64,000 nucleotides of DNA. It comes from an uncultured candidate division Zixibacteria bacterium (GTDB lineage Bacteria; Zixibacteria; MSB-5A5; UBA10806). Both the position numbers and the translations under genes were made by a program. The notes beneath the pieces are model-generated. The model was not told where the DNA came from and did no database searches. It saw only the letters and a program-made list of their open reading frames with translations. The stretch is taken from NCBI GenBank assembly GCA_963801605.1, contig CAWDFP010000006.1, forward strand, positions 768,879 to 832,878. The letters are read 5' to 3'. Shown piece after piece: positions 1 through 64,000 of this stretch. Each line of letters begins with the position of its first letter. Within the stretch, counting starts at the first letter, position 1.

Positions 1-791
1 TATCCGTAAGAATCCGCGATGACTTTGGCGGCGTCAAGAAGATCGACATCGCGAGGATTAAATTTTTGGAAATATTTGCCAGACATCCAGCGCTGCACAT
101 ATATATCGGGAAGGTGACGCTTGAGGTTGGATTCGGTGATGAACAACGCCGTCAGGCTTGAATGCAGGCCTTTAATGGATTTACCTGTACCATCGATTAC
201 GTCATTTCCCATCGAAAGCAGGGTTACATTTTTCGGCATATCCAAGCCGTAAATATCGCAATGTTTTTCTTTTCCAAATAGCGCCCCTACCGCGATTGTA
301 GGGTTACCGCCGGCTTCTTTACCTGGTTTGATTCGAACGCCTTCGGTTATTGTCGATTCAATTAGGACTTCTTCTCCCAAGGGCAGTGTCTCGGTTGTTA
401 CTTGCAGCACTTCAGACATCACCTGGGCTGCCGTCCGGTCGTTATCTCGTTTGAGACGATCGGCCAGGCCATCGGATTGCTGATCTTTAGGGTACTTGTT
501 TAAGGCACCCCGCCCATGCAGGCTAACCGATACTGCCGCCAGGGCCGCGGACAGAACAACCGATTGCCGCATCTTCCGATTACGAAGTACACCCAGATTT
601 GACCTGTTATTAACCTTGTCGCTGATATTTATGATGCGGCAGGATCCCAGCGAGAGATCATAATTGGCTAATGCCCATTTATGGCGATGATTAAATTCGA
701 TAATGCGATCCTGGTCGAATACCAGTTCTTCGTGCTTCCCCTGGTAAGAAAGCCGTCTTTCCGCGATGTTCATTCGTAAATCGCTTTTCAT
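1..791 (-). CDS. GlpX-like (class II fructose-1,6-bisphosphatase family) protein; 3' end runs off the window
   Basis: Absent from the ORF track because no stop lies in the window. My translation from ATG 791-789 (RBS GAGGTGA just upstream) stays open to position 1: MKSDLRMNIAERR...SAALAAVSVSLHGRG...LLSMGNDVIDGTGKSIKG...LPDIYVQRWMSG. These blocks parallel GlpX (AAL..GRGDK, DPIDGT, PDMY). The ~75-aa N-terminal extension is atypical. Confidence 0.45.
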   Translation of the reverse strand, partial: MKSDLRMNIAERRLSYQGKHEELVFDQDRIIEFNHRHKWALANYDLSLGSCRIINISDKVNNRSNLGVLRNRKMRQSVVLSAALAAVSVSLHGRGALNKYPKDQQSDGLADRLKRDNDRTAAQVMSEVLQVTTETLPLGEEVLIESTITEGVRIKPGKEAGGNPTIAVGALFGKEKHCDIYGLDMPKNVTLLSMGNDVIDGTGKSIKGLHSSLTALFITESNLKRHLPDIYVQRWMSGKYFQKFNPRDVDLLDAAKVIADSYG

Positions 792-1142
792 GGTCTCACC
801 TCAATTACAGCGGAATGATCTGTTCCGCAAGTTTGCTTTCCCCCCGCTTAAATCAAGCGAAATTTATGTTCCTCAAAATCTTAAACCAAATTTGCCGAAA
901 ATTCAACAATAATCATTTTACATCCTGGGGATGAAAAATTTCCCATCCCCGGCAGGCAGCTTGGTTCAATATAAAATGAACGGGTTGAATCGTCCACTTC
1001 ATTCTTGCCAAGAAGCCGTACTTCGTATAGGCACATATATCAATTGAATTTGTACCATGGCCTTATGTCAAATTAGAAAATTGGGGAGACACTGGCATGT
1101 TTTAAATTAAAAAAAGCCATCGTATCCCCCTCTAAACGACGG

Positions 1143-1221
1143 CCAAAAGGTGGGAGGGTTCCCGAGTCGAGAACGTCATTCCCCCTTGGGTCTCGAGTGC
1201 CAAATCCTCGGGAACGCCCAC
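1143..1221 (-). terminator. Long imperfect hairpin downstream of the PAS-LuxR gene; possible intrinsic terminator or structured RNA
   Basis: Nested complementary arms GTGGG-AGG-GTTCCCGAG-TCGAGA (1150-1172) and TCTCGA...CTCGGGAAC-G-CCCAC (1191-1221). Read on the minus strand, the hairpin is followed by CUUUUGG. With only four U it is weak as a terminator. Confidence 0.3.
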
Positions 1222-1296
1222 GAGGGTAATAAGGGATATTATAAGGATTGCGCAATACGACAACTTATAGCTATTTTTACGTATATCAACGTGCCG

Positions 1297-2184
1297 TCAA
1301 TTACTTCTTAAATACGTAGATAAATTGACGTCTTTTTTTACCAAAATCAGCTTTTTCCTGATCCTCTCGCGATGCTTGTTTACGGTAAGCACCGAAATAT
1401 CAAGGGCTTTGGCAACCTCTTTGGAAGTAGCGCCACCTTTTAGCAGATTACAGATATCTACCTCTCGGGGGGTAAGTTTTCCGTACGCATGCGCTATTCC
1501 TCCGGCCTCAGCCGCCATCTTCGCCAGGTCATCCTGAAGAGCATCTAAATGGTCTTTCGATAGTGTACCATCCTCGTTGACCAGTCTTTCAAGATTCGGC
1601 GCTAACACCTGATCGATAGTCTCGGCAATTTGCTTTCTATACTTGAGTTTCTCTTCTTCCAGATGGGCAAGTACCTGATTTAGGGCCGTGTTCTTTTCTT
1701 TATAGGCAAGCTCGGATCGTTTTTGTTCAGTTATATCCCTAAAACTGGCCAGAAGCAGACTTTCGCCTTTTGATCTATGAATCGTGGCGCCGACCTCGGT
1801 ATAAATGAGTTTGTCATCCTTGCCTACTAACGGAATTTCACCATTATAATCCATGGAGCTTGCTAGGGATTTGGTGATTTCAGAACGAAACTTATTCCAC
1901 TTCTCTTTGGAAATATAGTCCCCCAAGTCGAAGCCAACCAACTGACTATCATCATAACCAAGCATTTTACAGGCGGCTTGATTCACAGCGGCTATTTTAA
2001 TTTTGTCATCTATGAGAATTATGGGTGCCAGAACCCTATCGAAAAGGAGCCGATAATTACCCTCGGATTCCTTCGTTTTTCTGCTGTGCATCACCATACT
2101 AAGCATGATGACCCCAGCCAATATCAGAAAAAGGACCATAATGGAGACTATGCTCCAGACCATCTCTATTGCCGACATTTGCAT
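1297..2184 (-). CDS. Membrane-anchored PAS-domain transcriptional regulator with LuxR/GerE-type HTH
   Basis: N-terminal TM helix (IVSIMVLFLILAGVIMLSMV). PAS-like core (ILIDDKIKIAAVNQAACKMLGY...FRDITEQKRSE). C-terminal LuxR HTH (LTPREVDICNLLKGGATSKEVAKALDISVLTVNKHRERIRKKL). Confidence 0.8.
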   Translation of the reverse strand: MQMSAIEMVWSIVSIMVLFLILAGVIMLSMVMHSRKTKESEGNYRLLFDRVLAPIILIDDKIKIAAVNQAACKMLGYDDSQLVGFDLGDYISKEKWNKFRSEITKSLASSMDYNGEIPLVGKDDKLIYTEVGATIHRSKGESLLLASFRDITEQKRSELAYKEKNTALNQVLAHLEEEKLKYRKQIAETIDQVLAPNLERLVNEDGTLSKDHLDALQDDLAKMAAEAGGIAHAYGKLTPREVDICNLLKGGATSKEVAKALDISVLTVNKHRERIRKKLILVKKDVNLSTYLRSN

Positions 2185-2831
2185 AAAAATCCTATCGCAA
2201 ATAGTATATATGCCAAAGCATTAACTACTGAAAAGATTCCCCATAAAAGTACCAAATTGTTTTGAGCTATTAAGGGGTAGAATCCAAAATAGGCAAGGCT
2301 TCCGGATGAGTATAATAGCAAACCTGAACAAATCCAAAAGCGCGGATCAAAAATCATTTCTCCACGATCGTCTCTCCTCAAGATAATTAGATTAAACACA
2401 GCAATCAGAGCGTAAATCATACACGCCAGTGAAAGGGCGAAGGAATTCAATTTAGTCATACCGCCAGATAAAACCAAACTGATGAACCAAATGACCGCAA
2501 AGCCGGCAATGCTCCATTTCAGGTACTTCTTTAACTGGATATTATCTTGCCATAACGAAAGAACCGAAACAATAAATGCATATTCAATAGGAACATATAT
2601 GTTGATGAGCCACAAGACGTTAAGGTGTCTGGTGCCGCAGTAGAAGTTGTATGATTCCACGGCGACTGTAACGGCAAATAGCCAAGCCAGAAGCCTGAAG
2701 GTTCGGTCAAGGTGGGGATATCTGTATACTCCGGCTGCAAAGGGGATCAGCGGAGAAAAGGAGGACACGAAATGAAGGAAGTGCACCTGCCCCGCCCTTA
2801 AGATTTGATAAGTGGGCTGTTCATATCGCAA
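2166..2831 (-). CDS. Polytopic (about 7 TM) membrane protein of unknown function
   Basis: 221-aa ORF with about seven hydrophobic segments (e.g. FRLLAWLFAVTVAVESY, LWLINIYVPIEYAFIVSVLSLW, LVLLWGIFSVVNALAYILFAIGFL). It overlaps both neighbours, by 19 nt and 34 nt, which suggests an operon with the LuxR regulator. Confidence 0.55.
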   Translation of the reverse strand: MRYEQPTYQILRAGQVHFLHFVSSFSPLIPFAAGVYRYPHLDRTFRLLAWLFAVTVAVESYNFYCGTRHLNVLWLINIYVPIEYAFIVSVLSLWQDNIQLKKYLKWSIAGFAVIWFISLVLSGGMTKLNSFALSLACMIYALIAVFNLIILRRDDRGEMIFDPRFWICSGLLLYSSGSLAYFGFYPLIAQNNLVLLWGIFSVVNALAYILFAIGFLCKCRQ

Positions 2832-3115
2832 AAAGGAGGGCAGGGAGTTGCTACTTCAGCGAGCTCGCCTTCGTAAATATCCTTTTCATCTTTCGTGGCG
2901 CCGACCAAAATGAAGCACTCTTCATTGTTGCTCTTTTCCCCCAGGTAAATCCTTATACCAACGCAGTTTTCCTGATCTATCAATTTTTGAATGGTTGCTT
3001 TTCCAAAAAATCCAGCTAATAATGTCCCTGATGGTACCGATTCTCTGTATCTTTTGGTCAACTCGATAGCTTCCATCAGGCTGATACGATGATCCTCAGC
3101 TCCCGTAAATGACAT
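2798..3115 (-). CDS. Small soluble hypothetical protein (105 aa), first gene of the 7TM/PAS-LuxR operon
   Basis: ORF with a GGAGG-like RBS (plus strand cctcc at 3121-3125). No TM segment. C-terminal CPPFC pair. I recognise no family. Confidence 0.45.
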   Translation of the reverse strand: MSFTGAEDHRISLMEAIELTKRYRESVPSGTLLAGFFGKATIQKLIDQENCVGIRIYLGEKSNNEECFILVGATKDEKDIYEGELAEVATPCPPFCDMNSPLIKS

Positions 3116-3615
3116 TGAACCTCCTTGCCGCCGATTTTAATATCAAATTCTGAATCAACTTTAGACGTTATCTATTAACAAAAAGTTAATTGGTAAACAG
3201 AATTAGTTATTCCTTAGGGTTCTTTAGCTTTTTGGTTTTAGTTTCATCGAGCCACGGGTTTTTGATCTTTGCCCGGCTAACAAAATCGGTTAAAAATAAT
3301 TTTAATATTGGTCACAATATAGCATCTTAATGTTTCCGGTCAAGTTTTTTTAGGGGAGTCTTAGACGTAAAGCGTACCTAATGCCAAATATTAAAAAAAC
3401 GATTCCGTTGATACATAATAAGTTAGCTTTTTATTTTGCGTAATAGGCCGTACGTAATAATAGCTATATCTTGTCGCATTGACTTTTTTCCCGGAAGAGG
3501 CTATCTACTTTCGCGTACGACGTAAGTTTTGTAATGCGGACGCAAGAGATTTGTATAAAATGCGCCTGACGAATGACTATTGAGTCGTTTGCAAATTAGT
3601 GATGCCAAAAATCAG

Positions 3616-3679
3616 AGGCGCCGATCAACCCCAGTATCCCAACCGCAAATAATTGATCGGCGCCTTTTGAGCATTTTTT
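3616..3679. terminator. Orphan terminator-like hairpin in the 930-bp divergent intergenic region
   Basis: Perfect 13-bp stem AGGCGCCGATCAA (3616-3628) / TTGATCGGCGCCT (3653-3665) with a 24-nt loop. It is followed by TTTGAGCATTTTTTG on + and by CTGATTTTTGG on -. No annotated gene ends here. Confidence 0.35.
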
Positions 3680-3906
3680 GCCAAATAACTGTTTTTTCCA
3701 ATTCCTGCCACACCTTTAAGATCTTATTTACACAATCGCCAACCTACTTTCAAAATTTTTAATTATTAGTGGAATAAGGCAATTAAATATTGTAAAAATG
3801 GGAATTAATAAGAAATTGATCGTTATTGCGGCTAATCTTAAAAACCTGTAAAATTATTCAGATACTTGGTTTTTGCACCCACTTATTATGATTTTTCACA
3901 ACAAGT

Positions 3907-3936
3907 TTGACTAAAATCTGTGTTGTATGTTAATAT
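3907..3936 (+). promoter_or_regulatory. Candidate sigma70-type promoter of the cytochrome cluster
   Basis: TTGACT (3907-3912), then TG-T-TAATAT (3928-3936), an extended -10 with an 18-nt spacer. It lies about 110 nt upstream of the first gene (GTG 4049). Confidence 0.35.
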
Positions 3937-4048
3937 AGAGGCATTAAGGGAACCTGGTGATTGGTTCTACTTTATGATTTGCGTCATATTTCCCTTGACG
4001 GAGCTGATAATGATGTTTAGTATAGTTATCAAATATTTGGAGGCGATT

Positions 4049-4510
4049 GTGAAGGTATTCACATCAGCTAAATTTCCTTTACTTCTTGCTCTTCTTACTG
4101 CGCTTCTGACCTTATCATGCGAAACCGAGGTTAAGGAGTTAACTATCAGGGTAACAAGTCGTATGTACTCTAATTTCGAAGAAGAGCATAAGGTCAAGAT
4201 GTACGAAAAATTTCAGATATCCGATACTGATCTTGAGGCCGTGGCGGTTGAATTCTATCCTGATTTCGATCTCGATACCCTGACGTTTAAGGCTTATTCC
4301 AAATCGGATACGTTAAATAATCCTGCCGTCAAGATTCTGATCATCAAAGGAAATGAGAAAAAAGAGGAAGCCTGGGCGTTTTTGCCGGGGCTGGTTCCGC
4401 ATTTCTCACCTCGTTCTTTTATTGGTTTTGAACTGATGGATTACAAAACTGGCAAGAAATATATAAAGCCGCTAAAACCCAGTCCTGAAAAAGGGAAGGA
4501 AAATGAATAA
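4049..4510 (+). CDS. Lipoprotein of unknown function, first gene of the cytochrome cluster
   Basis: GGAGG at 4039-4043, 5 nt before an in-frame GTG at 4049. N-terminus VKVFTSAKFPLLLALLTALLTLSC has a signal peptide plus a lipobox-like LSC. The track start at 3920 lies inside the putative promoter. The stop overlaps the next gene's start (ATGAATAA). Confidence 0.6.
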   Translation: MKVFTSAKFPLLLALLTALLTLSCETEVKELTIRVTSRMYSNFEEEHKVKMYEKFQISDTDLEAVAVEFYPDFDLDTLTFKAYSKSDTLNNPAVKILIIKGNEKKEEAWAFLPGLVPHFSPRSFIGFELMDYKTGKKYIKPLKPSPEKGKENE

Positions 4511-7500
4511 AAGGCTACTAATCTGCATTGCGCTTCTATTTTGTTTTGGATCATCCTCCCTTTACGCGAAGCAAAAGGAATGTTACGATTGCCATCAAAA
4601 GGCAAAAAAAACCTTCGATTCGTATAAATATTCGCACGAACCTGTCAAAAGCAAAGATTGTGCGGCCTGTCATGATTCGCATGGATTTTCGCAAAAGCTT
4701 GTTCTGAAGGCATACGATAACAGCATTTGCACCAAATGCCACAAGGAATTTGCGGCGGGCTATCCTCCCAGCACGGCAACTTATGTTCATCAGCCTATGA
4801 AAGATCGCGTTTGTTGGTCTTGTCATGAGCCTCACGGCAGTAATCTTCCATCGCTGGTGCGGGTGGTAAATGACACTTTGGTTTGCTTTATATGCCATGA
4901 CGACGTAGGCAATCTTCAAAAAAAGACAGTGGTACATGAGCCATTCGCAAAAAATCAATGTTCGGCCTGCCACAGTGCACATGACAGTCAAGTCGCAGGG
5001 CTTCTAAATAAAAATCAAAAGGAGCTATGCGCCGGATGTCACAGCTTAACCGATAAAGATTATTTGGCTAAACACTCAGTTACGGGTATCGATAAAATCG
5101 ATTGTGTTACTTGTCACAATCCTCATGCCTCCGACAAACCAGGCCTGATCGATCCACTGGCACATGCTCCGATGGTAGAGGGTAGTTGCGAAAGTTGCCA
5201 TAGTAATTTGGCCGCGGGAGATACCACAATTTCGACCACGCCCGGCGAACTATGTGTTACCTGCCATGATGATATTGGCAAGAAAATGGCCATGGCAACG
5301 CCTCATCCGCCGGCGGCGGGCGGAGAATGTCTAACCTGTCATTCGGCTCATAAGGGTAAAGAAAAATCGTTATTAGTATCCAAGCCCGGCGAACTATGCC
5401 TGGGATGTCATACCGAGTTCGCCGACACGTTAAAACTCGAAGGTGTCCATACTGCATTAAGAAATGGCGACTGCAATCTTTGTCATGATTCTCACGGTTC
5501 TCCCAATAAAAGCCTGGTTAAGGATACATCGGATAAACTCTGTCTCGATTGCCATACCGCCCTCAGGGATTCGATGTCTGTTGCAAAGACTCCTCATCCT
5601 GCCGTGGAGACCAAGGGATGTCTCGGTTGCCATCAACCGCATTATTCCAAAAAGATGCCCCTTTTGGTTGATGACGAGAAGCTGATTTGCTTACAATGCC
5701 ATGACAATCTTAAAGAAGAGAGCAAGGCCGGAACGGTTCATATTCCGTTTATGTCGGGGCAATGCGGAGCCTGCCATAATCCGCATGGTTCATCCCAGCC
5801 TAATATGTTTCGGTCAAGCGTACCGGCCGTTTGCGGGCGGTGCCACAATGACGTTATCCAGACTCTCTCTTTGCCGTCAACACACCCGCCTGCCAAAGAG
5901 GGTGAATGCCTTTCATGCCACAAACCGCACTCATCAGATTTTGCCAGGCTTTTAAAGGCAAATGAAAGTCAAAGCTGTGCCGAGTGCCATGGCGATCTGG
6001 ATGGTAAGCTCGCCGTAAAGAATCTTCATACGCCTGTTAAGAATGGCCAATGTACAGCTTGCCATAATCCTCATGGCGCCAAAGAGGCAAAGCTTCTGCC
6101 TGCAAGCGGGAAAGATCTTTGTTTATCATGTCATAAGGATAAAGCGGAAGAGCTGAAAAAAGCAGTGGTGCACCAGCCGGTCAAAGACGGGGAGTGTACC
6201 ACCTGTCATTTAGCGCATGGATCAAATGAGCGTAATAATCTTATTAAACCTGTCGCCGAGCTCTGTCAGGGTTGCCATGATCCCAGTATCGATAAAATTA
6301 AAACAGCCCACGGCGGATATGTTGTCCGAGGTTCCAACTGCGTTACCTGCCATAATCCTCATGCCTCCGATCAACCGAAACTCGTTAATAAAGTTCAACA
6401 TGCACCGTTTGCGGAAAAAAGCTGCGATTCGTGCCATAAAGGTTTAGGCGAGGGCGGCAAGGTACAGTTAGTGGCTGAAGGCGACGCTTTATGCGCTCAA
6501 TGCCACGATGAAGTCGGCAAAATTATGGGGCAGCCGAATATTCACACGCCGATTAAAATGGGCCAGGGATGTATAAGCTGTCATGATCCGCATGCCTCGC
6601 GAAACGAGAAGATGCTTATTGATAAGGTCCCGACGCTCTGCTACAATTGCCACAGCGATTTACAAACGAAATTCGAATCCGATAAAGCCCACTCGCCTGT
6701 TAAAGATGGCAACTGTTTAGCCTGCCATGAAAAACACAGTGGTCCAAACAAGGGACTTCTGATTACCAAGAGCACACAACTCTGTTATAGCTGCCACACA
6801 AAAGAAAAAGAAAAGTTTACTAAAGAGGTAGCTCACAAGCCGGTGGCCGAGGGAAATTGTTTCCAGTGTCACGATGCTCATTCTACCGATAACAATTTTA
6901 TGTTAGTAAAGCCTGAAAGCAAGCTCTGCGTAACCTGTCATTCACTGACCACGCCGGCGTTTCAGCAAGCTCATCATAATTTCCCGATGGAGACCGCCGA
7001 ATGCGCCAAGTGCCATGATCCTCATTCAACTCCGAAAGGATCGGTCGCGCTGCTTTATCCTGATCAGCATAGTCCTTTTAAGATTCGAAACTGTAATGCC
7101 TGCCATGTATCTAACAAGAGTTTCGCCACGATAAAGAGCGGTAAAGAGCTTTGCCTACAATGTCACACCAAGTCGGATGCCCTCTTTGCCAAGAAAAATG
7201 TGCACAAGGCGGTTTCGATGCCGGGCGAATGTGTCAACTGCCATTCGCCGCATACAGGATTTTCCGCAAATATCCTGTCAAAGCCGGCGGGGGATGTCTG
7301 TTTTAATTGTCACAAAAAGGCGGAATTCGAGGGTAAATTCAAACACAAACCGGCTACCGAGAACTGCTCCATTTGTCATGAAGTGCATTCATCGGATAAC
7401 GCCAGCCTTTTAAATGGTGATGATGAGATAAAGCTCTGTCTTAAGTGCCATAACGCCGATAAAACGCACATGCATCCCATGGGCAAGGATTATAAGGATC

Positions 7501-7619
7501 CGCGTAACGGGGAAAGGTTAGTCTGTACAAGTTGCCATTCGCCGCATTCGAGTAATTTTGAAAATATCCTGATGGCCGATAAACAGAGGGAGCTTTGTGT
7601 GGCCTGCCATGCTCTGTAA
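4503..7619 (+). CDS. Giant multihaem c-type cytochrome, 42 CXXCH motifs (doubled-CXXCH / c7-polymer-like)
   Basis: Signal peptide MNKRLLICIALLFCFGSSSLYA. I count 42 CXXCH in 1038 aa, about one per 25 aa. They alternate regularly between LCxxCH(D/T/S) and (E/D/N/Q)CxxCHxPH(G/S/A) units. Confidence 0.95.
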   Translation: MNKRLLICIALLFCFGSSSLYAKQKECYDCHQKAKKTFDSYKYSHEPVKSKDCAACHDSHGFSQKLVLKAYDNSICTKCHKEFAAGYPPSTATYVHQPMKDRVCWSCHEPHGSNLPSLVRVVNDTLVCFICHDDVGNLQKKTVVHEPFAKNQCSACHSAHDSQVAGLLNKNQKELCAGCHSLTDKDYLAKHSVTGIDKIDCVTCHNPHASDKPGLIDPLAHAPMVEGSCESCHSNLAAGDTTISTTPGELCVTCHDDIGKKMAMATPHPPAAGGECLTCHSAHKGKEKSLLVSKPGELCLGCHTEFADTLKLEGVHTALRNGDCNLCHDSHGSPNKSLVKDTSDKLCLDCHTALRDSMSVAKTPHPAVETKGCLGCHQPHYSKKMPLLVDDEKLICLQCHDNLKEESKAGTVHIPFMSGQCGACHNPHGSSQPNMFRSSVPAVCGRCHNDVIQTLSLPSTHPPAKEGECLSCHKPHSSDFARLLKANESQSCAECHGDLDGKLAVKNLHTPVKNGQCTACHNPHGAKEAKLLPASGKDLCLSCHKDKAEELKKAVVHQPVKDGECTTCHLAHGSNERNNLIKPVAELCQGCHDPSIDKIKTAHGGYVVRGSNCVTCHNPHASDQPKLVNKVQHAPFAEKSCDSCHKGLGEGGKVQLVAEGDALCAQCHDEVGKIMGQPNIHTPIKMGQGCISCHDPHASRNEKMLIDKVPTLCYNCHSDLQTKFESDKAHSPVKDGNCLACHEKHSGPNKGLLITKSTQLCYSCHTKEKEKFTKEVAHKPVAEGNCFQCHDAHSTDNNFMLVKPESKLCVTCHSLTTPAFQQAHHNFPMETAECAKCHDPHSTPKGSVALLYPDQHSPFKIRNCNACHVSNKSFATIKSGKELCLQCHTKSDALFAKKNVHKAVSMPGECVNCHSPHTGFSANILSKPAGDVCFNCHKKAEFEGKFKHKPATENCSICHEVHSSDNASLLNGDDEIKLCLKCHNADKTHMHPMGKDYKDPRNGERLVCTSCHSPHSSNFENILMADKQRELCVACHAL

Positions 7620-7625
7620 ACGCTA

Positions 7626-8153
7626 ATGCCCAATAGACGCCATCAAATCTTCGTAAGAGGAGGAGACCACCGCGGGCTGCTGGTGGGATCGATTATCCTG
7701 ATTCTTGTCCTGGTAGTAGTGGCATCAGGCTTGTTTTATATTTTAGCGAACAGAAATTTGGAACAGGCCACTTACCGGGCACATTTCGAGACTTTGCGGA
7801 ACACAATGCAACTGCTTCTTCCCTGGCTTCTGATAGTAAATATAATCGCGCTGATTATAGTGATAATTCTGGCTCTGTTTTTCACTCACAAGATCGCCGG
7901 ACCGGCATACCATCTAATTGTTGATCTCAAAAAGGTTAAGGATGGGGATCTAACGGTGAGAACTGCATTTCGTAAAGGTGACCGCCTCAAGGAGGTAGCA
8001 TCTGCAATGTCTGAAACGACCGAGAATCTGCGTTTAATCGTTGCGGATATTAAAAATGATGTTGCCAATATTTCGGAAGTTTGCGGAGACGAGAAAACCG
8101 TTAAGGAGAAACTCGAAAATCTCAATAGGACTTTGGGCAAATTAAAAACCTGA
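7626..8153 (+). CDS. Two-TM membrane protein with a HAMP domain and short coiled coil, no output domain
   Basis: TM1 LLVGSIILILVLVVVASGLFYIL and TM2 LLPWLLIVNIIALIIVIILALFF, followed by a HAMP-like segment THKIAGPAYHLIVDLKKVKDGDLTVRTAFRKGDRLKEVASAMSETTENL. Its stop overlaps the next start (TGATG). Confidence 0.65.
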   Translation: MPNRRHQIFVRGGDHRGLLVGSIILILVLVVVASGLFYILANRNLEQATYRAHFETLRNTMQLLLPWLLIVNIIALIIVIILALFFTHKIAGPAYHLIVDLKKVKDGDLTVRTAFRKGDRLKEVASAMSETTENLRLIVADIKNDVANISEVCGDEKTVKEKLENLNRTLGKLKT

Positions 8154-8708
8154 TGTGGCTGGTATTATTAGCCGTTTTGATGGCGGTAAATGAAAATTCA
8201 ATTTCGCCGAATATTATGGCGGAGAATATTATCGGCCATACGGGGACGGTATTTCGGGAAAACGCCGGTTTGAAATCGGATAGCTGTACCATCTGTCACA
8301 ATGACGGGGGATTTGATTTGAGCGCGACCACCAACCAACTCTGTTACCACTGCCATGACGATGTCGAATCCAAATCACTAAAGAGGTTCAAGCATACGGA
8401 CGTTGTTAACCCCCAATATCCCGAGCGTAAGTTGCGAGGGATGCCATAAGCTTCACAAAGCAGGCGCGAGACCGTTACTGACTCAAAACGAAATGGAGCT
8501 TTGCCAGGGCTGCCATCCGGAAACAAAGCAATACCTATCTCATCCGGTTGTAACCGGCTTACAGGGACAGACGATTACCGGGAGCGATGGGCGAGTTATT
8601 ACCTGTGCATCACATTGTCATGATGTTCACGGCACGGACAATAAATATTTCTGCAAATTGGAGCCGGGGCGAGAATTGTGTATTTCATGCCATAAGGATT
8701 TTGAGTAA
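8153..8708 (+). CDS. Small multihaem cytochrome (5 CXXCH + 1 CX3CH); frame broken at a C5 run (fragments 8153-8449 and 8403-8708)
   Basis: Fragment 1 carries CTICH and CYHCH. Fragment 2 carries CEGCH, CQGCH, CASHCH and CISCH. Removing one C from CCCCC (8410-8414) gives a continuous ...KHTDVVNPNIPSVSCEGCHKLH... The C-terminus parallels that of the 42-haem protein. Confidence 0.8.
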
Positions 8709-8715
8709 GATCGAT

Positions 8716-9603
8716 ATGATTAAAGAGCGTACGAAAATTTCGCATTTTCTTATTTCGATATCTTTATTGATGTTGTTTTCCGTTTCGGCTGATGCTCAAT
8801 TCAGCGAACAGCATAAAGGTTACGCATTTGAAAACCCGGGCTTTTTAAGCATCCCCGGAGCACTATCATACGATAGCGGACGACATCGTCTGGCCATTGC
8901 CGACAAAGGCCGTCAGTTAGTTTATCTATTCGACCTCACCGATCACTCCTATCAAACCCTTGGAGCGGATAAAGAATTAGGAGAGCCTGCCGGATTGGCT
9001 TTTAGCCGTCAGGGTACATTATTTATCGTCGAGGACAAAAGCCCTTATATCCTAAAGTTTCCATATTCAATCGATCAACCGGAAACGCTAAAATTCGGAG
9101 ATAGTGGCAGCCCGATTCATCCTGGAAAGTTATTTATCAAAAACGATGGCGGTATATTAATTGCCGATAAAGACGATGCTGCCATTTATTCAATTGATTC
9201 CACCGGAGTACTTACCGGGAAGATCACCGAAAAGTTAAGGCAGCCAGATGGAATTATGATCGATCTTTCTGGAGAAATCCTTGTGGCCGATAAAGGTGTT
9301 GACCCTATTTTGGTATATAGCTCAAAAGGTGAATTCGAGCGTAAACTCTCGCGGCCGGAATCTCCCACATCGCAGTTTAGCTTTGCCGCATCGGGGTTGG
9401 CAATTGATCAAAGCGGTTGGATATATACTCTGGATATGACAAGAGAGCAAATCGTTACTTTTGACCCTACCGGAGTTAATCGTTTGGAATGGGCGCCTGA
9501 AGCGCCATTTTTCCCGGAGGATATCGCAATTGACCGCTATAATACGATCTATGTTTCAGAGAGCGGCTCAGGCAGCGTTCGTATTTTTTCGAGGAGCAAC
9601 TGA
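8716..9603 (+). CDS. Secreted NHL-repeat six-bladed beta-propeller protein (copy 1)
   Basis: Start chosen at ATG 8716 (MIKERTKISHFLISISLLMLFSVSADA signal peptide), just after the upstream stop. Six NHL-type blades, e.g. PGALSYDSGRHRLAIADKGRQLVYLFD, PAGLAFSRQGTLFIVEDKSPYILKF, PDGIMIDLSGEILVADKGVDPILVY, PEDIAIDRYNTIYVSESGSGSVRIF. Confidence 0.8.
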   Translation: MIKERTKISHFLISISLLMLFSVSADAQFSEQHKGYAFENPGFLSIPGALSYDSGRHRLAIADKGRQLVYLFDLTDHSYQTLGADKELGEPAGLAFSRQGTLFIVEDKSPYILKFPYSIDQPETLKFGDSGSPIHPGKLFIKNDGGILIADKDDAAIYSIDSTGVLTGKITEKLRQPDGIMIDLSGEILVADKGVDPILVYSSKGEFERKLSRPESPTSQFSFAASGLAIDQSGWIYTLDMTREQIVTFDPTGVNRLEWAPEAPFFPEDIAIDRYNTIYVSESGSGSVRIFSRSN

Positions 9604-9605
9604 TA

Positions 9606-10478
9606 GTGCATCCGATATTGGCGGCGATAATACTCAGTGCAAACATTGGATCGTCCAGGATTGAATTTGCAGCCGTTACTCCGGGGACGATCGATGGGCT
9701 TCCTATGAATAATGCCCAATGCCTGGCAGTCAACCCGCGCACTGAGGAATTTTTGGTGGCTGACGCCCTAAACGATCGCATCCTGGTTTTTGATACCACC
9801 GGTCTGCCCGTATTTGATTTTCAGCTTGGAGCGAATCGTCATAATCCCTTTGGGATTGTAGTCGATTCATCCGATCAGATAATTGTGGGGGCGATGGATT
9901 CTCCGGTGCTTTGGATATACGATTATAGCGGCGAGTTCGTAGATAATATCGAACTTCCCGATAGCGTATATCCGGGTAGGCTTTTAGCCTTACCAGGGGG
10001 CAATCTATTGGTTATAAACCGTTCAGGTCGGGGTGCGCTGCAAATTGATCACAGCGGGAATATCGTTTCGAAATATGAGGTATCCCGGGAAGAGTGTAAA
10101 CCTTCAGGCATATGTCTCGATGCAAAAGGAAATATCATTATAGTTTCCTCGGCCGGGCCGGTTATCACTGCATTTGATCATTATGGGAAAGCGATATTTT
10201 CCTTTGGGGAACATGGCCGGGAGCCAAAAGATTTTTCCCGGCCGACAGCCGCCGCGATTGATGACCACGGCAACTATTGGATAGTTGACTCATTTAGGCA
10301 TGAGTTAAAGCTTTTTGATTCCGATCATAATTTCAAGGAGGTTTTTGGACAACGCGGCACTAATAAAGGAGAGTTTTATTTCCCGGCGGATATAAAGATA
10401 ACTTCAAGCGGTAAAATGGGGATATTGGATAAGGGGTCAGGAAGGCTTCAGATATTTAGATTGAATTATGACAAATAA
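9606..10478 (+). CDS. NHL-repeat beta-propeller protein (copy 2)
   Basis: GTG start 3 nt after the upstream stop. Blades include AQCLAVNPRTEEFLVADALNDRILVFD, PFGIVVDSSDQIIVGAMDSPVLWIYD, PSGICLDAKGNIIIVSSAGPVITAFD, PTAAAIDDHGNYWIVDSFRHELKLFD, PADIKITSSGKMGILDKGSGRLQIF. Confidence 0.8.
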   Translation: MHPILAAIILSANIGSSRIEFAAVTPGTIDGLPMNNAQCLAVNPRTEEFLVADALNDRILVFDTTGLPVFDFQLGANRHNPFGIVVDSSDQIIVGAMDSPVLWIYDYSGEFVDNIELPDSVYPGRLLALPGGNLLVINRSGRGALQIDHSGNIVSKYEVSREECKPSGICLDAKGNIIIVSSAGPVITAFDHYGKAIFSFGEHGREPKDFSRPTAAAIDDHGNYWIVDSFRHELKLFDSDHNFKEVFGQRGTNKGEFYFPADIKITSSGKMGILDKGSGRLQIFRLNYDK

Positions 10479-11451
10479 GCTAATAAAAATCGGACTTACA
10501 GTTCTATTGCTTCAGTTGCCGGCTATTGGAGGAGAATACCATCAGCAATCGGATGTTATTTGCAGCGATTGCCATACAACTCACTATAGCGAGCATGGCA
10601 CGCTGCCTGAAAAGGCCGAACCGGGCGGGCCCTTCACCGAGCTTCTCCTGGTTGGGTCAATTAATAAGCTGTGTCTATCTTGTCACGATGGCACCGACCC
10701 GGCGGCTCCCGATGTGCTTTTCCCCGTGGCGATGTATAACGGATCAGGCTCCGAATACTCGGGGGCAGGCTTTTTTTCCAATGCGGACGGCGTGATTTCC
10801 GTTAATGGCCACTCTCTCGGTGTTCCGCTTGAGATTCCCGATTCTAATCCGGCGCGGACGGTGATGCTTTCCTGCATCAGTTGTCATGACGCGCATGGCA
10901 CATCCAATTACCGAAATCTGGTTTTAAATCCGGATAGTTTGGGTATCGACATAAATCTTTCAATAGGCGCCGATGTTTTTGAAAATGTTCATCCTCAGAA
11001 TCCGCCCGAAAGAAATGCGTCTATCCAGGCGTATAAATCGGGCAACAGCGGATATGTCGATAAAATTACTTTATGGTGTACAGACTGTCATAACGCTCTG
11101 TCTGTGGATAATCCCGGAAATCCGCCGGCTCATTTTATGCGTCATCCGTCCGGAGTGAGTATGGATGGCGTTTCCTATCATCTGAGTCCGGCGCATTGGG
11201 TAAGCGGAGAAGGGGACGGGTTTGGATTAGCCACCGGGGATGGCCTCGAAGGAATCCCCAGGGTACGTTTCCAGTCTGAAGGGGCGACTGATTATAACAC
11301 TGCGATTACGCCATCAAGAACGAATCAGGTGTTTTGTTATTCATGTCATTTTGCTCATGGCGGCCCGTATGAGGCTTCATTAGTATGGCCATATAAAACC
11401 AGCGGTGCAGCGGATATGTACTCGGGGTGTCAGCAATGTCATTACAAATAA
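10468..11451 (+). CDS. Secreted hexahaem c-type cytochrome (paralog family A, member 1)
   Basis: Signal peptide ...LLLQLPAIGG, then EYHQQSDVICSDCHTTHYSEHG. Six CXXCH (CSDCH, CLSCH, CISCH, CTDCH, CYSCH, CQQCH) in 327 aa. 11-nt overlap with the upstream NHL gene. Confidence 0.9.
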   Translation: MTNKLIKIGLTVLLLQLPAIGGEYHQQSDVICSDCHTTHYSEHGTLPEKAEPGGPFTELLLVGSINKLCLSCHDGTDPAAPDVLFPVAMYNGSGSEYSGAGFFSNADGVISVNGHSLGVPLEIPDSNPARTVMLSCISCHDAHGTSNYRNLVLNPDSLGIDINLSIGADVFENVHPQNPPERNASIQAYKSGNSGYVDKITLWCTDCHNALSVDNPGNPPAHFMRHPSGVSMDGVSYHLSPAHWVSGEGDGFGLATGDGLEGIPRVRFQSEGATDYNTAITPSRTNQVFCYSCHFAHGGPYEASLVWPYKTSGAADMYSGCQQCHYK

Positions 11452-13005
11452 AAAAACGATCCGAAATATATTTGGCGACGGCGCTCACCTTAGCGGTCAT
11501 TGTGATACTGGCCGGTTTAGTGTATGCCGATTCCGGCGCATATAAGACCACCAAACACGCAGACCCACAAATCGGAGTGAACCGCGATTCCAATCTTCCT
11601 CGGGGCAATTGTAGTCAATGCCATTTGGAACATAACACCGATAATCCCAACGATTATGCTTTATTCGCCCCGCCGGATAACTCACTATGTCTTTCGTCCG
11701 GTTGCCATGAGTACGAATATCAATGGCCTCCGGGAAACTATTACTGGAGCTATCCCGGCAATGTGCCCGACTGGTATAACTCGGCCCACGGATCATCGAC
11801 AGCGCTATTCACACCGGGCGGTAACCGCGAAGTGCGGCTTTGCGTGCAATGTCATAATCCGCACGGCAAAACCGATTCAACGTATGGCGTTTACCCCTCG
11901 GAGACAAGTTTCCTCGAAGAAGGCGGCTGCTATTCTAACGGCGGATTAATAGGGCAGGGATGCCATGGGAATAATTCAAGTAACAGGCCGATCGGGGCTG
12001 CAGATATTTATTCGGAAATTCTTAAATCATCGCGGCATAATGTCGAAGCGACCACCAAGGAGCATTCCTCTGATTGGATAGCGGTGTATCCTTACGGCAG
12101 AGAATCGCGAACGCCTGTCTCAGGTTTTTTCGCTGGTGATAGGCGGCATGTCGAGTGTGTTGATTGTCACAATCCGCACAAGGCGATTACGGGAACGCAT
12201 CAGCCGGCGACAGGAGAAATCGGCGGTCCGCTTTTGGGCAATTGGGGAGTGGAACCCGGTAGCAGCGCACCCTGGACCGTCCCAATGAGCTTTAATGCTG
12301 TTGATTTTTCCTCGATATCTACGGCCAGAGAGTATCAGCTCTGCCTGAAATGTCATAGTTATTTTGCCTATGGATATAGTCCTCCCACGGGATACACCGA
12401 TATCGCCCGCGAAATAAATCCGGCTAATGCTTCATTTCATCCAATTGAGGATACAATTCGAACCAACTCCTACACATCGCCGTCCCCAAATAACAATTTT
12501 ACCGAAACGATGGAAACACCCTGGGATGATGGCCGTCACAACCAGATGACATGTTCCGATTGCCATGGTTCGGAAAACGGTGCTGATCCCAAAGGCCCGC
12601 ATGGTTCAAACCAGCCCTATATCCTCATGGCTTCGCCGGCCGCAGGCGAAACCGCTTTATGTATCAAGTGCCATAAAGCATCGGTTTATGCGCCGCCGTT
12701 TGATCCGGGCGCACAGGAGACAGGCAGTAGATTCGATTTGCAAACGACGGGAAACGATAAGGCAAATCACTACTATCATGTAACAATCATGAGACTTGGC
12801 TGCCGGCAATGTCACGCGGCACGGCAGACGGTCCCCCCCGGCAATCCCTGAACAGCGGACCCCTTATCCGATTCAGGTGGGTTCGGCTCACGGAACTAAT
12901 TTGTTTGCCGGTCTACTAAATGGTACGAATATTAATTCGTATTCTCCGGGAAGCTGCGCTCCCACTTGCCATGATCCGGTCACTTATAATGCAGGGCCGG
13001 AATAA
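11427..13005 (+). CDS. Multihaem cytochrome (7 CXXCH plus CX4CH, CX10CH and CX3CH variants); frame broken at a C7 run (fragments 11427-12851 and 12796-13005)
   Basis: N-terminal signal/anchor IYLATALTLAVIVILAGLVYA. Motifs CSQCH, CVQCH, CVDCH, CLKCH, CSDCH, CIKCH, CRQCH, plus CLSSGCH (11688-11708), C-x10-CH (11928-11966) and CAPTCH (12955-12972). Deleting one C of 12833-12839 gives ...CRQCHAARQTVPPAIPEQRTPYPIQVGSAHGTN... ATG 11436 is an alternative start. Confidence 0.8.
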
Positions 13006-14624
13006 TGCCGAGAAGATTTGTGTTTGTCATTATTATGCTGGCATCATTAAAAGCTTCTGCCTCCGATTTGAGAGGAAATCTTAATCTCAGCTATCAAGGC
13101 ACTGATGGAGGGGCGGAAAATCCCGCGTCTTCAGTGTTCAGCCAGGTTGCCAATCTTTATATTACCGACCGTATCTTTTACGGCAATGATTTAACTCTGG
13201 GAGCATTTATTTTTCACACCAAAACCTCAGGAGCGGCCAGAGGCGATTTGCGCGTTAGATATTCTGCGAATCTTTTAGGCAATAGATATTCACTTTATTC
13301 GTCGTATTCACCATACACCCTGTACCGCCCCGGAGGGGGTGCACTCAAGGTACGAGTATTTCAAGGATCTCTTACTTACCGTCCAAAATTGCTCCCGGAT
13401 ATTATGGGCAGTTACGCCTCTACTCGTCAGTATACAACCGACAAACCGCGATCCCAGGACGGGCTAAATTATTCCTGGAATTTGGGGACTCAGTTTTCCA
13501 AATCGTTTGGATCGTTCAGCGGCGTCTATCAAAGGCAGCAAACAAAAAACGATCAGGCTCTCGTTCAAACCAAACAGATAACACGAACTATTAATTTGGG
13601 ATATGATATTTCAAAACAGTATCCGGCCAATGTTAATTGGTCGGCGGGATATAATTATATAGGTACCACTACAGAGAACCCGGGTATTCAAAAGGATAAT
13701 AGCCGAACGCATATCGGCTCTTTTCAGGTTGGACGGAATTTTGGCAAATGGTTTTCAATGTCAGGGGCGACGTCTGGCCGAATTTTCGATCTTGAGCATT
13801 TGTCCAGAACAACCAGGATCGAAGATTTTCTTGCCAATGGCTCGGCCAGCATGAAGCTTCGCGAGAACATCACATTTGTACTTCTTCGAGGCTATAATAT
13901 CAGTCAGAACAAAGAAGATTCTACCACGAAAATTATAAACGATTATATAAATCTGGGGGGTGTCTGGGGATTTTCGGTTGGACGAGGCGCCGATACGCGG
14001 CTGGCGTTGTCGAGATCGTATTATTATGCTTCAATCCAGGGGCGCAATATCGTTGATAATGGCACCCTGATTTTTGATATGAATCTTTATCGCCGCACCA
14101 CCGCGACGGTCAATCTGGGAGTTGCTCGTAATCAGAAGATTCTTTCCGGCTTTGGGAGATATCAAATGACGCGTAATGTCGATATTATTTCGAGGCCGCT
14201 GAGGTCAATATCGCTAAACATGAATTACCAGTCATCCGAAACCTCAAACTCGATCAATTTCAAGAACAGCAACAGCGACAATTTTTCTGTGAATCTAACA
14301 CATATTTTGAAATATTATTTTAATTATGCGTTAACTTATACGCGGTCTGCCTTTCATTCGCAAGGGATGAATAATTTCTCGACATTATCGGTGGCATTTA
14401 ATTACCGATTGAGCAATACGCTTTCGTTACTCGGAACGTATAGCAGGCGAGATCTGGGCGAATTATCCACAGCACTTGAAAGCGGTATCGATCAAACTGT
14501 GGGAGGCAGAATTTCCTGGATTACCTCACCAAGAAGTAATTTGACTTTGAATTATTCCGTTTCCAATATTAATACCACACGTCAAACACAAGGTTTTGGC
14601 GGTTATTTTGTGACGAGCTTTTGA
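13005..14624 (+). CDS. Predicted outer-membrane beta-barrel protein (candidate porin of the conduit)
   Basis: Signal peptide MPRRFVFVIIMLASLKASA. 539 aa with no Cys and no haem motif. Amphipathic strand-like runs rich in Y/G/N/S/T/R (LNLSYQG, LTLGAFIFHT, LRVRYSANLLG, LTLNYSVSN). C-terminus GGYFVTSF ends in Phe. ATG overlaps the upstream TAA (TAATG). Confidence 0.6.
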   Translation: MPRRFVFVIIMLASLKASASDLRGNLNLSYQGTDGGAENPASSVFSQVANLYITDRIFYGNDLTLGAFIFHTKTSGAARGDLRVRYSANLLGNRYSLYSSYSPYTLYRPGGGALKVRVFQGSLTYRPKLLPDIMGSYASTRQYTTDKPRSQDGLNYSWNLGTQFSKSFGSFSGVYQRQQTKNDQALVQTKQITRTINLGYDISKQYPANVNWSAGYNYIGTTTENPGIQKDNSRTHIGSFQVGRNFGKWFSMSGATSGRIFDLEHLSRTTRIEDFLANGSASMKLRENITFVLLRGYNISQNKEDSTTKIINDYINLGGVWGFSVGRGADTRLALSRSYYYASIQGRNIVDNGTLIFDMNLYRRTTATVNLGVARNQKILSGFGRYQMTRNVDIISRPLRSISLNMNYQSSETSNSINFKNSNSDNFSVNLTHILKYYFNYALTYTRSAFHSQGMNNFSTLSVAFNYRLSNTLSLLGTYSRRDLGELSTALESGIDQTVGGRISWITSPRSNLTLNYSVSNINTTRQTQGFGGYFVTSF

Positions 14625-14638
14625 TCTCTGGAGGATAG

Positions 14639-15223
14639 ATGAAAAATAAATGCCTTATTTTGGGAATTACATTGTTATTGGCAGTCCTCGGATGCGGCGG
14701 TCCCCGGACCTTTCTCAACGGCAACACAGATTGGACATTTTATAAACAGCTTGGCGTCTTGCCATTTGTTAATCTAACAACCGATCGTTTTGCGGGCGAA
14801 AAGGTGCAGTCGGCCTTTATTACCGAACTTTTTCTTTCGGAACGCTTTCAGGTTATGGAACCAGGAGAGTTTAACTCCAGAGTAGCCCAGGAACTTAAAA
14901 CCTCGGCATCGCAGCCCGTCCAGGAACTTTCCCTTGACCAGATCAAAACGATCGGTGAAAAAACCGGAGTTCAGGGGGTAATCGAGGGTGTTGTCAGAGA
15001 ATATGGTACTACCCGAGTGGGGCAAACCGATTACCCGGTCATTAGCTTAAGTATCAGAATGATCGATGTTCCTACCGGAACAGTAATCTGGATGACATCT
15101 TTCAGCAAAAAAGGCGGCCCTAATTTGCCGATCGTATCGATTGGAGAGACGCATACGCTAAGCGAACTGACGCAGAAGATCTGCCATGACATTGTTTCTG
15201 ATTTTGTAAGCCGTGCCTTTTAA
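14639..15223 (+). CDS. Non-haem lipoprotein, paralog 1 (TolB-N/CsgG/LpoB-like 'VLPF-N' type; family uncertain)
   Basis: MKNKCLILGITLLLAVLGC lipobox. Core motifs LGVLPFVNLTTDRFAGEKVQSAFITEL, VMEPGEF, GVIEGVVREYG, ISLSIRMIDVPTGTVIWMTSFSKKG. No Cys apart from the lipobox region and one other residue, and no CXXCH. Confidence 0.6.
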   Translation: MKNKCLILGITLLLAVLGCGGPRTFLNGNTDWTFYKQLGVLPFVNLTTDRFAGEKVQSAFITELFLSERFQVMEPGEFNSRVAQELKTSASQPVQELSLDQIKTIGEKTGVQGVIEGVVREYGTTRVGQTDYPVISLSIRMIDVPTGTVIWMTSFSKKGGPNLPIVSIGETHTLSELTQKICHDIVSDFVSRAF

Positions 15224-15234
15224 GGAGAATTCGG

Positions 15235-15810
15235 ATGAAGCTTTACTCGAAAACAAACTGGATAATAATTTTATCGTTGGCGTTTTTGTCATGCGGTCCA
15301 AAGCCAAGCGTTTACCTGCAGGATAACAATGGCGCCAAAGCGTCCAAGACGCTCGCCATTTTGCCATTCGATAATTACTCCGGAAAAGAGGATGCCGGCA
15401 AGCAAGTGGCCAATGCCTTTTTGGTGGAACTTCTCAAGAATCCATCGTTTCATGTCGTAGAGCCGGGAGAAGTCGATAGGGTGATGAGGGAGGAACGGAT
15501 TCGCTCATCGAGCCAGATTGATCTGAATGCGGCTCGGCTATTTAAAGATAAGCTTTCGTCGGATTATATTTTAATTGGCGCGGTCAATGAGTTTGATTAT
15601 CTCAAAGACGGCGATCGTGATGTTCCCCTGGTGGGATTTACGGTAAGGTTGCTCGATACCTCAAATGGACAGATTGTTTGGGCGGCCAACTACAGCAGGC
15701 GGGGGGACGATCACGAGCTTGTTTTCGGCTGGGGTTTGGTAAGCTCGCTTTCGGAACTAACTCAAATCAGCGTTCGCGATGCAATTTCCCGTATAAAGAT
15801 TGCACAGTAA
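15235..15810 (+). CDS. Non-haem lipoprotein, paralog 2 (same family as 14639-15223)
   Basis: IILSLAFLSC lipobox. Aligns block by block with the upstream gene: LAILPFDNYSGKEDAGKQVANAFLVEL, VVEPGEV, ILIGAVNEFDY, VGFTVRLLDTSNGQIVWAANYSRRG, LSELTQ. Confidence 0.6.
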   Translation: MKLYSKTNWIIILSLAFLSCGPKPSVYLQDNNGAKASKTLAILPFDNYSGKEDAGKQVANAFLVELLKNPSFHVVEPGEVDRVMREERIRSSSQIDLNAARLFKDKLSSDYILIGAVNEFDYLKDGDRDVPLVGFTVRLLDTSNGQIVWAANYSRRGDDHELVFGWGLVSSLSELTQISVRDAISRIKIAQ

Positions 15811-15886
15811 ACGTAACTCATTACCTCTCTTTTGGTTAGCTTGCCGTCTTAACGGTAAGAATAACGATAATTATTTGAAATAATAC

Positions 15887-15914
15887 TTGACATAGTAATT
15901 GTTACTAATATATT
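15887..15914 (+). promoter_or_regulatory. Candidate sigma70-type internal promoter upstream of the third NHL gene
   Basis: TTGACA (15887-15892), a 16-nt spacer, then TATATT (15909-14). It sits in the only sizeable gap (186 nt) inside the cluster. Confidence 0.45.
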
Positions 15915-15996
15915 TATGACGAATATCATAAATCCCGAGAGGATTTTTGTTAAACGCTCTTGTGAAGAACTTCACTAACCTCGATGTAGAAAAAAA

Positions 15997-16945
15997 ATGA
16001 GAAGATACTTTATCCCGCTGATTTTCCTACTTGTCAACCTGGCTGTCTCGGCCGAACCGTTGGTCGAGCCCAATGTCAGTCTTGTCAGTGTGGTTAAAGG
16101 TTATTCGGATCGTAAAGCATTTGGAAATCCCACAGGAATATTCCTCGATCCCATAAAAAACGAAATCTATGTCGCCGACGCCGGTAATCATCAGATTGGG
16201 ATATTCGACAAGCGCGGCACCAGCTTGTGGACATTCAAGCACTGGGTAACGGATAGCCGGGAGGAAGGCGCCAGGATATCTGGGCGATCCTCATTCAATA
16301 GTGGTTACCAAAGACGGCGACATCATCGTCAGCGACAACAAAGCTGATTATATCGATGTTTTTGATTATCGCGGCTCACTTCAATTAAAAATATCTCCTG
16401 AAGATTATCCTGAGGCAGGCCCATTCAGAGGCGCCATTCTGGCGCTTGATAAATCAGGCAATCTTTATATCGGCACGATTCTTGAAAAATCGGAAATCCT
16501 GGTGCTCGATTCCGATTATCAGCTTATCAAGCGATTCGGGAAAAAAGGTGAGGAGCCGCAGGATTTCCAGAATATCTCGGGAATCTGGGTGAACGGTGAT
16601 GGCAACATTCTGGTCACCGATGCCCTGGGCACTCCAATTTTGAAGAAATTCAATTCCAACGGCGAATATCTCGGTGGTTTTGGAGAGCATAGTATCGAGA
16701 AAAACGATTTTTCGTTTCCAAGCGGAGTGGTGATGACCTCAAGCGGGCGGATCTGGATCGTCGATCAACTTCGACAGGTAGTCAAATGCGTGAACGATTC
16801 GGGAGCTTTCATCACTATGATCGGCGGCCTGGGATATGCTCCCGGCGATATGTGCTATCCCTCCGGAGCCGCTTCCGACGGAGATTCGACGCTGGTAGTA
16901 GTCGAGAAAAACGGTAATAGATTTCAACAATTTATCATCAGGTAA
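15997..16945 (+). CDS. Secreted NHL-repeat beta-propeller (copy 3); frame broken once (fragments 15997-16347 and 16301-16945)
   Basis: Signal peptide MRRYFIPLIFLLVNLAVSA. Blades PTGIFLDPIKNEIYVADAGNHQIGIFD, then after a +1 shift near 16250-16290 (second frame open from 16250: ...APGYLGDPHSIVVTKDGDIIVSDNKADYIDVFD), ISGIWVNGDGNILVTDALGTPILKKF, PSGVVMTSSGRIWIVDQLRQ. Confidence 0.75.
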
Positions 16946-17059
16946 TAAAATGATTAACCCTAAAGTAAATATGCCAGAAGGAGGTGGTACGGTAGTTACA
17001 ATTTTCACAACTCAGATTGTTATTACACGCACTTATTATCAAATTCGAGAGGTTTTGTA

Positions 17060-18109
17060 ATGAAGAAAATTTTCGCACTAACTCTGGCAATGGTATTCGT
17101 TTTCGCGATGACGGCATTCGCCGGTGAATACCACATGGGAAGCTCATTGAGCTGCTACCAGTGCCATTCAATGCACTATAGCCAACAGCATATGTTTGGC
17201 TATGCTCACGAGGATAGTATTCCGTTCCTCGGCCCCGATGGACCATACAACAAGCTGCTTCGTTCGGATGTCAACGATCTTTGCCTTTCCTGCCATGACG
17301 GGGGAGATGTCATAGATGTTTACGGCGTATCCGAAGTCAACGCGACAGTTAACCGCGAGGGCGGTTTCCTTAGCAGAGTCGGCGACGGCAATGAGAATCA
17401 CGGCCATACGCTCGGAGCCACCAGCACTGCTCCCGGTAGCCTTCCAGCTTGGAGCCCGGATCAGACAGAGGGTCTTACCTGCGTCAATTGCCATAGCGCA
17501 CACGGCAGCGCCGGTTCAGGGAATCCGGATCAGGTTAAGGGTCAGTGGAGAAACCTGACCAGGAATCCTGGCAACGGAACCAACAGATACGTCAACTACG
17601 AAAAATCCAGCGAGCCCGTAAACACGACCCGCGACATCAAGTGGAGATCCTCCAGCGCCCACGACGCCGGCGCTTATGAAACCGACAATGTCGATTTTTA
17701 TGAGCCCGTGTCATCTGAATCCCGTTACGGCGCCTGGTGCCAGGGATGCCATACCAATTTCCATGGTAATTCCTCAAGCGACAATATGGCTAATGCGGAC
17801 GGATGGATCCGTCACCCGACAGCCGACGTTAATCTAGGGACCTCTGGCGCAACCGATTTTGCATCCCATGCTTATCGTCCGCAAGTGATGAGCCCGACAG
17901 GCAACTGGGGCACCCAGGGCGATTCCACCTGGACTCCGCCGACCGATCTTACCCCGACTTGCGTTACTTGCCATAAAGGCCACGGCAACGGTAATGCGTT
18001 CGGTCTCGTTTATATGGATGGCCGCCATCCGCGTACAGAAAACGGCGATGCGGTATCTACCAAGATTACTGCTACCTGCAAAATCTGTCACAGCCAGGGC
18101 GGTTATTAA
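17060..18109 (+). CDS. Secreted hexahaem c-type cytochrome (paralog family A, member 2)
   Basis: Signal peptide MKKIFALTLAMVFVFAMTAFA, then GEYHMGSSLSCYQCHSMHYSQQH. Six CXXCH (CYQCH, CLSCH, CVNCH, CQGCH, CVTCH, CKICH) in 349 aa. RBS GAGAGG. Followed by a strong terminator. Confidence 0.9.
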   Translation: MKKIFALTLAMVFVFAMTAFAGEYHMGSSLSCYQCHSMHYSQQHMFGYAHEDSIPFLGPDGPYNKLLRSDVNDLCLSCHDGGDVIDVYGVSEVNATVNREGGFLSRVGDGNENHGHTLGATSTAPGSLPAWSPDQTEGLTCVNCHSAHGSAGSGNPDQVKGQWRNLTRNPGNGTNRYVNYEKSSEPVNTTRDIKWRSSSAHDAGAYETDNVDFYEPVSSESRYGAWCQGCHTNFHGNSSSDNMANADGWIRHPTADVNLGTSGATDFASHAYRPQVMSPTGNWGTQGDSTWTPPTDLTPTCVTCHKGHGNGNAFGLVYMDGRHPRTENGDAVSTKITATCKICHSQGGY

Positions 18110-18121
18110 TAGTCCGCTTGA

Positions 18122-18155
18122 AGGAGGGTGTCTCGCACACCCTCCTTTTTCTTTT
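18122..18155 (+). terminator. Rho-independent terminator after the hexahaem cytochrome
   Basis: AGGAGGGTG (18122-18130), loop TCTCGCA, CACCCTCCT (18138-18146), followed by TTTTCTTTT. Confidence 0.8.
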
Positions 18156-18179
18156 CATACTTTTACTGCGGGATAAATA

Positions 18180-19298
18180 ATGATCAAACACACAATTGTA
18201 TTTCTTTTTGCGATGATTTCTCTTTCTACCGCCGGAACTATTTTACAGAATGACGGTTTCCCGCACAAACCCGGTTCCGGTTATCAACCCGGCGCAATAC
18301 TCGATACGCCGCCCTTTACGCCAGGTTATCACAATGGCAACGACATGGTTTGCTCAGATTGCCATATTATGCATGCCTCTATGCAGCATGATTATGGTAC
18401 CCCTGATTCTTATACCTATCCTTATAACGTTGAGCCTCCCGCAAATCATCTTCTTAAGGCTGCGAACGCCTTAACGCTGTGTCTGTCCTGTCACAACGAT
18501 AAGGTTGGTATTCCCGATGTTGTCGGCGCCGACGTCAATGGAGGGAGTGATCGTGCGGCGGGACAGCTTGGCGAAGTTGGCGAAATCAACAACAACGGGC
18601 ATAATATTGCTCCTGATCCGGGGGACCTCTGCAATCGATGCCATTTTGGAGGGGAGTTTCACACCGCTTCTGTAGAGTGTATCGATTGTCATGCTCCACA
18701 TGGTACCCGGTATTATCGCAATTTACAGTGGGCGTCATGGCCGGGTCATCAGCCACCTATTGTCGCTTTTGTCAGGCCTGGTTCGCAGGGACTTGACAAA
18801 TATCAAACTGCCAATGTTCGATACGGCGCTCCCGGTTATGGACGTGGTCAGGCGACCTGGAGAGAGGTAACTAATATCTGCATTGATTGTCATCATACCC
18901 TGGTTGACGCCTCGCCCAACGGTGGACGTTATACCAATCCGGAGCTTGATGATCATTGGAATAGACACCCCGGTACAAATAGCGAAGACGGCGCATATCG
19001 GCCTATTGGCGGTTTACCGGATGATCCCGATGTTTACACCGATCCTCAGAATTGGGTAAGCGGTGAAGGTTCCGAATTTTCTGTTGGACGAGTGCCTTAT
19101 ATCGTAACCGAGGCTCACTCATTTCAACAGGCGGACGTTGTTTCCACCAGTAACGAGGTTTTCTGTCTTTCCTGTCATAGCGCTCACGGCACCGATAAGC
19201 CGTTTGGTTTACGATGGAATCCGACCAATAACTCAACTCCACTGGCTACTGCTGGATGCCGTCAATGCCATAACAATACAGCGAGCAATATTCCATAG
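18180..19298 (+). CDS. Secreted heptahaem c-type cytochrome (paralog family A, member 3)
   Basis: Signal peptide MIKHTIVFLFAMISLSTA. Seven CXXCH (CSDCH, CLSCH, CNRCH, CIDCH x2, CLSCH, CRQCH) in 372 aa. Shares ...GYHNGNDMVCSDCHIMHASMQH and NNNGHNI blocks with the other two family members. Confidence 0.9.
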   Translation: MIKHTIVFLFAMISLSTAGTILQNDGFPHKPGSGYQPGAILDTPPFTPGYHNGNDMVCSDCHIMHASMQHDYGTPDSYTYPYNVEPPANHLLKAANALTLCLSCHNDKVGIPDVVGADVNGGSDRAAGQLGEVGEINNNGHNIAPDPGDLCNRCHFGGEFHTASVECIDCHAPHGTRYYRNLQWASWPGHQPPIVAFVRPGSQGLDKYQTANVRYGAPGYGRGQATWREVTNICIDCHHTLVDASPNGGRYTNPELDDHWNRHPGTNSEDGAYRPIGGLPDDPDVYTDPQNWVSGEGSEFSVGRVPYIVTEAHSFQQADVVSTSNEVFCLSCHSAHGTDKPFGLRWNPTNNSTPLATAGCRQCHNNTASNIP

Positions 19299-19370
19299 AG
19301 GAAATTAGAAGTATTGGAGTAGAGAGAAACTACCCGTAATTCGATTTTAATTAATAAGAAATTTTTGCTT

Positions 19371-19407
19371 AATAAGGTATCCATCCGGGTACCTTATTAT
19401 GTTTTTA
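19371..19407 (+). terminator. Rho-independent terminator closing the cytochrome cluster
   Basis: AATAAGGTATCC (19371-19382), loop ATCC, GGGTACCTTATT (19387-19398) with one mismatch, then ATGTTTTT. Confidence 0.6.
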
Positions 19408-19593
19408 GGCAGCATAATAAAATAAGAAATAGTTTAGGAAATTTAAGATTGTTCTCGCCGGGTTTTCATTAATTATATTGCCACTGATTATAATCGAGGA
19501 TTGGTTATTTTCATCTTGGGTTTTCAACAATTAGGTTCTATTATAATCATCATGAGTATATGTTTTAGGAAGTTCATTTGGTAAGGCAGGCGA

Positions 19594-20496
19594 ATGAACC
19601 CCATTTACGGTGAAATTGCCGCACTATCAACCGCGCTCTGCTGGGCTTTCGGATCAACTTTTTTTACGCTCGGCGGATCGAGAATTGGCTCTGCCAATGT
19701 AAATCGGGCACGGTTGGTCATTGCTGCGATTTTTCTATCCTCGATGCACTTTCTATTAACGGGTAATCCACTGCCTATTGATGCAACTCAGGAGCGTTGG
19801 CTCTGGCTTGGATTTTCCGGGATAGTCGGATTTATAATTGGGGATGGAATGCTATTCGAGTCTTTCATCATTGTGGGGCCACGGCTCTCGATGCTTCTAA
19901 TGGCGCTTGTCCCGATAATAAGCGCAATTCTGGCATGGTTATTTTTGGGCGAATCACTCAGCGCGCTGGAAATTTCCGCTATCGTTATTACAGTCTCGGG
20001 AATCTTCTGGGTTGTAGCCGATAAAAAGAAAGTAAGCACCCATATCCCCGGAAAGAAGCTTGTTCTGGGAGTCGCCTTGGGATTTGGCGGCGCTCTCGGT
20101 CAAACATTTGGTTTGATCCTTTCAAAAAAAGGGCTTGAGGGAGGATACCCGGCGCTCTCAGGTAATTTAATACGGGTTCTTTGCGCGATGGTGATCTTAT
20201 GGTTGATTACTCTCCTAAGCGGAAAGGCGCGGGAGGCCCTGAAGAGTTATAAGGATAAGAAGGCGTTTTTGGCGCTCACAGCAGGGTCGTTTTTCGGGCC
20301 ATTTATTGGCGTCTGGTTTTCACTGATATCAATTAAATATGCCAGGCTCGGAATCGCTACCACGTTAATGTCCCTGACTCCCATATTCCTGATTCCCATC
20401 ACGCGCATAGTATTTAAAGAAAAGGTAACCGTCGGAGCGATTATTGGAACTGTGATCGCCGTCGCCGGAGTTGCAATCCTGCTTTTGGCAGGATAA
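19594..20496 (+). CDS. EamA/DMT-family transporter
   Basis: 300 aa with about 10 hydrophobic helices arranged as two similar halves. Typical DMT N-terminus (GEIAALSTALCWAFGSTFF) and C-terminal half (LGIATTLMSLTPIFLIP). Confidence 0.7.
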   Translation: MNPIYGEIAALSTALCWAFGSTFFTLGGSRIGSANVNRARLVIAAIFLSSMHFLLTGNPLPIDATQERWLWLGFSGIVGFIIGDGMLFESFIIVGPRLSMLLMALVPIISAILAWLFLGESLSALEISAIVITVSGIFWVVADKKKVSTHIPGKKLVLGVALGFGGALGQTFGLILSKKGLEGGYPALSGNLIRVLCAMVILWLITLLSGKAREALKSYKDKKAFLALTAGSFFGPFIGVWFSLISIKYARLGIATTLMSLTPIFLIPITRIVFKEKVTVGAIIGTVIAVAGVAILLLAG

Positions 20497-20542
20497 AGCC
20501 GGTGGGCTTTTAGAATTAAATGTTTTATTGAAAGGAATTTTT

Positions 20543-21304
20543 ATGTATGGGAAGCTAAAGCCTAAAATAAAATTTCCTCATCGTGGTTCGATACTCAGCG
20601 CAATCGTATTATTTTTGTTGGCATCACTATTGTTCCGGGAGCCGGGCGAAGCTCAGATTAAAAAAACAAAAAAACCGGCTGCCTGGACAGAGGAATTTGC
20701 CGTAGATAATTGTCATTTTACCACTATCGGACGAAACGGATATTTCATCCTTGAACCGAAATATCAATTGGTGTTGGCCGGCAAAGATGGGAAAGACAGC
20801 GTGGTGCTTACGATCACAGTACTGAATGAAACTCAGAAAATCGGAACAGTGGAAACGAGAGTTGTTGAAGAGCGGGAAAAGCGTAACGGGAAACTCAGCG
20901 AGGTTTCGAGAAACTATCTTGCTTTTTGTCTTCAAACCAGCGATATCTTTTATTTTGGCGAGGATGTCGCTAACTATGCCAAAGGCAAGATCGTAAATAG
21001 CGAGGGAAGCTGGAAAGCCGATTCGGCGGGCGCCAGGGCCGGGTTGCTATTACCGGGTACCGCGCTCATTGGCGCCAGATATTATCAGGAGATGGCGCCC
21101 GGAATCGCCATGGATAGAGCCCAAATAATAGACAATATCGTTACTCTTAAAACTCCCGCCGGCAATTATCGGAATTGTCTTAAAACCCTGGAGACTTCGC
21201 CTCTGGAGCCCGGAGTTAAGGATTATAAAATATATGCTCCCGGAATCGGGCTTATCAAGGATGGCAATCTGCTTCTTATAAAAACAGGGTTCTTAAAGAG
21301 ATAA
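20543..21304 (+). CDS. Secreted hypothetical protein
   Basis: Start moved to ATG 20543 (RBS AAAGGA). MYGKLKPKIKFPHRGSILSAIVLFLLASLLF looks like a signal peptide. No recognisable motif. Confidence 0.5.
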   Translation: MYGKLKPKIKFPHRGSILSAIVLFLLASLLFREPGEAQIKKTKKPAAWTEEFAVDNCHFTTIGRNGYFILEPKYQLVLAGKDGKDSVVLTITVLNETQKIGTVETRVVEEREKRNGKLSEVSRNYLAFCLQTSDIFYFGEDVANYAKGKIVNSEGSWKADSAGARAGLLLPGTALIGARYYQEMAPGIAMDRAQIIDNIVTLKTPAGNYRNCLKTLETSPLEPGVKDYKIYAPGIGLIKDGNLLLIKTGFLKR

Positions 21305-21422
21305 TTTATATCGAATGCCGGCGGCTTCCTAATATTAATAAGTCGCTTAATATTGCTTGTAATATCATGTCGCCGAATGTTAATATTTATTATAAGAACC
21401 GGACATTTACAGGTTTAAACCA

Positions 21423-21902
21423 ATGAATCATCCTTACTTTATCGGCGTAGTAGGCCATAAGAAAAGCGGCAAAACAACTCTGGTTGAGCTTTTGACCAAA
21501 GAGATGGTTTTGCGAGGGAAGTCAGTTGGCACCATTAAAATTACTTCACATGACCTGCAATTTGACACACCGGGCAAGGATACTCATCGTCATAGAGCAG
21601 CAGGTTCAATAGTTACCATGATCAAATCAAAATCACAAATAGCATTATTTTCGGATCACGCCTATTTTGACGATGAGCAAATAAGATCTATCTTCATAAA
21701 ATGCGATTTTGTATTTATCGAGGGCGATAGCGGTTCGCAAAACCCCAAAATTTGCGTATCCGATGAACGGGAAATCCGAAAGGATATCGCGGGAGAAATT
21801 ATAGCTATTTGGGGCATGAGACCTGATAGCGAGGGCACTCCTTATTTCAATACAAACGAAACAAATAGTCTCTGTGAATTTTTACTTCAAAAGTATCACT
21901 AA
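21423..21902 (+). CDS. mobB: Molybdopterin-guanine dinucleotide biosynthesis adapter protein MobB
   Basis: P-loop GVVGHKKSGKTTLVELL, then GTIKITSHDLQFDTPGKDTHRHRAAG and DFVFIEGDS. These are colinear with E. coli MobB (GTGKTTL / LIKHTHHDMDVDKPGKDS / LILVEGFK). Confidence 0.8.
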   Translation: MNHPYFIGVVGHKKSGKTTLVELLTKEMVLRGKSVGTIKITSHDLQFDTPGKDTHRHRAAGSIVTMIKSKSQIALFSDHAYFDDEQIRSIFIKCDFVFIEGDSGSQNPKICVSDEREIRKDIAGEIIAIWGMRPDSEGTPYFNTNETNSLCEFLLQKYH

Positions 21903-21914
21903 CAGGCGGTGAAT

Positions 21915-22082
21915 ATGGCTGATACATCAGATTTAAAAGTAGAACTGACTGTCAACGGCAAAAGCATTCCCATGAATGAGTTTGTTCATAAAATCGTAGG
22001 CAATCTCATGTTAGCCATTCTAAAATCAATCCGGCTCGATGAGGAGCCACGTTCAGCGGTAATAAATTTAACAATCAAATAG
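21915..22082 (+). CDS. Small hypothetical protein (55 aa), below the ORF-track cutoff
   Basis: ATG 21915, 12 nt after the mobB stop, preceded by AGGCGGTGA. Translation MADTSDLKVELTVNGKSIPMNEFVHKIVGNLMLAILKSIRLDEEPRSAVINLTIK*. Coding status not verified. Confidence 0.3.
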   Translation: MADTSDLKVELTVNGKSIPMNEFVHKIVGNLMLAILKSIRLDEEPRSAVINLTIK

Positions 22083-22247
22083 GGATTTTGGTCGAATCAA
22101 ATCCACCGCGTATAGGTGTGCTAAGCGCCGGCGTTTGTATTTCCTTAACTATGAGTCCTTTTGATTGTAGATGAGTTGCCTTTTTGTTTTACTTATATAA
22201 TTTCGTAAAAATAATAATTATAATCAAACAGCGTTTTATGGTCCGAA

Positions 22248-23528
22248 TTATCGCATACAAATTCTACTGATTCGTTTTGCGAGCGCCATGATAGTTAAAA
22301 TTGGTGGATTCCCCAAAGATTCCGGAAATAGAGTTGCATCAGCTACGTAGAGGTTTTCAGGCAGACGATCGTTATGAAATGAGGCAGCATCTTTCCTCGT
22401 GAGTGGCAGCATTCCACCGGGATGCCCAGCGTTGAGTTTTCCTAAAAAGATAGCGTCTTTCTTTACTCCCAAACGGCTAAACAGTTCGGTACAAAGCTCA
22501 ACCCCTTGGTCAAGATTAGTTTTATCTTCCGCTGTGAGTTTTTTATCAACGCCTTTTTGCGAAATATGTCCGGCGGTAGCGTCTGCTAATTTAATCATCA
22601 AGCTAAATATATCGCTCATGCCCGGCTTCCATTTTCTATTGAAAAAGAAGCTGAGGTAGTCGAAATACGGGGCGATAATAAAGTGACTCCTCTGAATGGC
22701 AAAGGGCATTGATATTTCTTTGTTTTGAAAAGAGTCTTTCCATTCGGCAGCGACGCATAAGACAGGATCAACGAAGAGCCGTTTATCGCATGTGATGCCG
22801 GAGTTTTCCAGAATGATCGGTGTTCCCAATCCTCCCGCGGCCAGGACGAAAAGATCGGCGTTGTATATTTTAGATCGGCCCTTCTCTTTGACTGCGGCTC
22901 CGCTGACAGCGTTACTATCGATTAACAATTTTTCTACTCGGCAACCGGTGACCAGATTAGCGCCCTGTTCAAGCGCCCGACTGACAAATTGCCGGCTATC
23001 CCATTTGGCTCCACCGGGACATCCCAATACGCATTTACCGCAGTTTGTGCAACGCCCGGCATAACCCATTTTGGGAAGCGGGATTGGATTAAGACCCATA
23101 TCTGTGCATATTTCAAAAAGACGCTTTGTTGAAGTTCTCCAGTTCTTCTGATGCTCAGTATGAATAGGGATTTCAGCCAGAAGCTCCTCGAATTCCTCAT
23201 CGAGACAGATTCCCAGAGCCTTTAAATCCTTATCCATCCTAAGGGCATTACCTGTCGCGAGGGTAGTGGTGCCCCCGACGGCGAGGCCGTTTATGAGGCT
23301 CATCTGGTCGGACGTTTTTCTTATCTGCATCGCTGGAAAAAGAAGGCCAATCTCTCGTTCGTCAAAGAGCAATCCAAGTCTCTTTAGTTTTTCGATTTTG
23401 GAAAGCCCGACCGCAAATGGACGAAACTCCCCTCCGGCCTCCAATATGGTAACCTCATACTTACCCTGAAGTTCTTTTGCGACAGTGGCGCCGCCAGCCC
23501 CGCTCCCAATAACGATTGCTTTCTTCAT
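22248..23528 (-). CDS. FAD-dependent oxidoreductase, GMC-like
   Basis: Rossmann motif KKAIVIGSGAGGATVAKEL...ILEAGG. C-terminal YVADATLFPESLGNPPILTIMALAKR as in GMC flavoproteins. Internal Cys cluster CTNCGKCVLGCP. Confidence 0.65.
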   Translation of the reverse strand: MKKAIVIGSGAGGATVAKELQGKYEVTILEAGGEFRPFAVGLSKIEKLKRLGLLFDEREIGLLFPAMQIRKTSDQMSLINGLAVGGTTTLATGNALRMDKDLKALGICLDEEFEELLAEIPIHTEHQKNWRTSTKRLFEICTDMGLNPIPLPKMGYAGRCTNCGKCVLGCPGGAKWDSRQFVSRALEQGANLVTGCRVEKLLIDSNAVSGAAVKEKGRSKIYNADLFVLAAGGLGTPIILENSGITCDKRLFVDPVLCVAAEWKDSFQNKEISMPFAIQRSHFIIAPYFDYLSFFFNRKWKPGMSDIFSLMIKLADATAGHISQKGVDKKLTAEDKTNLDQGVELCTELFSRLGVKKDAIFLGKLNAGHPGGMLPLTRKDAASFHNDRLPENLYVADATLFPESLGNPPILTIMALAKRISRICMR

Positions 23529-24073
23529 CCTGATTTCCCGGTAACTGATAGTTGGCCCTTACAGCAGGATTTCATTTCGGTGATTCTCTGGCCGAACTCA
23601 AGCTTCCAGCCATTTGATAATCCCGCTACCAATCCGGCATCAAGCGCCGATATCAGCTTGCAAGTCTCGGAATTATAATAAGAACTGAAATAGCATTTTT
23701 TTATCTCAACCGCGCCTTGAGGATCGCAATGAAAATCTATTTTAAGTAATTTATAAACAAAAGAAATAGCCGAGAGAATATCTTCCCTGGAATCTAAGTT
23801 TAGTTTTTCTTTCAACTCAATTCCCATTTTATAAGCGTGATCATAAAGATTGCTTCGGATAGCATCGAGATCGCGGCCATCGGATATGGCAGTATCGGCG
23901 GCTCCTTTGGTGAAAAGCGCGAAACTTTTCAGATTCTGATTAAAGCAAACACTATTAAGGTTAGGGGGATTGTATCCAAATGCCCGTGCCGTTAATTCCG
24001 ACAATTCGCGCAGCTTCGCATTTTTCACGAATGTTGGGATGTATCCCTTAAGTAACCAGATACGCATATTCAT
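23525..24073 (-). CDS. Hypothetical protein with C-terminal Cys pair
   Basis: 182-aa ORF whose start and stop each overlap a neighbour by 4 nt (operon). Features ALDAGLVAGLSNGWKLEFGQRITEMKSCCKG. I can assign no family. Confidence 0.45.
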   Translation of the reverse strand: MNMRIWLLKGYIPTFVKNAKLRELSELTARAFGYNPPNLNSVCFNQNLKSFALFTKGAADTAISDGRDLDAIRSNLYDHAYKMGIELKEKLNLDSREDILSAISFVYKLLKIDFHCDPQGAVEIKKCYFSSYYNSETCKLISALDAGLVAGLSNGWKLEFGQRITEMKSCCKGQLSVTGKSG

Positions 24074-24513
24074 TTAGCTGATCTTCCTATTGCTCTGGGA
24101 TAAAAAATGGCCAGGCCCACGCCAATCAAACCATCAACAACCCCGTTAGCCAAGAAAATGAGATATGGTCCGGTTATAAAATACAATGCAAACGAAAAGG
24201 CCGCACTTGCGATTTTGGCATTAACTAAAAGCATAGGGAAAATTCGGTTTTCGGGATGTTTATACATGAGAACGGCCAGCAGCGTGACCAGATACATATA
24301 TGCCACTGCCAAAGCGAGGAAAAAGCCTCCTTGGTTTGAATCAACAGTAATCATGCCGAATTGGAGTGCGATACTATTAAAAAATGCCAAAAGATGATTG
24401 GGAATCAGGAGGAATATCAGTCCCACCAAGGCAAAGCAAACTGCCAATATCATACTTATAGTTTTATAAAGACTCATCAATTGGCCTCGCGCTTTTCCCA
24501 TAATAAAGTTCAT
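24070..24513 (-). CDS. Small 4-TM membrane protein
   Basis: 147 aa with four hydrophobic helices (ISMILAVCFALVGLIFLLI, FFLALAVAYMYLVTLLAVLM, IASAAFSFALYFITGPYLIFL, VVDGLIGVGLAIF). Confidence 0.5.
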   Translation of the reverse strand: MNFIMGKARGQLMSLYKTISMILAVCFALVGLIFLLIPNHLLAFFNSIALQFGMITVDSNQGGFFLALAVAYMYLVTLLAVLMYKHPENRIFPMLLVNAKIASAAFSFALYFITGPYLIFLANGVVDGLIGVGLAIFYPRAIGRSAK

Positions 24514-25696
24514 AGAATTTCGAATACGAATCGAATTTGACTTCTTTCATCATTTCAAGAGTCGCTTCTCTTGGAATAGGATATTCTCCGCTATTGTATT
24601 TTTGCAAAAGTGTATAATTTTTATTTATAAAGCAGCTTCCTTCGGACGGAAACCGCTTTTTCATCTCAAAAAAGATATTCTCTATCGAGGCGTTCTTAAT
24701 ATTTCCGAACGTAATGGGAGTGAAAACGCAAGGACCTACCTCACCAAAAGAATCGATATAGATCATTTTGTGACCGGCATTGCAGCCAAAATGTTCCTTA
24801 CCCTCGAAATGACTGAGGTAGTTAACGGTGATCCCATTCTTTTTATTATACCGATCTTGAAGAGCAACGAGATAAAGGCGATCTGCCTCCGTAATTACAA
24901 ACTTTTTATCCCAAAAAGCCTCAATTGATGGTTTGGTTTCACTAATCCAGGCCTCATCGACTCCCAGTCTCTCCAAAAAATGCAGAAAAGTTTCGACCTG
25001 CCCGTTTCTTATCATATCGACTGATAATACAGACGAGACGCTAACGTGAATGCCACCTGTTTCCTTAAAAAGCTCAATAGCCTTTAGGGCTGTCTTGAAA
25101 GCACCTTTGTATCCTCTACCGAGATCATGTATGTCCTCTGTCCAGTGATCCAGGCTCACCGATACCGAATAGAGTCCGGCTTTTCGAAGATCGTTCGCCA
25201 TCTGTGATGTTAGTGTGCAGCCCGTGGTAAATAGCTTGCTGGCGCAATTGTCTCCCACATGTTCCGTAATTTTTAGCAAGTCTTTGTTTAATAGAGGTTC
25301 TCCACCGGTGAAGCCGATCCAGAATACGCCCATCTTTTTCAGGTCGTCAATCAGGCTCATAATGGAAGAAGTATCTAAAAGGACCCCTTTTCTATTCTTA
25401 TTATAGCAATACTGGCAGTTTTGCGGACAAAGATTAGTGAGTCCGATCTGCGCGTGGGAGGGACCAGTGGTTCGAGCAAGAAGGTGTTCCTCAATAAAGC
25501 GGGAAAAAGCTGGGCTGTTCAGAGGAGGCAGGTGAGAGTGCAGCACGAGTTTGCCTTCTATATCCTTAACCTTAAATTTTCGTAAGTAATTACATAGAAA
25601 TAGATCCATGGCAGGGCCGGCCATAACAATTTTCGGATTTGAGAGCAGTGCGCCCACAGTCTTAATTTTTGTATTGATCCAGGACATTCTATTCAT
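24464..25696 (-). CDS. Radical SAM enzyme with C-terminal twitch/SPASM-like Cys region
   Basis: CX3CX2C cluster in GLTNLCPQNCQYCYNK, GGEPLL glycine motif, C-terminal GCNAGHKMIYIDSFGEVGPCVF. Start placed at ATG 25696 (MNRMSWINTK). The track's longer ORF to 25792 begins with TTG. Confidence 0.75.
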   Translation of the reverse strand: MNRMSWINTKIKTVGALLSNPKIVMAGPAMDLFLCNYLRKFKVKDIEGKLVLHSHLPPLNSPAFSRFIEEHLLARTTGPSHAQIGLTNLCPQNCQYCYNKNRKGVLLDTSSIMSLIDDLKKMGVFWIGFTGGEPLLNKDLLKITEHVGDNCASKLFTTGCTLTSQMANDLRKAGLYSVSVSLDHWTEDIHDLGRGYKGAFKTALKAIELFKETGGIHVSVSSVLSVDMIRNGQVETFLHFLERLGVDEAWISETKPSIEAFWDKKFVITEADRLYLVALQDRYNKKNGITVNYLSHFEGKEHFGCNAGHKMIYIDSFGEVGPCVFTPITFGNIKNASIENIFFEMKKRFPSEGSCFINKNYTLLQKYNSGEYPIPREATLEMMKEVKFDSYSKFYELYYGKSARPIDESL

Positions 25697-25840
25697 TACC
25701 CCGTTGTAGACGGCCCCGCCGACAAACGAAATTTGCGTCGAGCCTCCAATATTTATTCTAATGAAAAATAACAAAGATTCTTTAGATTTCAAAGCAATTT
25801 AGATTTAGAGGATAGATCACATTTTTATTATATGGATATT

Positions 25841-25877
25841 AAAAACAAAAAAAGAGGGCAGCATATAAGCTGCCCTC
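25841..25877 (-). terminator. Rho-independent terminator of C25 peptidase paralog 1
   Basis: On the minus strand: GAGGGCAGC-TTATAT-GCTGCCCTC followed by TTTTTTTGTTTTT (plus coordinates: stem 25854-25862 / 25869-25877, A-run 25841-25853). Confidence 0.8.
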
Positions 25878-25904
25878 ATCGACTTGAATATTTATTTCTG
25901 CGAA

Positions 25905-28900
25905 CTACTCTGTGCCGCCAACCTCGGGCTGATTATTCAAGATGGGGCTAACTGATGGCATTAATCTCGGTGAAAGGGGTGCCAAAATGGTTCCGGGTGG
26001 GCAATCCGGGCAGGGATGAACCAGGGGGCCGCCTTTGAAGTAGCTGACCATATAAGTTACATCCAATCCGTTAAAGGAACAGCTTCCGTTAACGTCGCCG
26101 GTTACATACCAGGTATGGCCGACGGTGCATTCGCAGGTATACGTCGGAGCAGCTCCGCCTTTGAAATAGCTTACCGAATAAGTCACATCGAGACCGTTCA
26201 GAGTATTGCTGCCGTTAGCGTCTCCCACAACATAATCGCAGTTAGCGCCTTCGGGGCTAAGGTTCAGATTAACCGCAATGGTATCATCCGAAATTACCTG
26301 AATACTATATTGTGTTCTGGTATTATAGGTATCCTTAGAAGCTTCAAGATTTACCTGAATAACCGGCAAGCTTGGCAAGAAATAATTCCCGCTGGCATCG
26401 GTCGTGTCGCGTCTAATCTCGGCAGCTCCGTTCAAGGCCCTGATTAGGACTCCCTCAATCGGGGTGGTACCATCGATTTCGGTTACTCTGCCCTGCATTG
26501 CTCCTGGAGGAACGCCCGCCGTGCCACTCTCTTTATTAGATGGCTTCGATTCAGCAGTCCATTCCGCGCTCGAATATTTAGCAGTGACATAGTACCAATA
26601 GATTGAGGAATCGGGTACGGTGTTATCCGTATAATTTGTCACCAGGACAGGATCGGTATTAAGCTTTACGTATTCGCTATTTTGCCAGAGGCTTCGGTAG
26701 ATGTCATAGCCAATGAAATTTTCATGACTGACGCCTATCCAGCCGAGTTCAACTCGATGCAAAAGGCCGTGTGAAGCTGTTAGATTGGTAGGGACCGGGC
26801 AGGGGTTAAGTGCGAAATTGATGCCCTGCGCGGACATGTTGGCAGTAACCTCGACTCCGCTTGTCGCGCCCGGGAAATATCCGATCTTTTCGGCGTCAAC
26901 GTCATAGCTTCCCGGAACGAGGTCTCTTACCAAATAAGCTCCGTTAGATGCAGAGACCGTATGGCTGCCATTCGATACTGTAATGTTAACTCCGCTATCA
27001 ATGTCGGTATCCAGAAGATCGGCAACGCCTTTAATTCCGCCTCGATTATTATTGGTAGTTATCTTAATCGCTCTACCATTAGCAACGGGAGCTGCCCCGG
27101 GCGAGTTGATATTGTCAAAGGTATATTGAATGCCGTCCAGCTCGTCCATACTTTCCAGGCCCACCGAACAATAATTCTCCTCAGCGTCATTATTGGTAAT
27201 TGTGCTGTATTGGAAAAGCATCTCAGCATCGCCGGTCACATTTGGATAGTAGGAAGGATCATAAATGATAATCTCAAAGGTTTCGGTTGCACTTGTGTTT
27301 CTGTGGGTAGCGCCGCTCCATTCAATTACGTAACGATGATTGGCGATGTCATTCCATGCGAAAACACCGAGATTGCCGCTTGAAGAAATTTGTAAATCAT
27401 CCCAGAATGGAGAAATCTGGGCTTTGGCATTGCCTGGATCCGGAATTGGCCAATTGAAAAAGTTGGCCCAGTAATTTCCGGCCATATCCATTCTACTGGT
27501 ATCAGGGGATATGAAACCATTTGTACAGACTATTATTCTGGTATAAGGCTTGCCGTAATAGACAAAACTGAATGGAAGCGTAACCAGAACGGATTTGTCA
27601 TCAGTATCGGTAAAATTGATTCTGGCGCCCGAACCACCCAAGCCGGGAACGATTTCAACCCAGCCATAAGTTGGATGCAAGGCGTTGGCGACATCTGTAT
27701 TGTCATAGATATAATAACCATATCTATCGGGTCCCATCGGATCGCTGGCGGCAACGACTCCTACCGTAGCGCTAAATGGAATATTTTCTTCCATTCCATT
27801 TGAGGTAATGGTATGCAAGGTTAAATTTACCTGCCTGCCGTTATAGGCATCGCTACTGCATTTAATCACCAATGGGGACGAGTTTGTATTGGTTCCTCCG
27901 ACCGCGATATCTCCGAAGCTTGCGTCTGGGGTTACGATCGTTACATAAGGATCATCTGATCTAAGAGTCGCGGTTACCCCCAGGGCCGGCAATGCGCCGA
28001 TGTTTTTAATCGAGAGAGTGACATTACAGGAATCTCCTGGATCGAGCCTGCCGTTGCCGCCCGGAAATGCCGTGGCTATGATATTTAGCTTGGGAGCTGA
28101 AACGGTAATATCAAATCCGGATTCCCACATGTCATAATACGGGTCGGATGATTCAATTCTAACTCTGGCAACTGCACCGTTGGTTGCAGTCGGTTTAATA
28201 AAGAAATTGAACGGTGTAGAATTTCCGGTTCCTCCGGCTTCTATGGTGCCATAGTAATGAGCAGCATCGGAAATACTTACCAAATTAGTATCCAATGTTT
28301 GAAGAATGGCCCTGACACCGGTAGCCTGCAGAGTACCGAAGTTTCGCAATACTACCGCCAATTGGACCGTCTCGTTGGGGCTGAGAATGTTATCGCCGCC
28401 ATCGACATAAAGCGAATCAAATCCCACTGTCACGCCAGGTTGATACATAAGGATATTACTCTGATAGGGAATCAGGTTTTTCCCGCTGACCGTAATAACG
28501 ATTGTATCCGGGGTGCTGGTCTCAAATGTGAATTCGACATAGCCATCGGCATCGCTTTTGTCAACCCGGAATACATCTTCGGAAGGGCTGTGACCCTTGA
28601 TTATGGTGACAATCGCGCCCTCAATCGGATTTCCCAGGGTATCGGCAACATGAGCTCGAATATATCCAGTGCCCATTGGTATGTTGGCTGGATGCTGGAC
28701 TACAATTCTCTTTGGAATGGCGGTGCGCAGTTCAAGTTCAGGATCGCCCAACATATTGTAGGTATTAAAATATTGCTGAACATAGCCGCTTGGATTACCC
28801 GGGAATGTGCGGAACATTTGAAGCTTTCCTGCAACGGCCGCTGCCGCAAAATGCTCGATATCTAATTCGAAAACGCCGTCGAAATAGCCGACCATAATTG

Positions 28901-30460
28901 GGTTATTCCATTTGGTATGCGTAAAGTGGTCGCTGACTCCGAAGAAAGCCGGACCTCCTTTGAGACTGTCGGGAGTGTATCCCATACGAATCCAGGTTTC
29001 TCCGAAACACTCTGTGCCAAAATCGCCCAATCCGCAAGTGAGAGGAGTCATGACTCCCAGCTTTTGACTGTTAGGCATCGAGAGAAGATTCGAAATCGTA
29101 AGCTCCGGACCCCACCAATGTGATTCGTCACCGGCGCCCCTGTACCATATCATGCCTGGGCCTGTATTCATGTAATTTAGAACCCTGGGATCAATACTTG
29201 TGCCATATACGGTATCAACACGAGCAAAACCGTCCTGAAGTACAAGTTGTCTTACCCAGAGAGTAGTCAAGCGAGAAGTATTATAGTAGGTATAGCCCAC
29301 TGAAAGGCCGCGAATCCAATGTTCGGCATCGCGCATGAGAGGAGTTTTCTCGTATTTGAATATCTTTGAGATGGCAATTCTGAAATCAAGCATAGCATCG
29401 ACCGACATTCGCGCTATAAAAATATCGGGTATATAATCCGTTCCATCGACACAAGCGTAACCGTTGTCTGAGGGGTAGCCCGAGTATGGGTAATACGGGA
29501 CGGATATGAACCATCCACGTCACCGACAATCATTACATATTCGGGAGGAACTTCCCAGGTTTGATAAGCTGTCCTGAGGTAATTAAAGATCTGAGTGTAA
29601 GTCGGAGATCCTCCCGGTGCAATTTCGGTAGTTGGCACAATTCTCGATATATAACCTTTTTGGTGTTTCCATAAGGCTACCGCCTTAAGTGAATCGACCA
29701 AAGCCGCCTTGGCAATGATTACATAACCGCCCCTGGCAGGTTCATAGGATGCCAGCATTTCGTCAGCGTTGGGTACCAACTCGCGGTAAAGCGGCAGAAA
29801 ACTTTCGGAAATGTAATTTGAACGTCGAATTTTAACGTTCCGATTGTCGGTGCCCGAATAATTCAAACGATATTGAATATCGGTATATACTTTCAACTGT
29901 TTCGTAACGGGATTATATTGAATAGGATTTACAACAGTTTGAATCATTCTCAAATCACGCATGATGATCGGCTCGCCCAATTGAACGACTTCCGATGGGA
30001 AAAATTCATTTTTCTGATACGCTTGCTCATCTTTGGTAAAGGCATACTCTTCGTCCGTACCTTCCAAAGGAGGAGGCTGAGTTGGCATGATATCGTAGTT
30101 TTCAAGGATTTCAAAAGAGGCCGAAATAATTTCAAGGGTTACACCGGCTTGATCAGGAATAGCTACAAGCTGTGTAAAAAGTGGAAGATCCGGCAGGCCA
30201 AGTTCGGCTATTTCTCCGAATTTATCTGGTTGTGACGTGATCGGCGTAACCTTTTGCGCGGTCACTCCGCCAGCCTGTATTTCTTCATTTTCGATGCCCG
30301 CTATCTTGAACTCAAGCGAGGTTTCGGTATTTGAGGAACTGAGCTTTTGAATTGGGGCTTCCTCGATATTCCCCGGCGCCAGCACAACCCTGTTTGTAGC
30401 GGCATTTAATGCCCAAACAGGAAGACACAATAAAACGATACACCAGATCCCAACTTTCAT
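25905..30460 (-). CDS. Giant secreted gingipain-like (peptidase C25 family) protein, paralog 1; frame broken once (fragments 29414-30460 and 25905-29408)
   Basis: Start at ATG 30460 (GGGAGGAGAC RBS; MKVGIWCIVLLCLPVWALNA signal peptide). His/Cys region YRGAGDESHWWGPE...LTCGLGDFGTECFGETW resembles gingipain GHGSETAWG...ACVNGDF...CFAEA. A -1 shift near 29500-29520 restores ...GDVDG..VPYYPYSGYPSDNGYACVDGTDYIPDIFIARMSVD... C-terminal double dockerin-like module. Confidence 0.75.
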
Positions 30461-30868
30461 GTCTCCTCCCAAGAAAACATCGTTTTTACATTCGAAAAAA
30501 TATTTTAGAATCACATTTTATTTGCGAACATGCTACAAAGAAGTATTATTTCGCTATTGGCTATTTCCCCGTATCCCAAAAGAGCTTGCAGAATAAATAA
30601 TTGCACCAATAATATAATGCCTCGTCTCAGGAAAACAAGCATTTTATGCTGATTTTATTAGCCGCCAAAGGCATGTGAATGTGTATAAGATATTAATTTA
30701 TAAGGCTTTATAAAACGAAAACTGGGCATGGTACAAATGTAGAAACAAAACACCTCGTCTAAAAAAAACCTGATTAGTCTTGGCTTAGTTCAGAGATTTA
30801 ATTTAGAATAGGATATACCCTGTTTCCAGCTTGCAAACGGCGCGATGACGGATCGGCATCGCTTAATA

Positions 30869-32758
30869 TTATTTATCTATCCCTACGCCAATTTCAAATG
30901 GTGCCGGTTTGGTCGAATCGGATTTAGGGGTTATCCAACGAGTCCCGTTTTTTGCCCAACTTTTGCTGTAATTATCATTTCCGGAACCATCTATAAAAAT
31001 GCCGAAGGTGTACAAATATGCCCTGGCTCCCTGATTAAGTCCATTGGCGCCACCAAGAGTAAAATCCCCCTTGGCGCTGTAAGTATCGTCGCCGCTCCAG
31101 TCATGGAATATTCCGATTCCCTGAAAATTGCCGCCGCCTAATGACAGGCTGGGAGCGTTATACGTATCGTTTCCGCCTCGTTCGTTAAGATAGCCTATGG
31201 TGAAATCATGACCGGAGCCCAGCGACATATTCATCGATGCGGTATAGATATCGTTACCGGCGAAATCATCGAGATATCCCACTGCAAAATGCGCTCCTGA
31301 GCCGAGGGTGTACCAGACGCTCTTATAAATATCATCCCCGGCCCCATCAAGCAGCATTCCCACCGCAAACCAATATCCGCATCCCTGGGCGAACAGTCCA
31401 GCGGAGTAATGATCATTTCCCATTATATCACAAAGAATACCAACGCCTCCGGCCCAGCTGTGGCCATCTATATAATCGGCGCGCTTGCCAAATCCCACTC
31501 CCTGGGAAAGTGAGGCGTTATGCTCTTTGGTCTGCTGACCGGGAGCAAATAGAATGCTATCTTCGGCAATGTAGCTGTCGTTTCCGGAGTAATTGATACA
31601 AAGGCCGCAGCCTCTGGTATATCCAAAGCCCTGGGAGTTCGCCCAGCAGTAAAGAGAGTCGTCTCCGGTGCTGTCGCTTAGAATGCCAAGGCCAAATGAT
31701 CCCGAACCTTGAGAATAGAATTTAGCGCGGTATTTGTCATTACCGTTGTTATCCATTACAACCCCGACGCCAAACAGGGCGCTCCCCTGGGTGAGATTAA
31801 TCCCCTGATAAAGATCATCCCCGGACTTGTCGATTACTACAGCCATCCCCAGAATCGCCCCACCAATTCCGGGAGTTGTGGAGTCCGAGGAAATATACCT
31901 GTCATTTCCGGCAACATCGATGATCGCAGTTAACGGATATTCGACTGGATACCCGGAAAGATGATAGGTGTCATCTCCTCCCGGATCAAGTATTAGCAAA
32001 GGAGGTATTTTATAGGTATAATCATCACTTTCTTTAGTGCCAATTATAATCAAGCCATAAGGCGTTTTTATCGTCACTCGATGATCGGGAAATGAGCAAT
32101 ACTCAAGTGAATCGGCTGCCCATATCAAGGCTTCACTTATATCTTCGGCTCCACCCACCATCCGGTTGAAATCGACCGATGCTGAAAGTCCCTCAATCAT
32201 ATCGTTATATTTTTGACTGTCGGCCACAAAGTGTTTGAAGATTTGAGATTGAACTTTGGCTCTGTCTGTTTTCCCGAAAGTTTGATTATAAATGAAAGAG
32301 CTATCATTAATTAAGGCGAAAAGCAGATCGATTTTATTTCTCAGTTTTTGATACTGCAGCCCTTCGAGCAGATTGCTCTTTTCCATAAAGGTTGGATGAG
32401 CCAAAGAATCGGGTGAATATTTTATAATGGGATCATCAATAAGCCCGCGACGAACCGGACAATCGATCTTTCGTCCCGCGCCCGAAATAAGTGCATTTAT
32501 ATTTCCGCAGTCGCTTCTAAACGATTCAAGATTAAGCTTACCGTATTTGGGTAATTTGAGGGGATTTTTATGAAAGAGGGTAAAATATGAGAGACGCCAG
32601 GTATCGCCTCCCCATCCGGCCATCTCGTCCTGGTCGAAATGAATATCCGCCACGGTCATATTCACTTGGACCATAACGGAATCAAACAGGCTTAAATCCT
32701 GGGCGTTAGAAAGTAATGGCAAAAACGTTACTAATACGATAAGGATCAAGGCTTTCAA
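30869..32758 (-). CDS. Secreted repeat protein with 12 G(N/D)DxY repeats (predicted beta-solenoid)
   Basis: Signal peptide MKALILIVLVTFLPLLSNA. From about aa 259 there are 12 copies of a unit mostly 26-29 aa long (two longer spacings), G[ND]DxYxxxxxxQGxGxxGxGxxxDxx (GGDDTYH, AGNDRYI, SGDDLYQ, NGNDKYR, SGNDSYI, MGNDHYS, AGDDIYK, AGNDIYT, GGNDTYN, SGDDTYS, SGNDNYS...). Confidence 0.7.
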   Translation of the reverse strand: MKALILIVLVTFLPLLSNAQDLSLFDSVMVQVNMTVADIHFDQDEMAGWGGDTWRLSYFTLFHKNPLKLPKYGKLNLESFRSDCGNINALISGAGRKIDCPVRRGLIDDPIIKYSPDSLAHPTFMEKSNLLEGLQYQKLRNKIDLLFALINDSSFIYNQTFGKTDRAKVQSQIFKHFVADSQKYNDMIEGLSASVDFNRMVGGAEDISEALIWAADSLEYCSFPDHRVTIKTPYGLIIIGTKESDDYTYKIPPLLILDPGGDDTYHLSGYPVEYPLTAIIDVAGNDRYISSDSTTPGIGGAILGMAVVIDKSGDDLYQGINLTQGSALFGVGVVMDNNGNDKYRAKFYSQGSGSFGLGILSDSTGDDSLYCWANSQGFGYTRGCGLCINYSGNDSYIAEDSILFAPGQQTKEHNASLSQGVGFGKRADYIDGHSWAGGVGILCDIMGNDHYSAGLFAQGCGYWFAVGMLLDGAGDDIYKSVWYTLGSGAHFAVGYLDDFAGNDIYTASMNMSLGSGHDFTIGYLNERGGNDTYNAPSLSLGGGNFQGIGIFHDWSGDDTYSAKGDFTLGGANGLNQGARAYLYTFGIFIDGSGNDNYSKSWAKNGTRWITPKSDSTKPAPFEIGVGIDK

Positions 32759-33133
32759 GGCGTTCTCCAGCTTAGGTGTTAAACTTTAAGACAAAATATA
32801 CCATCGCGGGCAATATTGGGCAATTGTATCCTTAGGAGATATTATTTATTTCTGCCCCAATAGTTATAAAACCGATTGAGAGGATTTTTACGGATTTAGT
32901 CGAAATTCAAGATGCGATAGTATCGGATTCCCATTAATAATAAACTCTTTTGCAAGCCTGATACGGAACAGGAATTTTGCATTTATTGGAATTAGAGCTA
33001 TTGTCAATAATAACTATTATCTGCCGATAATATAACCGTGGTTATTGCCCCTATAAGTATTTGCCGTGCCTCGACATGCAAAGGCCGACAATAATGATTG
33101 GTACAAAATCGATCTTTGCCTGAGGAATAAGAG

Positions 33134-36100
33134 ATGAACAAGGTAATCAGAATTCTTTTTATCGGAAACAGTGAAGCCGATATCGCCATAATTCTTCGTG
33201 AACTCTCTCAAGATGGTTTCAGGCCAGTGAGTCAACGAGTAGGGAAGGCCGAGGAGATGCGCTCGGCGCTTATTAACGACCATTGGGATATCATCATTTC
33301 GGAATATTCTTTACCGGATTTTGGAGCCGTAGACCCGCTCACGATCGCTAAAGACAGCAGCCAGAATTTGCCATTTATCTTTATTTCAGAAAAAATCGGA
33401 GAAGAAACCGCAGTTGATTTATTGAAAGCGGGAGCTCATGATTTTGTTATAAAATCAAATCTGATGCGGCTCAATAACGTTATAACAAGAGAGCTGTATG
33501 AGGCCCAATTACGACGAGAAAAGCAAAAAGCAGATGAGGAACTAATTAAAAGCAAAGAACATTTTGAAAGTTTAATTAATGAATCTCCAATAGGCATATA
33601 TAAAACAACTGTAGATGGCCGGATTCTACATGCCAACCCGGCGCTAATCAAGATGCTGGGATTTAATTCCTTTGATGAGTTAGCCAGGCGCAATCTTGAA
33701 TTCGAAGGCTATGGTCAAGGCGGTCCAACTCGTAGCGAATTTAAACGGCTTATGGAACAAACCGGGGAAATCAAAGGAATGGAATATTTATGGCGAACAA
33801 AAAATGGTAATTGCATCGCCATAAACGAATACGCCAGAGCTATCCGCGATGAAAACGGAGTAATTCTTTATTACGAGGGCACAGTTGAAGATATTACCGT
33901 TCGTAATAAAGCAGAAGAAGAATTACAAAATAGCGAAACTAAATATCGTACGCTTTATCAAAGCATAAGAGATGGCTTTGCCATGGTTGATATGGAAGGG
34001 CATATTATTGAATTTAATGAAGCTTATGTAAATATGCTGGGCTACACTTCTGACGAAATTCGGCAACTTTCATACCAGGATTTGACCCCCAAAAAGTGGC
34101 ATGACATGGAATCCAGAATTATCATGGACGAAGTTCTGCCCAGGGGATATTCCGAAGTCTATGAAAAGGAATATGAACGTAAAGATGGGACAATATTCCC
34201 CGTTGAACTGCGTACTATCCTCATCAAAGATAATAAGGGCAAACCCTCCGCGATGTGGGGAATAATCAGGGATATTACAGATCGAAAAAGATCCGAGCAA
34301 GCGCTTCGGGATTCAGAATCGAATTATCGTCTACTCATTGAAAATCAAAATGATTTAGTTGTAAAGGTTGATAATGATGGGAAATTTCTTTTCGTAAGCG
34401 AATCGTTTTGCAATATGTTCGGAGAAAACCAGGCAGATTTACTTGGCAAGAATTATTTATCTCTTGTTTCTGCAGATGAGAGAGCCTCGACTGCAAACGC
34501 AATGGAATGTCTTTTCAAGCCTCCATATAATAATAATCACGAAATGCGTGCTCTGACTAAAAACGGTTGGAAATGGCTCGCCTGGTCGAATACCGCAATG
34601 CTTAATGGCCAAAACAACGTTATTGCGATCGTAGGAGTTGGTAGAGATATTACCGAACAAAAAATGGCAAAGGATACCTTAAAGGCATCTGAAGAAAAAT
34701 TGAGGGCGATAGCCTCCCGTAACGAGGCAATAATAGAGTCTGTGCCCGACATAATTATGGAAGTTGACAATAACAAATTATACACCTGGGCAAACAAAGC
34801 AGGGTATGAATTCTTCGGAGATGACGTAATTGGAAAAGCAGCCGATTATTATTTTGAAGACGAACAAAACACCCTGGAAGCTGTCGACCCGCTCTTTCAT
34901 GGTTTAGATGATATCATTCTTCTGGAGAGCTGGCAGCGTCGCCGCGACGGTAAGAGGCGACTGCTAAGCTGGAGATGCAAGGTCCTGCGAGATTCACAAG
35001 GCAAAATAATCGGTGCCCTCTCATCGGCTCGAGATATTACTGAACATAAAACTGCCGAAATTGACCTGGTCGAAAGCGAGGCAAAATATCGAAATCTCCA
35101 TGAGAGCATGATCGATGCCTTTGCCAATGCTGATTTAAATGGAAATCTTATTGATTTTAATGAAGTCTATCGAAACATGCTTGGATATTCAGCGGATGAG
35201 CTTCGCCAGCTTACTTACTCGGATTTTACTCCTGAAAAGTGGCATGAATTAGATGCAAAAATCGTCAGAGAACAAATAATTCCACGCGGTTATTCGGATG
35301 TTTATGAAAAGGAATTCCGTCGTAAAGATGGCACGGTCTTCCCGGTTGAATTGCGGGTGACATTGACGAAAAGCGATTCAGGCAATCCTACCGGCATGTG
35401 GGCGATTGTCCGTGATATTACTGAGAGAAAAAAGGCAGCACAACAGCTTGCCGAAAGCGAAAGGCAGTTCCATTCGCTATTTGAGCACATGATCAATGGT
35501 TTTGTATTATATGAAATTTTATATGATGATAATGGCGAGGCTCGAGACGCCCGTTACGTCGAAGTGAACTCCGCGTTTGAGAAGTTGATGGGATTTAAAA
35601 AGGATGATGTTATCGGCAAGACGATAACGGATCTTTTCCCCAGCATTAATATGGACTGGATTCGTGAATATGGCAAACTGGCAAAAGGCACGATATCGGC
35701 AATGGTTGAACGCGATAGGTACGATACCGGGCAATATTTTGAAACCGCCATTTATAGCCCCCGGCCGGGTTATGTTGCTGCCATATTTCAAGATATATCC
35801 GACAGAAAACGCGCTGAAAATGAATTAAAATTCAGAAATTTGCTGCTTTCAACTCAGCAGGAAGCTGCTATCGATGGGATTCTCGTAGTTGGCGAATCCG
35901 GCAATATACTTTCTTTCAATAAAAGATTCGTTGATTTATTCAACATTCCATCAGAAATGCTGGCCGCTAAAATCGACGAACCGGTATTGAAAAGCGTTAT
36001 GGAAAAAATGTCGGATCCTCAACAATTCATATATAAAGTAATATATCTCTATCAACATCATTTTGAAACCAGTCGAGACGAATTAGTTTTGAAAGACGGA

Positions 36101-39100
36101 CGGACCTTTGATCGTTATTCCGCTCCGATGATTGGAAATGATGGCAAGTATTATGGAAGGATATGGTTTTTCCGGGATATTACAGAACGAATAAAAGCTG
36201 AAGAATCTATTAGGGCTGCGGAGACTTATAACAGGGCGGTAATCGAACATTCGCCACTTGGAATATCAGTTCGAAGCCATACGGGACAACTTATAAGCTG
36301 TAATAAGGCCTGGCAAAAAATATGGAATAAGTCCGATGAAGATATCAAAAGACTTATGGCTAACACATGCCAGGAGTTGAAATTCAATCAAAGCGATGAT
36401 TATCTGAAAGTATGGCATTCAAAAATCAGAGACATTTACGAACAGGGCGGTTATCTTCATGTGCCCGAAGCGAAATTATTATTTCACCATGAAGGCGGAG
36501 ATCATTGGGTATCGCAGCATTTTTATGCTATCAAGGATGCCAATGGTCAGGTTGAAAAAATCGTAATCTTGACCGAAGATATTTCCGAGCGCAAACAAAC
36601 CGAGGAAGCTTTGGCCGAGGAAGTCCTCCGTCGTCGCATACTTATGGATCAATCCCGCGATGGAATCGTAATCCTGGACGATAATGGTAAGGTCTATGAG
36701 GCAAACCGGAGTTACGCCGAAATGCTTGGTTACTCGATGGAGGAAGTTCGTCAGCTATATGTATGGGATTGGGATCGCCAGTGGCCCAGAGAAAAACTGC
36801 TTGAAATGATTCAAGCGGTAGACGAGAAAGGCGATCATTTCGAAACCAAGCATTTTTGCAAGAATGGCAGCATCATCGATGTTGAAATCAGTACCAACGG
36901 TTCAATGTGCGGAGGGAAAAAGTTAATATTCTGCGTTTGTCGAAATATTACCGAACGCAAAAAGGCCGAGGAAGCTTTGCGCGAAAGCGAACAAAAATAC
37001 CGGATGGTTATCGAAAATATGCAGGACGTGTTTTATCGGACTGATATCGATGGGAACCTAACCATGTTGAGTTCCGCCGGGCCAAAGTTTTTGGGATATG
37101 ACTCCGTAGACCAATTGATTAACGTCAATGTCGCTCGCGATTTATATGCTAATCCCGAAGAAAGAACACTATTTCTTAAGGAGCTCCAGGCTAAGGGCTT
37201 TGTACGCGACCACCAGGTAACTCTGAAACGCGTTGATGGAAGTCAATTCTATGCTTCGGTAAATAGCCAGTACTATCGCGGTCCCAATGGCGAAATATTG
37301 GGAGTTGAGGGAATTCTTCGAGATATTAATGAACGAATTGAAAATGAAAAACATATTCGGGATCTATCGAGGTTCCCGGCTGAGAACCCCGCTCCTGTTT
37401 TGCGCATTTCAAAAAGCGGACAATTACTATATGCGAATTCAAGCAGCGCCCCGATTCTAAGCGGTTGGGATTGTAAGATTGGCGATCTTCTGCCGAACCA
37501 ATGGATAGAAATAATGTCCGAAACCCTTAAAATAGGATTGAATAGGGAAGAAACCATTAAATTTGACGACCGAGTTTATTCGCTATTATTGGCGCCTGTT
37601 TCGGAATCGGGGTATGTTAACATTTATGGCCTCGATATCACTCAACGGCTGCAGGCGGAGAATCGGTTGGCTCGCTCGGCAAAAATCAATGAGCATATCA
37701 GCCAGGTGTTAGTGACACTAAACTCGATCAGTAACATTAATGAAATGATGCCCCCGTTATTAGAGGCCGCCATAGAGATAACTGAAATGGACGGCGGCGG
37801 GATATATTTAATTAAAGATCAAATCGCGCTTCTTCATCTACATAAAGGCTTACCGGATACTTTCGTCAAAATGGTCTCGGAAATGCCTGTCTCAGAGCCG
37901 CCCGTAAGTCTGGCCCTGATTTCCGATAGGCCTTTGGATGTTTGCAAAATATCTGAGGATATTTTGAGACTTATTCAGGCTAACGGTATAAAACATGCTT
38001 ACAGCGTACCGCTTCGGGTCGGCAATGATGTTTTCGGATTCTTAAATCTTTCCTCTTACAGAGCCGTACCGCCAGACGAACTTGGTTTAAATTCAGTCTG
38101 GATGCTGGCGCTGGAAGCGGGATCATTTTTTAAGCGCGCTATCATGGAAAATGACCTTCGCGTCTCCGAAGAAAAATATCGTTTATTGTTCGAAAACGCA
38201 GGCGAGGCCATATTCGTCATACAAGAATTCAAAATTGTATTTTCCAACAATAAGCTGGCTGAAATTCTTGGCTATAGCGATGCTTATGTCATTGATCGAA
38301 ATCTGACCGATTATATTCATCCTGACGACAAAGACCTGGTCGTCAGACGATTCAAAGCCCGCGTTGAGGGCAAACAATTCGATAAACCCGAACCCTTCAG
38401 AGTCATGGCGTCTGGCGGAATTTATAAGTGGCTCCGTGTTGATGCGGTTAAGATAATGTGGGACGGGAAACCGGCCACTCTAAATTTTGCCACCGACGTT
38501 ACCGAACAGTTACGGGCTCAGAGCAACCTAAAAGAAAGCGAAACAAAGTTTCGCACAATTTTCGAAAATTCAGCTGATGCTTCATTTTTAATGACAGATC
38601 GATTTATAGATTGCAATCAAAAAGCCTGTGAATTGTTGGCGTATGAACGCAATGAGTTAATAGGCAGGTCTCCGGTAGAATTTTCGCCCGCGACTCAACC
38701 GGATGGCAGAGTATCCGATGTAGTTTCTACAGCGTATGTAAATGCCGCGCATTCGGGAAAACCTCAATATTTTAATTGGCAGCATCAGAATAAAAAGGGA
38801 AAGCTAATAGATTGTGAAGTGTCTCTCAAAGCAATCACCATAGATGGAAAGAAGATGCTTCATGCGGTGGTAAGGGATATCAGCCAGCGCAAACGGGCCG
38901 AAGAGACACTTCGAAGATTGGCCACTGCCATCGAACAATCGGCGGACGCCGTTGTAATAATGGATACTAATACAATTGTGCAATATGTTAATCCCGCCTA
39001 TGAAAAAATTACGGGCCGAAAGAAGGATGAAGTAGTCGGCCTTGAGTTCTCTTTATTAAAATCCGAAAATCAGGATTATAAGCTGATCGAAGATATTTGG

Positions 39101-40438
39101 AAAAAACTAAAAGCGGGACGGACATGGTCGGGTACCATATTAAATCATAAGAAGGACGGCACTCCGCTAAACGAGGAAATAACTATTTCTCCCGTATTTG
39201 ATAATACTGGAGCCGTTATCAATTTTGTGGCAGTAAAGCGTGATATTACTAAACAGGTAACCCTCGAACAACAGCTTTTGCAATCGCAGAAGATGGATGC
39301 AATCGGGCGTTTGGCCGGTGGGGTGGCGCATGATTTTAATAATCTTTTAACAGCAATTATCGGATATAGCGAGTTGTTGCGCGTTGGTCTCAAAGGGCAG
39401 GACAATCTTATCGCGGATGTTGACGAAATTAAGAAAGCAGGTGAGCGGGCCGCGTCCTTGACCCGTCAGCTTTTGGCTTTCAGCAGAAAACAAATCATTC
39501 AGCCCAAAGTGCTCAATCTCAATTCGATAGTCGTTGACATGAATAAGATGCTAAAGCGTATAATCGGCGAAAATATTGATTTAGTAGTTGAAACCGAAAA
39601 TGATTTATGGCAAGTCAAAGCGGACCCCGGGCAAATTGAGCAAATATTAATGAACTTAGCTGTTAACTCTCATGATGCCATGCACGACGGTGGAAAACTA
39701 ATAATTAAGACAGAAAACACTGTCGCTGAATGTCGGGATGACGAGGCGGCGATAAAGATCGACCACATCGAGTACGTGATGCTGACCGTTTCGGATAACG
39801 GCTCCGGGATTCCCGATGATATCAAGCCTCATATTTTCGAGCCGTTTTTCACTACCAAAGAACTGGGTAAAGGCACCGGCCTGGGCCTTTCAACCGTTTA
39901 CGGTATAGTCGAGCAGAACAAAGGCTTTATCGAATTGGAAAGCCAACTTGGAGTTGGTACGACCTTTAAGATATATTTGCGGCGATTCGTAGACAACCTT
40001 GATGGAACCAAGATGCTGGAGTTGGAAAAAGGTGAGATAAGGGGGAATGAGACAATATTGGTGGTTGAGGACGAGGATGTCGTCAGGAATCTGACCATGC
40101 GCCTTTTGATCGACTTGGGTTACGATGCAATTGTTGTAAGTGATGGTTTCCAGGCAATTGAGGTTTGTAAAGAGAGAGGAAACGAAATTAAGCTCCTGCT
40201 AACTGATATGATAATGCCCGGCATGAGCGGCGACGAGCTTGCTATAAATATTAAAAAAGTAGTGCCGGCCATTAAAATCATTTTCATGTCCGGTTATACC
40301 GATAGTGCTTTCATTCAGCATAAAATCCTGGAATCGCAGGCCGATTATATTCAAAAGCCATTCAGGAAAGAGATGCTCGGATTGAAATTAAGGGAAGTAC
40401 TGGATAGGCAGTTACCCGAATCGGTTGGTCAAATTTAG
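33134..40438 (+). CDS. Giant hybrid sensor histidine kinase: REC-(PAS/PAC x ~14)-GAF-like-HisKA-HATPase-REC (2434 aa)
   Basis: N-terminal receiver (IRILFIGNSEADIAII...IIISEYSLPDFG). About 14 PAS units, each closed by a (R/E)DI(T/S)(E/D)RK-type linker. H-box AHDFNNLLTAIIGYSELL, GTGLGLSTVYGIV, C-terminal receiver (ILVVEDEDVV...LLLTDMIMPGMSG). Confidence 0.9.
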   Translation: MNKVIRILFIGNSEADIAIILRELSQDGFRPVSQRVGKAEEMRSALINDHWDIIISEYSLPDFGAVDPLTIAKDSSQNLPFIFISEKIGEETAVDLLKAGAHDFVIKSNLMRLNNVITRELYEAQLRREKQKADEELIKSKEHFESLINESPIGIYKTTVDGRILHANPALIKMLGFNSFDELARRNLEFEGYGQGGPTRSEFKRLMEQTGEIKGMEYLWRTKNGNCIAINEYARAIRDENGVILYYEGTVEDITVRNKAEEELQNSETKYRTLYQSIRDGFAMVDMEGHIIEFNEAYVNMLGYTSDEIRQLSYQDLTPKKWHDMESRIIMDEVLPRGYSEVYEKEYERKDGTIFPVELRTILIKDNKGKPSAMWGIIRDITDRKRSEQALRDSESNYRLLIENQNDLVVKVDNDGKFLFVSESFCNMFGENQADLLGKNYLSLVSADERASTANAMECLFKPPYNNNHEMRALTKNGWKWLAWSNTAMLNGQNNVIAIVGVGRDITEQKMAKDTLKASEEKLRAIASRNEAIIESVPDIIMEVDNNKLYTWANKAGYEFFGDDVIGKAADYYFEDEQNTLEAVDPLFHGLDDIILLESWQRRRDGKRRLLSWRCKVLRDSQGKIIGALSSARDITEHKTAEIDLVESEAKYRNLHESMIDAFANADLNGNLIDFNEVYRNMLGYSADELRQLTYSDFTPEKWHELDAKIVREQIIPRGYSDVYEKEFRRKDGTVFPVELRVTLTKSDSGNPTGMWAIVRDITERKKAAQQLAESERQFHSLFEHMINGFVLYEILYDDNGEARDARYVEVNSAFEKLMGFKKDDVIGKTITDLFPSINMDWIREYGKLAKGTISAMVERDRYDTGQYFETAIYSPRPGYVAAIFQDISDRKRAENELKFRNLLLSTQQEAAIDGILVVGESGNILSFNKRFVDLFNIPSEMLAAKIDEPVLKSVMEKMSDPQQFIYKVIYLYQHHFETSRDELVLKDGRTFDRYSAPMIGNDGKYYGRIWFFRDITERIKAEESIRAAETYNRAVIEHSPLGISVRSHTGQLISCNKAWQKIWNKSDEDIKRLMANTCQELKFNQSDDYLKVWHSKIRDIYEQGGYLHVPEAKLLFHHEGGDHWVSQHFYAIKDANGQVEKIVILTEDISERKQTEEALAEEVLRRRILMDQSRDGIVILDDNGKVYEANRSYAEMLGYSMEEVRQLYVWDWDRQWPREKLLEMIQAVDEKGDHFETKHFCKNGSIIDVEISTNGSMCGGKKLIFCVCRNITERKKAEEALRESEQKYRMVIENMQDVFYRTDIDGNLTMLSSAGPKFLGYDSVDQLINVNVARDLYANPEERTLFLKELQAKGFVRDHQVTLKRVDGSQFYASVNSQYYRGPNGEILGVEGILRDINERIENEKHIRDLSRFPAENPAPVLRISKSGQLLYANSSSAPILSGWDCKIGDLLPNQWIEIMSETLKIGLNREETIKFDDRVYSLLLAPVSESGYVNIYGLDITQRLQAENRLARSAKINEHISQVLVTLNSISNINEMMPPLLEAAIEITEMDGGGIYLIKDQIALLHLHKGLPDTFVKMVSEMPVSEPPVSLALISDRPLDVCKISEDILRLIQANGIKHAYSVPLRVGNDVFGFLNLSSYRAVPPDELGLNSVWMLALEAGSFFKRAIMENDLRVSEEKYRLLFENAGEAIFVIQEFKIVFSNNKLAEILGYSDAYVIDRNLTDYIHPDDKDLVVRRFKARVEGKQFDKPEPFRVMASGGIYKWLRVDAVKIMWDGKPATLNFATDVTEQLRAQSNLKESETKFRTIFENSADASFLMTDRFIDCNQKACELLAYERNELIGRSPVEFSPATQPDGRVSDVVSTAYVNAAHSGKPQYFNWQHQNKKGKLIDCEVSLKAITIDGKKMLHAVVRDISQRKRAEETLRRLATAIEQSADAVVIMDTNTIVQYVNPAYEKITGRKKDEVVGLEFSLLKSENQDYKLIEDIWKKLKAGRTWSGTILNHKKDGTPLNEEITISPVFDNTGAVINFVAVKRDITKQVTLEQQLLQSQKMDAIGRLAGGVAHDFNNLLTAIIGYSELLRVGLKGQDNLIADVDEIKKAGERAASLTRQLLAFSRKQIIQPKVLNLNSIVVDMNKMLKRIIGENIDLVVETENDLWQVKADPGQIEQILMNLAVNSHDAMHDGGKLIIKTENTVAECRDDEAAIKIDHIEYVMLTVSDNGSGIPDDIKPHIFEPFFTTKELGKGTGLGLSTVYGIVEQNKGFIELESQLGVGTTFKIYLRRFVDNLDGTKMLELEKGEIRGNETILVVEDEDVVRNLTMRLLIDLGYDAIVVSDGFQAIEVCKERGNEIKLLLTDMIMPGMSGDELAINIKKVVPAIKIIFMSGYTDSAFIQHKILESQADYIQKPFRKEMLGLKLREVLDRQLPESVGQI

Positions 40439-40472
40439 ATAATCATAATTTAGGTTTTCTAAATATCATTAG

Positions 40473-40500
40473 AAAAGGGCGGTCATATGACCGCCCTTTT
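40473..40500. terminator. Bidirectional rho-independent terminator between convergent genes
   Basis: Perfect 28-nt palindrome AAAAGGGCGGTCATATGACCGCCCTTTT, with a GC-rich stem flanked by A-tract and T-tract. It sits between the stops at 40438 (+) and 40518 (-). Confidence 0.8.
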
Positions 40501-40517
40501 AAGTCACTGCCAGGTTT

Positions 40518-42071
40518 TCATTTCAGAAGGATAGCTATCGGCAATTTGAATGGAATAGTCACATTGCCGGGAGTTGTAGATTTCTTAAATTTGGGTGTCA
40601 AGGGCGGATTAAGCCTTGACGGTGGGCAGTCGGGGCAGGAGGCTAAAGCAGGTCCGCTCTTGAGGTAAGTAACAAAATAGGTAATATCAATTCCATTGAA
40701 TGAACAGGAGCTATTAACATCACCCGCGACGTAATGAAAATCTGGATGAGATGAACAATCGCAATAAATTGGAGGTGGGGGGCCGCCCTTGAGGAAGCTC
40801 ACGCCGTAGACAACGTCAATACCGTTGGCGCCGCCACTACCATTTATATCCCCCGAGACATATTCGCAAGCCGGTGCGAAAAAGCGAATTGAATCAAGCG
40901 GTGATTGCACCGCATTGAGGCCATCAGAGAATTCGAAATAATAATGGTGCCAGCCCGCGCCTCCCGGCCAGGGGAGATTAGCTTCAAATTCCGATGTATC
41001 GGAGTAAAAATGATCGATACTGCCAAGGATAAATGATTCCGAATCGAAACGAAAAGTTCGCAACACCGGCAGATTATTATCTTGATCCAGGTATTTAACT
41101 CTTGGATAAATCCCCACGCCTGAATCTGCCTCCAAATGCGATGCATATAAGGTGGGCGGATTGTTGGAGTTGAAAGTTAGGAACTGCGTTTGAGGCTGGT
41201 AGATGGCCGGATAAGTCATATCGTTTACCATTTGTTCTGAAATGCTGGCGGTCAGAGTTGCCCCCATCGGAATAATATAGCCCTCAGGAGGAGGCCAACC
41301 AGGCCAGGCGGGATCGGATGAAAATTCGCTTAATAAACAGGACATGTGAAGAGCGCCCCCGCTAATGGTTGAGCTGATATCGCCTATTCTTGTATATGTG
41401 GAATCAACACGGTCAAGGATATAAAGACCTGATGATATCATTAGCGGAATATTGGCATAAACCAGGGCATAGAATGATGAATCCGGCCCCGAGGTTATCA
41501 TGAATCCGAAAGTATAAGCATAATAGGTCAGAAACTGGCTTTGTGGCCAGGTGCCGGATACATTTTTCAAAAAGCAATAAAATTTAGTATCGGAATAACT
41601 CATGCCGTTGTCTGTGAGATCCAACCAGTTTCCATCGGAGCCACCAGCCATGTCGCCGCTGGCATCACGGATAAAATTCGCATATCGATAAAGTGGCGGC
41701 GGGAATTGATTGGTGGTATTTTTGGGCGATTGAGTAATTGCAAATGAATCCTGGGCGGTGCTATAATAATATTCGAGAATTCCGGGATTTACAGCAAAAT
41801 TAATATCGGACTGATAAGTGAATTCGTAAAATGGAGGTTCATTCAGCAATGGCATAGAAACCTGATTGAAGCTGGTTTCGGTTTGGCCTCGATAATGTAG
41901 AGTGACGCCATTTCCAACTGCCCCAGTAAAATCGCAGTTGAACAATACCGGCTGTCCAACGTTTCCTGCGGAGGAGCAGCCGCTTAACAAAGGTTGTTGG
42001 GCACCGGCTAACTGAAATAGAATAGCGATGCTAAAGCCCCCCCAAATTAAAATTCTGTTCACCATTTCCAC
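40518..42071 (-). CDS. Secreted protein of unknown function carrying the C-terminal double dockerin-like/CPDCPP module
   Basis: Signal peptide MEMVNRILIWGGFSIAILFQLAGA. C-terminus CEYVSGDINGSGGANGIDVVYGVSFLKGG...YCDC...HYVAGDVNSSCSFNGIDITYFVTYLKSGP...CPDCPP is colinear with the C-termini of both C25 peptidases. Confidence 0.65.
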   Translation of the reverse strand: MEMVNRILIWGGFSIAILFQLAGAQQPLLSGCSSAGNVGQPVLFNCDFTGAVGNGVTLHYRGQTETSFNQVSMPLLNEPPFYEFTYQSDINFAVNPGILEYYYSTAQDSFAITQSPKNTTNQFPPPLYRYANFIRDASGDMAGGSDGNWLDLTDNGMSYSDTKFYCFLKNVSGTWPQSQFLTYYAYTFGFMITSGPDSSFYALVYANIPLMISSGLYILDRVDSTYTRIGDISSTISGGALHMSCLLSEFSSDPAWPGWPPPEGYIIPMGATLTASISEQMVNDMTYPAIYQPQTQFLTFNSNNPPTLYASHLEADSGVGIYPRVKYLDQDNNLPVLRTFRFDSESFILGSIDHFYSDTSEFEANLPWPGGAGWHHYYFEFSDGLNAVQSPLDSIRFFAPACEYVSGDINGSGGANGIDVVYGVSFLKGGPPPPIYCDCSSHPDFHYVAGDVNSSCSFNGIDITYFVTYLKSGPALASCPDCPPSRLNPPLTPKFKKSTTPGNVTIPFKLPIAILLK

Positions 42072-42325
42072 CTTTTATTAATTTCGCGCACCATCAAACG
42101 GATCAAGATTGCATCGTTTGTTAAATCATTTTTTTTCATTTGTCGCAGAACTGATTTTTCGTACAGAAGCGCCAAATTCGATTAATTCAGGCATTCACAA
42201 GCCAATCGAATTTTCAAAATCAATATAATATCAATCTTAATACGTGCAATAGTAAATTGTACTATGAGAAATGGGCAAGCCCATTAATTAGAATATCAGA
42301 GAGGAGACTTAAAACTATTTAAGGA

Positions 42326-42781
42326 TTATCTACCGTAGATATCAAGAAGCTGAAGTCTGGTGGAATCGAGACGTTCAGCCATTATTTCGGTAAATACCTG
42401 CATCATTTTATATCCGAGATTGTGGTCTGTTTCGCATTTTGAACGAAGGCATTTGCCGTCGAGCGCTATAAGCCGGGTTTGTTCGCTGGTACGGGCATCA
42501 AATCGCCACTTAAAAGGAGGGACAAACCATGACCATCCCAAAACATCACCTTCGGTGCATGTTTGGATACATATCGGACCCTGCCAGGGCGAAAAGACTT
42601 CTACGATTACCCGTCCATGGCGGATGACATAAAAAGCGTCGGCTTCAGCCCCTTCCCGGAAGATATATTGTTCGGGATTAAATACCTGATTAGAAGCGCA
42701 TCCCACTAAAAGATTTATCTCGGCATCATTGAAATTCTTAAATACCGGGTGAGCGGCGATGATTGGTTCAATTGTCTCCAT
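42326..42781 (-). CDS. Stand-alone cyclic-nucleotide-binding (cNMP/Crp-type) domain protein
   Basis: 151 aa. FREGAEADAFYVIRHGRVIVEV...GDVLGWSW...ARTSEQTRLIALDGKCL matches the beta-roll of the cNMP-binding domain. No DNA-binding HTH follows. Confidence 0.7.
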   Translation of the reverse strand: METIEPIIAAHPVFKNFNDAEINLLVGCASNQVFNPEQYIFREGAEADAFYVIRHGRVIVEVFSPWQGPICIQTCTEGDVLGWSWFVPPFKWRFDARTSEQTRLIALDGKCLRSKCETDHNLGYKMMQVFTEIMAERLDSTRLQLLDIYGR

Positions 42782-43087
42782 AATTTCACTCCTTTTGAGC
42801 CGTCATAAAGCCTCAGATTAATTGGCTTGACTCATGATCATATTTTGGAATTGCGCCTGACCATTGAATATATAATAATAAATACTATTATTATGTAAAG
42901 AGGAATTTGGTGTTTTTTATGGATTAATCCAATAATATTTGCTGGGACCAGATAACGGGACCCACCCTTACCGTTTGTGTCGCAAGAGGATAGGGACGGT
43001 AGGGCTACTTGGTATATCCAAAATTATGGGGCATCAGAGATGGCCGTCCCGGCAAATTATGATGATTACAATATTCTTTTTAGGCGC

Positions 43088-43768
43088 TTATAAACTGGCC
43101 TTAGGATGAAACTCCTCTGTGCGATGTCTTGCTATGACCCCATCAACCATGTAAATAACATCTTCGGAGATATTGGTGGCATGATCGGCGATACGCTCCA
43201 AATATCTTGAAACCGAAAGGTAAGGTATTAGCGCATCCACATGTTCGGGATGAGCTTTTATCGCATTCTTAACCAGATCATACATTTCCCGATTTATGGC
43301 ATCGACCTCATCATCAGCGGCAATAACATGACTGGCTATGGACGTATCAAACTTGACCAGCGAATCAAGGCTATTTCGCAGCATCCAGCTTGTTTTTTCG
43401 GCCAGCCCTGGAAGATCAAATGGTATCCTGACGTTCGGTTGTGAAGTTATAAATTTTACCCTTTCGGCAATATTCACTGCCAAATCCCCGATGCGTTCCA
43501 GGTCGTTATTAATCTTTAAAACTGCAATGATGAAACGCAAATCAATTGCCACAGGCTGATGGAGCGCCAATATTTTAAGGCAATTTTCCTCGAGGTTTAC
43601 CTCGGCCTGGTCAATTTCAAAATCCGATTTAACCACCTTTTCGGCCAAAGTGGAATCTCTATCGTCAATAGCTCGAACGGCTATCTGAACGCTGTTTTCT
43701 ACCAGGGCGCCCAGGCTGAGTATCTCCTTTTTTAACTTATCTATTTCTCGTTGCAGATGCTGTGCCAT
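43088..43768 (-). CDS. phoU: Phosphate signalling complex protein PhoU
   Basis: 226 aa with two PhoU repeats carrying DLERIGDLAVNIAE and YLERIADHATNISE. Last gene after pstB. Confidence 0.9.
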   Translation of the reverse strand: MAQHLQREIDKLKKEILSLGALVENSVQIAVRAIDDRDSTLAEKVVKSDFEIDQAEVNLEENCLKILALHQPVAIDLRFIIAVLKINNDLERIGDLAVNIAERVKFITSQPNVRIPFDLPGLAEKTSWMLRNSLDSLVKFDTSIASHVIAADDEVDAINREMYDLVKNAIKAHPEHVDALIPYLSVSRYLERIADHATNISEDVIYMVDGVIARHRTEEFHPKASL

Positions 43769-43781
43769 AATAAGCTACCTT

Positions 43782-44616
43782 TCATCCAAAGCGGCCGGTA
43801 ATATAATCCTCGGTGCGCTTTATTTGGGGCTTTGTAAATATCTGTTTGGTTGGCCCGAACTCGATTAAATGACCCTCATAGAAAAAGGCGGTATAATCCG
43901 AAATGCGGGCGGCCTGCTGCATATTGTGAGTTACGATAACAATTGTATAGTTTTTCCTTAGCTCTCCGATCAGGTCCTCAATTTTAGACGTTGAAATCGG
44001 GTCCAGCGCCGATGCGGGCTCATCCATTAACAGAACCTCGGGACGGACCGCCAGAGCGCGTGCGATACAAAGTCTCTGCTGCTGGCCTCCCGAAAGCATA
44101 TAGGCGCTATCGTCAAGCTTATCTTTGACTTCTTCCCACAGAAAGGCTCTTTTGAGTGTTTCCTCGACAGCCTCCGCTATGATATTTTTATCGGTAATAC
44201 CATTTACCTTAAGGCCGTAGGCGACATTTTCGAAGATCGATTTTGGAAAGGGGTTTGATTTTTGAAAGACCATACCCACGCGGGTCCGAACCGTGGAAAC
44301 ATCCTTAATATCTTTATAAATATTCTATGTCATCGAGCTGTACCGTCCCCTCAAGCCGGGTACCGGGAATCGTTTCATTCATACGGTTAAGCGTGCGAAG
44401 AAATGTCGATTTGCCACAGCCCGAAGGACCGATCAAGGCGCTGACTTTGTTCTCTTCGATATCTAAAGATATATCGATAAGCGCCCGGAAAGAGCCGTAA
44501 TAAAAATTTAATTCTCTGGCGATCATCTTATATGGCCTGTCGCGGTTTGTTTCGGGCATCACAATTTCCGTTCCAGAATCGGATATTTTATTTGCTGTTC
44601 GATCATCAACTCGCAC
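43782..44616 (-). CDS. pstB: Phosphate ABC transporter ATP-binding protein PstB; frame broken once (fragments 44314-44616 and 43782-44279)
   Basis: Walker [10 protein letters not shown] in the N-fragment. [20 protein letters not shown] and LLMDEP in the C-fragment. Skipping one base near 44314-44330 gives ...[27 protein letters not shown]... The true start may be ATG 44559. Confidence 0.85.
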
Positions 44617-45562
44617 GATTTTTCCTCATTTTCGATCTGATAAAAATAGCTACAATATTCAACAGAAATGTCAGTATCAATAAAACCAAAACTGTACCAT
44701 ATAGAATCGGCTTGGTCTTTTCCACGTCCGGCGACTGGGTGGCCATGACATATACGTGGTATCCAAGCTGCATAAACTGATCATTCAGCCTGTGGGGAAG
44801 ATATGATAAATAATACGCTACTCCTGTAAACATGATAGGAGCCACGTCTCCGGCTCCGCGGCTTATCGCCAGAATTCCACCGGTTAGTATGCCCGGCAAT
44901 GCCTGCGGTAAAATAACTCGCCAGATTGTTTGCAGTTTGGTGGCGCCCAAAGCATAACTCGCTTCTTTCAATTCTCGTGGAATTGTCCGCAGCGCTTCTT
45001 CGGTAGAGACAATTACCACAGGAAGAGTTAGAAGCGCCATCGTTAGAGCGGCCCAGATTAACGCCGGCTGTCCCCAGGCCAATTGGCCGGAATGATAGAA
45101 TGTCTTATCTATTCCGGCTCCTATGAAGCCCACAAAGAAACCCAGGCCGAACAATCCGAATACGATCGATGGTACGCCCGCCAGGTTATTTACGCCGATT
45201 CGTATTAATTTCGTGATCTTTGAATCCGGCCGGGTATATTCCTGTAAATAAATGGCCGTTAATACTCCGATTGGCACTCCAAAGATAACCATTAAAATCA
45301 CCAGGGCTACGGTCCCAAAGATGGCCGGGAAAATGCCGCCAGCTGTCATTCCCTGTTCCGGCGCCTGGGTCAGGAATTTCCAGGAGATAGTGCCTGCGCC
45401 GTTAACAACGATGTTTATTATTATAATGGCAAGTATTGTCAAAATTATAATTACTGCCAGAAGTGTCAGGCCTATTGGAATTATCCCTCGGGATTTGGGT
45501 TTCAAATGAAGCGCACTCACTTCCGAAACATTGAGCAAAGTTTGATTATAATCCTTAGTCAT
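44606..45562 (-). CDS. pstA: Phosphate ABC transporter permease PstA
   Basis: Six-TM permease with the EAA-type loop [27 protein letters not shown]. Second permease in pstSCAB order. Overlaps pstC by 4 nt. Confidence 0.85.
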
Positions 45563-46518
45563 CTGGTCTTGCCCTGGAATTTGTCCTTTAGTTTCGATAA
45601 AATTAATTCGCCGCCGAGATTAATAATAAAAGTAAAAACAAACAAGAGCGCCCCTATGAAAAACAGGACGTTATAATGGGCGCTTCCAAAAACTACTTCA
45701 GCCAGTTCAGCGGCTATGGTTGCGGAGAGCGTCCTGATAGAATCGGTAAAACTGGCGGACGTTATTGCTGCGTTTCCTGACGCCATCAAAACTATCATTG
45801 TCTCTCCGATAGCCCGTCCGAATCCAAGTACAATTCCGGCCGCGATTCCCGGCAGAGCCGCCGGTAGTACCATCGTAAACGAAACTTGCCAGGGATTAGC
45901 CCCCAGAGCCATGGCGGCTTCTCTAAGGGATTTAGGCACGGCAGTCATAGCATCCTCGGCCAGCGTAAAAATGATCGGGATGACCGCTATTCCTAATGCT
46001 ATACCGGCATTGATAGCATTGAGTCTATATGTGAAGTTGAATAGTTTTTGAAGAATGGATGCTAGAACAATCAATGCAAAAAAGCCCAGGACGACCGATG
46101 GAATACCCGCCAGAAGTTCGATTGTGGGTTTAATTATCTCTCGCATTCTTTTTGATGCGAACTCCGCCGAATAAATCGCAGCTCCAACTCCTAAGGGAAT
46201 TGCAAATAGCATCGCAATTAACGCGGCCTTGAGTGTCCCCAGGAAGAGCGGCAATAAGGAATATTTGGGCACATCTGAGTTGGGTTGCCAGGAATATTTG
46301 GGTTCATGACCGGCATAATACTGCTGTTTTAAAAAAAGCTTTGATAGGCTGGCCTCGTTTTGAACTTTGGCGCTGGTAAATATCGGTAACGATTCTTTAA
46401 ATATAAAAATAAATATTAGCAGAATTACTATTAACGCTGTAAAGGCGCTCATCGCGATAATCTTCTCGCCCAGCAGTTCTTTTATTTTCGATTTTGGCTT
46501 AAATTCGTATTTATTCAT
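45559..46518 (-). CDS. pstC: Phosphate ABC transporter permease PstC
   Basis: Permease with LREAAMALGANPWQVSFTMVLPAALPG. First permease after pstS. Confidence 0.85.
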   Translation of the reverse strand: MNKYEFKPKSKIKELLGEKIIAMSAFTALIVILLIFIFIFKESLPIFTSAKVQNEASLSKLFLKQQYYAGHEPKYSWQPNSDVPKYSLLPLFLGTLKAALIAMLFAIPLGVGAAIYSAEFASKRMREIIKPTIELLAGIPSVVLGFFALIVLASILQKLFNFTYRLNAINAGIALGIAVIPIIFTLAEDAMTAVPKSLREAAMALGANPWQVSFTMVLPAALPGIAAGIVLGFGRAIGETMIVLMASGNAAITSASFTDSIRTLSATIAAELAEVVFGSAHYNVLFFIGALLFVFTFIINLGGELILSKLKDKFQGKTR

Positions 46519-46583
46519 TATGCCTTCAAACGGCTATGGGCGAGGCATAGTTCCTCGCCCAACGTAATAGCCATGGAGGGGGG

Positions 46584-47433
46584 TTATTTAATCTGATTTT
46601 TTTCAGCCACTTCTTTGGGAAGCGGAACGTAATCAGTTTCCTGAGCGATTTTTTGCCCTTCCGGGGAAAGTGACCAGTTTAATAGATCCTTGACTGCGCC
46701 CTTAGGTGTGCCGTTAGTGAACCAGTAAAGTTCGCGCGAAATAGGGTATGTATTATTGGTCACCGTCTCATTACTTGGAATTATGGCAGTTGATTTATCA
46801 TCGTTTTTAACCGCCACATATTTAACTCCTTTGCCCCAGGCCAGACCGCCGTAACCGATGCCGAATTTATCGTTAGCAACAGCGTTAACTACTGCAGCGG
46901 TGCCGGGCAAAGTCTGGGTAGCTTCGGCGTAATCCTCATTGGTGAGTACCTTTCTCCTTAAAATAGGCGTAGGTGCCGGAGCTATTTTCGCGGCCGTATA
47001 AAATAATAGTGTGAGACTGTCCTCCGACCTCTTTCCAATTGGTGATTGAACCGGTATAGATTCCTTTTAGTTGAGCTAATGTCAACTCCTTAACGGGATT
47101 TGCTTCGTTCAGAAAGACTGCAATACCATCTAAAGCTACAGATACTCGATAAGCAGCGTTTCCCTTAGCCTTAACATCATCGTATTCCTGCGGTTTCATG
47201 TCTCGCGAGGCTTCGCAGATATCTGTGGTGCCGTTAATTAGCGCGGCGATACCGGTTCCCGATCCTCCTCCTGAGACCTGAATGACAACGTCCGGATGGA
47301 TTTTCATGTATTCTTCTGCCCAGCGCTGGCCCAATCTCACCATCGTATCGGATCCCTTAACAGTGATGGTATTTGCTGCCATTGTCAAGCCCGGCAGTAG
47401 CATTGCCAGGGCGATTATCATTAGTTTCCTCAT
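46584..47433 (-). CDS. pstS: Phosphate-binding protein PstS; frame broken once (fragments 46936-47433 and 46584-46910)
   Basis: Signal peptide MRKLMIIALAMLLPGLTMA. Motifs TVKGSDTM, SGGGSGTG, GRENSSGTY. Dropping one base at about 46947-46954 (gagaaaGGtac) gives ...YAYFKEKVLTNEDYAEATQTLPGTAAVVNAV... Confidence 0.85.
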
Positions 47434-47461
47434 ATAAATCTCCTTATTTAATTCGTGAATG

Positions 47462-48586
47462 TTAAAACTTGAATTCAGTATTTACAAACAAAAACTTTTG
47501 AGGGTCTGTATTGGGGGCCTGGAAGCTTGTTTGCTTATAGCCAATTGAACCCCTTACACCCTTAACGGGCAGACATTCGAGTCCGCCGACAACCATGGTG
47601 TTGCCGTCTTTGTCGATCTTGGTATTGGGATCATATTGATCGACTCTGACATAAAGAACCAATGTTCTGAATATCGAAGATGATGGGACTACTCCGTTTA
47701 AGTATAGATTCCCCCAAAATGAAAGTCCCTTTTGCTTAATGGCAGTTACTCCGGGTCCCTGACCAAATGACCTGAAATTCAAATCGAAATCAACGTCAAC
47801 CCATTTTTGATAAGCAAGTTTACCGCCAATTGATACTATCTGGTTTTTCCAATCGGAGGCGGTGACTGGAGATACAATCGCCTTGTTCTGCGTGCCGGAA
47901 TAGAATTGGGCGAATAGTGTGGTTTGGTCGAAATCCGCGTTGTTGAATAGAGGATTTATTTTAGCCGCTAAGTTCAAATCCTTATTACTATTGTTTTCTA
48001 CCACATCGCTATATTTGGTGCCATTGAAGACTCCCAATTCCAATTCACCAAGTTTTCCCTGAGGACCAATGGTGCCGACAGCGGCTGCTGCAAAATCGGA
48101 TGTCGATAGCCAGCCGTTCTGATCAATAACCATTTTGGCGACGTAACGGCGCATCCAGGCAGTTTCTGCATAGTTAAGATATGGCGTAGGCTGAAGGCCC
48201 AGGCGAAGCTTAAGATAATTGGCGATCGGCTTAATTTTCCATTCGGCATAAGCGTATTTAAGGATTATGGGGAATCCGCTATAGGCGGAAAGAGATGGCA
48301 CCGTCACGGTATCGCCGGCGGAGTCAATGACCTTGGTGGAGGATGTGAGAAATCGCTCCGGCCGGATATCGAAAGTAATTCGCATGAATGTGTAATCGGA
48401 AAGCTTCGACTCGGCTCCCAGATAGGCTCGGTCGATTGTAAAGGCGTTAGCGTTTTTTGCCCCCTTACTCTGATTCATCATCCAGTCTGCGTAAATTGTT
48501 CCCTTAATTGATGTCTCAGCCGCAAATGCCGAGGTTGCAAGCGCGAGAACAAGGATAATGTTGAAAATTTTGAGGGTTCTTGTCAT
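47462..48586 (-). CDS. Outer-membrane porin, probably phosphate-selective (OprO/P-like) by context
   Basis: Signal peptide MTRTLKIFNIILVLALATSAFA. Strand-like alternation and a C-terminal FVNTEFKF beta-signal. RBS AGGGAGA. First gene of the pst operon. The functional call rests on context only. Confidence 0.55.
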   Translation of the reverse strand: MTRTLKIFNIILVLALATSAFAAETSIKGTIYADWMMNQSKGAKNANAFTIDRAYLGAESKLSDYTFMRITFDIRPERFLTSSTKVIDSAGDTVTVPSLSAYSGFPIILKYAYAEWKIKPIANYLKLRLGLQPTPYLNYAETAWMRRYVAKMVIDQNGWLSTSDFAAAAVGTIGPQGKLGELELGVFNGTKYSDVVENNSNKDLNLAAKINPLFNNADFDQTTLFAQFYSGTQNKAIVSPVTASDWKNQIVSIGGKLAYQKWVDVDFDLNFRSFGQGPGVTAIKQKGLSFWGNLYLNGVVPSSSIFRTLVLYVRVDQYDPNTKIDKDGNTMVVGGLECLPVKGVRGSIGYKQTSFQAPNTDPQKFLFVNTEFKF

Positions 48587-48911
48587 TACGTCTCCCTGTT
48601 TTGTGTTTTAACAGTTTACCTATTCAAATGCATATGCAAACCACTATGCTTTGCCCTTTTAATACTTTTGAATTGTTAGGGAATTATTATTATCAAGTTA
48701 GAAAAGCATGAATTCGGCTATGTCTTTTATACAAGTAACTCTTTCGATTGGAATATCAAATGTAAGGAATTGCATCTGACTTCCTTTCATGTCTGAATTT
48801 TTTTACTTAACTGAGATCTTTTAAGTAAAATACGTTTCTTGACAACAAATTAAAATTTGCCATTAAGGCTAAATTAGCCATTCATTCAATTATGATTAGT
48901 TTTAATGAAAA

Positions 48912-50672
48912 TTAATCGGCTGTTGGGAGATGAATAATAAAGGTGCTTCCTTTATCCGGAGAGCTTTCGACGGTGATATTCCCGTGGTGAGCCAAGACGA
49001 TATGCTTAACGATCGAAAGGCCCAGGCCGGTACCGCCCAATTCCCTGCTTCTGGCCTTATCGACAGTATAAAAGCGTTCGAACAAGCGGGGCAGATGCTT
49101 CTTTTCTATCCCGATTCCCCAATCTTGAACGCGGATAATCACTTCCGATTTTACACTTAGGGCGAACAGGTCAACTTTGCCGCCCTCATCGCTATATTTA
49201 ATGGCATTATCCAGCAGATTAACTATAGCCTGCCGCAAAAGCTCGGAATTGATATCGGCCTTAATATCATCATCACAATTCAGCGCGACCGTAATCCTTT
49301 TTTCTTTGGCTTTTAATGCGCAAGTGGCTATGGCTTCGAGAAGAACCGCTTTTAATTCGTTTTTTTCGAGGCGCATTTGCGATTTTTCGGTTTCCTCAAT
49401 TTGCGAAAGTGTTAAGAGGTCCGTAATTATCGAATTAAGCCTGTCCGCTTGCTTGGCGATGATAACCAGAAAACGTTCAGTATCTTCAGGGTTAGCGACT
49501 GCGCCTTCCTGGAGCGTTTCGACAAATCCTTTTATTGATGTTATCGGTGTGCGCAATTCGTGAGATACATTAGCTACAAAATCGCGGCGCATTTTTTCCA
49601 GATGACGCAGCCTGGTTATATCATTTAGTACCACCAAAACACCGAGATTCCGACTCTTATCGTCCCGAAGGATAGTACCATGCATTTGCAGTATTTGACC
49701 GTTAGCGCCCTCGATCTCAATTTCATCAAGCTCTTTATTTTCCAATATACGAGTCACTAATTTTTGAAGATCAACATACCTGGTAATTTCCTGAACGAAG
49801 TGTCCCCTGGCCTGCTCTTTATCTATACTGAGCATCTTTGAGGCTGCTAAATTGAGGCTGACTAAACGTTCATTGGAATCAAAAGCCAGCACACCTTCAA
49901 CCATGCTGGAAAGTACGGCATCGAGTTCATTGCGTTGGCCTAACACAGTCCGAATTTTATCATCAAGTTCCGCCGCCATCTGGTTCATTGCTATCGCAAG
50001 CTCATCGATTTCGATAGTATTCCCGAGCGGCACCTTATGGCCAAATTCGCCTCTGGAGTAATTCACCGCGATCCGCCTGATCCGATCCAAAGGAATACTA
50101 ATGCGGCGAGATAAATAATAACTAAAAATACCAGACAGCAACGCTATGATTAATCCCCCAAGAATAATTCTCGGATACAATTGAGCGAAGGCATGATCGA
50201 TGGCATTGATCGGCAAGGCGGCTCGAACAACTCCCGCAGTTTTGCCATTCTGAAATATCGGGATTGCCACATACATCATTGTTTCTGATAGAGTGTGGCT
50301 GTATCTCGTAGAGACGCCCATCTGGCCCGAGAGCGCCTCTATTACTTCCGGCCGGTTGGCATGGTTTTCCATTCCAGATGGATTATTATCCGTATCGCCT
50401 ATTACTTTTCCCGATGGAAGAATAACAGTAAAACGCGTGCCGCTATCTTTTCCTAATGTTTTGCAGAGCAAATCTACATTGGATGAATCGAGACTCCCGG
50501 GAATTAGCAGGTCTTTCAGGAGAGTTGACCTCGCTCTCAGATCGTCCGAAGTTTCATTCAGATAAAGGCGTTTCATCGAGCCGGCCATAAACAAAGTGAC
50601 GGCCGCGATTGCCAATACGATGACAATCACGTAGGAAAAAAACAACCGCCATATCAACCGGCGCTTAACCAT
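48912..50672 (-). CDS. phoR: Phosphate regulon sensor histidine kinase PhoR-like
   Basis: Two TM segments, HAMP, PAS, H-box NVSHELRTPITSIKGF, GGTGLGLSIVKHIV. Immediately downstream of phoB (3-nt gap). Confidence 0.8.
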   Translation of the reverse strand: MVKRRLIWRLFFSYVIVIVLAIAAVTLFMAGSMKRLYLNETSDDLRARSTLLKDLLIPGSLDSSNVDLLCKTLGKDSGTRFTVILPSGKVIGDTDNNPSGMENHANRPEVIEALSGQMGVSTRYSHTLSETMMYVAIPIFQNGKTAGVVRAALPINAIDHAFAQLYPRIILGGLIIALLSGIFSYYLSRRISIPLDRIRRIAVNYSRGEFGHKVPLGNTIEIDELAIAMNQMAAELDDKIRTVLGQRNELDAVLSSMVEGVLAFDSNERLVSLNLAASKMLSIDKEQARGHFVQEITRYVDLQKLVTRILENKELDEIEIEGANGQILQMHGTILRDDKSRNLGVLVVLNDITRLRHLEKMRRDFVANVSHELRTPITSIKGFVETLQEGAVANPEDTERFLVIIAKQADRLNSIITDLLTLSQIEETEKSQMRLEKNELKAVLLEAIATCALKAKEKRITVALNCDDDIKADINSELLRQAIVNLLDNAIKYSDEGGKVDLFALSVKSEVIIRVQDWGIGIEKKHLPRLFERFYTVDKARSRELGGTGLGLSIVKHIVLAHHGNITVESSPDKGSTFIIHLPTAD

Positions 50673-50675
50673 AAG

Positions 50676-51377
50676 CTAATTTTCTGTTTCCTTATCGGAG
50701 AAACGATAGCCCACGCCCCTTATTGTTTCTATTAGGTCTCCGTAGGAGCCAAGTTTCTTTCTGAGTCCGGCAATTTGCACGTCGACAGAGCGATCGGTCA
50801 CCGGATAATCATCCCCCTTAACAGCATTTACTATCTGGTAACGGGTAAATACCCAACCGGGACGGCCGGCAAGAAAATGGAGAAGTTCAAACTCAGCGAA
50901 AGTTAAATCAAGCAACTTATTATTTATGCGAACTTCTCGTTTTCCGGGATGAATTGTCAGATCATTTACTCGGATGGAGGTTTCCTTATCAGCATGAATC
51001 TTATTTTTACGGCGCAGTATTGATCTTATGCGAGCGATCAGAATCCGCGGGCTGAAAGGTTTAACGATATAATCTTCAGCTCCAAGCTCCAATCCAAGTA
51101 CGATATCTGTTTCCTCACCTTTGGCGGTTACCATTATTATGGGAATGCCCGCCAGCGACGGGTCTGCCTTAAGAATCCTGCAGATTTCCAATCCATCAAT
51201 GCCGGGAAGCATTAGATCAAGAAGAATTAGGTCAAATTTAGTTGATTTGACAGCTTCGAGCGCATCTTCTCCGTTGGACGCCGTCGCAATTTGATAATGT
51301 TCTTTTTGAAGATTATATTTTATTAGTTCCATGATATCTTTATCATCTTCTACAACTAACAAGCTCTCGCCAGACAT
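50676..51377 (-). CDS. phoB: OmpR/PhoB-family response regulator
   Basis: Receiver (LLVVEDDKDIMELI...LILLDLMLPGIDG...MVTAKG) plus a winged-helix output domain (LTFAEFELLHFLAGRPGWVFTRYQI...IETIRGVGYRF). Confidence 0.85.
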   Translation of the reverse strand: MSGESLLVVEDDKDIMELIKYNLQKEHYQIATASNGEDALEAVKSTKFDLILLDLMLPGIDGLEICRILKADPSLAGIPIIMVTAKGEETDIVLGLELGAEDYIVKPFSPRILIARIRSILRRKNKIHADKETSIRVNDLTIHPGKREVRINNKLLDLTFAEFELLHFLAGRPGWVFTRYQIVNAVKGDDYPVTDRSVDVQIAGLRKKLGSYGDLIETIRGVGYRFSDKETEN

Positions 51378-51518
51378 TGCACACCCACTTAATCAGGTTT
51401 TTAGATATAGATTCATATTTTCGTATATATTTATCATAAATCTGCAAAGAATATACTAAAATTTATTGTCAGGATTTCGAATTATTTTGAAATTTCGGTG
51501 AATGAATTGCCGTCCCTG

Positions 51519-51554
51519 AAAAAAAGAAGAGGGCAGCTTTCGTAAGCTGCCCTC
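51519..51554 (-). terminator. Rho-independent terminator of C25 peptidase paralog 2
   Basis: On the minus strand: GAGGGCAGC-TTACGAAA-GCTGCCCTC followed by TTCTTTTTTT (plus coordinates: stem 51529-51537 / 51546-51554). The stem sequence is identical to the terminator at 25854-25877. Confidence 0.8.
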
Positions 51555-51589
51555 CAATTGCTAAAAGGCAAAAAGCCCGAATACCCGAG

Positions 51590-54500
51590 TTACTCCGCTC
51601 CACCAGTCGGTTGAGTGCTGTTTAAAGTCGGCGAAGTCGTTTGCTGGAGTGTTGGTGTTGGCAGGATGCCGGGGATTGGAGGCGCCAATAGTCCACCCGG
51701 AGGACAATCCGGACAAGGATGAATATCTGGTCCACCCTTAAAGTAATAGACCATAAAGGTAACGTCCAGGCCATTGAAATTGCATGAGGCGTTAACGTCT
51801 CCCACTACGTACCAGGTATTGCCGGGTGTGCACTCGCATGAATAAATGGGCAGCTGGCCGCTTTCCAAATAGCGCCCGGCGTAGAGCACATCAAGCCCGT
51901 CGAATACTTGATTCCCATTAACATCGCCAACGACATAATTACATCCCGGCCCGATGTTATCGACATAGAGGGTTACAGGTATAGATACGCATGAAGTGTC
52001 AGGATCGTTGGAATCAATCGTAATGTGACCCGTATAGGTGCCTCTCGTAAGGTTAGTGGCGTCGAATGTAATGATGGCAAGAGTATCATCTCCGGCCGCA
52101 ATCGTCCCCCCGTGAATATTGCTTCGGAGCCAGGTTGGCTGGCCATAAAACAGAATTGCCATATTACTATGCAGATAAGCAGCATTGTAAATAACCTGAA
52201 GCCCGTCCGTACCGCTGGGATTTTCAATACCCACGGTAGCTGAATTGAGGCTATGAGTACCACCATCCAAATAGCCATATTCATAAAGTATTCTGCCGTC
52301 CGGGTAAAGGATAGCCTCGAAATTTGCAAAACCGGTACCGCCAGTAGATGTGTAGAACGGAGTAGAAGTGTAGCTGACAATAAATCTGTTATTGGCAGCA
52401 TCGTGATAATATAGGACGGAGCCGCCGTTTTGAGGACTCAGGTCATCCCAGAGAGGCGCCAGGAAGTTATTGGGTAGGTTGGCGCTGGGAATAGCAGCAT
52501 TTAAGGAAACGGTTGAACCGCTGGTAAGTGTCAATAGCCCGTTGGCGCTAATGTATACGGCTGAGTAGTTGCTGCCATAGAATGAGAAATTCATGCCCAT
52601 GTCAATGGGACCAACAAAGCCGTTATCACCGACGATTGCCGCCGGTGTGCCAACTCCGCTAATGTCAACCCAGGTATAGGCCGGGCCGCCCGGGTCATCG
52701 GAATCGATCCAACTATGGCCAAACGCATCTGGTCCGCCATGATTGAAGATGACAGGCCGTTGATTCGGATCATCGCCCCTAATGGAATCGCCATTATTAA
52801 CAAATTCCCCGATAGTGAAATTGAGCGATCCACCGCCGGTATTAGAAAGATTAATTGTATCCAAAACTACCTGGCCGGCCGAGGTTCTTTCAATGCATGA
52901 GCCTGGACTGTAAACTAAATTGGATGGAGGCAGCATGCCGAGGGCCGTGGTCATTTTAATTGCCCGGCCAGCTACCAGACGAGCAGCCGCAGGGTGATAA
53001 ATGTTGTCAAAGGTGTATTCCAGCCCCTCGAAATTGTCAGGGTCCTGCATGCCGACTGTGGCATATAGCCCGGGCTTAACAGTATTGTATGTATCGTTAT
53101 CGTCGTTGTATACGGTTTGGTATTGGAATATCATCTCACAATCACCTGTAGGAGTGGGATAGTAGGCAGGATCATTGATTATCATCTGAAATGTTTCGGG
53201 ATGATTTCCGGGCGCCTCGGTGTGTGTGCATGCTTTCCATTCAAGAATGAATCGGTGATTCACCGAATCCGCATATTGGAATACGCCGTTGTTACCGGTA
53301 TATTCCAGATCATCCCACAATGGAGCGATAAGGCCATCTGGCGCGCTGGGCTCGGGAATCTGGTTGTTGTCGAAGGGAGACCAGTGGTGGGTCCCATCAT
53401 ATCGAGTCGTATCGAAAGCGACAAATCCATTGATGGAAACCATCAGGTAACTATAGGTTTCACCATAGTAGTGAATACTAAACGGCAGATTATTGATCAC
53501 TTTGGAATCATCGTCGGTTCCAAAACTGAATGTAACCCTTGAACCGCTTCCTCCGGCGTAAGGCGAAATTTCGACCCAATTGTATGTTGGGCAGGAGGTG
53601 TAGCTCACGTCAGTGTTATCATAAAGATAATACCCATAGGAATCAGGGCCTATCGGATCGGATGGGTTTACTGCACCGGTCACTAAGGAAAACGGTACAT
53701 GAGCGATTGCACCATTACCGGAGACGAGCTCCAGATTAAGATTCGAATTATGCCCTCGGTATACATTCCGTCCAGCACGAATAACAAATGGGGATGCCGT
53801 ATTTGATCCCGTCGCATCGATCCCAATATCTCCGAAATTCGCGGTGCCATTGATTATAACAAGACTTGTATCGTTGCTTATTAGGGTACCTGAAAGAGCT
53901 GCACCGGCAAGCTGCCCCATATTCTTGAGAGTGATCACGAAATTTGAGGTCTCTCCGGGATCCAATCTATTATTGGCGTTACCCGGATAGCTTAGACCCT
54001 GATTGACGAATAGTACGCTCTTAATATCAACCGGTAAGGCCGCTGTCCAGCTTCCTTGATTTGAGGTAATGGCAAGCTGCAGAAGATAGCGGTTGCCATT
54101 TACCAGATTGGATGCAAAATGAGCGGCAAACTTACCTGAGGTAACTGAATCTCCCGGGGCGATTGAGCCATAAGTTTGGTTGGCAACGGTAACAGTAATG
54201 CTGGAATCCAAACTTGTTAAGGTTGCTGAGACGTTATTGGCCGTAGAATCGGTTCCAAAATTGCGAAGATTTACGGCGAATTCCACTGTTTCCGAGGGAT
54301 TGACGTTGCCGTCAGAATTTCCCTGGGAGTTGCCTGAGTTATCATCGTCAATTGTGATGGAGCCAACGTTGATTGCTACCGGGGTAGCCTCCACCAGGGC
54401 ATAACCGCAATGAGGAATATAGTTGTAAGCTGAAACCGTTACGAACATGGTGTCAGCCACAGTGGTGGAGAAATTAAGGGAAATGTCGCCATTGGCGTTG

Positions 54501-56455
54501 GTTCTTCCGCCCACGAAAACCTCTTCGGCGCCTCTCCGACCCTTGACCAGACAGACATAAGCGCTATCCAGGGGCAGGCTATCCGAGCCGACCACGTGAA
54601 CGGTAAGAAGATTAGTTCCCACCGGAACGGTCTGGGGATAGGTTACCGTCATGCTCTGCGGAATACCGGTTCTAACCTCGAATTCAGGTTCGCCAAGAGG
54701 ATTGAAGCTATATGTATAGTGGACTACACTCGGCCACGGAGCGTTCGGTGATCGATTGAAAGGAAATGTGTCATACAGCTCCAGCTTTCCCATGAAGCAA
54801 GCGGATGCAAAATTACGAATACCTTCCATAAGGATGGCTGCATAATAACCGACCATAAAAGGATTATCGTATCTGGTTTCGGTGTCTTCTCCACAGGCGC
54901 CAAAGTAACCGGGGCCACCTTTAAAGCCTGTTGTCGTTGAACCCATCGTGCACCAGTGTTCGCCGAAGCAATCCTGAGTGCCAAAATTACCGGTGCCGCA
55001 TGTCGGGCAGCAGGCGGGTCCAATTTTATTATTGAATTGAAGCGCATCCAGATTGGCTGTTGAAAACACTGGCGCACCCCAATGATCCGGGAATCCCCAG
55101 CCTCGGTATGATGTTATGCTAACGCCGCGATTTAAAGCGGCTGTGATGCCGGAAATACCAGGATCATGACCGTCCCAATAAAACACCGTGTCAACCTGCT
55201 GGAAGCCCCGCCTTAAAAGCATCTCGCGAACCCAAAGGGTTGCAAGACGGGGCGTCACTGCGCTCACGTTGCCGGCGCATGAAAAGCCTCGTAACCAGTA
55301 ACTGGGATCACCCATATATGGTGTTTTATCATAGACTATGGCTTTCCAAATGGTTGTTCTCATAACAGTGTTTGTTATGGGCATCGACATTCTGGTAACC
55401 ATGACATCGGCGAAATAGTCACTGCCGTCAACGCAGGCATATTGATGATCGGAATCCAAGCCATCATGAGGAAAATCGATAATTTTATTTGCGACGAAGA
55501 TACTTCCCATAATACAAACAAACTCCGGAGGGGAATCCCAGGTATTATAAGCATTTTGGATATAATTAAATATCTGCGAAGCAGTGGGGCTGGCATTGTG
55601 GGCGATTGCAGAATCTGGAACCGTCACAACGGAATATCCCTTAAGATGTTTCCAGCGTGCCAGGTCCTGTACAAGGGAATCAGGGATAGTGCGAGGATAA
55701 AGAATTAAGTATCCACCTCTTACCGGCTGATAGGAGGCCAGCATTTCATCGGCGTTGGGAACCAAAGCCCGATACATCGGAAGGAATGTTTCGGAAATTT
55801 TGTTGTTGCGTCTTATTTTTTGGTTTCTGGTATCGATCCCTTCGTAATTCAGCCGCCAGTCAATATTTGTATAAACTTTTAGCTCTCTTCTGACCGGGTT
55901 ATATTGAATTGGACAGATTACCGCTGAAACCATGCGCAGATCCCTTAAAACGACTGGTTCCTGAACCTGTACTAAATCTCGAGGATAAAATTCATCCTGT
56001 TGATAAAAAGCATCATCCTTCGTGAAAGGGATTACCTCGTCCGGCCGGCTATCCAGCGGTTGACGCTGAAACGGATAGACATCAACATTTTCGATAATCT
56101 GATAAGATGATGAAATAATTTCTGCTCTGACGCCCGCTTGATCGGGTATGGCGACCATCTGAGAATAAACTGGCAGATCGGGGAGGCCCTCGGTATCTGT
56201 CTGTCCGAATTTTTCAGGAGTATCGGTAATTGGTAAAACTTGCTGGTAGTTCGTAGCTGAAACCGCCTTATCAGATAGCTCTACGCCAGCCAGACGGAAA
56301 GTAAAGCCGGTTTGTGATGTGGTAGAAATTGTCTTCTCCAAGTGAACCTGGCCAATATTAGACGCTTCCAGAACCACCTGTCTGGCACCCTCGCTTGCCC
56401 CGAGGGTTACAACAGGCAATGCAAAAATCAACATTACCAACAACGCGGTTCTCAT
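51590..56455 (-). CDS. Giant secreted gingipain-like (peptidase C25 family) protein, paralog 2 (1621 aa, intact)
   Basis: Signal peptide MRTALLVMLIFALPVVTLGA. N-terminal region colinear with paralog 1. His/Cys region YRGWGFPDHWGAP...CCPTCGTGNFGTQDCFGEHW. Two GPDxxG...(A/S)P(L/F)WDDL modules. C-terminal double dockerin-like/CPDCPP module. Confidence 0.8.
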   Translation of the reverse strand: MRTALLVMLIFALPVVTLGASEGARQVVLEASNIGQVHLEKTISTTSQTGFTFRLAGVELSDKAVSATNYQQVLPITDTPEKFGQTDTEGLPDLPVYSQMVAIPDQAGVRAEIISSSYQIIENVDVYPFQRQPLDSRPDEVIPFTKDDAFYQQDEFYPRDLVQVQEPVVLRDLRMVSAVICPIQYNPVRRELKVYTNIDWRLNYEGIDTRNQKIRRNNKISETFLPMYRALVPNADEMLASYQPVRGGYLILYPRTIPDSLVQDLARWKHLKGYSVVTVPDSAIAHNASPTASQIFNYIQNAYNTWDSPPEFVCIMGSIFVANKIIDFPHDGLDSDHQYACVDGSDYFADVMVTRMSMPITNTVMRTTIWKAIVYDKTPYMGDPSYWLRGFSCAGNVSAVTPRLATLWVREMLLRRGFQQVDTVFYWDGHDPGISGITAALNRGVSITSYRGWGFPDHWGAPVFSTANLDALQFNNKIGPACCPTCGTGNFGTQDCFGEHWCTMGSTTTGFKGGPGYFGACGEDTETRYDNPFMVGYYAAILMEGIRNFASACFMGKLELYDTFPFNRSPNAPWPSVVHYTYSFNPLGEPEFEVRTGIPQSMTVTYPQTVPVGTNLLTVHVVGSDSLPLDSAYVCLVKGRRGAEEVFVGGRTNANGDISLNFSTTVADTMFVTVSAYNYIPHCGYALVEATPVAINVGSITIDDDNSGNSQGNSDGNVNPSETVEFAVNLRNFGTDSTANNVSATLTSLDSSITVTVANQTYGSIAPGDSVTSGKFAAHFASNLVNGNRYLLQLAITSNQGSWTAALPVDIKSVLFVNQGLSYPGNANNRLDPGETSNFVITLKNMGQLAGAALSGTLISNDTSLVIINGTANFGDIGIDATGSNTASPFVIRAGRNVYRGHNSNLNLELVSGNGAIAHVPFSLVTGAVNPSDPIGPDSYGYYLYDNTDVSYTSCPTYNWVEISPYAGGSGSRVTFSFGTDDDSKVINNLPFSIHYYGETYSYLMVSINGFVAFDTTRYDGTHHWSPFDNNQIPEPSAPDGLIAPLWDDLEYTGNNGVFQYADSVNHRFILEWKACTHTEAPGNHPETFQMIINDPAYYPTPTGDCEMIFQYQTVYNDDNDTYNTVKPGLYATVGMQDPDNFEGLEYTFDNIYHPAAARLVAGRAIKMTTALGMLPPSNLVYSPGSCIERTSAGQVVLDTINLSNTGGGSLNFTIGEFVNNGDSIRGDDPNQRPVIFNHGGPDAFGHSWIDSDDPGGPAYTWVDISGVGTPAAIVGDNGFVGPIDMGMNFSFYGSNYSAVYISANGLLTLTSGSTVSLNAAIPSANLPNNFLAPLWDDLSPQNGGSVLYYHDAANNRFIVSYTSTPFYTSTGGTGFANFEAILYPDGRILYEYGYLDGGTHSLNSATVGIENPSGTDGLQVIYNAAYLHSNMAILFYGQPTWLRSNIHGGTIAAGDDTLAIITFDATNLTRGTYTGHITIDSNDPDTSCVSIPVTLYVDNIGPGCNYVVGDVNGNQVFDGLDVLYAGRYLESGQLPIYSCECTPGNTWYVVGDVNASCNFNGLDVTFMVYYFKGGPDIHPCPDCPPGGLLAPPIPGILPTPTLQQTTSPTLNSTQPTGGAE

Positions 56456-56865
56456 GTTGCCTCCAAATGAATTAAAGAGTTTAGGGGAATATTAATAAAT
56501 ATCGTTTTAATAAGCCTGAAAAACAGTGGGAGAAAGGAAAGCACAAATGACACAAAAACGCCCTTATTAATCCAAACTAGTCGGCTTAATAATAGCTCCT
56601 ATTAAGCAATAAAACATATTTTTGCTTGCCGAAGATTTATATGATTGCGTAATAATACAATCATTCCCGACAGCGATGACGGGAAAACTATCTACGGTAT
56701 TTCCTTTAATAACAAAATCAACGGTTGTCAAAGTCAAGCTCCCAAAGTACGAACCACTACCAAGGAGTATTTTTCGTACAATATATTGATCCAAAAGCCC
56801 AATACAATCTTATTTTAATAAAATTGGTAGTTTCTATTAATAGTAGTATTATAGTAGTATTATTG

Positions 56866-56874
56866 TGGTATAAT
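56866..56874 (+). promoter_or_regulatory. Perfect extended -10 element (TGGTATAAT) in the 1-kb AT-rich gap
   Basis: TG-G-TATAAT at 56866-56874, directly after an 11-bp tandem duplication TAGTAGTATTA x2 (56841-56862). If used, it gives a roughly 600-nt leader before the TonB-dependent receptor gene. Confidence 0.25.
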
Positions 56875-57485
56875 TATTCCAATCTTGTAGCAACCATCAA
56901 TTAATGTTAATTAGCTGCCTTTGTGGCGTGATTGAGGTCATCTATTAATACTCTTGGACAAACATCCCGTATTAATCGGTTGAGTAAACCGATGAATTTT
57001 GAGAACGCGTTGCTATATAAAACTCCAATTGATAAAGACATAGCTCCGATTTGCGTGTTGCGCCACTCCCGGGCAAGGCAATTCCAAAATTTAGAAAATG
57101 CATACGGGCGTTCATATATTTAGGATGCCATGATGGCAGATATGCGGTTTTGCCCCCAAAAAAAGGCTAATTCCAGGCGATATTCATATTAAAATCAAAA
57201 CACAAAATTGGCAGGCTTCTGGGATTTGTTTTCAAAACGCCTATCGATTTACAATTTTAGTGATTTTAATTAATTTAATAGACTGTAAGTCTCCGATATT
57301 TCTTCAGGCCCTTCCCAGGCAGCTAATATTTAATCCGAATCTGCCGAAATTCATAATGTTGAATAACTTTAGCGCTCCTTCATTATCTCGATTTTTTAAA
57401 AAATGTCGGAGCTCAGGGAATCGCGGGAATCCGGGATTTTCCGAAAAAATAGGAGCGCCTAACAGGTAGAGATGGAGAAATCCGT

Positions 57486-59486
57486 ATGAATTCTCTTAAA
57501 GCAATATGCCTATTAATGGCTATTGTCATTATGGCCGCGAATAGTGCATCCAATGCACAGGATAGCACATCGGCTGCTGATAATTTGTCTATTGAGGATC
57601 TCCTCAATACCCAAATCAGCACTGCGGCCAAATATACCCAGGCAGTCAGTCAAGCTCCAGCATCAGTAACGATTATCACCTCCGATGAAATACAGCATTT
57701 TGGATATCGTACATTGAAAGACGTTCTTTCTGCAGTCCGAGGGTTTTATACAAGCTACGATAGGAATTATGCCTATGTGGGCGTTCGCGGTTTCGGCAGG
57801 CCTACCGACTATAATAATCGCATTCTGCTCTTGTTAAATGGTCATACCTTAAATGAGGATATTTATGGTTCAGCCCCCATCGGTACCGAATTTGGCCTGA
57901 ATCTGAATAGCGTGGAACGAATCGAAATTGTTCGCGGACCGGGCTCCGCGCTTTATGGGACAGGGGCGATGTTCGCCATTATTAATGTCATCACAAAAAG
58001 CGGAAAGGATATTGATGGATTCCAGGTTAATGGGGAGACCGGTAGTTATGGGAGAGCCTTGGGTTCGCTGGTAATGGGAAAGGAAATTGGCGATGATATT
58101 GAAATTGCGGTCACCGGCCAGGTAGGAAATATTGAGGGGCAGAATTTATTTTTCAAAGAATATAATTATCCTTCAACCAATTTCGGCATAGCTAAAAAAC
58201 TTGATGGCGACCGATTTTACGGATTCTTAACCAACCTTTCATATAAAAAACTATCTATCGAAGCTTTCCGATCCTCCCGGGAAAAAGACGTTCCAACGGG
58301 GGCCTGGGATGCCCCTTTTAATGCTCGTCCCTCGAAAAGTCTCGATGAGTGGAATTTTATCGAAACTAAATATCAGGATCAAATTAAAAACAATTTAAGC
58401 CTTTCGGTAAGAGGGTATTATGATTTTTATTTTTATAAAGGCTGGTTTCCTTACGAGACCCCCACGTTTGATGAATCAAATGGCCAATGGTATGGAAGCG
58501 AAGCTCAGGTTTGTTGGGATATAAAGTCGAACAACCGCTTAACCATCGGGGGTGAATATCAAAATCGCATTCACGCTTCTTATAAGTATTGGAATGCCGA
58601 CACTGTCTATTTTGATCGAAATTTCCCGTCCTATGCGCTTTCGTTTTATATTCAGGATGATTACCAGGTCAGGGAAGACTTCTCGATTACATTGGGAATT
58701 CGACGGGATAGGTATAACACTCCTGCCAGCACCACCACTCCCAGAATTGGAGTGATTTATGATCCCTTTAACTCCAGTACATTGAAGTTGCTTTATGGCG
58801 AAGCTTTTCGCAAACCCAATATTTATGAATCTTATTATGAAGATGCAATATCGGGGTATAAGGCCAATAAATATCTCAAGCCGGAAAATATTCAAACGGC
58901 CGAATTGGTGTGGGAGCAAGGTTTTGGAAACAGTATTATGGGCACGATATCAATTTACAATTATTCCATGAAAAATCTAATCGACCAGGTGATCGATCCA
59001 GCAGATTCGCTGATTCAATATCAGAATATCAGTAATATCAAAGCAAAAGGTGTTGAATTAGAACTGGATATGCGGAAGAAAACCGGATTGGCCGGTTCTA
59101 TCAACTTTGCATATCAAAAGGCCAGAGATTCCAAGTCGAACAGGATTCTGACCAATTCGCCCGAATTTATTGCCAAAGGAAGTATTTCGTATCCTGTGGG
59201 AAAGTGCTTAAACCTGGCATCGGAACTTCTTTATGAATCTGAACGCTTGACAATTCAAAATCTTAAAACCAAATCCTATTTATTAACAAATTTAACCCTG
59301 GCTTTCAAGTCAACGTGTATGAAACGTGGCGGCCTTAATAACTTTATTGGCAAAATGGATATAACTCTTTCGATAAATAACATTTTTGATGTTTCGTATG
59401 AGTCGCCCGCGGGTTTTGAGCATATAGAAAACGCTATACCTCAAGATAGGCGAAATTTCATCATATCGGCAGGATATAGATTTTAA
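57486..59486 (+). CDS. TonB-dependent outer-membrane receptor
   Basis: Signal peptide MNSLKAICLLMAIVIMAANSASNA. Plug-domain motifs (VTIITSDEIQHFGYRTLKDVLSAVRGF, GVRGFGR, IEIVRGPGSALYG). Long beta-barrel region. C-terminal SAGYRF. Confidence 0.85.
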   Translation: MNSLKAICLLMAIVIMAANSASNAQDSTSAADNLSIEDLLNTQISTAAKYTQAVSQAPASVTIITSDEIQHFGYRTLKDVLSAVRGFYTSYDRNYAYVGVRGFGRPTDYNNRILLLLNGHTLNEDIYGSAPIGTEFGLNLNSVERIEIVRGPGSALYGTGAMFAIINVITKSGKDIDGFQVNGETGSYGRALGSLVMGKEIGDDIEIAVTGQVGNIEGQNLFFKEYNYPSTNFGIAKKLDGDRFYGFLTNLSYKKLSIEAFRSSREKDVPTGAWDAPFNARPSKSLDEWNFIETKYQDQIKNNLSLSVRGYYDFYFYKGWFPYETPTFDESNGQWYGSEAQVCWDIKSNNRLTIGGEYQNRIHASYKYWNADTVYFDRNFPSYALSFYIQDDYQVREDFSITLGIRRDRYNTPASTTTPRIGVIYDPFNSSTLKLLYGEAFRKPNIYESYYEDAISGYKANKYLKPENIQTAELVWEQGFGNSIMGTISIYNYSMKNLIDQVIDPADSLIQYQNISNIKAKGVELELDMRKKTGLAGSINFAYQKARDSKSNRILTNSPEFIAKGSISYPVGKCLNLASELLYESERLTIQNLKTKSYLLTNLTLAFKSTCMKRGGLNNFIGKMDITLSINNIFDVSYESPAGFEHIENAIPQDRRNFIISAGYRF

Positions 59487-59599
59487 CCCCTAAATTATGG
59501 TAAAATGTGATTATTCGTGAATATCAATACCAGACCGTCAGGAAAATGTGCGCGAGTATGCAAGAACGTCAGGGAAATTCTAAGTAATAATGAGATGAA

Positions 59600-60166
59600 A
59601 TGAAGACTCTTATTTTCGCTTTAATTTTCATATTAACGATAAATTTGGTCGTCGCGCAAACGGTTGAAGTTCCGGTCGAGCTGCAGCATTCGCTATTTAT
59701 GAAAATATTGTCGTTCGATAAAAATATTAAGGCTCGGGCGGGCAGCGAAATTATCATTGGCATTATATATCAAAAGAATTTTAAAATCTCCCTTGACACC
59801 AAGGATGAAATATTGAAAGCTTTTAGCAAATCGCCCGTGAAAGATATTAATAATATTCCAGTTCGCTTTGTGCCAATTGACATCGATGAAGAGACCGACT
59901 TGGGCGCCAGCGTCACAAAATACGGAATCAGCGTGTTTTATGTGGCCCCTTTACGGGCCACACAGCTCAGTTCAATAATTGCCCTGGCTAGAAGTAAACA
60001 AATTCGAACCATGACGGGCGTACCGGATTATGTCGTATCCGGATTAGCTCTGGGAATCGGGGCCAAAGGCGGGAAACCATTGATATTGGTCAACCTTGCC
60101 GCCGCCAAAATGGAAGGAGCCAATTTTAATTCACAATTATTAAAATTGGCCAAGATTATAGAATAA
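59600..60166 (+). CDS. Periplasmic YfiR-like (DUF4154-type) protein
   Basis: 188 aa. Signal peptide MKTLIFALIFILTINLVVA. Size, the position between a TonB receptor and a sensor kinase, and the C-terminal ...AAAKMEGANFNSQLLKLAKII all fit my recollection of the DUF4154/YfiR family. Not verified by search. Confidence 0.5.
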   Translation: MKTLIFALIFILTINLVVAQTVEVPVELQHSLFMKILSFDKNIKARAGSEIIIGIIYQKNFKISLDTKDEILKAFSKSPVKDINNIPVRFVPIDIDEETDLGASVTKYGISVFYVAPLRATQLSSIIALARSKQIRTMTGVPDYVVSGLALGIGAKGGKPLILVNLAAAKMEGANFNSQLLKLAKIIE

Positions 60167-60183
60167 TTTATCGTTAATAAACA

Positions 60184-62940
60184 ATGAACGCAAAGTTGAA
60201 AATATTTAAATTTATTAGATTCTCTAACATCAGGGAAAAACTGGCGCTTGTGTTTTCGCTGCTGATAGCGGCTATATCTCTGTTTATTCTATTATATTTT
60301 CCAGCCAGACAGAAGCATCAAGCCCTGGACGCCGTTTCTGATAAAGCCAAGAGTATCGCCCAAATGACAGCTTATAGCCTTAGCCCCGGATTATATTTTG
60401 ACGATTATGATGCGGTTAAAGAAGTCCTGGAAAGCGCTAAACAAAACAAGGATATCATTCATATCTCGGTGCTTAGCGATTCTAACAAGGTTTTTTACTC
60501 TTTTGGCGATTGTAATTTACCGCACACAATCCAATCATCCTCAGATAGCGAGATTATTCGGGGAGAAAATGCTTTTCAGATTACCAGCCCTATCAACTAT
60601 TCGGGTCGCCGAATTGGCCAATTAATTCTTGATTTTTCATTGTCTTCTATCATCGATGAAATCAATCAAAGCCGCGCAACGGTTACATTGATAAGTTTGA
60701 TGATATTGATTCTTGGAATGGGCACAGTATTTATATTCAGTACGATTATTACTCGTCCTTTAAGTCGAATCATTGAAACTGTGGGCTATGTGTCAAAGGG
60801 CGATTTCAGTAAGCGAGCTGATGTGGATTCGAAAGATGAAGTCGGCATTCTCGCAAAATCATTCAATCAGATGGTGCAGAATCTTCAATCGGCACGTAAT
60901 GAGCTTCAAAATCTTAACATGACGCTGGAATTAAAGGTCAATGAGCGGACCAAAGAACTCGTTAACGAAATTGCGGAACGCAAAAGCGTCGAGGAAGCTC
61001 TTAGAGAATCCGAGATTAACTATCGAGCGATTTTTAATGCAGCTAATGATGCCATCTTTGTACACGATCCCCTGAACGGTGCAATTTTGGATGTGAATCA
61101 GAAAATGTGCGAGTTATATGGTTACCAATTGCCAGAAACCAAAAACCTGACAGTTGAAGATATAAGCGTTGGGGCGCCATCATTTACCCAAAGAGATGCC
61201 TTAGTTAAAATTGAAAAGGCGGCCAAGGGCGTTCCGCAGCTTTTCGAGTGGGCCTCCAAGCATAAGGATGGGCATCATTTCTGGGTTGAAGTCAGTCTCA
61301 GAAAAGCAGAAATTGGAGGCAAGGAAAGAATCCTGGCAGTCGTGCGAGATATTGGAGAAAGAAAAAAAGCAGATGAGCTTTTACGACGTTCGGAAGAAAA
61401 ATACCGCAGCCTGATAGAAAATATTTCTGATGGAGTAATGGGCACCGATTTCGAGGAAAACATATTTTTCGCTAATTCGGCATCATGCAAGATATTTGGT
61501 TATGAATTGAATGAGCTTCAAGCCATGACCTTCAGCCAACTTATAGATAAAGAGGACGCGGATAAATTCAGGGGAGAAGCGGAAAGAAAGCAGAAAGGTA
61601 CCAATAGCCAATTTGAAATATCGATTATAAAAAAGGATGGCCAATCCTGCCGAGTGTTAATTTCGGCGACGCCTTACCTTGACAATAGCGGAATACTGAG
61701 AGGATCCATTTATGTTTGCACTGACGTAACGGAGTTGAAGAAAGTCGAAGCCGAAAAGCAGGAATTACGGGAAAAGCTGGCCAGGGCTCAAAGAATGGAA
61801 TCGCTGGGAGTTCTAGCGGGTGGAGTGGCTCACGACCTAAACAATATCCTCGGACCGCTGGTGGCTTATCCGGATGTGATAAGAATGAAGCTTCCGCCCG
61901 AAAACCCGGTTCTTAATTACGTTAGTAAAATCGAGCAATCGGCCAAACGGGCCGCGGAAGTCGTACAGGACTTATTAACGATGGCTCGACGCGGCCGTTA
62001 TGAAATGGTGCCAATACAACTTAACGAGATAATAGAGTCGTATTTGCGATCTGTCGATTTCGCCAATCATATTTCGAAGCATCCGTCGATTGAAATGAAT
62101 CTTGCGCTGGAAAGATCTTTGCCTCTAATTTATGGTTCAGCATCCCATCTTTCAAAAGTAATCATGAATTTGTTAATCAATGCTATGGAGGCTATGCCCG
62201 AGGGCGGGCGGCTTACGGTTAAAACCGAATGCAAACATGTGGATAGACTGATTAGCGGATTTGGAAATATCGAACCATGCAAGTACGTAATCCTCACCGT
62301 AAGCGATACCGGCATTGGTATCGACCAGAAAGATTTGAAGCGCATATTTGAGCCATTTTATTCGAAAAAAGAAATGGGCAGAAGCGGAAGCGGGTTGGGC
62401 TTGGCAATTGTCTATGGTGTGATAAAAGATCACAATGGTTACATCGACGTTACTACCGAACTTGGCAAAGGCAGCGATTTTCTGGTTTATTTCCCTGCCC
62501 TCAACGCTTCAGTTGTCGAAGATAAGCAGGAAATTATCGATATACGCGGGAGCAACAGCATTCTGGTCGTTGACGATGGACAGGAACAGCGGGAATTGGC
62601 GGCCGCTACTCTTTCAAGCCTCGGGTATAAAGTGTCAGTCGCCGCGAGCGGCAGGGAAGCGGTTGAATATATTAAAGCGCATAATGTAGATATGGTTATT
62701 CTCGATATGATAATGGAAGATGATTTTGATGGGCTTGATACTTATCGTGAAATTATCAAGTTCCAACCCCAGCAGAAAGCCATTATCGCCAGCGGTTTTG
62801 CCGAGACCGATCGCGTGAAGGAAGCGGAAAGACTCGGAGTCAATATGTATGTTCGCAAACCTTACACGATGCAAACCCTGGGAAAGGCGATCAGGCAGGT
62901 CTTAGCCGAACGGCCAATTAAAGAAAAGGTTTCGGTTTAA
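60184..62940 (+). CDS. Hybrid sensor histidine kinase (periplasmic sensor-HAMP-PAS x2-HisKA-HATPase-REC)
   Basis: TM, about 140-aa periplasmic loop, TM, HAMP (ITRPLSRIIETVGYVSKGDFSKRADVDSKDEVGILAKSFNQM), two PAS units, H-box AHDLNNILGPLVAYPDVI, GSGLGLAIVYGVI, receiver (ILVVDDGQEQ...MVILDMIMEDDFDG). Confidence 0.85.
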   Translation: MNAKLKIFKFIRFSNIREKLALVFSLLIAAISLFILLYFPARQKHQALDAVSDKAKSIAQMTAYSLSPGLYFDDYDAVKEVLESAKQNKDIIHISVLSDSNKVFYSFGDCNLPHTIQSSSDSEIIRGENAFQITSPINYSGRRIGQLILDFSLSSIIDEINQSRATVTLISLMILILGMGTVFIFSTIITRPLSRIIETVGYVSKGDFSKRADVDSKDEVGILAKSFNQMVQNLQSARNELQNLNMTLELKVNERTKELVNEIAERKSVEEALRESEINYRAIFNAANDAIFVHDPLNGAILDVNQKMCELYGYQLPETKNLTVEDISVGAPSFTQRDALVKIEKAAKGVPQLFEWASKHKDGHHFWVEVSLRKAEIGGKERILAVVRDIGERKKADELLRRSEEKYRSLIENISDGVMGTDFEENIFFANSASCKIFGYELNELQAMTFSQLIDKEDADKFRGEAERKQKGTNSQFEISIIKKDGQSCRVLISATPYLDNSGILRGSIYVCTDVTELKKVEAEKQELREKLARAQRMESLGVLAGGVAHDLNNILGPLVAYPDVIRMKLPPENPVLNYVSKIEQSAKRAAEVVQDLLTMARRGRYEMVPIQLNEIIESYLRSVDFANHISKHPSIEMNLALERSLPLIYGSASHLSKVIMNLLINAMEAMPEGGRLTVKTECKHVDRLISGFGNIEPCKYVILTVSDTGIGIDQKDLKRIFEPFYSKKEMGRSGSGLGLAIVYGVIKDHNGYIDVTTELGKGSDFLVYFPALNASVVEDKQEIIDIRGSNSILVVDDGQEQRELAAATLSSLGYKVSVAASGREAVEYIKAHNVDMVILDMIMEDDFDGLDTYREIIKFQPQQKAIIASGFAETDRVKEAERLGVNMYVRKPYTMQTLGKAIRQVLAERPIKEKVSV

Positions 62941-62971
62941 TATAATTGATCTGAAGAAGAAGCCGAAAGAA

Positions 62972-63880
62972 TCAAATTACCTGCTGAGTTTTGTGAAATA
63001 CCTCGAAAATTGCCATAACGGCGGGATGGCTGACACGCCGTTCAGCCGTCACCGCATAAAACCTTTCTCGAATTTGCGGTAAATTTAAGAGTACTTTCAG
63101 GCCTAATTGTTTGCAAATGATCTTCTCAATAAAAGTTGGAATTCCTAAAATGCCGAGCCCCTCCTGGCCAAAAGCCGCGAGCAACGCGCCGTCCTCAAAC
63201 TCGGCGCGCACATTTGGCCTGATTTGTTGTTCTCCAAACCATTCATCCAAAACCCTTCTTTGAGTAGTATTTCCCGTAGCCAGCAAAAACGGTGCTCCAT
63301 CGAGGGAACGCGGGAGTCTTGCTTTATACTTTTTAATCATTTGGGGAGTGGCTAATAGACTCGTGCCGCTTTCGACCAGCAGATGATTAAAAACCCTGAA
63401 GCCGGCCGATGGCGAAACAGGCGCGTCTACAAGCAGCATATCAAGGGCGTGAATAACAAGATCGGGCAACAATCTTTCTGGTTGGCCTTCACGGCAAATT
63501 AACCTGACATCGATTTTCAAGTTTTGGACCGGTTCTAAAATCTTTTTGACGATTTGTTTGGATATCACATCGACGATTCCAACGGTGAATATCAGCGGTT
63601 TTCCGGTAGGTCTGTCATGCACGGTATCGATCATTTCGTGGCCGAGACGGAAAATTTCATCGGCATATTGGAATACGGTTCGGCCCATTTCTGTCATCTC
63701 GAGTTTCCTGCCTCGCCGCATGAACAGCTCTTCCCCAAGAGATGATTGAAATTCATGCAATTGTCCGCTTACTGTGGATGGAGCCAGGTTGAGCTTGTGG
63801 GCCGCTCGCGTAAGTCCGCCCTCCTTTACTACAGTCCAGAAATAAAGCAAATGATGATAATTCAACCATTCCATGTGCAT
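62972..63880 (-). CDS. LysR-family transcriptional regulator (NhaR-like N-terminus)
   Basis: HTH LNYHHLLYFWTVVKEGGLTRAAHKLNLAPSTVSGQLHEFQSSLGEELFMRRGRKLEMTEMG resembles NhaR (INYNHLYYFWHVYKEGSV...). LysR substrate-binding domain follows. Confidence 0.8.
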   Translation of the reverse strand: MHMEWLNYHHLLYFWTVVKEGGLTRAAHKLNLAPSTVSGQLHEFQSSLGEELFMRRGRKLEMTEMGRTVFQYADEIFRLGHEMIDTVHDRPTGKPLIFTVGIVDVISKQIVKKILEPVQNLKIDVRLICREGQPERLLPDLVIHALDMLLVDAPVSPSAGFRVFNHLLVESGTSLLATPQMIKKYKARLPRSLDGAPFLLATGNTTQRRVLDEWFGEQQIRPNVRAEFEDGALLAAFGQEGLGILGIPTFIEKIICKQLGLKVLLNLPQIRERFYAVTAERRVSHPAVMAIFEVFHKTQQVI

Positions 63881-64000
63881 AATATATTTCGATTATTTCG
63901 AATTTACCATTAGAATCTTCCATATTGACGAATTATTTAAAACGCTTATCATCATATCGGTTGAAAATATTTAAGGGGATTATGAAATGCCCATGATGCG

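Follow-up and report, generated by a model that had tools for sequence, protein, structure and literature searches.

An extracellular-electron-transfer gene cluster from a probable Zixibacteria bacterium resembles the osc locus of Geobacter

The osc cluster of Geobacter sulfurreducens comprises OmcS, OmcT and OscC-K (GSU2505-GSU2493; Shen et al. 2025, Cell Chem Biol 32:239), and the operon is known from published descriptions and, in part, from genetic tests (PMC13194489; bioRxiv 10.1101/2025.11.06.686851). OmcS polymerizes through a histidine-haem bond between neighboring subunits. In the proposed division of labor, OmcS is secreted by OscE, OscF and OscG and folded by OscH, and the filament is shaped by OscD. 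The suggested task of the barrel and lipoproteins is to secrete or mount a filament of cytochromes, not to sheath a periplasmic cytochrome. Wire formation is described as known for OmcS alone among the Geobacter OmcS paralogues (bioRxiv 10.1101/2025.11.06.686851).

Here we describe 14 co-directional genes (positions 4049-19298, + strand) within a 64-kb stretch of DNA (the window) from a probable Zixibacteria host. They form an extracellular-electron-transfer cluster around an outer-membrane barrel. We consider it likely that this is the Zixibacteria-type version of omcS/osc, which would build extracellular OmcS-type cytochromes, mount them on the cell surface and feed them electrons, because its OmcS-type cytochromes, barrel, lipoprotein pair and giant cytochrome match those of OmcS loci. 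Judged by profile and sequence matches, proteins encoded next to OmcS have homologues here in the barrel, the lipoprotein pair, the giant cytochrome and one NHL protein, and the relative order is kept. The core is thus homologous to the osc cluster of Geobacter, and is not the uncharacterized, possibly new class proposed in a previous sequence-only reading of this DNA. The term "trans-envelope", also used there, is overstated, since no inner-membrane quinol oxidoreductase is encoded in the cluster.

Most genes are tightly joined. The gene of lipoprotein A overlaps that of the 42-haem cytochrome by 8 nt (4503-4510), a 6-nt gap (7619/7626) leads to the gene of the HAMP-like protein, and the latter shares 1 nt (8153) with the pentahaem gene. 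Gaps of 7 nt (8708/8716) and 2 nt (9603/9606) precede NHL1 and NHL2, followed by overlaps of 11 nt at 10468 (NHL2 and hexahaem 1) and 25 nt at 11427 (hexahaem 1 and decahaem). The decahaem stop and the barrel start are joined as TAATG (13003-13007), and the two post-barrel lipoprotein genes are preceded by spacers of 14 nt and 11 nt, respectively. The only long internal gap (186 nt, 15811-15996) contains a sigma-70-like promoter candidate (TTGACA-16-TATATT, 15887-15914, + strand, 11/12 match to consensus), which is the best + strand match within 3000-20000. The two strongest terminator-like hairpins of the region, both on the + strand, are located at 18120-18148 (12-bp stem, then a T run) and at the cluster end, 19370-19399 (13-bp stem). 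The sequence-only reading had described the same gene number, junctions and promoter-like gap, with terminators near 18122 and 19371. Its inventory also stands: 73 canonical CXXCH motifs (42+5+6+7+6+7), three NHL propellers, a Cys-free 539-aa protein, three haem-free lipoproteins (lipoboxes LTLSC, AVLGC and AFLSC), and cytochromes whose translations, when checked, contain no lipobox.

Three of the 14 genes are broken, each by a 1-nt insertion: pentahaem at a CCC run (8420-8422), decahaem in a C7 run (12833-12839) and NHL3 near 16279. Because of these frameshifts, the cluster could be decaying and non-functional, with the three genes as pseudogenes. This appears improbable to us. Removal of one base restores each frame, two of the three breaks are in homopolymers, and the halves of each broken gene are still open and conserved. 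The same three genes are intact in relatives; the repaired decahaem protein is 70% identical to its orthologue in locus L005 across the whole alignment, and the repaired pentahaem and NHL3 proteins match their intact orthologues there in length. A fourth such break splits an unrelated C25 peptidase gene (29408/29414), and the length of the contig (1.92 Mb) points to an assembly from long reads in which some indel errors remain. The three frameshifts are probably assembly errors.

By sequence comparison, three small cytochromes are OmcS homologues that keep all twelve haem ligand positions. These are hexahaem cytochrome 1, a "mini-OmcS" (10468-11451, 327 aa, mature N-terminus GEYH...CSDCHTTH), hexahaem cytochrome 2 (17060-18109, 349 aa, 29% identical to hexahaem 1), and a 372-aa member with a seventh, inserted CXXCH (18180-19298; 30% identity to hexahaem 1, E 1e-27), whose gene is present in only some of the Zixibacteria loci (L006 and L007). 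A hexahaem family profile built on 74 sequences identified OmcS (6ef8_A) as the top match among PDB sequences (E 1.4e-14, with the alignment starting at mature residue 1) and OmcE as the second, and phmmer matched the three paralogues to an OmcS orthologue with E values of 2.8e-10, 8.7e-8 and 1.3e-7. Six CXXCH motifs and six distal histidines are invariant in an alignment of OmcS orthologues with the window proteins. The inter-subunit histidine of OmcS, His16, corresponds to His39 here and is invariant across the 74 family members. OmcS was also the sole Foldseek PDB match of the AlphaFold2 hexahaem model. However, the values of this match (TM-score 0.41, E 4.7e-3) count against the identification with osc, as do pLDDT values <50 at residues 18-63, 74-86 and 96-108, and a length ~100 residues shorter than that of OmcS. 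For these reasons, filaments of the window proteins are put forward only as a possibility.

The reference OmcS loci, all on metagenomic contigs, carry OmcS orthologues at 53-70% identity. Osc letters were assigned by gene order and second-hand descriptions, and G. sulfurreducens PCA (GSU2493-2505) was compared by description, which limits the identification with osc. The general order of the reference loci is NHL, OmcS, ~4 kb, a lipoprotein B-like gene, a lipoprotein C-like gene, ~2 kb, and a giant cytochrome. A lipoprotein is found in 13 of the 21 loci with sufficient downstream DNA, and an NHL gene lies directly upstream in 23 of 37. The complete order in locus L022 is NHL, OmcS, a YNCE-type propeller lipoprotein, a 723-aa barrel, an LpoB/GNA1162-like lipoprotein, a double LpoB-like lipoprotein, a SurA-like isomerase and a giant cytochrome, in agreement with the roles given for OscD, OscE/F/G, OscH and OscI in bioRxiv 10.1101/2025.11.06.686851.

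The 539-aa protein (13005-14624; Cys-free, C-terminal Phe) is OscE-like. Profile alignment over 512 columns shows its homology to the barrels encoded next to true OmcS genes (hhalign 99.2%, E 5.6e-20); the ~170-residue insert of those barrels is missing from it. The proposal that it is a beta-barrel agrees with its AlphaFold2 model (pLDDT 81.6), which has ~28 strands and no plug. All Foldseek matches were large barrels of a generic kind, MtrB and LptD among them. The family is rare, accounting for 62 representatives out of 1.84 billion. The Poribacteria locus L011 encodes a barrel with an NHL propeller built in at the beta9-beta10 hairpin.

Two lipoproteins, also assigned by sequence, belong to the PelC family: an OscF-like protein of 194 aa encoded directly after the barrel (14639-15223), and its OscG-like paralogue of 191 aa (15235-15810, 31% identity). 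The former and the first post-barrel lipoprotein of L022 are reciprocal best matches (E 3.3e-26); the latter is the best match of the second L022 lipoprotein (E 1.8e-14), and this pair is also reciprocal. The family profile matches PelC structures (5t11, 5t10, 9h80_C and 5t0z) with E values of 7e-14 to 7e-12. In the PelB-PelC system, a ring of PelC lipoproteins sits below the PelB barrel. The PelC match, together with the gene position after the barrel, suggests a lipoprotein ring docked beneath the window barrel.

The OscI-like 42-haem cytochrome (4503-7619, 1038 aa) is predicted to be periplasmic and contains 42 CXXCH in repeated MtrA/DmsE-like modules (TIGR03508, 443 bits over 10 stretches; MtrA 6r2q_A, E 4.4e-14). 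It matches the giant cytochromes downstream of OmcS orthologues in phmmer with E values down to 1e-152. The pentahaem cytochrome (8153-8708, 184 aa after repair; 5 CXXCH and 1 CX3CH) is akin to its repeats and has an intact 187-aa orthologue in L005. The decahaem cytochrome (11427-13005, 525 aa after repair) had been read as a 7-haem protein; its seven CXXCH are present, but it extends to 13005 and has ten conserved haem sites, the others being CX4CH, CX10CH and CX3CH. These ten sites are invariant in three phyla, and the gene is translationally coupled to the barrel gene. No significant match to the decahaem protein was detected among PDB sequences. It has no counterpart in any OmcS locus examined, which counts against the identification with osc.

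The cluster could instead encode a non-filamentous porin-cytochrome conduit, in which the decahaem protein runs through the barrel like MtrA in MtrB, with the OmcS-like proteins as monomeric terminal reductases or oxidases on the surface and the lipoproteins and propellers as mere stabilizers of the assembly. Such a conduit would account for the overlapping decahaem and barrel genes, which adjoin in all three phyla, and is favored by a ~28-strand, plug-less barrel whose top fold matches include MtrB (6r2q_B, TMq 0.44), the MtrA/DmsE-like 42-haem protein, and the restriction of known wires to OmcS mentioned above. We nevertheless consider it unlikely. The barrel is homologous to those of OmcS loci, and in these the stretch from OmcS to the barrel contains no cytochrome gene. 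The decahaem protein carries few haems for its length (10 per 525 aa), its score against the DmsE/MtrA model (30 bits) falls well short of the cut-off (192), the inter-subunit histidine is invariant, and the PelC-like lipoproteins point to an export channel. The conduit is the idea of the sequence-only reading, restated with its parts now identified.

A periplasmic multihaem enzyme system that reduces nitrite, hydroxylamine, tetrathionate or sulfite and plays no part at the outer membrane is highly improbable, even though several cytochromes give weak partial matches to NrfB-, NrfH- and NrfA-type models or structures. Neither CXXCK nor any other catalytic-haem signature is found in them, each haem site is paired with a conserved histidine, and the barrel, the outer-membrane lipoproteins and the OmcS homology are all present. 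Homology to an Nrf-, Hao- or Otr-type system, which the sequence-only reading had named as a finding against its proposal, is effectively refuted, the NCBIfam equivalogs all being far below cut-off (e.g. NrfB, 68 vs 167 bits).

The remaining proteins are mutually paralogous NHL propellers, lipoprotein A and a small membrane protein. NHL1 (8716-9603, 295 aa) has a signal peptide and a Pfam NHL match; NHL2 (9606-10478, 290 aa; Pfam NHL, E 1.4e-15) is the best match for the NHL protein upstream of OmcS orthologues (E 6.3e-17 with that of L022); NHL3 (15997-16945, 315 aa after repair) has intact orthologues of 314-322 aa in L001-L005. Lipoprotein A (4049-4510, 153 aa, GTG start, lipobox LTLSC) has no match in Pfam, NCBIfam or PDB, and precedes the giant cytochrome in about 8 of 9 Zixibacteria-type loci (the L001 and L009 contigs end earlier) and in the Poribacteria locus. 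The 175-aa protein encoded at 7626-8153 is an accessory. Its description as a HAMP-only membrane protein holds for the two transmembrane segments, but the HAMP label depends solely on weak similarity, below threshold, to the HAMP regions of MCPs and histidine kinases; the protein has a HAMP-like linker. It is present in 4 of 9 Zixibacteria-type loci (L002, L005, L007 and L008), and absent from L001, L003/L004 and L006, with L009 too short to tell. Synteny in relatives was confirmed and goes beyond chance, the same gene order being seen with every recovered relative of the barrel; this one variant of the cluster is found in Zixibacteria, one "Deltaproteobacteria" MAG and Poribacteria.

If the cluster is an osc version, all parts would be exported by Sec, with haem attached in the periplasm. 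Beneath the ~28-strand barrel, the PelC-like pair would assemble into a ring against the inner face of the outer membrane, and the mini-OmcS proteins would pass through, or assemble on, the barrel channel and may polymerize via His39. The 42-haem chain would carry electrons over the periplasm, possibly tethered by lipoprotein A. We would guess that the decahaem protein connects this chain with the surface cytochromes, at or within the barrel. The NHL propellers could cap the mouth of the barrel or serve there as a platform for assembly. Electrons could flow in either direction, for mineral reduction or electron uptake.

By the published descriptions of osc, both clusters have several OmcS-family hexahaem paralogues, an upstream NHL protein, a large barrel with two related lipoproteins encoded after it, and a giant MtrA-like periplasmic cytochrome, with 26 haems in GSU2495 and 42 here. 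In contrast to osc of Desulfuromonadia, the window has the decahaem protein in place of an OscD-type propeller lipoprotein, a dedicated lipoprotein gene upstream of its giant cytochrome, three NHL genes, an extra pentahaem cytochrome and a HAMP-like protein. Neither an OscD-type propeller lipoprotein nor an OscH-type prolyl isomerase was found anywhere in the 64-kb window, and these absences count against the identification with osc.

[quoted passage not shown] Mtr systems, in turn, lack PelC-like lipoproteins and NHL propellers. The Uet cluster of 'Ca. Tenderia electrophaga' and the DFE_0448-0451 and DFE_0461-0465 clusters of Desulfovibrio ferrophilus likewise interleave multihaem cytochromes with NHL proteins, and Uet has a predicted 28-strand barrel. 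Compared by description, Uet differs in its triheme c7-type and undecahaem cytochromes, cupredoxin and isomerase, and the descriptions of Uet and the DFE clusters mention neither a PelC-like lipoprotein pair nor an OmcS homologue. PCC3 of Sideroxydans and Gallionella lacks OmcS-like proteins, NHL propellers and PelC-like lipoproteins, but has a very long periplasmic cytochrome of 21-27 haems that has been argued to reach across the periplasm; a porin and extracellular cytochromes accompany it. The PelB-PelC system (PDB 5T10, 5T11, 5T0Z and 9H80) is similar in its lipoproteins (E about 1e-13), whose genes in the window directly follow that of an outer-membrane barrel. In size the window barrel bears no relation to the porin domain of PelB, two paralogous lipoproteins take the place of one, and the cargo would be a haem protein instead of a polysaccharide.

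The region 4049-19298 comprises 14 co-directional ORFs, and re-inspection reproduced both this arrangement and the gene junctions given in the sequence-only reading. The single long internal gap, regarded there as promoter-like, holds the best + strand sigma-70-like match (11/12, at 15887-15914), and the two strongest terminator-like hairpins, at 18120-18148 and 19370-19399, coincide with the terminators it had placed. A scan for sigma-54 promoters returned 32 matches compared with 26 expected, none of them well placed. The canonical CXXCH counts of the cytochromes (42, 5, 6, 7, 6 and 7) were exact on recount, the 539-aa protein is indeed Cys-free, and lipoboxes are found, as described, in three haem-free proteins and in none of the cytochromes.

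Three cluster genes on the + strand are each interrupted by a 1-nt insertion: the pentahaem gene in a CCC run (8420-8422), the decahaem gene in a C7 run (12833-12839), and the gene of the third NHL protein, NHL3, near 16279. Removal of one base yields proteins of 184, 525 and 315 aa, respectively, which agree with intact orthologues. Such breaks could be the mark of a decaying cluster, but decay is quite improbable, given that single-base removal restores proteins matching intact orthologues and that a fourth 1-nt break lies in an unrelated gene, that of a gingipain-like C25 peptidase (25905-30514, − strand), which is split into ORFs 30514..29414 and 29408..25905 in different frames. Because of this fourth break and the 1.92-Mb contig, the cluster frameshifts are read as assembly errors, though not proven, and the four breaks together suggest residual 1-nt indel errors throughout the assembly.

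Three small cytochromes of the window are related to OmcS. In an alignment (A4) of these paralogues with three OmcS orthologues and with the counterparts in a 'Deltaproteobacteria' MAG locus (L010) and a Poribacteria MAG locus (L011), the six CXXCH motifs are collinear with those of OmcS and invariant, as are six extra histidines; the distal histidines H25, H39, H115, H143, H226 and H297 are invariant among 74 hexahaem family sequences. Three insertions in OmcS, ∼100 residues in total, are absent from the window paralogues when aligned with the three orthologues. Searched against PDB sequences, the family profile found OmcS first (6ef8_A, E 1.4e-14, 56.8 bits) and OmcE second, with the OmcS alignment beginning at mature residue 1 (FHSGGVAECEGCHTMH versus GEYHQQSDVICSDCHTTH). 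Pairwise phmmer of a window OmcS-like cytochrome against an OmcS orthologue gave an E-value of 2.8e-10, while single-sequence queries of PDB sequences with the hexahaem protein (10468-11451, termed mini-OmcS here) and the heptahaem protein (18180-19298) returned nothing significant. The AlphaFold2 model of the 327-aa hexahaem protein, built from the 74-sequence alignment, has a pLDDT of 72, with residues 18-63, 74-86 and 96-108 below 50; a Foldseek search of the PDB with this partly low-confidence model gave a single match, the OmcS nanowire 6ef8_A (E 4.7e-3, prob 0.93, TMq 0.41).

Window His39, which lies in CHTMH/CHTTH, aligns with OmcS His16, which we take to be the inter-subunit haem-ligating histidine of OmcS. 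Wang et al. in 2019 reportedly found this residue to serve, within the filament, as a ligand to haem 5 in the adjoining subunit. An inter-subunit His-haem bond is described for the OmcS filament (PMC12307469). The mini-OmcS may likewise polymerize.

In Geobacter, omcS (GSU2504) lies in the osc (omcS companion) operon. According to papers that cite Shen et al. 2025, this operon includes the NHL protein GSU2505, omcT, the OmcS-like oscC (GSU2501), and an eight-gene block, GSU2500-2493, tied to nanowire maturation and secretion, in which OscD has been connected with filament morphology, OscE/F/G with secretion and OscH with folding, and oscI (GSU2495) is a 26-haem cytochrome (bioRxiv 10.1101/2025.11.06.686851, PMC13194489, PMC9070056). 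GSU2505 is annotated as an NHL protein and adjoins omcS (PMC9070056). For what the individual Osc proteins do, and for OmcS filament chemistry, we rely on published work.

Osc assignments of the window proteins were made via metagenomic loci, rather than via the G. sulfurreducens PCA proteins GSU2493-GSU2505. Scanning of metagenomes with an OmcS fragment yielded 79 loci that encode OmcS orthologues at 53-70% identity (OmcS loci); three other OmcS-like anchors lay in orphan or atypical loci and did not serve as references. HMM and phmmer searches revealed a recurring order in the OmcS loci, consisting of an NHL gene, one or more OmcS-like genes, ∼4 kb, a gene resembling lipoprotein B and one resembling lipoprotein C of the window, ∼2 kb, and a giant cytochrome gene. 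The lipoprotein is present in 13 of the 21 loci with enough downstream DNA, and an NHL gene stands directly upstream in 23/37. In the locus dissected in detail, L022, the genes of an NHL protein and the OmcS orthologue are followed, in this order, by those of a YNCE-type propeller lipoprotein (471 aa), a barrel (723 aa), one LpoB/GNA1162-like and one double LpoB-like lipoprotein, a SurA-like isomerase and, last, a giant cytochrome, a content in keeping with the roles published for the Osc proteins.

By reciprocal phmmer, the first L022 lipoprotein corresponds to the window protein at 14639-15223 (OscF-like, E 3.3e-26) and the second to that at 15235-15810 (OscG-like, E 1.8e-14), and these two post-barrel lipoproteins find matches in 17 OmcS loci. 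A profile of 21 such lipoproteins (A5) matched the PelC structures 5t11, 5t10, 9h80_C and 5t0z with E-values of 6.9e-14 to 7.1e-12 and, more weakly, GNA1162 (3.8e-8), LpoB (0.03) and CsgG (0.19); judged by sequence profile, both proteins belong to the PelC/GNA1162 family. PelC assembles into a dodecameric ring that sits beneath the PelB barrel, and the PelC-PelB channel suggests, by analogy, a possible arrangement of lipoproteins and barrel here. The abstract of Shen et al. 2025 is said to speak of a 'channel-like OscEFG', wording that a PelC-like ring under the barrel fits, and the window lipoproteins may form such rings. A search of PDB sequences with lipoprotein A, the remaining lipoprotein of the cluster, found nothing significant. 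In several OmcS loci, the second, OscG-like lipoprotein domain heads a very long ORF of 1000-1580 aa (L014 11717-16240, with Calx-beta repeats; L043 15419-20170; L032 15172-18177), which may represent a channel lipoprotein fused to a large periplasmic or surface protein, or a stop-to-stop ORF artefact.

The 42-haem protein of the window matches the giant cytochromes downstream in the OmcS loci with E-values of 1e-116 to 1e-152, and the L022 NHL protein matches window NHL2 (E 6.3e-17). For PCC3, 21-27 haems have been argued to be enough for spanning the periplasm, and the 42-haem chain presumably does so.

The 539-aa protein (13005-14624), proposed to be a beta-barrel, was modelled by AlphaFold2 from a 15-sequence alignment (pLDDT 81.6). 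The model is all-beta, with ∼28 strands, short loops and a C-terminal Phe, and has neither plug nor extra domain, which bears out the proposed fold. Foldseek against the PDB gave generic large barrels only, namely MtrB (TMq 0.44), LptD (0.45-0.48), TonB-dependent receptors and FimD, so that identity as an usher or LptD is not indicated, and the protein has no match in Pfam or NCBIfam. Comparison of 61 window-type with 17 OmcS-locus barrels by hhalign revealed homology over 512 columns (99.2%, E 5.6e-20). Narrow single-profile comparisons of the window barrel were not significant, either with an OmcS-locus barrel or with the Poribacteria barrel; both comparisons required broader profiles. Barrels adjoining true OmcS genes (L022 12612-14783 and 16 others) are ∼720-770 aa long and possess an additional ∼170-residue domain, which the window barrel lacks.

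The Poribacteria barrel gene (L011 12831-15314, MAG GCA_016215705.1) encodes an 827-aa protein of which two segments, 11-199 and 493-777, align to residues 2-188 (98%) and 197-476 (94%), respectively, of the window barrel. A six-bladed NHL propeller separates the two segments, at the beta9-beta10 hairpin. Barrels of such type usually have a periplasmic N-terminus; if this holds here, the insertion is in an extracellular loop. This natural fusion, which places a propeller on the barrel, argues for docking of the NHL propellers to the barrel, probably at the outer opening.

The cytochrome encoded before the barrel (11427-13005) has the seven canonical CXXCH motifs counted earlier, but its conserved haem sites number ten: an alignment across three phyla (A3) contains ten invariant Cys...Cys-His sites and eleven invariant extra histidines. 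Three sites of the Zixibacteria protein are CX4CH, CX10CH and CX3CH; the L010 and L011 orthologues have an ordinary CXXCH in place of CX4CH and of CX10CH, and the C-terminal CX3CH site is common to all orthologues aligned. These non-canonical motifs may need a dedicated haem lyase, of which none is visible in the window. The decahaem protein has a signal peptide and lacks a lipobox; it gave no significant match to PDB sequences, and an HMM/phmmer sweep of the OmcS loci found no homologue. It stands where the OscD-type propeller would, between the OmcS-like gene and the barrel, and no window ORF matches the YNCE-type propeller lipoprotein of L022. Located at the channel, the decahaem is a candidate electron link that could connect periplasm and surface.

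A decahaem inside a barrel could also constitute a non-filamentous porin-cytochrome conduit, and the adjacency of the two genes is compatible with this. The resemblance to MtrCAB is limited: the window barrel does not match the MtrB/PioB family (no Pfam or NCBIfam match, and generic large-barrel fold likeness only), the decahaem beside it gives 30 bits with TIGR03508 (DmsE/MtrA), for which the cut-off is 192, and the OmcA/MtrC lipoprotein decahaem has no counterpart, TIGR03507 reaching 105 against a cut-off of 209 in the 42-haem protein only. The 42-haem protein passes TIGR03508, but as a fourfold repeat. We consider such a conduit rather unlikely. The cytochromes might also form a periplasmic multihaem enzyme system of the Nrf, Hao or Otr type, which appears extremely improbable: all Nrf-type equivalog models score far below their cut-offs, a catalytic haem motif is lacking, and every haem site pairs with a conserved histidine. 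Two published clusters were also considered. The Mtr-like cluster of RBG-1 Zixibacteria (Castelle et al. 2013) includes PetAB and monohaem cytochromes and is therefore a different locus, and a 2026 preprint on peat EET clusters, in which NHL propellers and lipoproteins are unmentioned, appears to describe something else.

The barrel is rare: only 15 relatives were present in a word index of 5.8 billion proteins, and among 1.84 billion cluster representatives, searched with a full profile, 62 belong to its family. The gene order is identical around every barrel relative recovered, which provides the synteny in relatives that the sequence-only reading had proposed to look for. All four genome matches of the barrel are Zixibacteria MAGs, and the assignment of the window to Zixibacteria rests on its nearest named relatives. 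The hexahaem family is wider, occurring in Zixibacteria, Planctomycetes, 'Deltaproteobacteria', Poribacteria, Abyssubacteria, Anaeromyxobacteraceae and FCB-group MAGs. L010 and L011 carry a matching module of NHL, NHL, hexahaem, decahaem, barrel, two lipoproteins and giant cytochrome. In these two non-Zixibacteria versions, the cluster is followed by a conserved neighbourhood of phosphonate-binding-type periplasmic binding proteins and a HAMP histidine kinase (L010 18674-20540; L011 18881-20626), which has no known cytochrome link. A histidine kinase and a sigma-54 activator adjoin the cluster in relatives (16589-19514 in L005, a Zixibacteria-type locus; L010 1-1009), as GSU2506/2507 adjoin omcS in Geobacter; upstream of the window cluster there is instead a divergently oriented PAS-LuxR-type regulator (1297-2184, − strand).

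The rest of the window encodes PAS and histidine-kinase regulators, Pst/PhoU genes, C25 peptidases and a TonB receptor. Among these are a 2434-aa hybrid sensor kinase (33134-40438, + strand), in which eight or nine PAS domains are combined with HisKA, HATPase and two receiver domains, and a second large C25 peptidase of 1621 aa (51590-56455, − strand), which contains a propeptide and a Nidogen-like domain; the other C25 peptidase (25905-30514) has CarboxypepD_reg domains. Both peptidases fit an FCB-group organism with secreted proteases. No inner-membrane quinol dehydrogenase or oxidoreductase is encoded in the cluster or the window, and the window contains no cytochrome maturation or type II secretion gene.

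What the analysis shows directly is that the parts are homologous, that the genes are organized as an operon and syntenic in relatives, and that the barrel has its proposed fold. We favor the interpretation that the cluster is probably an osc-type system that exports, mounts and wires OmcS-type cytochromes. More tentatively, it could represent a distinct, possibly older osc branch, common to Zixibacteria, Poribacteria and a 'Deltaproteobacteria' MAG, in which the channel doubles as an electron conduit. Such a branch would combine mini-OmcS, the decahaem, a plain ∼28-strand barrel, two PelC-like lipoproteins and the 42-haem chain; the decahaem, seated in the barrel, would connect the 42-haem chain across the periplasm with a smaller, novel kind of OmcS-type filament, and the NHL propellers would serve as an extracellular assembly platform, as suggested by the Poribacteria propeller-in-barrel fusion. 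If true, no cytochrome-nanowire system would have been assigned to the FCB group before this one, which would also offer a minimal model of nanowire secretion and anchoring. Zixibacteria are uncultured bacteria already implicated in subsurface iron cycling, and the cluster would extend OmcS-type systems to them. Shen et al. 2025 reportedly claim a wide phylogenetic distribution; in the other literature searched, we found no link between Zixibacteria and OmcS or osc. Recent papers have called the secretion mechanism of cytochrome nanowires speculative (PMC12307469; bioRxiv 10.1101/2025.10.22.684050). The cluster is useful for the question of how such nanowires leave the cell, are anchored and receive electrons, as it presents a pared-down parts list, with a barrel lacking the insert and with OscD and OscH absent.

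The architecture had been thought to differ from described conduits and to be possibly a new class. The difference from MtrCAB stands, but the new class does not, since the core is homologous to the osc system described in 2025; the window cluster is a variant of that system with new features. Both share an OscE-like barrel, an OscF/OscG-like lipoprotein pair, an OscI-like giant cytochrome and an NHL protein near an OmcS-like gene. Because the window variant has an insert-free barrel, no OscD and no OscH, the conserved core narrows to the OmcS-like protein, the barrel, two PelC-like lipoproteins, the giant cytochrome and the NHL protein. No ORF in the 64-kb window matches the SurA-like isomerase of L022, and an OscH-type isomerase could be encoded elsewhere in the genome. 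Compared to osc, the window cluster lacks OscH, carries a decahaem where osc has OscD, and differs in its minimal barrel, in the shorter length of its OmcS-like subunits, in the 42 haems of its giant cytochrome and in its additional lipoprotein, pentahaem and HAMP-like genes.

Follow-up and report, generated by a model that had tools for sequence, protein, structure and literature searches.

A 42-haem cytochrome of a Zixibacteria bacterium corresponding to a fusion of neighbouring 26-haem and 16-haem cytochromes, and its possible role as an MtrA-like envelope wire

Introduction

The stretch of DNA analysed here (the window; 64,000 nucleotides from an uncultured candidate division Zixibacteria bacterium, GCA_963801605.1 CAWDFP010000006.1:768879-832878, positions counted from its first letter) encodes a c-type cytochrome with 42 haem-binding motifs in a single chain. 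This raises the questions of where such an array comes from, whether it is authentic, and what 42 haems in one polypeptide might do in the cell envelope. A sequence-only reading had described the protein as a wire or electron capacitor of about 21 tandem doublets, comparable to the Geobacter c7 polymers and feeding a nearby barrel. Here we show that the array has a modular plan which, at the sequence level, is that of two cytochromes encoded by neighbouring genes in other phyla.

Results

The cytochrome gene and its parts are as follows.

4503..7619, + strand: 42-haem c-type cytochrome, 1038 aa, 21 Paired_CXXCH_1 domains (intact ORF, motif count, Pfam/TIGR profiles, homologues, AF2, Foldseek)
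4503..4568, + strand: signal peptide, residues 1-22, predicted cleavage between SLYA and KQ (read from sequence)
4581..5252, + strand: module 1, haems 1-9, ABABABAbc (motif typing)
5253..6491, + strand: module 2, haems 10-26, 8 A-B pairs and a single haem (motif typing)
6438..6491, + strand: fusion junction, linker after haem 26, residues 646-663, KGLGEGGKVQLVAEGDAL (break point of split systems)
6492..7151, + strand: module 3, haems 27-35, ABABABAbc (motif typing)
7152..7616, + strand: module 4, haems 36-42, resembling most closely MtrA's C-terminal pentahaem half (phmmer, motif typing)

The ORF contains exactly 42 CXXCH motifs in 1038 aa, spaced 20-30 aa apart (mean 24.5), as the sequence-only reading had counted at about one per 25 aa, while 2000 shuffles of the protein itself gave a mean of 0.59 and a maximum of 4; a search of the protein for CX3CH, CX4CH and CXXCK variants returned zero. 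Both PF09699 (Paired_CXXCH_1; E 2e-217, 703 bits against a cut-off of 20.6) and TIGR01905 (673 bits against 25.2) matched over 21 stretches and above their curated thresholds, placing the protein in the doubled-CXXCH family. The N-terminus, MNKRLLICIALLFCFGSSSLYA followed by KQKE, reads as a type-I signal peptide, and there was neither a TM segment past residue 25 (mean hydropathy of 19-aa windows at most 1.14) nor a canonical lipobox in the protein, all of which agrees with the first description. The signal peptides of the fused homologues mostly end in AxA before AK(T/K), with a lipobox instead in 7 of 88.

Typing of the motifs distinguished A units (CXXCH with a distal His 15-20 residues on) from B units (CXXCHxxH) and resolved the array into 19 A-B pairs, three single haems (numbers 9, 26 and 35), whose distal His comes from an extra HxP motif of the preceding unit, and one terminal haem. 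The two-haem period alternates between 25 and 23 aa, and the overall plan of 9+17+9+7 haems is modular rather than uniform. The array is not the row of 21 or so tandem doublets first proposed; the 21 PF09699 stretches are B-to-A pairs. The protein has 43 non-motif His, so that a distal His is possible for every haem and all-bis-His ligation could be satisfied; all 42 CXXCH and 39 further His are invariant across 37 homologues. With its signal peptide, 24 aa per haem and apparently all-bis-His ligation, the protein fits the wire-type cytochrome first suggested. Its haem density lies below the ~33 aa per haem of MtrA homologues, and the literature treats a small number of residues per haem as characteristic of wires (He et al. 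2017, PMC5566968). The AF2 model, built without haems, is locally confident (pLDDT 84.3), but as the pTM is only 0.51 the arrangement of the modules relative to one another is uncertain. From the homology of each unit to MtrA units and the uniform spacing of 20-30 aa we infer a continuous haem chain. Since the ten haems of MtrA span ~100 Å (quoted in He et al. 2017, PMC5566968), 42 haems would by extrapolation measure ~30-40 nm if extended, which is similar to periplasm plus outer membrane.

As the sequence-only reading had proposed, haem counts were recorded among homologues. Full-length homologues share 33-58% identity with the window protein, and 87 of the 91 longer than 1000 aa carry exactly 42 CXXCH; the 9+17+9+7 plan and a similar length are common to all 88 independent fused homologues, in which 2-21 residues follow the last haem. 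The fused form occurs in Zixibacteria (the window), Latescibacterota, Krumholzibacteria and Gemmatimonadota. In Desulfobacterota, Acidobacteriota, Planctomycetota and Pseudomonadota, a 16-haem gene lies directly downstream of a 26-haem gene, and at three such split loci (L007, L008, L009) the 16-haem protein has its own signal peptide. Window residues 5-650 (haems 1-26) are colinear with the 26-haem cytochromes; for the 16-haem cytochromes, the colinear part is residues ~657-1036. At L007, L008, L009 and L003, the 26-haem proteins matched residues 5-650 at E 1e-103 to 1e-125, the 26-haem P0313 of Desulfuromonas sp. aligned over its full length with residues 5-647 (34% identity, E 2e-110), and full-length colinear alignments were also obtained with 26-haem proteins of Desulfobulbus, Acidobacteria, Planctomycetes and Pseudomonadota. 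The 9+17 plan of these proteins is identical to that of window haems 1-26. Likewise, the C-terminal part (~657-1038, haems 27-42) aligned with the 16-haem proteins of L007 and L009, and its 9+7 plan is that of 27 representative 16-haem clusters. Modules 1 and 2 together equal the free-standing 26-haem cytochromes, and modules 3 and 4 the free-standing 16-haem cytochromes. The 26-haem proteins terminate 1-6 residues past the 26th CXXCH, and alignment to the 16-haem proteins starts near residue 657; in the window, the 18-residue linker between them contains no signal-like segment and belongs to a single ORF with one signal peptide.

Judged by these alignments, the 42-haem protein is a head-to-tail fusion of 26-haem and 16-haem cytochromes encoded as neighbours in other phyla, which implies that the 26/16 pair works as one continuous 42-haem conductor. 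The first description, made without the fusion, missed this main point; the 26+16 pair had previously been noted.

In searches of the PDB, MtrA (6R2Q_A) was the sole strong match both by sequence (E 4e-14) and by fold (Foldseek E 2e-6, probability 1.0), with residues 877-1018 aligning to MtrA 176-324 in phmmer. TIGR03508 reached 443 bits against a cut-off of 192, a score summed over ten partial stretches of a repetitive protein. GSU1996, the c7 polymer chosen for comparison by the sequence-only reading, was absent from both the sequence and the fold matches, and Cytochrome_C7 (PF14522) was a secondary match (E 1e-45 over 11 stretches, against E 2e-217 for PF09699). By sequence and fold, the closest relatives of the protein are hence MtrA/DmsE-type doubled-CXXCH cytochromes and not Geobacter c7 polymers.

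The genes around the cytochrome are as follows.

4049..4510, + strand: small lipoprotein gene, ~153 aa, GTG start, signal ...LLTALLTLS before C (translation)
7626..8153, + strand: small membrane protein, two TM helices, HAMP-like segment (translation; weak NCBIfam matches to chemoreceptor/kinase HAMP regions)
8153..8708, + strand: pentahaem cytochrome gene, frameshift-split at a C5 run near 8410-8420 (frames 0 and 1 match the intact L002 protein)
8587..10478, + strand: two NHL-repeat beta-propeller genes, 8587-9603 (start uncertain) and 9606-10478 (Pfam NHL/SGL; conserved in L001)
10468..12851, + strand: six-haem (10468-11451) and seven-haem (11427-12851) cytochromes, the genes just before the barrel (conserved in L001, L005, L006)
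13005..14624, + strand: outer-membrane beta-barrel, 539 aa, predicted 28 strands (AF2, DSSP, Foldseek)
14639..15810, + strand: two LpoB/CsgG-like lipoproteins, 14639-15223 and 15235-15810 (PF13036/PF03783)
15997..16945, + strand: third NHL propeller gene, frameshift-split near 16290 (Pfam NHL; frames 0 and 1 match an intact 327-aa L001 protein)
17060..19298, + strand: second pair of six-haem (17060-18109) and seven-haem (18180-19298) cytochromes (motif/profile scan)

The 3' end of the small lipoprotein gene, including the stop, extends 8 nt into the 42-haem gene, across its ATG; no Pfam family matched the lipoprotein, and in L001, L005 and L006 the gene immediately preceding the 42-haem gene is a homologue of it. 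Homologues of the small membrane protein adjoin the cytochrome in L002 and L003, and the intact L002 counterpart of the pentahaem cytochrome has 183 aa and 5 CXXCH. The barrel that the sequence-only reading had invoked belongs to a conserved cluster, with homologues at L001 and L005, and its AF2 model (pLDDT 81.6) is all-beta by DSSP and ends in ...GGYFVTSF, that is, in a C-terminal F. Its fold matches include MtrB (6r2q_B, E 6.6e-9, among the top two PDB hits), LptD and TonB-dependent barrels, and comparison with Pfam and NCBIfam, MtrB/PioB families included, gave no match; the predicted likeness to MtrB thus goes no further than the general fold of large barrels. The LpoB/CsgG-like lipoproteins next to the barrel are kept in L001, L003, L005, L006, L008 and L009, and synteny of the 42-haem gene with the barrel cassette extends over Zixibacteria, Latescibacterota and Krumholzibacteria. 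This synteny makes it plausible that the 42-haem protein feeds the barrel. Two features of the cluster speak against an envelope wire that ends at the barrel: the six- and seven-haem genes, and not the 42-haem gene, lie immediately upstream of the barrel, so that either product might be the one inserted in it, and neither a quinol dehydrogenase nor a cytochrome b was detected in the window cluster.

Discussion

We propose, with a probability of roughly 0.6, that the 42-haem protein serves a porin-cytochrome module as a long, MtrA-like envelope wire; we infer its location, with the N-terminal part towards the inner membrane and the C-terminal part at the barrel. After Sec export and periplasmic maturation to a holo-cytochrome of ~136 kDa, its 42 low-spin bis-His haems would form one MtrA-type chain. 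The C-terminal 16-haem part, the end of which resembles the outward-facing half of MtrA, would dock in or at the barrel, while the N-terminal 26-haem part would reach across the periplasm towards the inner membrane, with the co-translated lipoprotein possibly serving as its tether in trans, a role that in some homologues would fall to a lipid anchor of the protein itself. One covalent wire, in place of diffusing carriers, would then conduct electrons through the envelope, and up to 42 of them might be stored as a side-benefit. More tentatively, the invariant total of 42 haems, in one chain or as 26+16, could act as a molecular ruler, giving a rigid single-file wire that bridges the inner membrane and the 28-strand barrel; we regard this as possible but doubtful. 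If it were true, envelope electron transfer would be hard-wired, with no diffusible periplasmic carriers, and the natural fusion would be Rosetta-stone proof that the Geobacter/SEEP-SRB1 pair forms one conductor.

The proposed wire may also run the other way, with the N-terminal 26-haem part forming a surface wire outside the cell (in some lineages on a lipid anchor), the 16-haem part periplasmic or inserted in the barrel, and most of the mass outside the cell. The lipoboxes at the N-termini of the 26-haem proteins of Desulfobulbus (L009) and of a Pseudomonadota locus (L003) are in line with such an orientation, as are the very large extracellular cytochromes of PCC3 systems (PMC5566968) and the conduit of Murali et al., first noted by Skennerton, which consists of a periplasmic OetA, a porin OetI and an extracellular lipoprotein cytochrome OetB. 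If the 26-haem lipoprotein component is that 'extracellular lipoprotein OetB', a candidate match, then our polarity would be wrong. However, within the fused protein it is the C-terminus that most resembles the C-terminal, outward-facing half of MtrA, and the protein carries no secretion tag, the few residues beyond the last haem of the fused homologues leaving little behind the array. Moreover, we know of no precedent for the export of a folded 26-haem domain still covalently joined to a periplasmic domain, and we consider the reverse polarity unlikely.

Another explanation is that the protein is a free periplasmic reservoir or shuttle, a soluble 42-electron capacitor that buffers redox fluctuations and meets its partners by collision, with neither barrel docking nor membrane bridging. 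The signal peptide and the lack of a TM segment would suit such a protein, a capacitor role for haem-rich cytochromes has been discussed in the literature, and Skennerton et al. (2017, PMC5539420) predicted an unattached, periplasmic location for the split pair; GSU2495 and GSU2494 of G. sulfurreducens are also listed as periplasmic. On the other hand, haem number and module plan are strictly kept across phyla, in fused and split forms alike, which is easier to reconcile with a constraint on structure or length than with bulk storage, and both the tight multi-phylum synteny with barrel and lipoproteins and the translational coupling to the lipoprotein gene point away from a free shuttle, making a mere reservoir quite improbable.

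Multihaem cytochromes include families that are enzymes, such as NrfA, HAO and the octahaem reductases, and the 42-haem protein shows weak NCBIfam similarities to NrfB/NrfH. Nevertheless, a catalytic role, for example as reductase or oxidase of a soluble substrate, is very improbable, since neither CXXCK nor any other atypical motif occurs, each haem can draw on a conserved distal His, the whole chain consists of motif units with no non-haem domain, and the PDB fold matches to nitrite reductase or HDH are insignificant (E ~1 or worse).

The chance that the assembler shortened or lengthened the array, or that an indel error falsely joined two genes, is practically negligible: at least four genes in the window are frameshift-split (the pentahaem gene, an NHL gene, pstB and pstS), so that indel errors or pseudogenes do occur, but TRF detected no tandem repeat in the DNA, the DNA repeat families are 60-80% identical and confined to the motif codons, the A-B units share an average protein identity of 31% and never more than 44%, the homologues with exactly 42 motifs come from independent assemblies, and the 26/16 junction has no signal-peptide remnant and a spacing of 23 aa, as at the other module junctions. 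Assembly collapse or expansion is thus excluded, and the repeat array stands as authentic after these tests of tandem repeats, unit identity and homologue motif counts.

Among known systems, the wire that we propose may be compared with the Mtr complex, in which the MtrA wire is sheathed by a 26-strand barrel. The window protein shares with MtrA/DmsE the doubled-CXXCH unit, the bis-His haems and a TIGR03508 score above cut-off, but it has 42 haems in 1038 aa and not ten in ~300-350 aa, its modules hold 9 and 17 haems whereas MtrA consists of two pentahaem halves, and no MtrB/PioB-family porin gene is adjacent, the window barrel lying 5.4 kb downstream. With the Geobacter c7 polymers, such as the dodecahaem GSU1996, it has in common the principle of concatenating small haem modules into a linear 'nanowire', but the tandem trihaem c7 domains are replaced by a two-haem repeat unit.

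The statement of the sequence-only reading that very few proteins exceed about 30 haems is outdated: He et al. described PCC3 cytochromes bearing 63 and 85 motifs as early as 2017 (PMC5566968), and the protein library contains relatives that reach 129 and 131 CXXCH. By description, PCC3 (PMC5566968; Gallionellaceae, PMC10734462) likewise combines haem-rich, repetitive cytochromes of few residues per haem with a large porin, and its periplasmic cytochrome of 21-27 haems was proposed to span the periplasm (PMC5566968; PMC10734462). However, haem numbers vary widely in PCC3 and are fixed at 42 in the window family, and the PCC3 marker, an inner-membrane protein of ~300 aa with five TM helices and two HX13H motifs, is absent from the window cluster, where the sole membrane protein (7626-8153) has 175 aa, two TM helices and the HAMP-like segment. 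Also by description, doubled-CXXCH cytochromes accompany NHL propellers in the NHL-containing DFE_0448-0451 and DFE_0461-0465 clusters of Desulfovibrio ferrophilus (PMC5815863) and, as multihaem proteins and together with a predicted 28-strand barrel (UetC), in Uet of Tenderiales (bioRxiv 10.1101/2022.05.06.490989). The Uet and DFE clusters have a PPIase in common with the split relatives of the window family, but their cytochrome sets differ, comprising undecahaem, tetrahaem and trihaem c7 proteins and a cupredoxin, with no 26/16 or 42-haem component.

The closest likeness is to the 26-haem and 16-haem pair described in 2017 in a SEEP-SRB1 operon (Skennerton et al. 2017, PMC5539420), whose G. 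sulfurreducens counterpart is GSU2495/GSU2494, listed as oscI/oscJ (PMC13194489). Our link to these pairs rests on homologues from Desulfobulbus, Desulfuromonas and Thermodesulfobacteria and on the matching operon description. Residues 5-650 are homologous to a 26-haem cytochrome with 26 CXXCH over its full length, and the adjacent 16-haem cytochrome corresponds to the C-terminal part from about 657 to 1038, but the pair consists of two polypeptides, each with a signal peptide, and the window protein of one. The peptidyl-prolyl isomerase that is a core member of the pair's operon is absent from the window cluster (no rotamase family matched among the ORFs scanned from 3920 to 21304) and none is listed within 10 kb at the fused loci L005 and L006, whereas the gene is present at the split loci L007, L008 and L009. 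The six-bladed beta-propeller gene of that operon has its probable equivalent in the three NHL-repeat genes of the window cluster, to which the window adds the 28-strand barrel, the two pairs of six- and seven-haem cytochromes and the co-translated small lipoprotein.

A 42-haem cytochrome with a fixed module plan

The ORF at 4503-7619 (+) is unbroken and its product of 1038 aa contains exactly 42 CXXCH motifs, with variant motifs absent. Successive motifs lie 20-30 aa from each other (24.5 on average), with intervals near 25 and 23 aa in alternation, and the last motif lies 2 residues from the C-terminal end; shuffling the residues of the protein yielded a mean of 0.59 CXXCH and a maximum of 4. 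Six-frame translation of the window gave 73 CXXCH, all on the + strand, 59 of which are in the frame of this ORF. A typical Sec signal peptide forms the N-terminus, neither a canonical lipobox nor a hydrophobic segment beyond the signal peptide was found in the protein, and the mature apoprotein is 110.5 kDa, with 24.2 aa per haem. Thus, the motif count, length, signal peptide and absence of TM segment and lipobox proposed in the sequence-only reading were borne out by the ORF, motif and hydropathy reading.

Pfam and NCBIfam assigned 21 Paired_CXXCH_1 domains (E 2e-217) and 21 TIGR01905 domains to the protein, the former agreeing with the earlier proposal of about 21 doubled units in nearly uninterrupted repetition, but the units are not identical doublets. 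Each haem was typed by its downstream His: A-type haems consist of CXXCH followed by a His 15-20 residues on, usually within HxP, and B-type haems of CXXCHxxH. The B units at haems 8, 25 and 34 bear a second His in HxP, and each of these double-His units is followed by a single haem without a His of its own (haems 9, 26 and 35). The module plan is therefore ABABABAbc / ABABABABABABABAbc / ABABABAbc / ABABABA, or 9+17+9+7 haems (modules 1-4), and it was found in every 42-haem homologue. The 43 non-motif His just suffice to give all 42 haems bis-His ligation, where an extra HxH near residue 989-991 could serve the last haem, and ligation is apparently bis-His throughout.

Other haem numbers occur among the library proteins. 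A 38-haem class (P0096, P0098, P0104, P0113 and P0139) follows another plan, in which several of the modules are short (ABAbc), showing that modules can be re-tiled within the family. The same kind of unit is found in P0178 (3592 aa), P0208 (3274 aa) and P0136 (1629 aa), carrying 131, 129 and 52 CXXCH, respectively, the giants P0178 and P0208 being nearly all A-type. Together with PCC3 cytochromes reported to carry 63 and 85 haems (PMC5566968), the two giants make the earlier statement that very few described proteins exceed about 30 haems outdated.

Authenticity of the array

Tandem Repeats Finder detected no array in the DNA of the 42-haem gene, and the DNA repeat families within it are short, 60-80% identical and confined to motif codons. 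The two-haem units of the protein share 31% identity on average, mostly in the Cys/His skeleton. Exactly 42 motifs were present in 87 of the 91 homologues longer than 1000 aa (33-58% identity, many independent assemblies), and all 42 motifs as well as 39 further His were invariant in a 37-sequence alignment. The missing DNA array, the low unit identity and the constant motif number argue against an assembly collapse or expansion, the concern raised in the sequence-only reading. A recent tandem duplication was rejected because of the low identity between units and because units from the same position in different orthologues resemble each other slightly more (36-41%) than do units from differing positions (30-32%). 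Moreover, the ORF agrees end to end with its relatives, despite four frameshift-broken genes elsewhere in the 64-kb window:

Frameshift-broken genes in the window
8153-8708, + strand, pentahaem cytochrome gene as two overlapping ORFs, frameshift at a C5 homopolymer near 8410-8420
15997-16945, + strand, third NHL propeller gene, split by a frameshift near 16290
43782-44616, - strand, pstB-like ABC ATPase gene of a pst/pho operon, two ORFs
46584-47433, - strand, pstS-like binding protein gene of the same operon, two ORFs

The homologue of the pentahaem protein in Zixibacteria UBA10806 (183 aa, 5 CXXCH) and that of the third NHL propeller in RBG_16_53_22 (327 aa) are whole. The four broken genes suggest homopolymer indel errors in the assembly or, alternatively, real pseudogenes.

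A 26-haem and a 16-haem cytochrome joined in one chain

The next homologue size class after 42 comprises 26-haem proteins with a 9+17 plan, corresponding to modules 1 and 2. At split loci of Acidobacteria (L007), Planctomycetes (L008), Pseudomonadota (L003) and Desulfobulbus (L009), the 26-haem gene is directly followed by a gene encoding a 412-442-aa protein with 16 CXXCH and its own signal peptide. The 26-haem proteins end 1-6 residues past their 26th motif and have their counterpart in residues 5-650 of the window protein, and the 16-haem proteins, of which 27 clusters with a 9+7 plan (modules 3 and 4) were present in the representative library, have theirs in residues ~657-1036. Since both plans and alignments fit modules 1+2 and 3+4, the sequences indicate that 26+16 = 42, with the break exactly at the module 2/3 boundary. 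In the fused protein this junction has 23 aa between motifs, resembling the other internal module junctions.

Fused homologues were named from Zixibacteria, Latescibacterota, Krumholzibacteria, Gemmatimonadaceae and 'FCB group', and in a single-protein search the nearest contigs were those of Zixibacteria (UBA10806, 81% aa identity; RBG_16_53_22, 64%). The window protein is colinear with a Desulfuromonas 26-haem protein (E 2e-110), and Thermodesulfobacteria, Desulfuromonas, Desulfuromonadales and fused FCB-group proteins scored comparably when the Desulfobulbus 26-haem protein was the query. The fused form being widespread, in at least four FCB-group phyla, implies that the two proteins would work head to tail, as a single 42-haem chain.

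The gene cluster around the 42-haem gene

The cluster extends from 4049 to ~19298 (+). A divergent PAS-LuxR regulator and an AT-rich spacer of 800 bp precede it, and an EamA transporter gene follows its end. Its first half encodes, in order, a small lipoprotein, the 42-haem protein, a two-TM HAMP-like protein, the frameshifted pentahaem cytochrome and two NHL propellers, and its second half a 6-haem and a 7-haem cytochrome, a 539-aa barrel, two LpoB/CsgG-like lipoproteins, the frameshifted NHL propeller and a second 6-/7-haem pair. The stop of the small lipoprotein gene overlaps the ATG of the 42-haem gene; ORF 3920-4510 was considered as a PCC3-style five-TM dihaem b-type inner-membrane protein and rejected, being a lipoprotein without a TM bundle.

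Further features of the window and related loci
7626-8153, + strand, two-TM HAMP-like protein without output domain; also at 7211-8286 of L003 and 1400-2960 of the UBA10806 locus L002
10468-12851 and 17060-19298, + strand, two copies of the 6-/7-haem cytochrome pair
25905-29408 and 51590-56455, - strand, two very large gingipain-like proteins (Peptidase_C25; 1167 aa and 1621 aa)
33134-40438, + strand, hybrid sensor kinase of 2434 aa with PAS (about ten), GAF, HisKA, HATPase and receiver (two) domains
13585-16617 of L007 (Acidobacteria JACPZX010000084), cbb3-type oxidase genes (COX1, FixO, cytochrome c) directly after the split 26+16 operon

The barrel was modelled as an all-beta protein of 28 strands (pLDDT 81.6) with a C-terminal F, and in a Foldseek search against PDB, MtrB was its second-best fold match, amid LptD and TonB-dependent barrels. 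The series at the Latescibacterota (L005) and Krumholzibacteria (L006) loci runs from two 6-haem genes through the barrel gene, a pair of LpoB-like lipoprotein genes and the small-lipoprotein gene to the 42-haem gene, and RBG_16_53_22 has the gene order of the window minus the HAMP and pentahaem genes. As the barrel cassette recurs at these loci, the association of the 42-haem gene with it is, judging by gene order, conserved across phyla.

Split loci carry a PPIase in addition, and the cbb3 neighbours in L007 hint that electron uptake may be coupled to O2 reduction in that lineage. Two six-haem genes were also present in the Planctomycetes locus, apart from its 26+16 pair, and a C25 peptidase flanks the cytochrome cluster in Latescibacterota also. 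The HAMP-like and pentahaem genes travel together beside the big cytochrome in Zixibacteria and one Pseudomonadota MAG; the HAMP-like protein was not found in the RBG_16_53_22, Latescibacterota and Krumholzibacteria loci.

Predicted structure

AlphaFold2, using the 37-sequence alignment, returned a model of the 42-haem protein with a mean pLDDT of 84.3 and a pTM of 0.51, making the prediction confident for the local fold and uncertain for the global shape. The sole Foldseek return from PDB was MtrA of the Shewanella Mtr complex (6R2Q_A, E 2e-6, probability 1.0), which was also the only strong match in the sequence search (E 4e-14). Residues 877-1018 (haems 36-41) align with residues 176-324 of MtrA, its C-terminal pentahaem half. 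The parallel drawn previously with the c7-polymer cytochrome GSU1996 was rejected, as the array has a two-haem period instead of tandem trihaem c7 domains, its PF14522 match is secondary to that of PF09699, and GSU1996 was absent from both the sequence and the Foldseek PDB returns. From the likeness of each unit to those of MtrA, we infer that the haem chain would be continuous.

A putative long-range conductor

The 42-haem protein has a Sec-type signal, is haem-dense and MtrA-type with a fixed haem number and module plan, and its gene shares a genomic neighbourhood with those for a large barrel, smaller cytochromes, propellers and lipoproteins. Hence, we infer that it is a long-range conductor. 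In the model we favour, the C-terminal 16 haems would engage the barrel, as MtrA engages MtrB, and the N-terminal 26 haems would cross the periplasm with the N-terminus tethered. Four facts speak for it: the C-terminal module is the most MtrA-like, the natural break sets off a 16-haem C-terminal piece, an N-terminal lipid anchor is predicted for some homologues as well as for the split 26-haem proteins of L009 and L003, and a lipoprotein gene is translationally coupled upstream. The ten haems of MtrA span roughly 100 Å (quoted in PMC5566968). By extrapolation, 42 haems may reach ~30-40 nm if extended. Such a length is comparable with the periplasm plus the outer membrane, and the strict conservation of haem number points to a geometric constraint, e.g., cell-envelope width.

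The proposal that the protein feeds the barrel is plausible from the conserved synteny with the barrel cassette. Three points speak against the model: it is the 6-/7-haem genes that abut the barrel and not the 42-haem gene, the cluster contains no inner-membrane redox partner, and the global shape is uncertain. A reverse polarity, with the 26-haem part outside the cell, is unlikely, and a free periplasmic capacitor slightly more so. An enzymatic function is very improbable, as no site among the 42 typed haems looks open or catalytic. That the array is an artefact has next to no probability: indel errors or pseudogenes do occur in the window, but the ORF matches its relatives over its whole length and shows no tandem repeat at the DNA level.

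As a conductor, the 42-haem protein offers a concrete model for how electrons possibly cross the periplasm without shuttles. With it, the 26/16-haem system takes in uncultured lineages, Zixibacteria among them, that are abundant in sediments and aquifers and implicated in iron and sulfur cycling, and for expression and cryo-EM the single-chain form is simpler to work with.

Comparison with known systems

Reports of the 26-/16-haem pair go back to 2010-2017 and concern Geobacter and the sulfate reducers that live in partnership with methane-oxidising archaea. GSU2495 of G. sulfurreducens has 26 motifs (PMC2996986), and GSU2495/GSU2494 are oscI/oscJ, listed as periplasmic, in the omcS region. 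For SEEP-SRB1, Geobacter, Anaeromyxobacter, Desulfuromonas, Desulfurivibrio and 'Ca. Desulfofervidus', Skennerton et al. (2017; PMC5539420) described an operon whose core encodes the two cytochromes, with 16 and 26 haems, together with a six-bladed propeller and a peptidyl-prolyl isomerase, each with a predicted periplasmic location, and this conduit was later renamed 'OetABI' (Murali et al., 2023). Already known are therefore the PF09699 domain, the wire principle (MtrA; the proposed periplasm-spanning cytochromes of PCC3) and the uncharacterised 26+16 pair. Our literature search for a 42-haem cytochrome found no paper mentioning one. Four things appear to be new: a single chain with 42 haems, the occurrence of this form in several FCB-group phyla, the 9+17+9+7 plan, and a total of 42 haems kept in fused and split states alike.

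Follow-up and report, generated by a model that had tools for sequence, protein, structure and literature searches.

A multi-haem cytochrome gene cluster of Zixibacteria carries the gene for a very large outer-membrane barrel, and the two paralogous lipoproteins encoded next to it, LP1 and LP2, are very probably dedicated subunits or accessory factors of that barrel. On balance we lean towards a reading in which the barrel, LP1 and LP2 constitute one obligate module of an outer-membrane porin-cytochrome conduit, found in Zixibacteria and in uncultured lineages related to them. This suggests that electron conduits across the outer membrane can be built in a way not yet described. A literature search found no published description of such a barrel with a lipoprotein accessory pair, in keeping with the earlier note's suggestion that the pair is new. 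Coordinates are positions within the window, the whole stretch of 64,000 nucleotides that was analysed; the reading frames of the barrel and both lipoproteins lie where they had first been placed.

3920..4510, + strand: small protein, family unknown; lipobox LTLSC inside the ORF (Cys67)
4503..7619, + strand: giant cytochrome, 1038 aa, 42 CXXCH motifs
7626-8153, + strand: membrane protein, 175 aa
8153-8708, + strand: small 5-6-haem cytochrome, split by a frameshift near a C5 run at ~8410
8587/8713-9603 and 9606-10478, + strand: two NHL-repeat beta-propellers (Pfam NHL, 1e-9 and 1e-15)
10468..11451, + strand: six-haem cytochrome with Sec signal, mature N-terminus GEYH
11427..13005, + strand: multi-haem cytochrome coupled to the barrel, with seven CXXCH, one CX4CH and one CX3CH
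13005..14624, + strand: outer-membrane beta-barrel, 539 aa, with Sec signal peptide
14639..15223, + strand: LP1 lipoprotein, 194 aa, lipobox VLGC (Cys19)
15235..15810, + strand: LP2 lipoprotein, 191 aa, lipobox FLSC (Cys20)
15997..16945, + strand: third propeller of NHL repeats, interrupted in the assembly by a frameshift near 16260
17060-18109, + strand: cytochrome, 349 aa, 6 haems
18180-19298, + strand: cytochrome, 372 aa, 7 haems

The linkage of the three proteins is the strongest evidence. LP1 and then LP2 lie directly downstream of the barrel in all 14 informative barrel-anchored loci, a set made up of eight close, Zixibacteria-type loci and six distant subfamilies whose barrels are only 19-27% identical. 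Of 33 metagenome loci anchored instead on LP1, 30 are informative about the upstream side, and all 30 have the barrel there; 30 are informative about the downstream side, and all 30 have LP2. Linkage is thus complete in about 45 loci spanning 44-70% GC, with neither a pair lacking the barrel nor a barrel lacking the pair found among them, which bears out in other genomes the association that the earlier note had proposed. Each lipoprotein has its own single orthologue: the gene next after the barrel matches LP1 best in every case and the one after that LP2, so the duplication must be old and both copies have been kept. Both have been retained, their order unchanged, from a time before the barrel subfamilies split, which suggests that they have distinct roles.

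Gaps of 14 nt before LP1 and 11 nt before LP2 separate the genes of the module. At the other end of the barrel gene, in the junction GAA TAA TG, the A at 13005 serves both as the last base of the cytochrome's TAA and as the first of the barrel's ATG, the overlap that had been described earlier; cytochrome stop and barrel start likewise overlap by 1 or 4 nt in loci L001, L002, L003, L015, L016 and L017. What had been taken for a C-terminal fragment of the cytochrome proved to be the product of a +1 frameshift at a C7 run (12833-12839). Deleting one C restores the frame, and nine related loci have both pieces in a single frame, the gene there being called as 512-520 aa. Because the gene is intact in relatives, and the same kind of split affects at least four further genes of the window (two of them, a C25 peptidase and a PstS-like binding protein, outside the cluster), the split is most likely an assembly error, an indel, rather than biology.

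The wider cluster is conserved in part. The giant cytochrome has exactly 42 CXXCH motifs in every distant locus examined. Homologues of the small protein adjoin it in L012-L017, always beside a 42-haem cytochrome; the small protein, whose true start is probably near 4049, had no match in a Pfam search. Both upstream NHL propellers are kept in related loci and the third is a single frame in relatives, while the 175-aa membrane protein and the small 5-6-haem cytochrome each occur in only some related loci. The coding region of the six-haem cytochrome (to 11451) overlaps the next cytochrome gene (from 11427). Cytochromes of the 349-aa type show 38-43% identity in distant loci, and a strong terminator-like hairpin lies 3' of each of the 349-aa and 372-aa cytochrome genes.

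By sequence, LP1 and LP2 are true paralogues, with 31% identity over 179 aa by BLASTP (E=3e-32). Every motif block listed in the earlier note is present: (V/I)LPFxN, EPGE, IEGVV/LIGAV, (I/V)R(M/L)(I/L)DxxxGxx(I/V)W and LSELTQ. That note's suggestion of a TolB-N, CsgG, LpoB or DUF799 fold also held up. Pfam LpoB and CsgG both score above threshold, at 3e-6 and 1.4e-5 for LP1 and 1.7e-7 and 2.3e-7 for LP2, and a Foldseek search with the AlphaFold2 model of LP2 (pLDDT 83.9) returns GNA1162, PelC, CsgG, LpoB and TolB-N. GNA1162 is the top match (E=3.5e-10); it and PelC both reach a target-normalised TM-score of about 0.75 at 24% identity. Profile searches against the PDB find PelC for LP1 (5t11 at 7e-6, 9h80_C at 7e-5) and for LP2 (6e-9). 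PelC and GNA1162 are the closest solved relatives of both lipoproteins. Some JGI records label homologues CsgG, PelC or TolB-like.

The mature lipoproteins are about 172-176 aa long, with short, conserved N-terminal tethers of about 18 residues. Within the barrel module, LP1 is conserved best (62-77% identity in close loci, 38-52% in distant ones, where the barrel falls to 19-27%), a pattern to be expected of a heavily contacted protein. Where PelC has its D-loop, the part that touches the rim of its barrel, LP1 and LP2 have, like PelC, a beta-hairpin with Gly, an acidic residue and Pro. The PelC hairpin aligns with RVGQxDYP of LP1, whose acidic residue stands one position off PelC Asp119. The LP1 hairpin is conserved as R-V-G-Q-x-D/E-Y/F-P, while that of LP2 varies between subfamilies. 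Hydrophobic loops follow the last strand in each protein, GGPxxP(I/F)(I/F)xxGE in LP1 and GDDxE(L/F)xFxWG in LP2.

The barrel is a new, uncurated outer-membrane family, without sequence match in Pfam, NCBIfam or PDB, and a rare one, with 62 cluster representatives among 1.84 billion. Its AlphaFold2 model (pLDDT 81.6, pTM 0.60) has 28 strands by DSSP, a count of about 28 that depends on this single model, and lacks a plug domain; no extracellular loop exceeds 11 residues. The highest Foldseek TM-scores are to the 26-strand barrels LptD (0.43-0.48) and MtrB (6r2q_B, 0.44). Both of those barrels are filled by a partner protein. Five of the six positions best conserved superfamily-wide (G24, D55, N61, Y95 and P131) lie on the periplasmic rim in strands 1-7, and the sixth, P103, lies off it; outer-membrane proteins generally conserve their periplasmic half better, which weakens the weight of this pattern.

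A barrel of some 28 strands with neither plug nor long loops would, without a partner protein, be an unfilled hole several nanometres wide. By analogy with MtrAB, its most likely occupant would be a multi-haem cytochrome. LP1 and LP2, PelC-fold lipoproteins, would be anchored by their short tethers in the outer membrane's inner leaflet, and the two probably assemble together. Twelve PelC subunits build a collar at the periplasmic rim of their barrel, kept in place by an acidic hairpin loop with flanking Gly and by a Trp at the membrane interface; assembly of the ring requires a PelB helix passing through it (PMC12141448). No equivalent of that helix was identified in this system. The likeliest arrangement would be a PelC-like hetero-oligomeric collar at the periplasmic rim, with the conserved LP1 hairpin docking on the rim, the hydrophobic loops of both proteins lying at the membrane interface, and the collar positioning, retaining and sealing a cytochrome that passes through the barrel. 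We hold the ring or collar geometry itself only tentatively, at somewhat under even chances. The PelC fold does not always make a ring: LpoB is not described as one, and GNA1162 was deposited with two chains.

The earlier note had also proposed that the lipoproteins, which it called haem-free, act in place of lipoprotein cytochromes. The first part stands, in that CXXCH is absent from both LP1 and LP2, and no cytochrome of the cluster has a lipobox. Substitution is doubtful. MtrC and OmcB belong to the membrane's external surface, whereas the PelC ring sits periplasmically, the side that the short tethers also fit; LP1 and LP2 therefore look like an extra part in the periplasm rather than a replacement for a cytochrome at the surface.

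Three other readings were weighed. LptE serves as plug and folding template for 26-strand LptD, and one lipoprotein, or both in turn, might act similarly here, in the lumen or as a template with no external ring. LptD in LptDE complexes is among the barrel's highest TM-scores (0.43-0.48), the mature lipoproteins are near LptE in size, a 28-strand lumen could by our estimate hold one of them, and the barrel lacks an inbuilt plug. The idea comes near to the plug that the earlier note had suggested. We consider this unlikely: LptE appears neither among the best 50 Foldseek matches of LP2 nor among the Pfam matches, the nearest relatives belong to rings or collars, a single plug hardly accounts for two distinct paralogues retained throughout, and a lipoprotein in the lumen would leave scant space for a cytochrome. 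That the two are ordinary activators of peptidoglycan synthases, of the LpoB type, or curli components of the CsgG type, beside the barrel by chance, could draw on their Pfam scores, which exceed the gathering scores, and on the CsgG, PelC or TolB-like names of some homologues. Yet the NCBIfam LpoB equivalog scores only 20-25 bits against a cut-off of 110, the CsgG match ends before the part of the profile expected to hold the membrane-spanning hairpins, the tether is unlike the long linker of LpoB, the neighbourhood contains no curli, pel or PBP genes, and linkage to the barrel is complete across all those loci and their range of GC. Chance proximity is extremely improbable, being effectively refuted by the co-occurrence data.

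The barrel and a PelC-like ring might instead form an export or threading portal, a polymer-type pore such as PelBC provides for the Pel polysaccharide, by which an extracellular cytochrome (candidate cargo being the wire-like protein with 42 haems or the paralogues with six) reaches or crosses the outer membrane, rather than a static MtrAB-type sheath. In its favour, the relatives of the lipoproteins include a collar for exopolysaccharide export, the barrel has an unusually wide and open shape, any surface-exposed cytochrome here would need a route other than lipidation, and the exactly-42-haem cytochrome co-occurs in every locus that extends far enough. Against this, a medium-sized cytochrome translationally coupled to its barrel is what MtrAB and PioAB classically show, the cluster displays neither an energy source nor a secretion ATPase, and there is no sign that any cluster cytochrome polymerises or is extracellular. 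We regard the portal as improbable, and prefer the conduit module.

Among known systems, GNA1162 (DUF799; Neisseria meningitidis, PDB 4HRV) is like LP2 in fold, but its context is unrelated, and the Pfam GNA1162-like match of LP1 and LP2 (13-15 bits) is below the gathering score of 25.9; we know of no function for it. PelB-PelC of Pseudomonas aeruginosa (PDB 9H80, 5T10/5T11, 5T0Z) shares with our system the PelC fold, detectable sequence similarity and short-tether lipoproteins encoded beside an outer-membrane barrel. Pel, however, has a single PelC where there are two paralogues here, PelB has 16 strands plus TPR where our barrel has about 28 and neither TPR nor stalk domain, and the Pel context is polysaccharide synthesis, in contrast to multi-haem cytochromes without pel genes. 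The 12-mer, with its 3.2-nm pore, fits a 16-strand barrel; 28 strands would need another stoichiometry or geometry. LptD-LptE also pairs a very large barrel with a dedicated lipoprotein of about 19 kDa, but the likeness to LptD is architectural only, with neither an OstA/LptD N-terminal domain nor an LptE-family signal here.

NHL and multi-haem cytochrome genes are interleaved, as here, in Desulfovibrio ferrophilus (DFE_0448-0451, DFE_0461-0465) and in the uet cluster of Ca. Tenderia electrophaga. The portions of the sources consulted place a beta-barrel, UetC, in the uet cluster, report D. ferrophilus to be without an apparent porin, and leave PelC-like lipoproteins unmentioned for either, the likeness being by description only (PMC9769857; bioRxiv 10.1101/2022.05.06.490989). 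In MtrAB(C), PioAB and Pcc (OmaB-OmbB-OmcB), a large barrel likewise directly follows, and is translationally coupled to, a multi-haem cytochrome; our barrel model resembles MtrB in structure, and the coupled cytochrome has an MtrC/MtrF-type domain (Pfam domain II/IV) just over threshold, at 32 bits against 30. The barrel nevertheless has no sequence relation to MtrB or PioB and has about 28 strands against 26, and, unlike MtrAB(C) and Pcc, this system has no lipoprotein cytochrome and keeps as its constant companions a haem-free lipoprotein pair, NHL propellers and a 42-haem cytochrome.

All genes of the window between 3.9 and 19.3 kb lie on the same strand and form one cluster, whose components are given below together with two genes outside it.

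Features of the window (coordinates, strand, description)
3920-4510, +, small protein, family unknown, internal lipobox; first gene of the cluster
4503-7619, +, giant cytochrome of 1038 aa with 42 CXXCH motifs
within 7626-8708, +, membrane protein of 175 aa, between the giant and the small cytochrome
within 7626-8708, +, small cytochrome with 5-6 haems, after the 175-aa membrane protein; frameshift near 8410
between the small and the 6-haem cytochrome, +, two NHL beta-propellers
10468-11451, +, 6-haem cytochrome
11427-13005, +, larger cytochrome, coupled to the barrel
13005-14624, +, outer-membrane beta-barrel of 539 aa
14639-15223, +, lipoprotein LP1
15235-15810, +, lipoprotein LP2
after LP2, +, third NHL propeller; frameshift near 16260
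end of the cluster, +, two cytochromes, with 6 haems (349 aa, 17060-18109) and 7 haems (372 aa)
25905-30514, -, C25 peptidase, frameshifted, outside the cluster
46584-47433, PstS-like binding protein, frameshifted, outside the cluster

The barrel begins within the stop codon of the preceding cytochrome, the A of a TAATG junction being common to the TAA and the ATG, and gaps of only 14 nt and 11 nt precede LP1 and LP2; in six related loci, the same stop and start overlap by 1 or 4 nt. LP1 and LP2 are paralogs (31% identity, E = 3e-32), each with a lipobox and neither with a haem motif, so that the arrangement described in the earlier note, a barrel coupled to a cytochrome and followed by twin lipoproteins, is borne out. 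What that note took for a C-terminal fragment of the cytochrome, however, is one side of a split caused by a frameshift in a run of seven C at 12833-12839, most likely an assembly artefact. Dropping one C merges both reading frames, and the related loci have a single frame, called as 512-520 aa, whose stop overlaps the barrel start. At least five genes in the window are split by frameshifts (sites near 8410, 12833-12839, near 16260, 29408-29414 and 46936-47066), two of the five sites being C5 and C7 runs. Because these are scattered over the window, both in the cluster and outside it, they most likely represent indel errors of assembly, not pseudogenes. Pseudogenisation or phase variation was rejected for the three frameshifts in the cluster, since the C25 peptidase and the PstS-like gene elsewhere are split alike.

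Of the close loci, L001, L008 and L009 have the 175-aa membrane protein and the small cytochrome (7626-8708), while L002, L003 and L007 lack them; found in only some close loci, these two are optional parts of the cluster. Promoter and terminator scans returned consensus matches only, from a sigma-70 model that may not fit this phylum. Within the cluster, the sigma-70 consensus is matched best (TTGACA-16-TATATT, 11/12) at 15887-15914, inside the 186-nt gap after LP2, and strong terminator-like hairpins with 12- and 13-bp stems (18120-18148, 19370-19399) lie 3' of the 349-aa and 372-aa cytochrome genes. Together these predicted signals suggest that LP2 is the last gene of one transcription unit. 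Elsewhere, the window encodes a hybrid histidine kinase of 2434 aa (33134-40438, +) in which HisKA, HATPase and receiver domains accompany at least nine PAS domains, two more PAS/HAMP kinases (48912-50672 and 60184-62940), and two very large homologs of C25 (gingipain-type) peptidases (25905-30514 and 51590-56455, both on the minus strand), one of which also has CarboxypepD_reg domains.

The earlier note had asked whether barrel and twin lipoproteins occur together in other genomes. They do so in every informative locus, in both search directions. All barrel-anchored loci with downstream sequence encode LP1 and then LP2: eight close ones (L001-L004 and L006-L009) and six from distant subfamilies (L012-L017) whose barrels are only 19-27% identical to that of the window. 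In these six, the first downstream gene matches LP1 best (38-52% identity) and the second LP2 best (25-39%), both with a lipobox. Conversely, a metagenome scan with an LP1 profile found 33 loci, with a barrel directly upstream in 30 of 30 informative cases and LP2 directly downstream in 30 of 30. In L033 and L036, the ends lie too near to judge. In the subfamily of L042, an N-terminal extension of some 100 aa precedes the conserved part of LP2, and L042 breaks off before that part. Cytochrome, barrel, LP1 and LP2 follow one another in invariant order, and the rest of the window has no second copy of barrel, LP1 or LP2. Because linkage is complete in the forward and the reverse direction, the three genes constitute an obligate, ancient module, and a chance neighborhood of lipoproteins and barrel is excluded. 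Sequence comparison places the duplication that produced LP1 and LP2 before the split of the barrel subfamilies, and indicates much stronger constraint on LP1 than on the barrel.

Searched exhaustively with an HMM, 1.84 billion cluster representatives yielded only 62 barrel-family proteins at E<=1e-3, full-length members being about 510-595 aa and falling into roughly ten subfamilies. A word-indexed protein search with the 25-sequence barrel alignment returned the same 15 proteins again, the distant relatives coming only from the exhaustive search. One entry, P0057, lies on a 2.6-kb contig and thus has no gene context. In a scan of one genome per species, the barrel was found only in the Zixibacteria MAGs RBG_16_53_22, CG_4_9_14_3_um_filter_46_8, MFD05942.bin and UBA10806. 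NCBI labels one distant relative Verrucomicrobiae, while another protein of its 90% cluster bears the label Zixiibacteriota. Since GC content of the module loci ranges from 44% to 70%, several lineages carry the module.

For the lipoproteins, all the motif blocks listed in the earlier note are present, and its guess at the fold (TolB-N, CsgG, LpoB or DUF799 type) was correct. The Pfam models for LpoB (LP1 3e-6, LP2 1.7e-7; 27.7 and 31.6 bits against a threshold of 22.3) and CsgG (1.4e-5 and 2.3e-7) are both passed, with a weak GNA1162-like match. The pair are neither true LpoB nor true CsgG proteins. For the NCBIfam LpoB equivalog TIGR02722, whose cut-off is 110.55 bits, the scores are only 20.4 and 25.5, so the Pfam match reflects shared fold only, and the long disordered linker with which LpoB can span the periplasm contrasts with a tether of about 18 residues in LP1 and LP2. 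Alignment to the CsgG profile is confined to its N-terminal part (positions 30-151 for LP1, 29-102 for LP2, of 210) and stops short of where the membrane-spanning hairpins should lie, and no csg genes are found near the cluster. The GNA1162-like/DUF799 model PF05643 gives 14.7 and 13.1 bits, below its gathering score of 25.9, although GNA1162 (4HRV) is a strong match by fold.

The closest solved relative is PelC, reached in PDB profile searches from both LP2 (5t11 at 6e-9, Pseudomonas aeruginosa PelC 9h80_C at 1e-6) and LP1 (7e-6 and 7e-5, respectively). An AlphaFold2 model of LP2 (pLDDT 83.9) superposes in Foldseek on GNA1162 and PelC with target-normalized TM-scores of about 0.75 at 24% identity, followed by CT253, FlgT, CsgG, LpoB and TolB-N. 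Almost all loci have a lipobox in both LP1 and LP2; the mature proteins are about 172-176 aa, and some 17-20 residues separate the lipidated Cys from the first strand, similar to PelC in the alignment, with a conserved tether in LP1, PRTF(L/I)NxxxDWxFY. LP1 and LP2 are thus haem-free, short-tethered lipoproteins of the PelC fold. Twelve subunits of PelC make up a ring on the periplasmic rim of PelB, a 16-strand barrel, held there by a flexible, Gly-flanked acidic hairpin loop (D119, in G117-L-D119-G120) that touches rim Arg residues, with Trp149 packing against the lipid anchors (PMC12141448). Its D-loop (N-G-L-D-G-E-P) aligns with R-V-G-Q-x-D/E-Y/F-P in LP1, where the acidic residue is off by one position, G128 and P133 never vary and R126 hardly varies, and with K-D-G-D-R-D-V-P in LP2, where the loop differs among subfamilies. 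A few residues past the position aligned with Trp149, both lipoproteins have a conserved hydrophobic loop after the last strand: GGPxxP(I/F)(I/F)xxGE(T/S)HT in LP1, and GDDxE(L/F)xFxWG in LP2, whose close relatives all have F164 and W166. Mature LP1 and LP2 were not consistently opposite in charge, so that a comparison of charges gives no argument for a heterodimer. LP1 also has a lone, nearly invariant cysteine, Cys182 (15182-15184), in its C-terminal helix (QKxC[HKR]); mature LP1 offers it no partner, none was seen in the barrel sequence, and it could be buried or form an intermolecular link. The LP2 of L040 (4507-5373), of a high-GC subfamily, is 288 aa long and has an extra Cys-rich segment of about 100 aa before the PelC-like domain; similar types occur in L043, L047 and L048.

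The barrel has no match in Pfam or NCBIfam. None of 25 family members matches a Pfam model, and a profile built from them finds no convincing Pfam family and no sequence match in the PDB, 6R2Q_B (MtrB) included; kinship by sequence with MtrB, LptD or any Pfam family was therefore rejected. The AlphaFold2 model (pLDDT 81.6, pTM 0.60) is all-beta and plug-less, with 28 strands after the signal peptide, periplasmic turns of 2-7 residues and extracellular loops of at most 11. Its top Foldseek TM-scores are to the 26-strand barrels LptD (0.43-0.48) and MtrB (0.44), both of which are filled by a partner protein. Because a barrel so wide lacks loops to close it, the modeled lumen must, we infer, hold something. 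Of the six positions best conserved throughout the superfamily, five (G24, D55, N61, Y95 and P131) map to the periplasmic rim of strands 1-7, and the sixth, P103, lies higher up in strand 5. This patch may hint at a docking site, weakly so because the periplasmic half of outer-membrane proteins is generally the better conserved.

Wherever contigs reach far enough to be scored, the module has four constant companions. The cytochrome whose stop overlaps the barrel start has 5-7 CXXCH motifs in distant loci and matches Pfam MtrC/MtrF domain II/IV just above threshold. The others are an NHL propeller, a cytochrome with 6 haems (38-43% identity to the 349-aa one of the window), and the giant cytochrome with its small partner, whose gene in the window overlaps the start of the cytochrome gene by 8 nt and encodes an internal lipobox, LTLSC. 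The giant cytochrome has exactly 42 CXXCH motifs in six of six distant loci examined, at only 37-43% identity and about one haem per 25 residues; by our own estimate, it could be long enough to act as a wire across the periplasm. Zixibacteria-type loci have these two genes upstream; in L014-L016 and L049, their place is downstream of LP2. No cytochrome of the window cluster has a lipobox, all N-termini being of plain Sec type, and single-sequence PDB searches found no solved relative for the 349-aa cytochrome or for the L001 ortholog of the barrel-coupled one. The 6-haem paralogs (10468-11451, 17060-18109 and the L012-L017 orthologs) are predicted to begin, once the signal peptide is removed, with G-(D/E)-(Y/W)-H, the first CxxCH coming about 10 residues later. 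Speculatively, a conserved His so near the N-terminus might serve as an inter-subunit haem ligand as in filament-forming cytochromes. In L014 (16532-21599, minus strand), the module adjoins a NapC/NirT-type cytochrome, more multi-haem cytochromes and a Rieske/cytochrome b complex. These neighbors plausibly provide an inner-membrane point of electron entry, and the arrangement resembles the PetAB-linked cluster of Zixibacteria RBG-1 (PMC3903129).

Translational coupling links this very large, open barrel to a cytochrome; by analogy with MtrAB, the barrel would form a sheath for a cytochrome. LP1 and LP2 would lie on the periplasmic face, probably as a hetero-oligomeric collar docked on the conserved rim that holds or seals the threaded cytochrome. 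The linkage data uphold the earlier proposal of an accessory pair: LP1 and LP2 are indeed dedicated to an electron-conduit barrel, as accessories that seem not to have been described before. The further suggestion that the pair stands in for the surface lipoprotein cytochromes of other conduits is doubtful, as PelC, the nearest relative, points to a periplasmic collar instead.

Alternatively, the lipoproteins might act as an LptE-like plug or assembly factor. Size is the only feature in which the barrel resembles LptD, however; searches of Pfam and NCBIfam found neither an OstA/LptD N-terminal domain nor an LptE-family match, and LptE is absent among the best 50 Foldseek matches of LP2. A bolder reading, which we regard as unlikely, carries the PelC kinship further: 28-strand barrel and lipoprotein ring would form a PelBC-like portal that passes a cytochrome "polymer" over the outer membrane, with the ring as gasket and anchor. 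The cargo would be either the 42-haem protein, as a single-chain wire spanning the envelope, or a filament of the 6-haem paralogs with the G(D/E)YH N-terminus. If true, this would explain in a new way how long cytochrome wires pass the outer membrane. On the preferred collar model, PelC-type rings would be a general means by which outer-membrane barrels are fitted with cargo, and the complex a concrete target for structure determination.

Porin-cytochrome conduits serve Gram-negative bacteria in electron exchange with minerals, electrodes and partner cells. In the solved MtrCAB complex, as in the model for Pcc of Geobacter, a barrel is combined with two cytochromes, one periplasmic and the other a lipoprotein. 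The present system differs in three ways: a new and larger barrel family, no lipoprotein cytochrome, and two obligatory haem-free lipoproteins, kin of a polysaccharide-exporter collar. Zixibacteria are abundant in aquifers and the deep subsurface, where iron cycling has been inferred from gene catalogs only. Barrel and lipoproteins would escape FeGenie and other marker sets now in use; possible new markers are the barrel profile and, for LP1, the signature GGPxxPxxxxGExHT.

Mtr-like or Geobacter-like porin-cytochrome genes have been reported from Zixibacteria in general terms only (PMC3903129; FeGenie, PMC7005843; PMC8478452). Recent surveys of new conduits leave accessory lipoproteins unmentioned, and our literature searches found no paper connecting PelC, LpoB or DUF799-type lipoproteins to porin-cytochromes, and nothing relevant for a 42-haem cytochrome. 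NHL propellers beside cytochromes are described for Desulfovibrio ferrophilus, reportedly without an apparent porin (PMC9769857), and for the uet cluster of Ca. Tenderia, there together with a barrel (bioRxiv 10.1101/2022.05.06.490989). The module resembles Mtr and Pcc systems in that a large barrel gene adjoins, and is coupled to, a multi-haem cytochrome gene, but its barrel falls outside the MtrB/PioB sequence family and the window cluster has no outer-face lipoprotein cytochrome of the MtrC or OmcB type. With PelC, LP1 and LP2 share an alpha/beta fold, detectable sequence similarity, a lipoprotein signal and a short tether; whereas the partner of PelC is PelB, a TPR protein with a 16-strand porin encoded in the pelABCDEFG operon, the barrel here has about 28 strands and no TPR, and its neighbors are cytochromes and NHL propellers.
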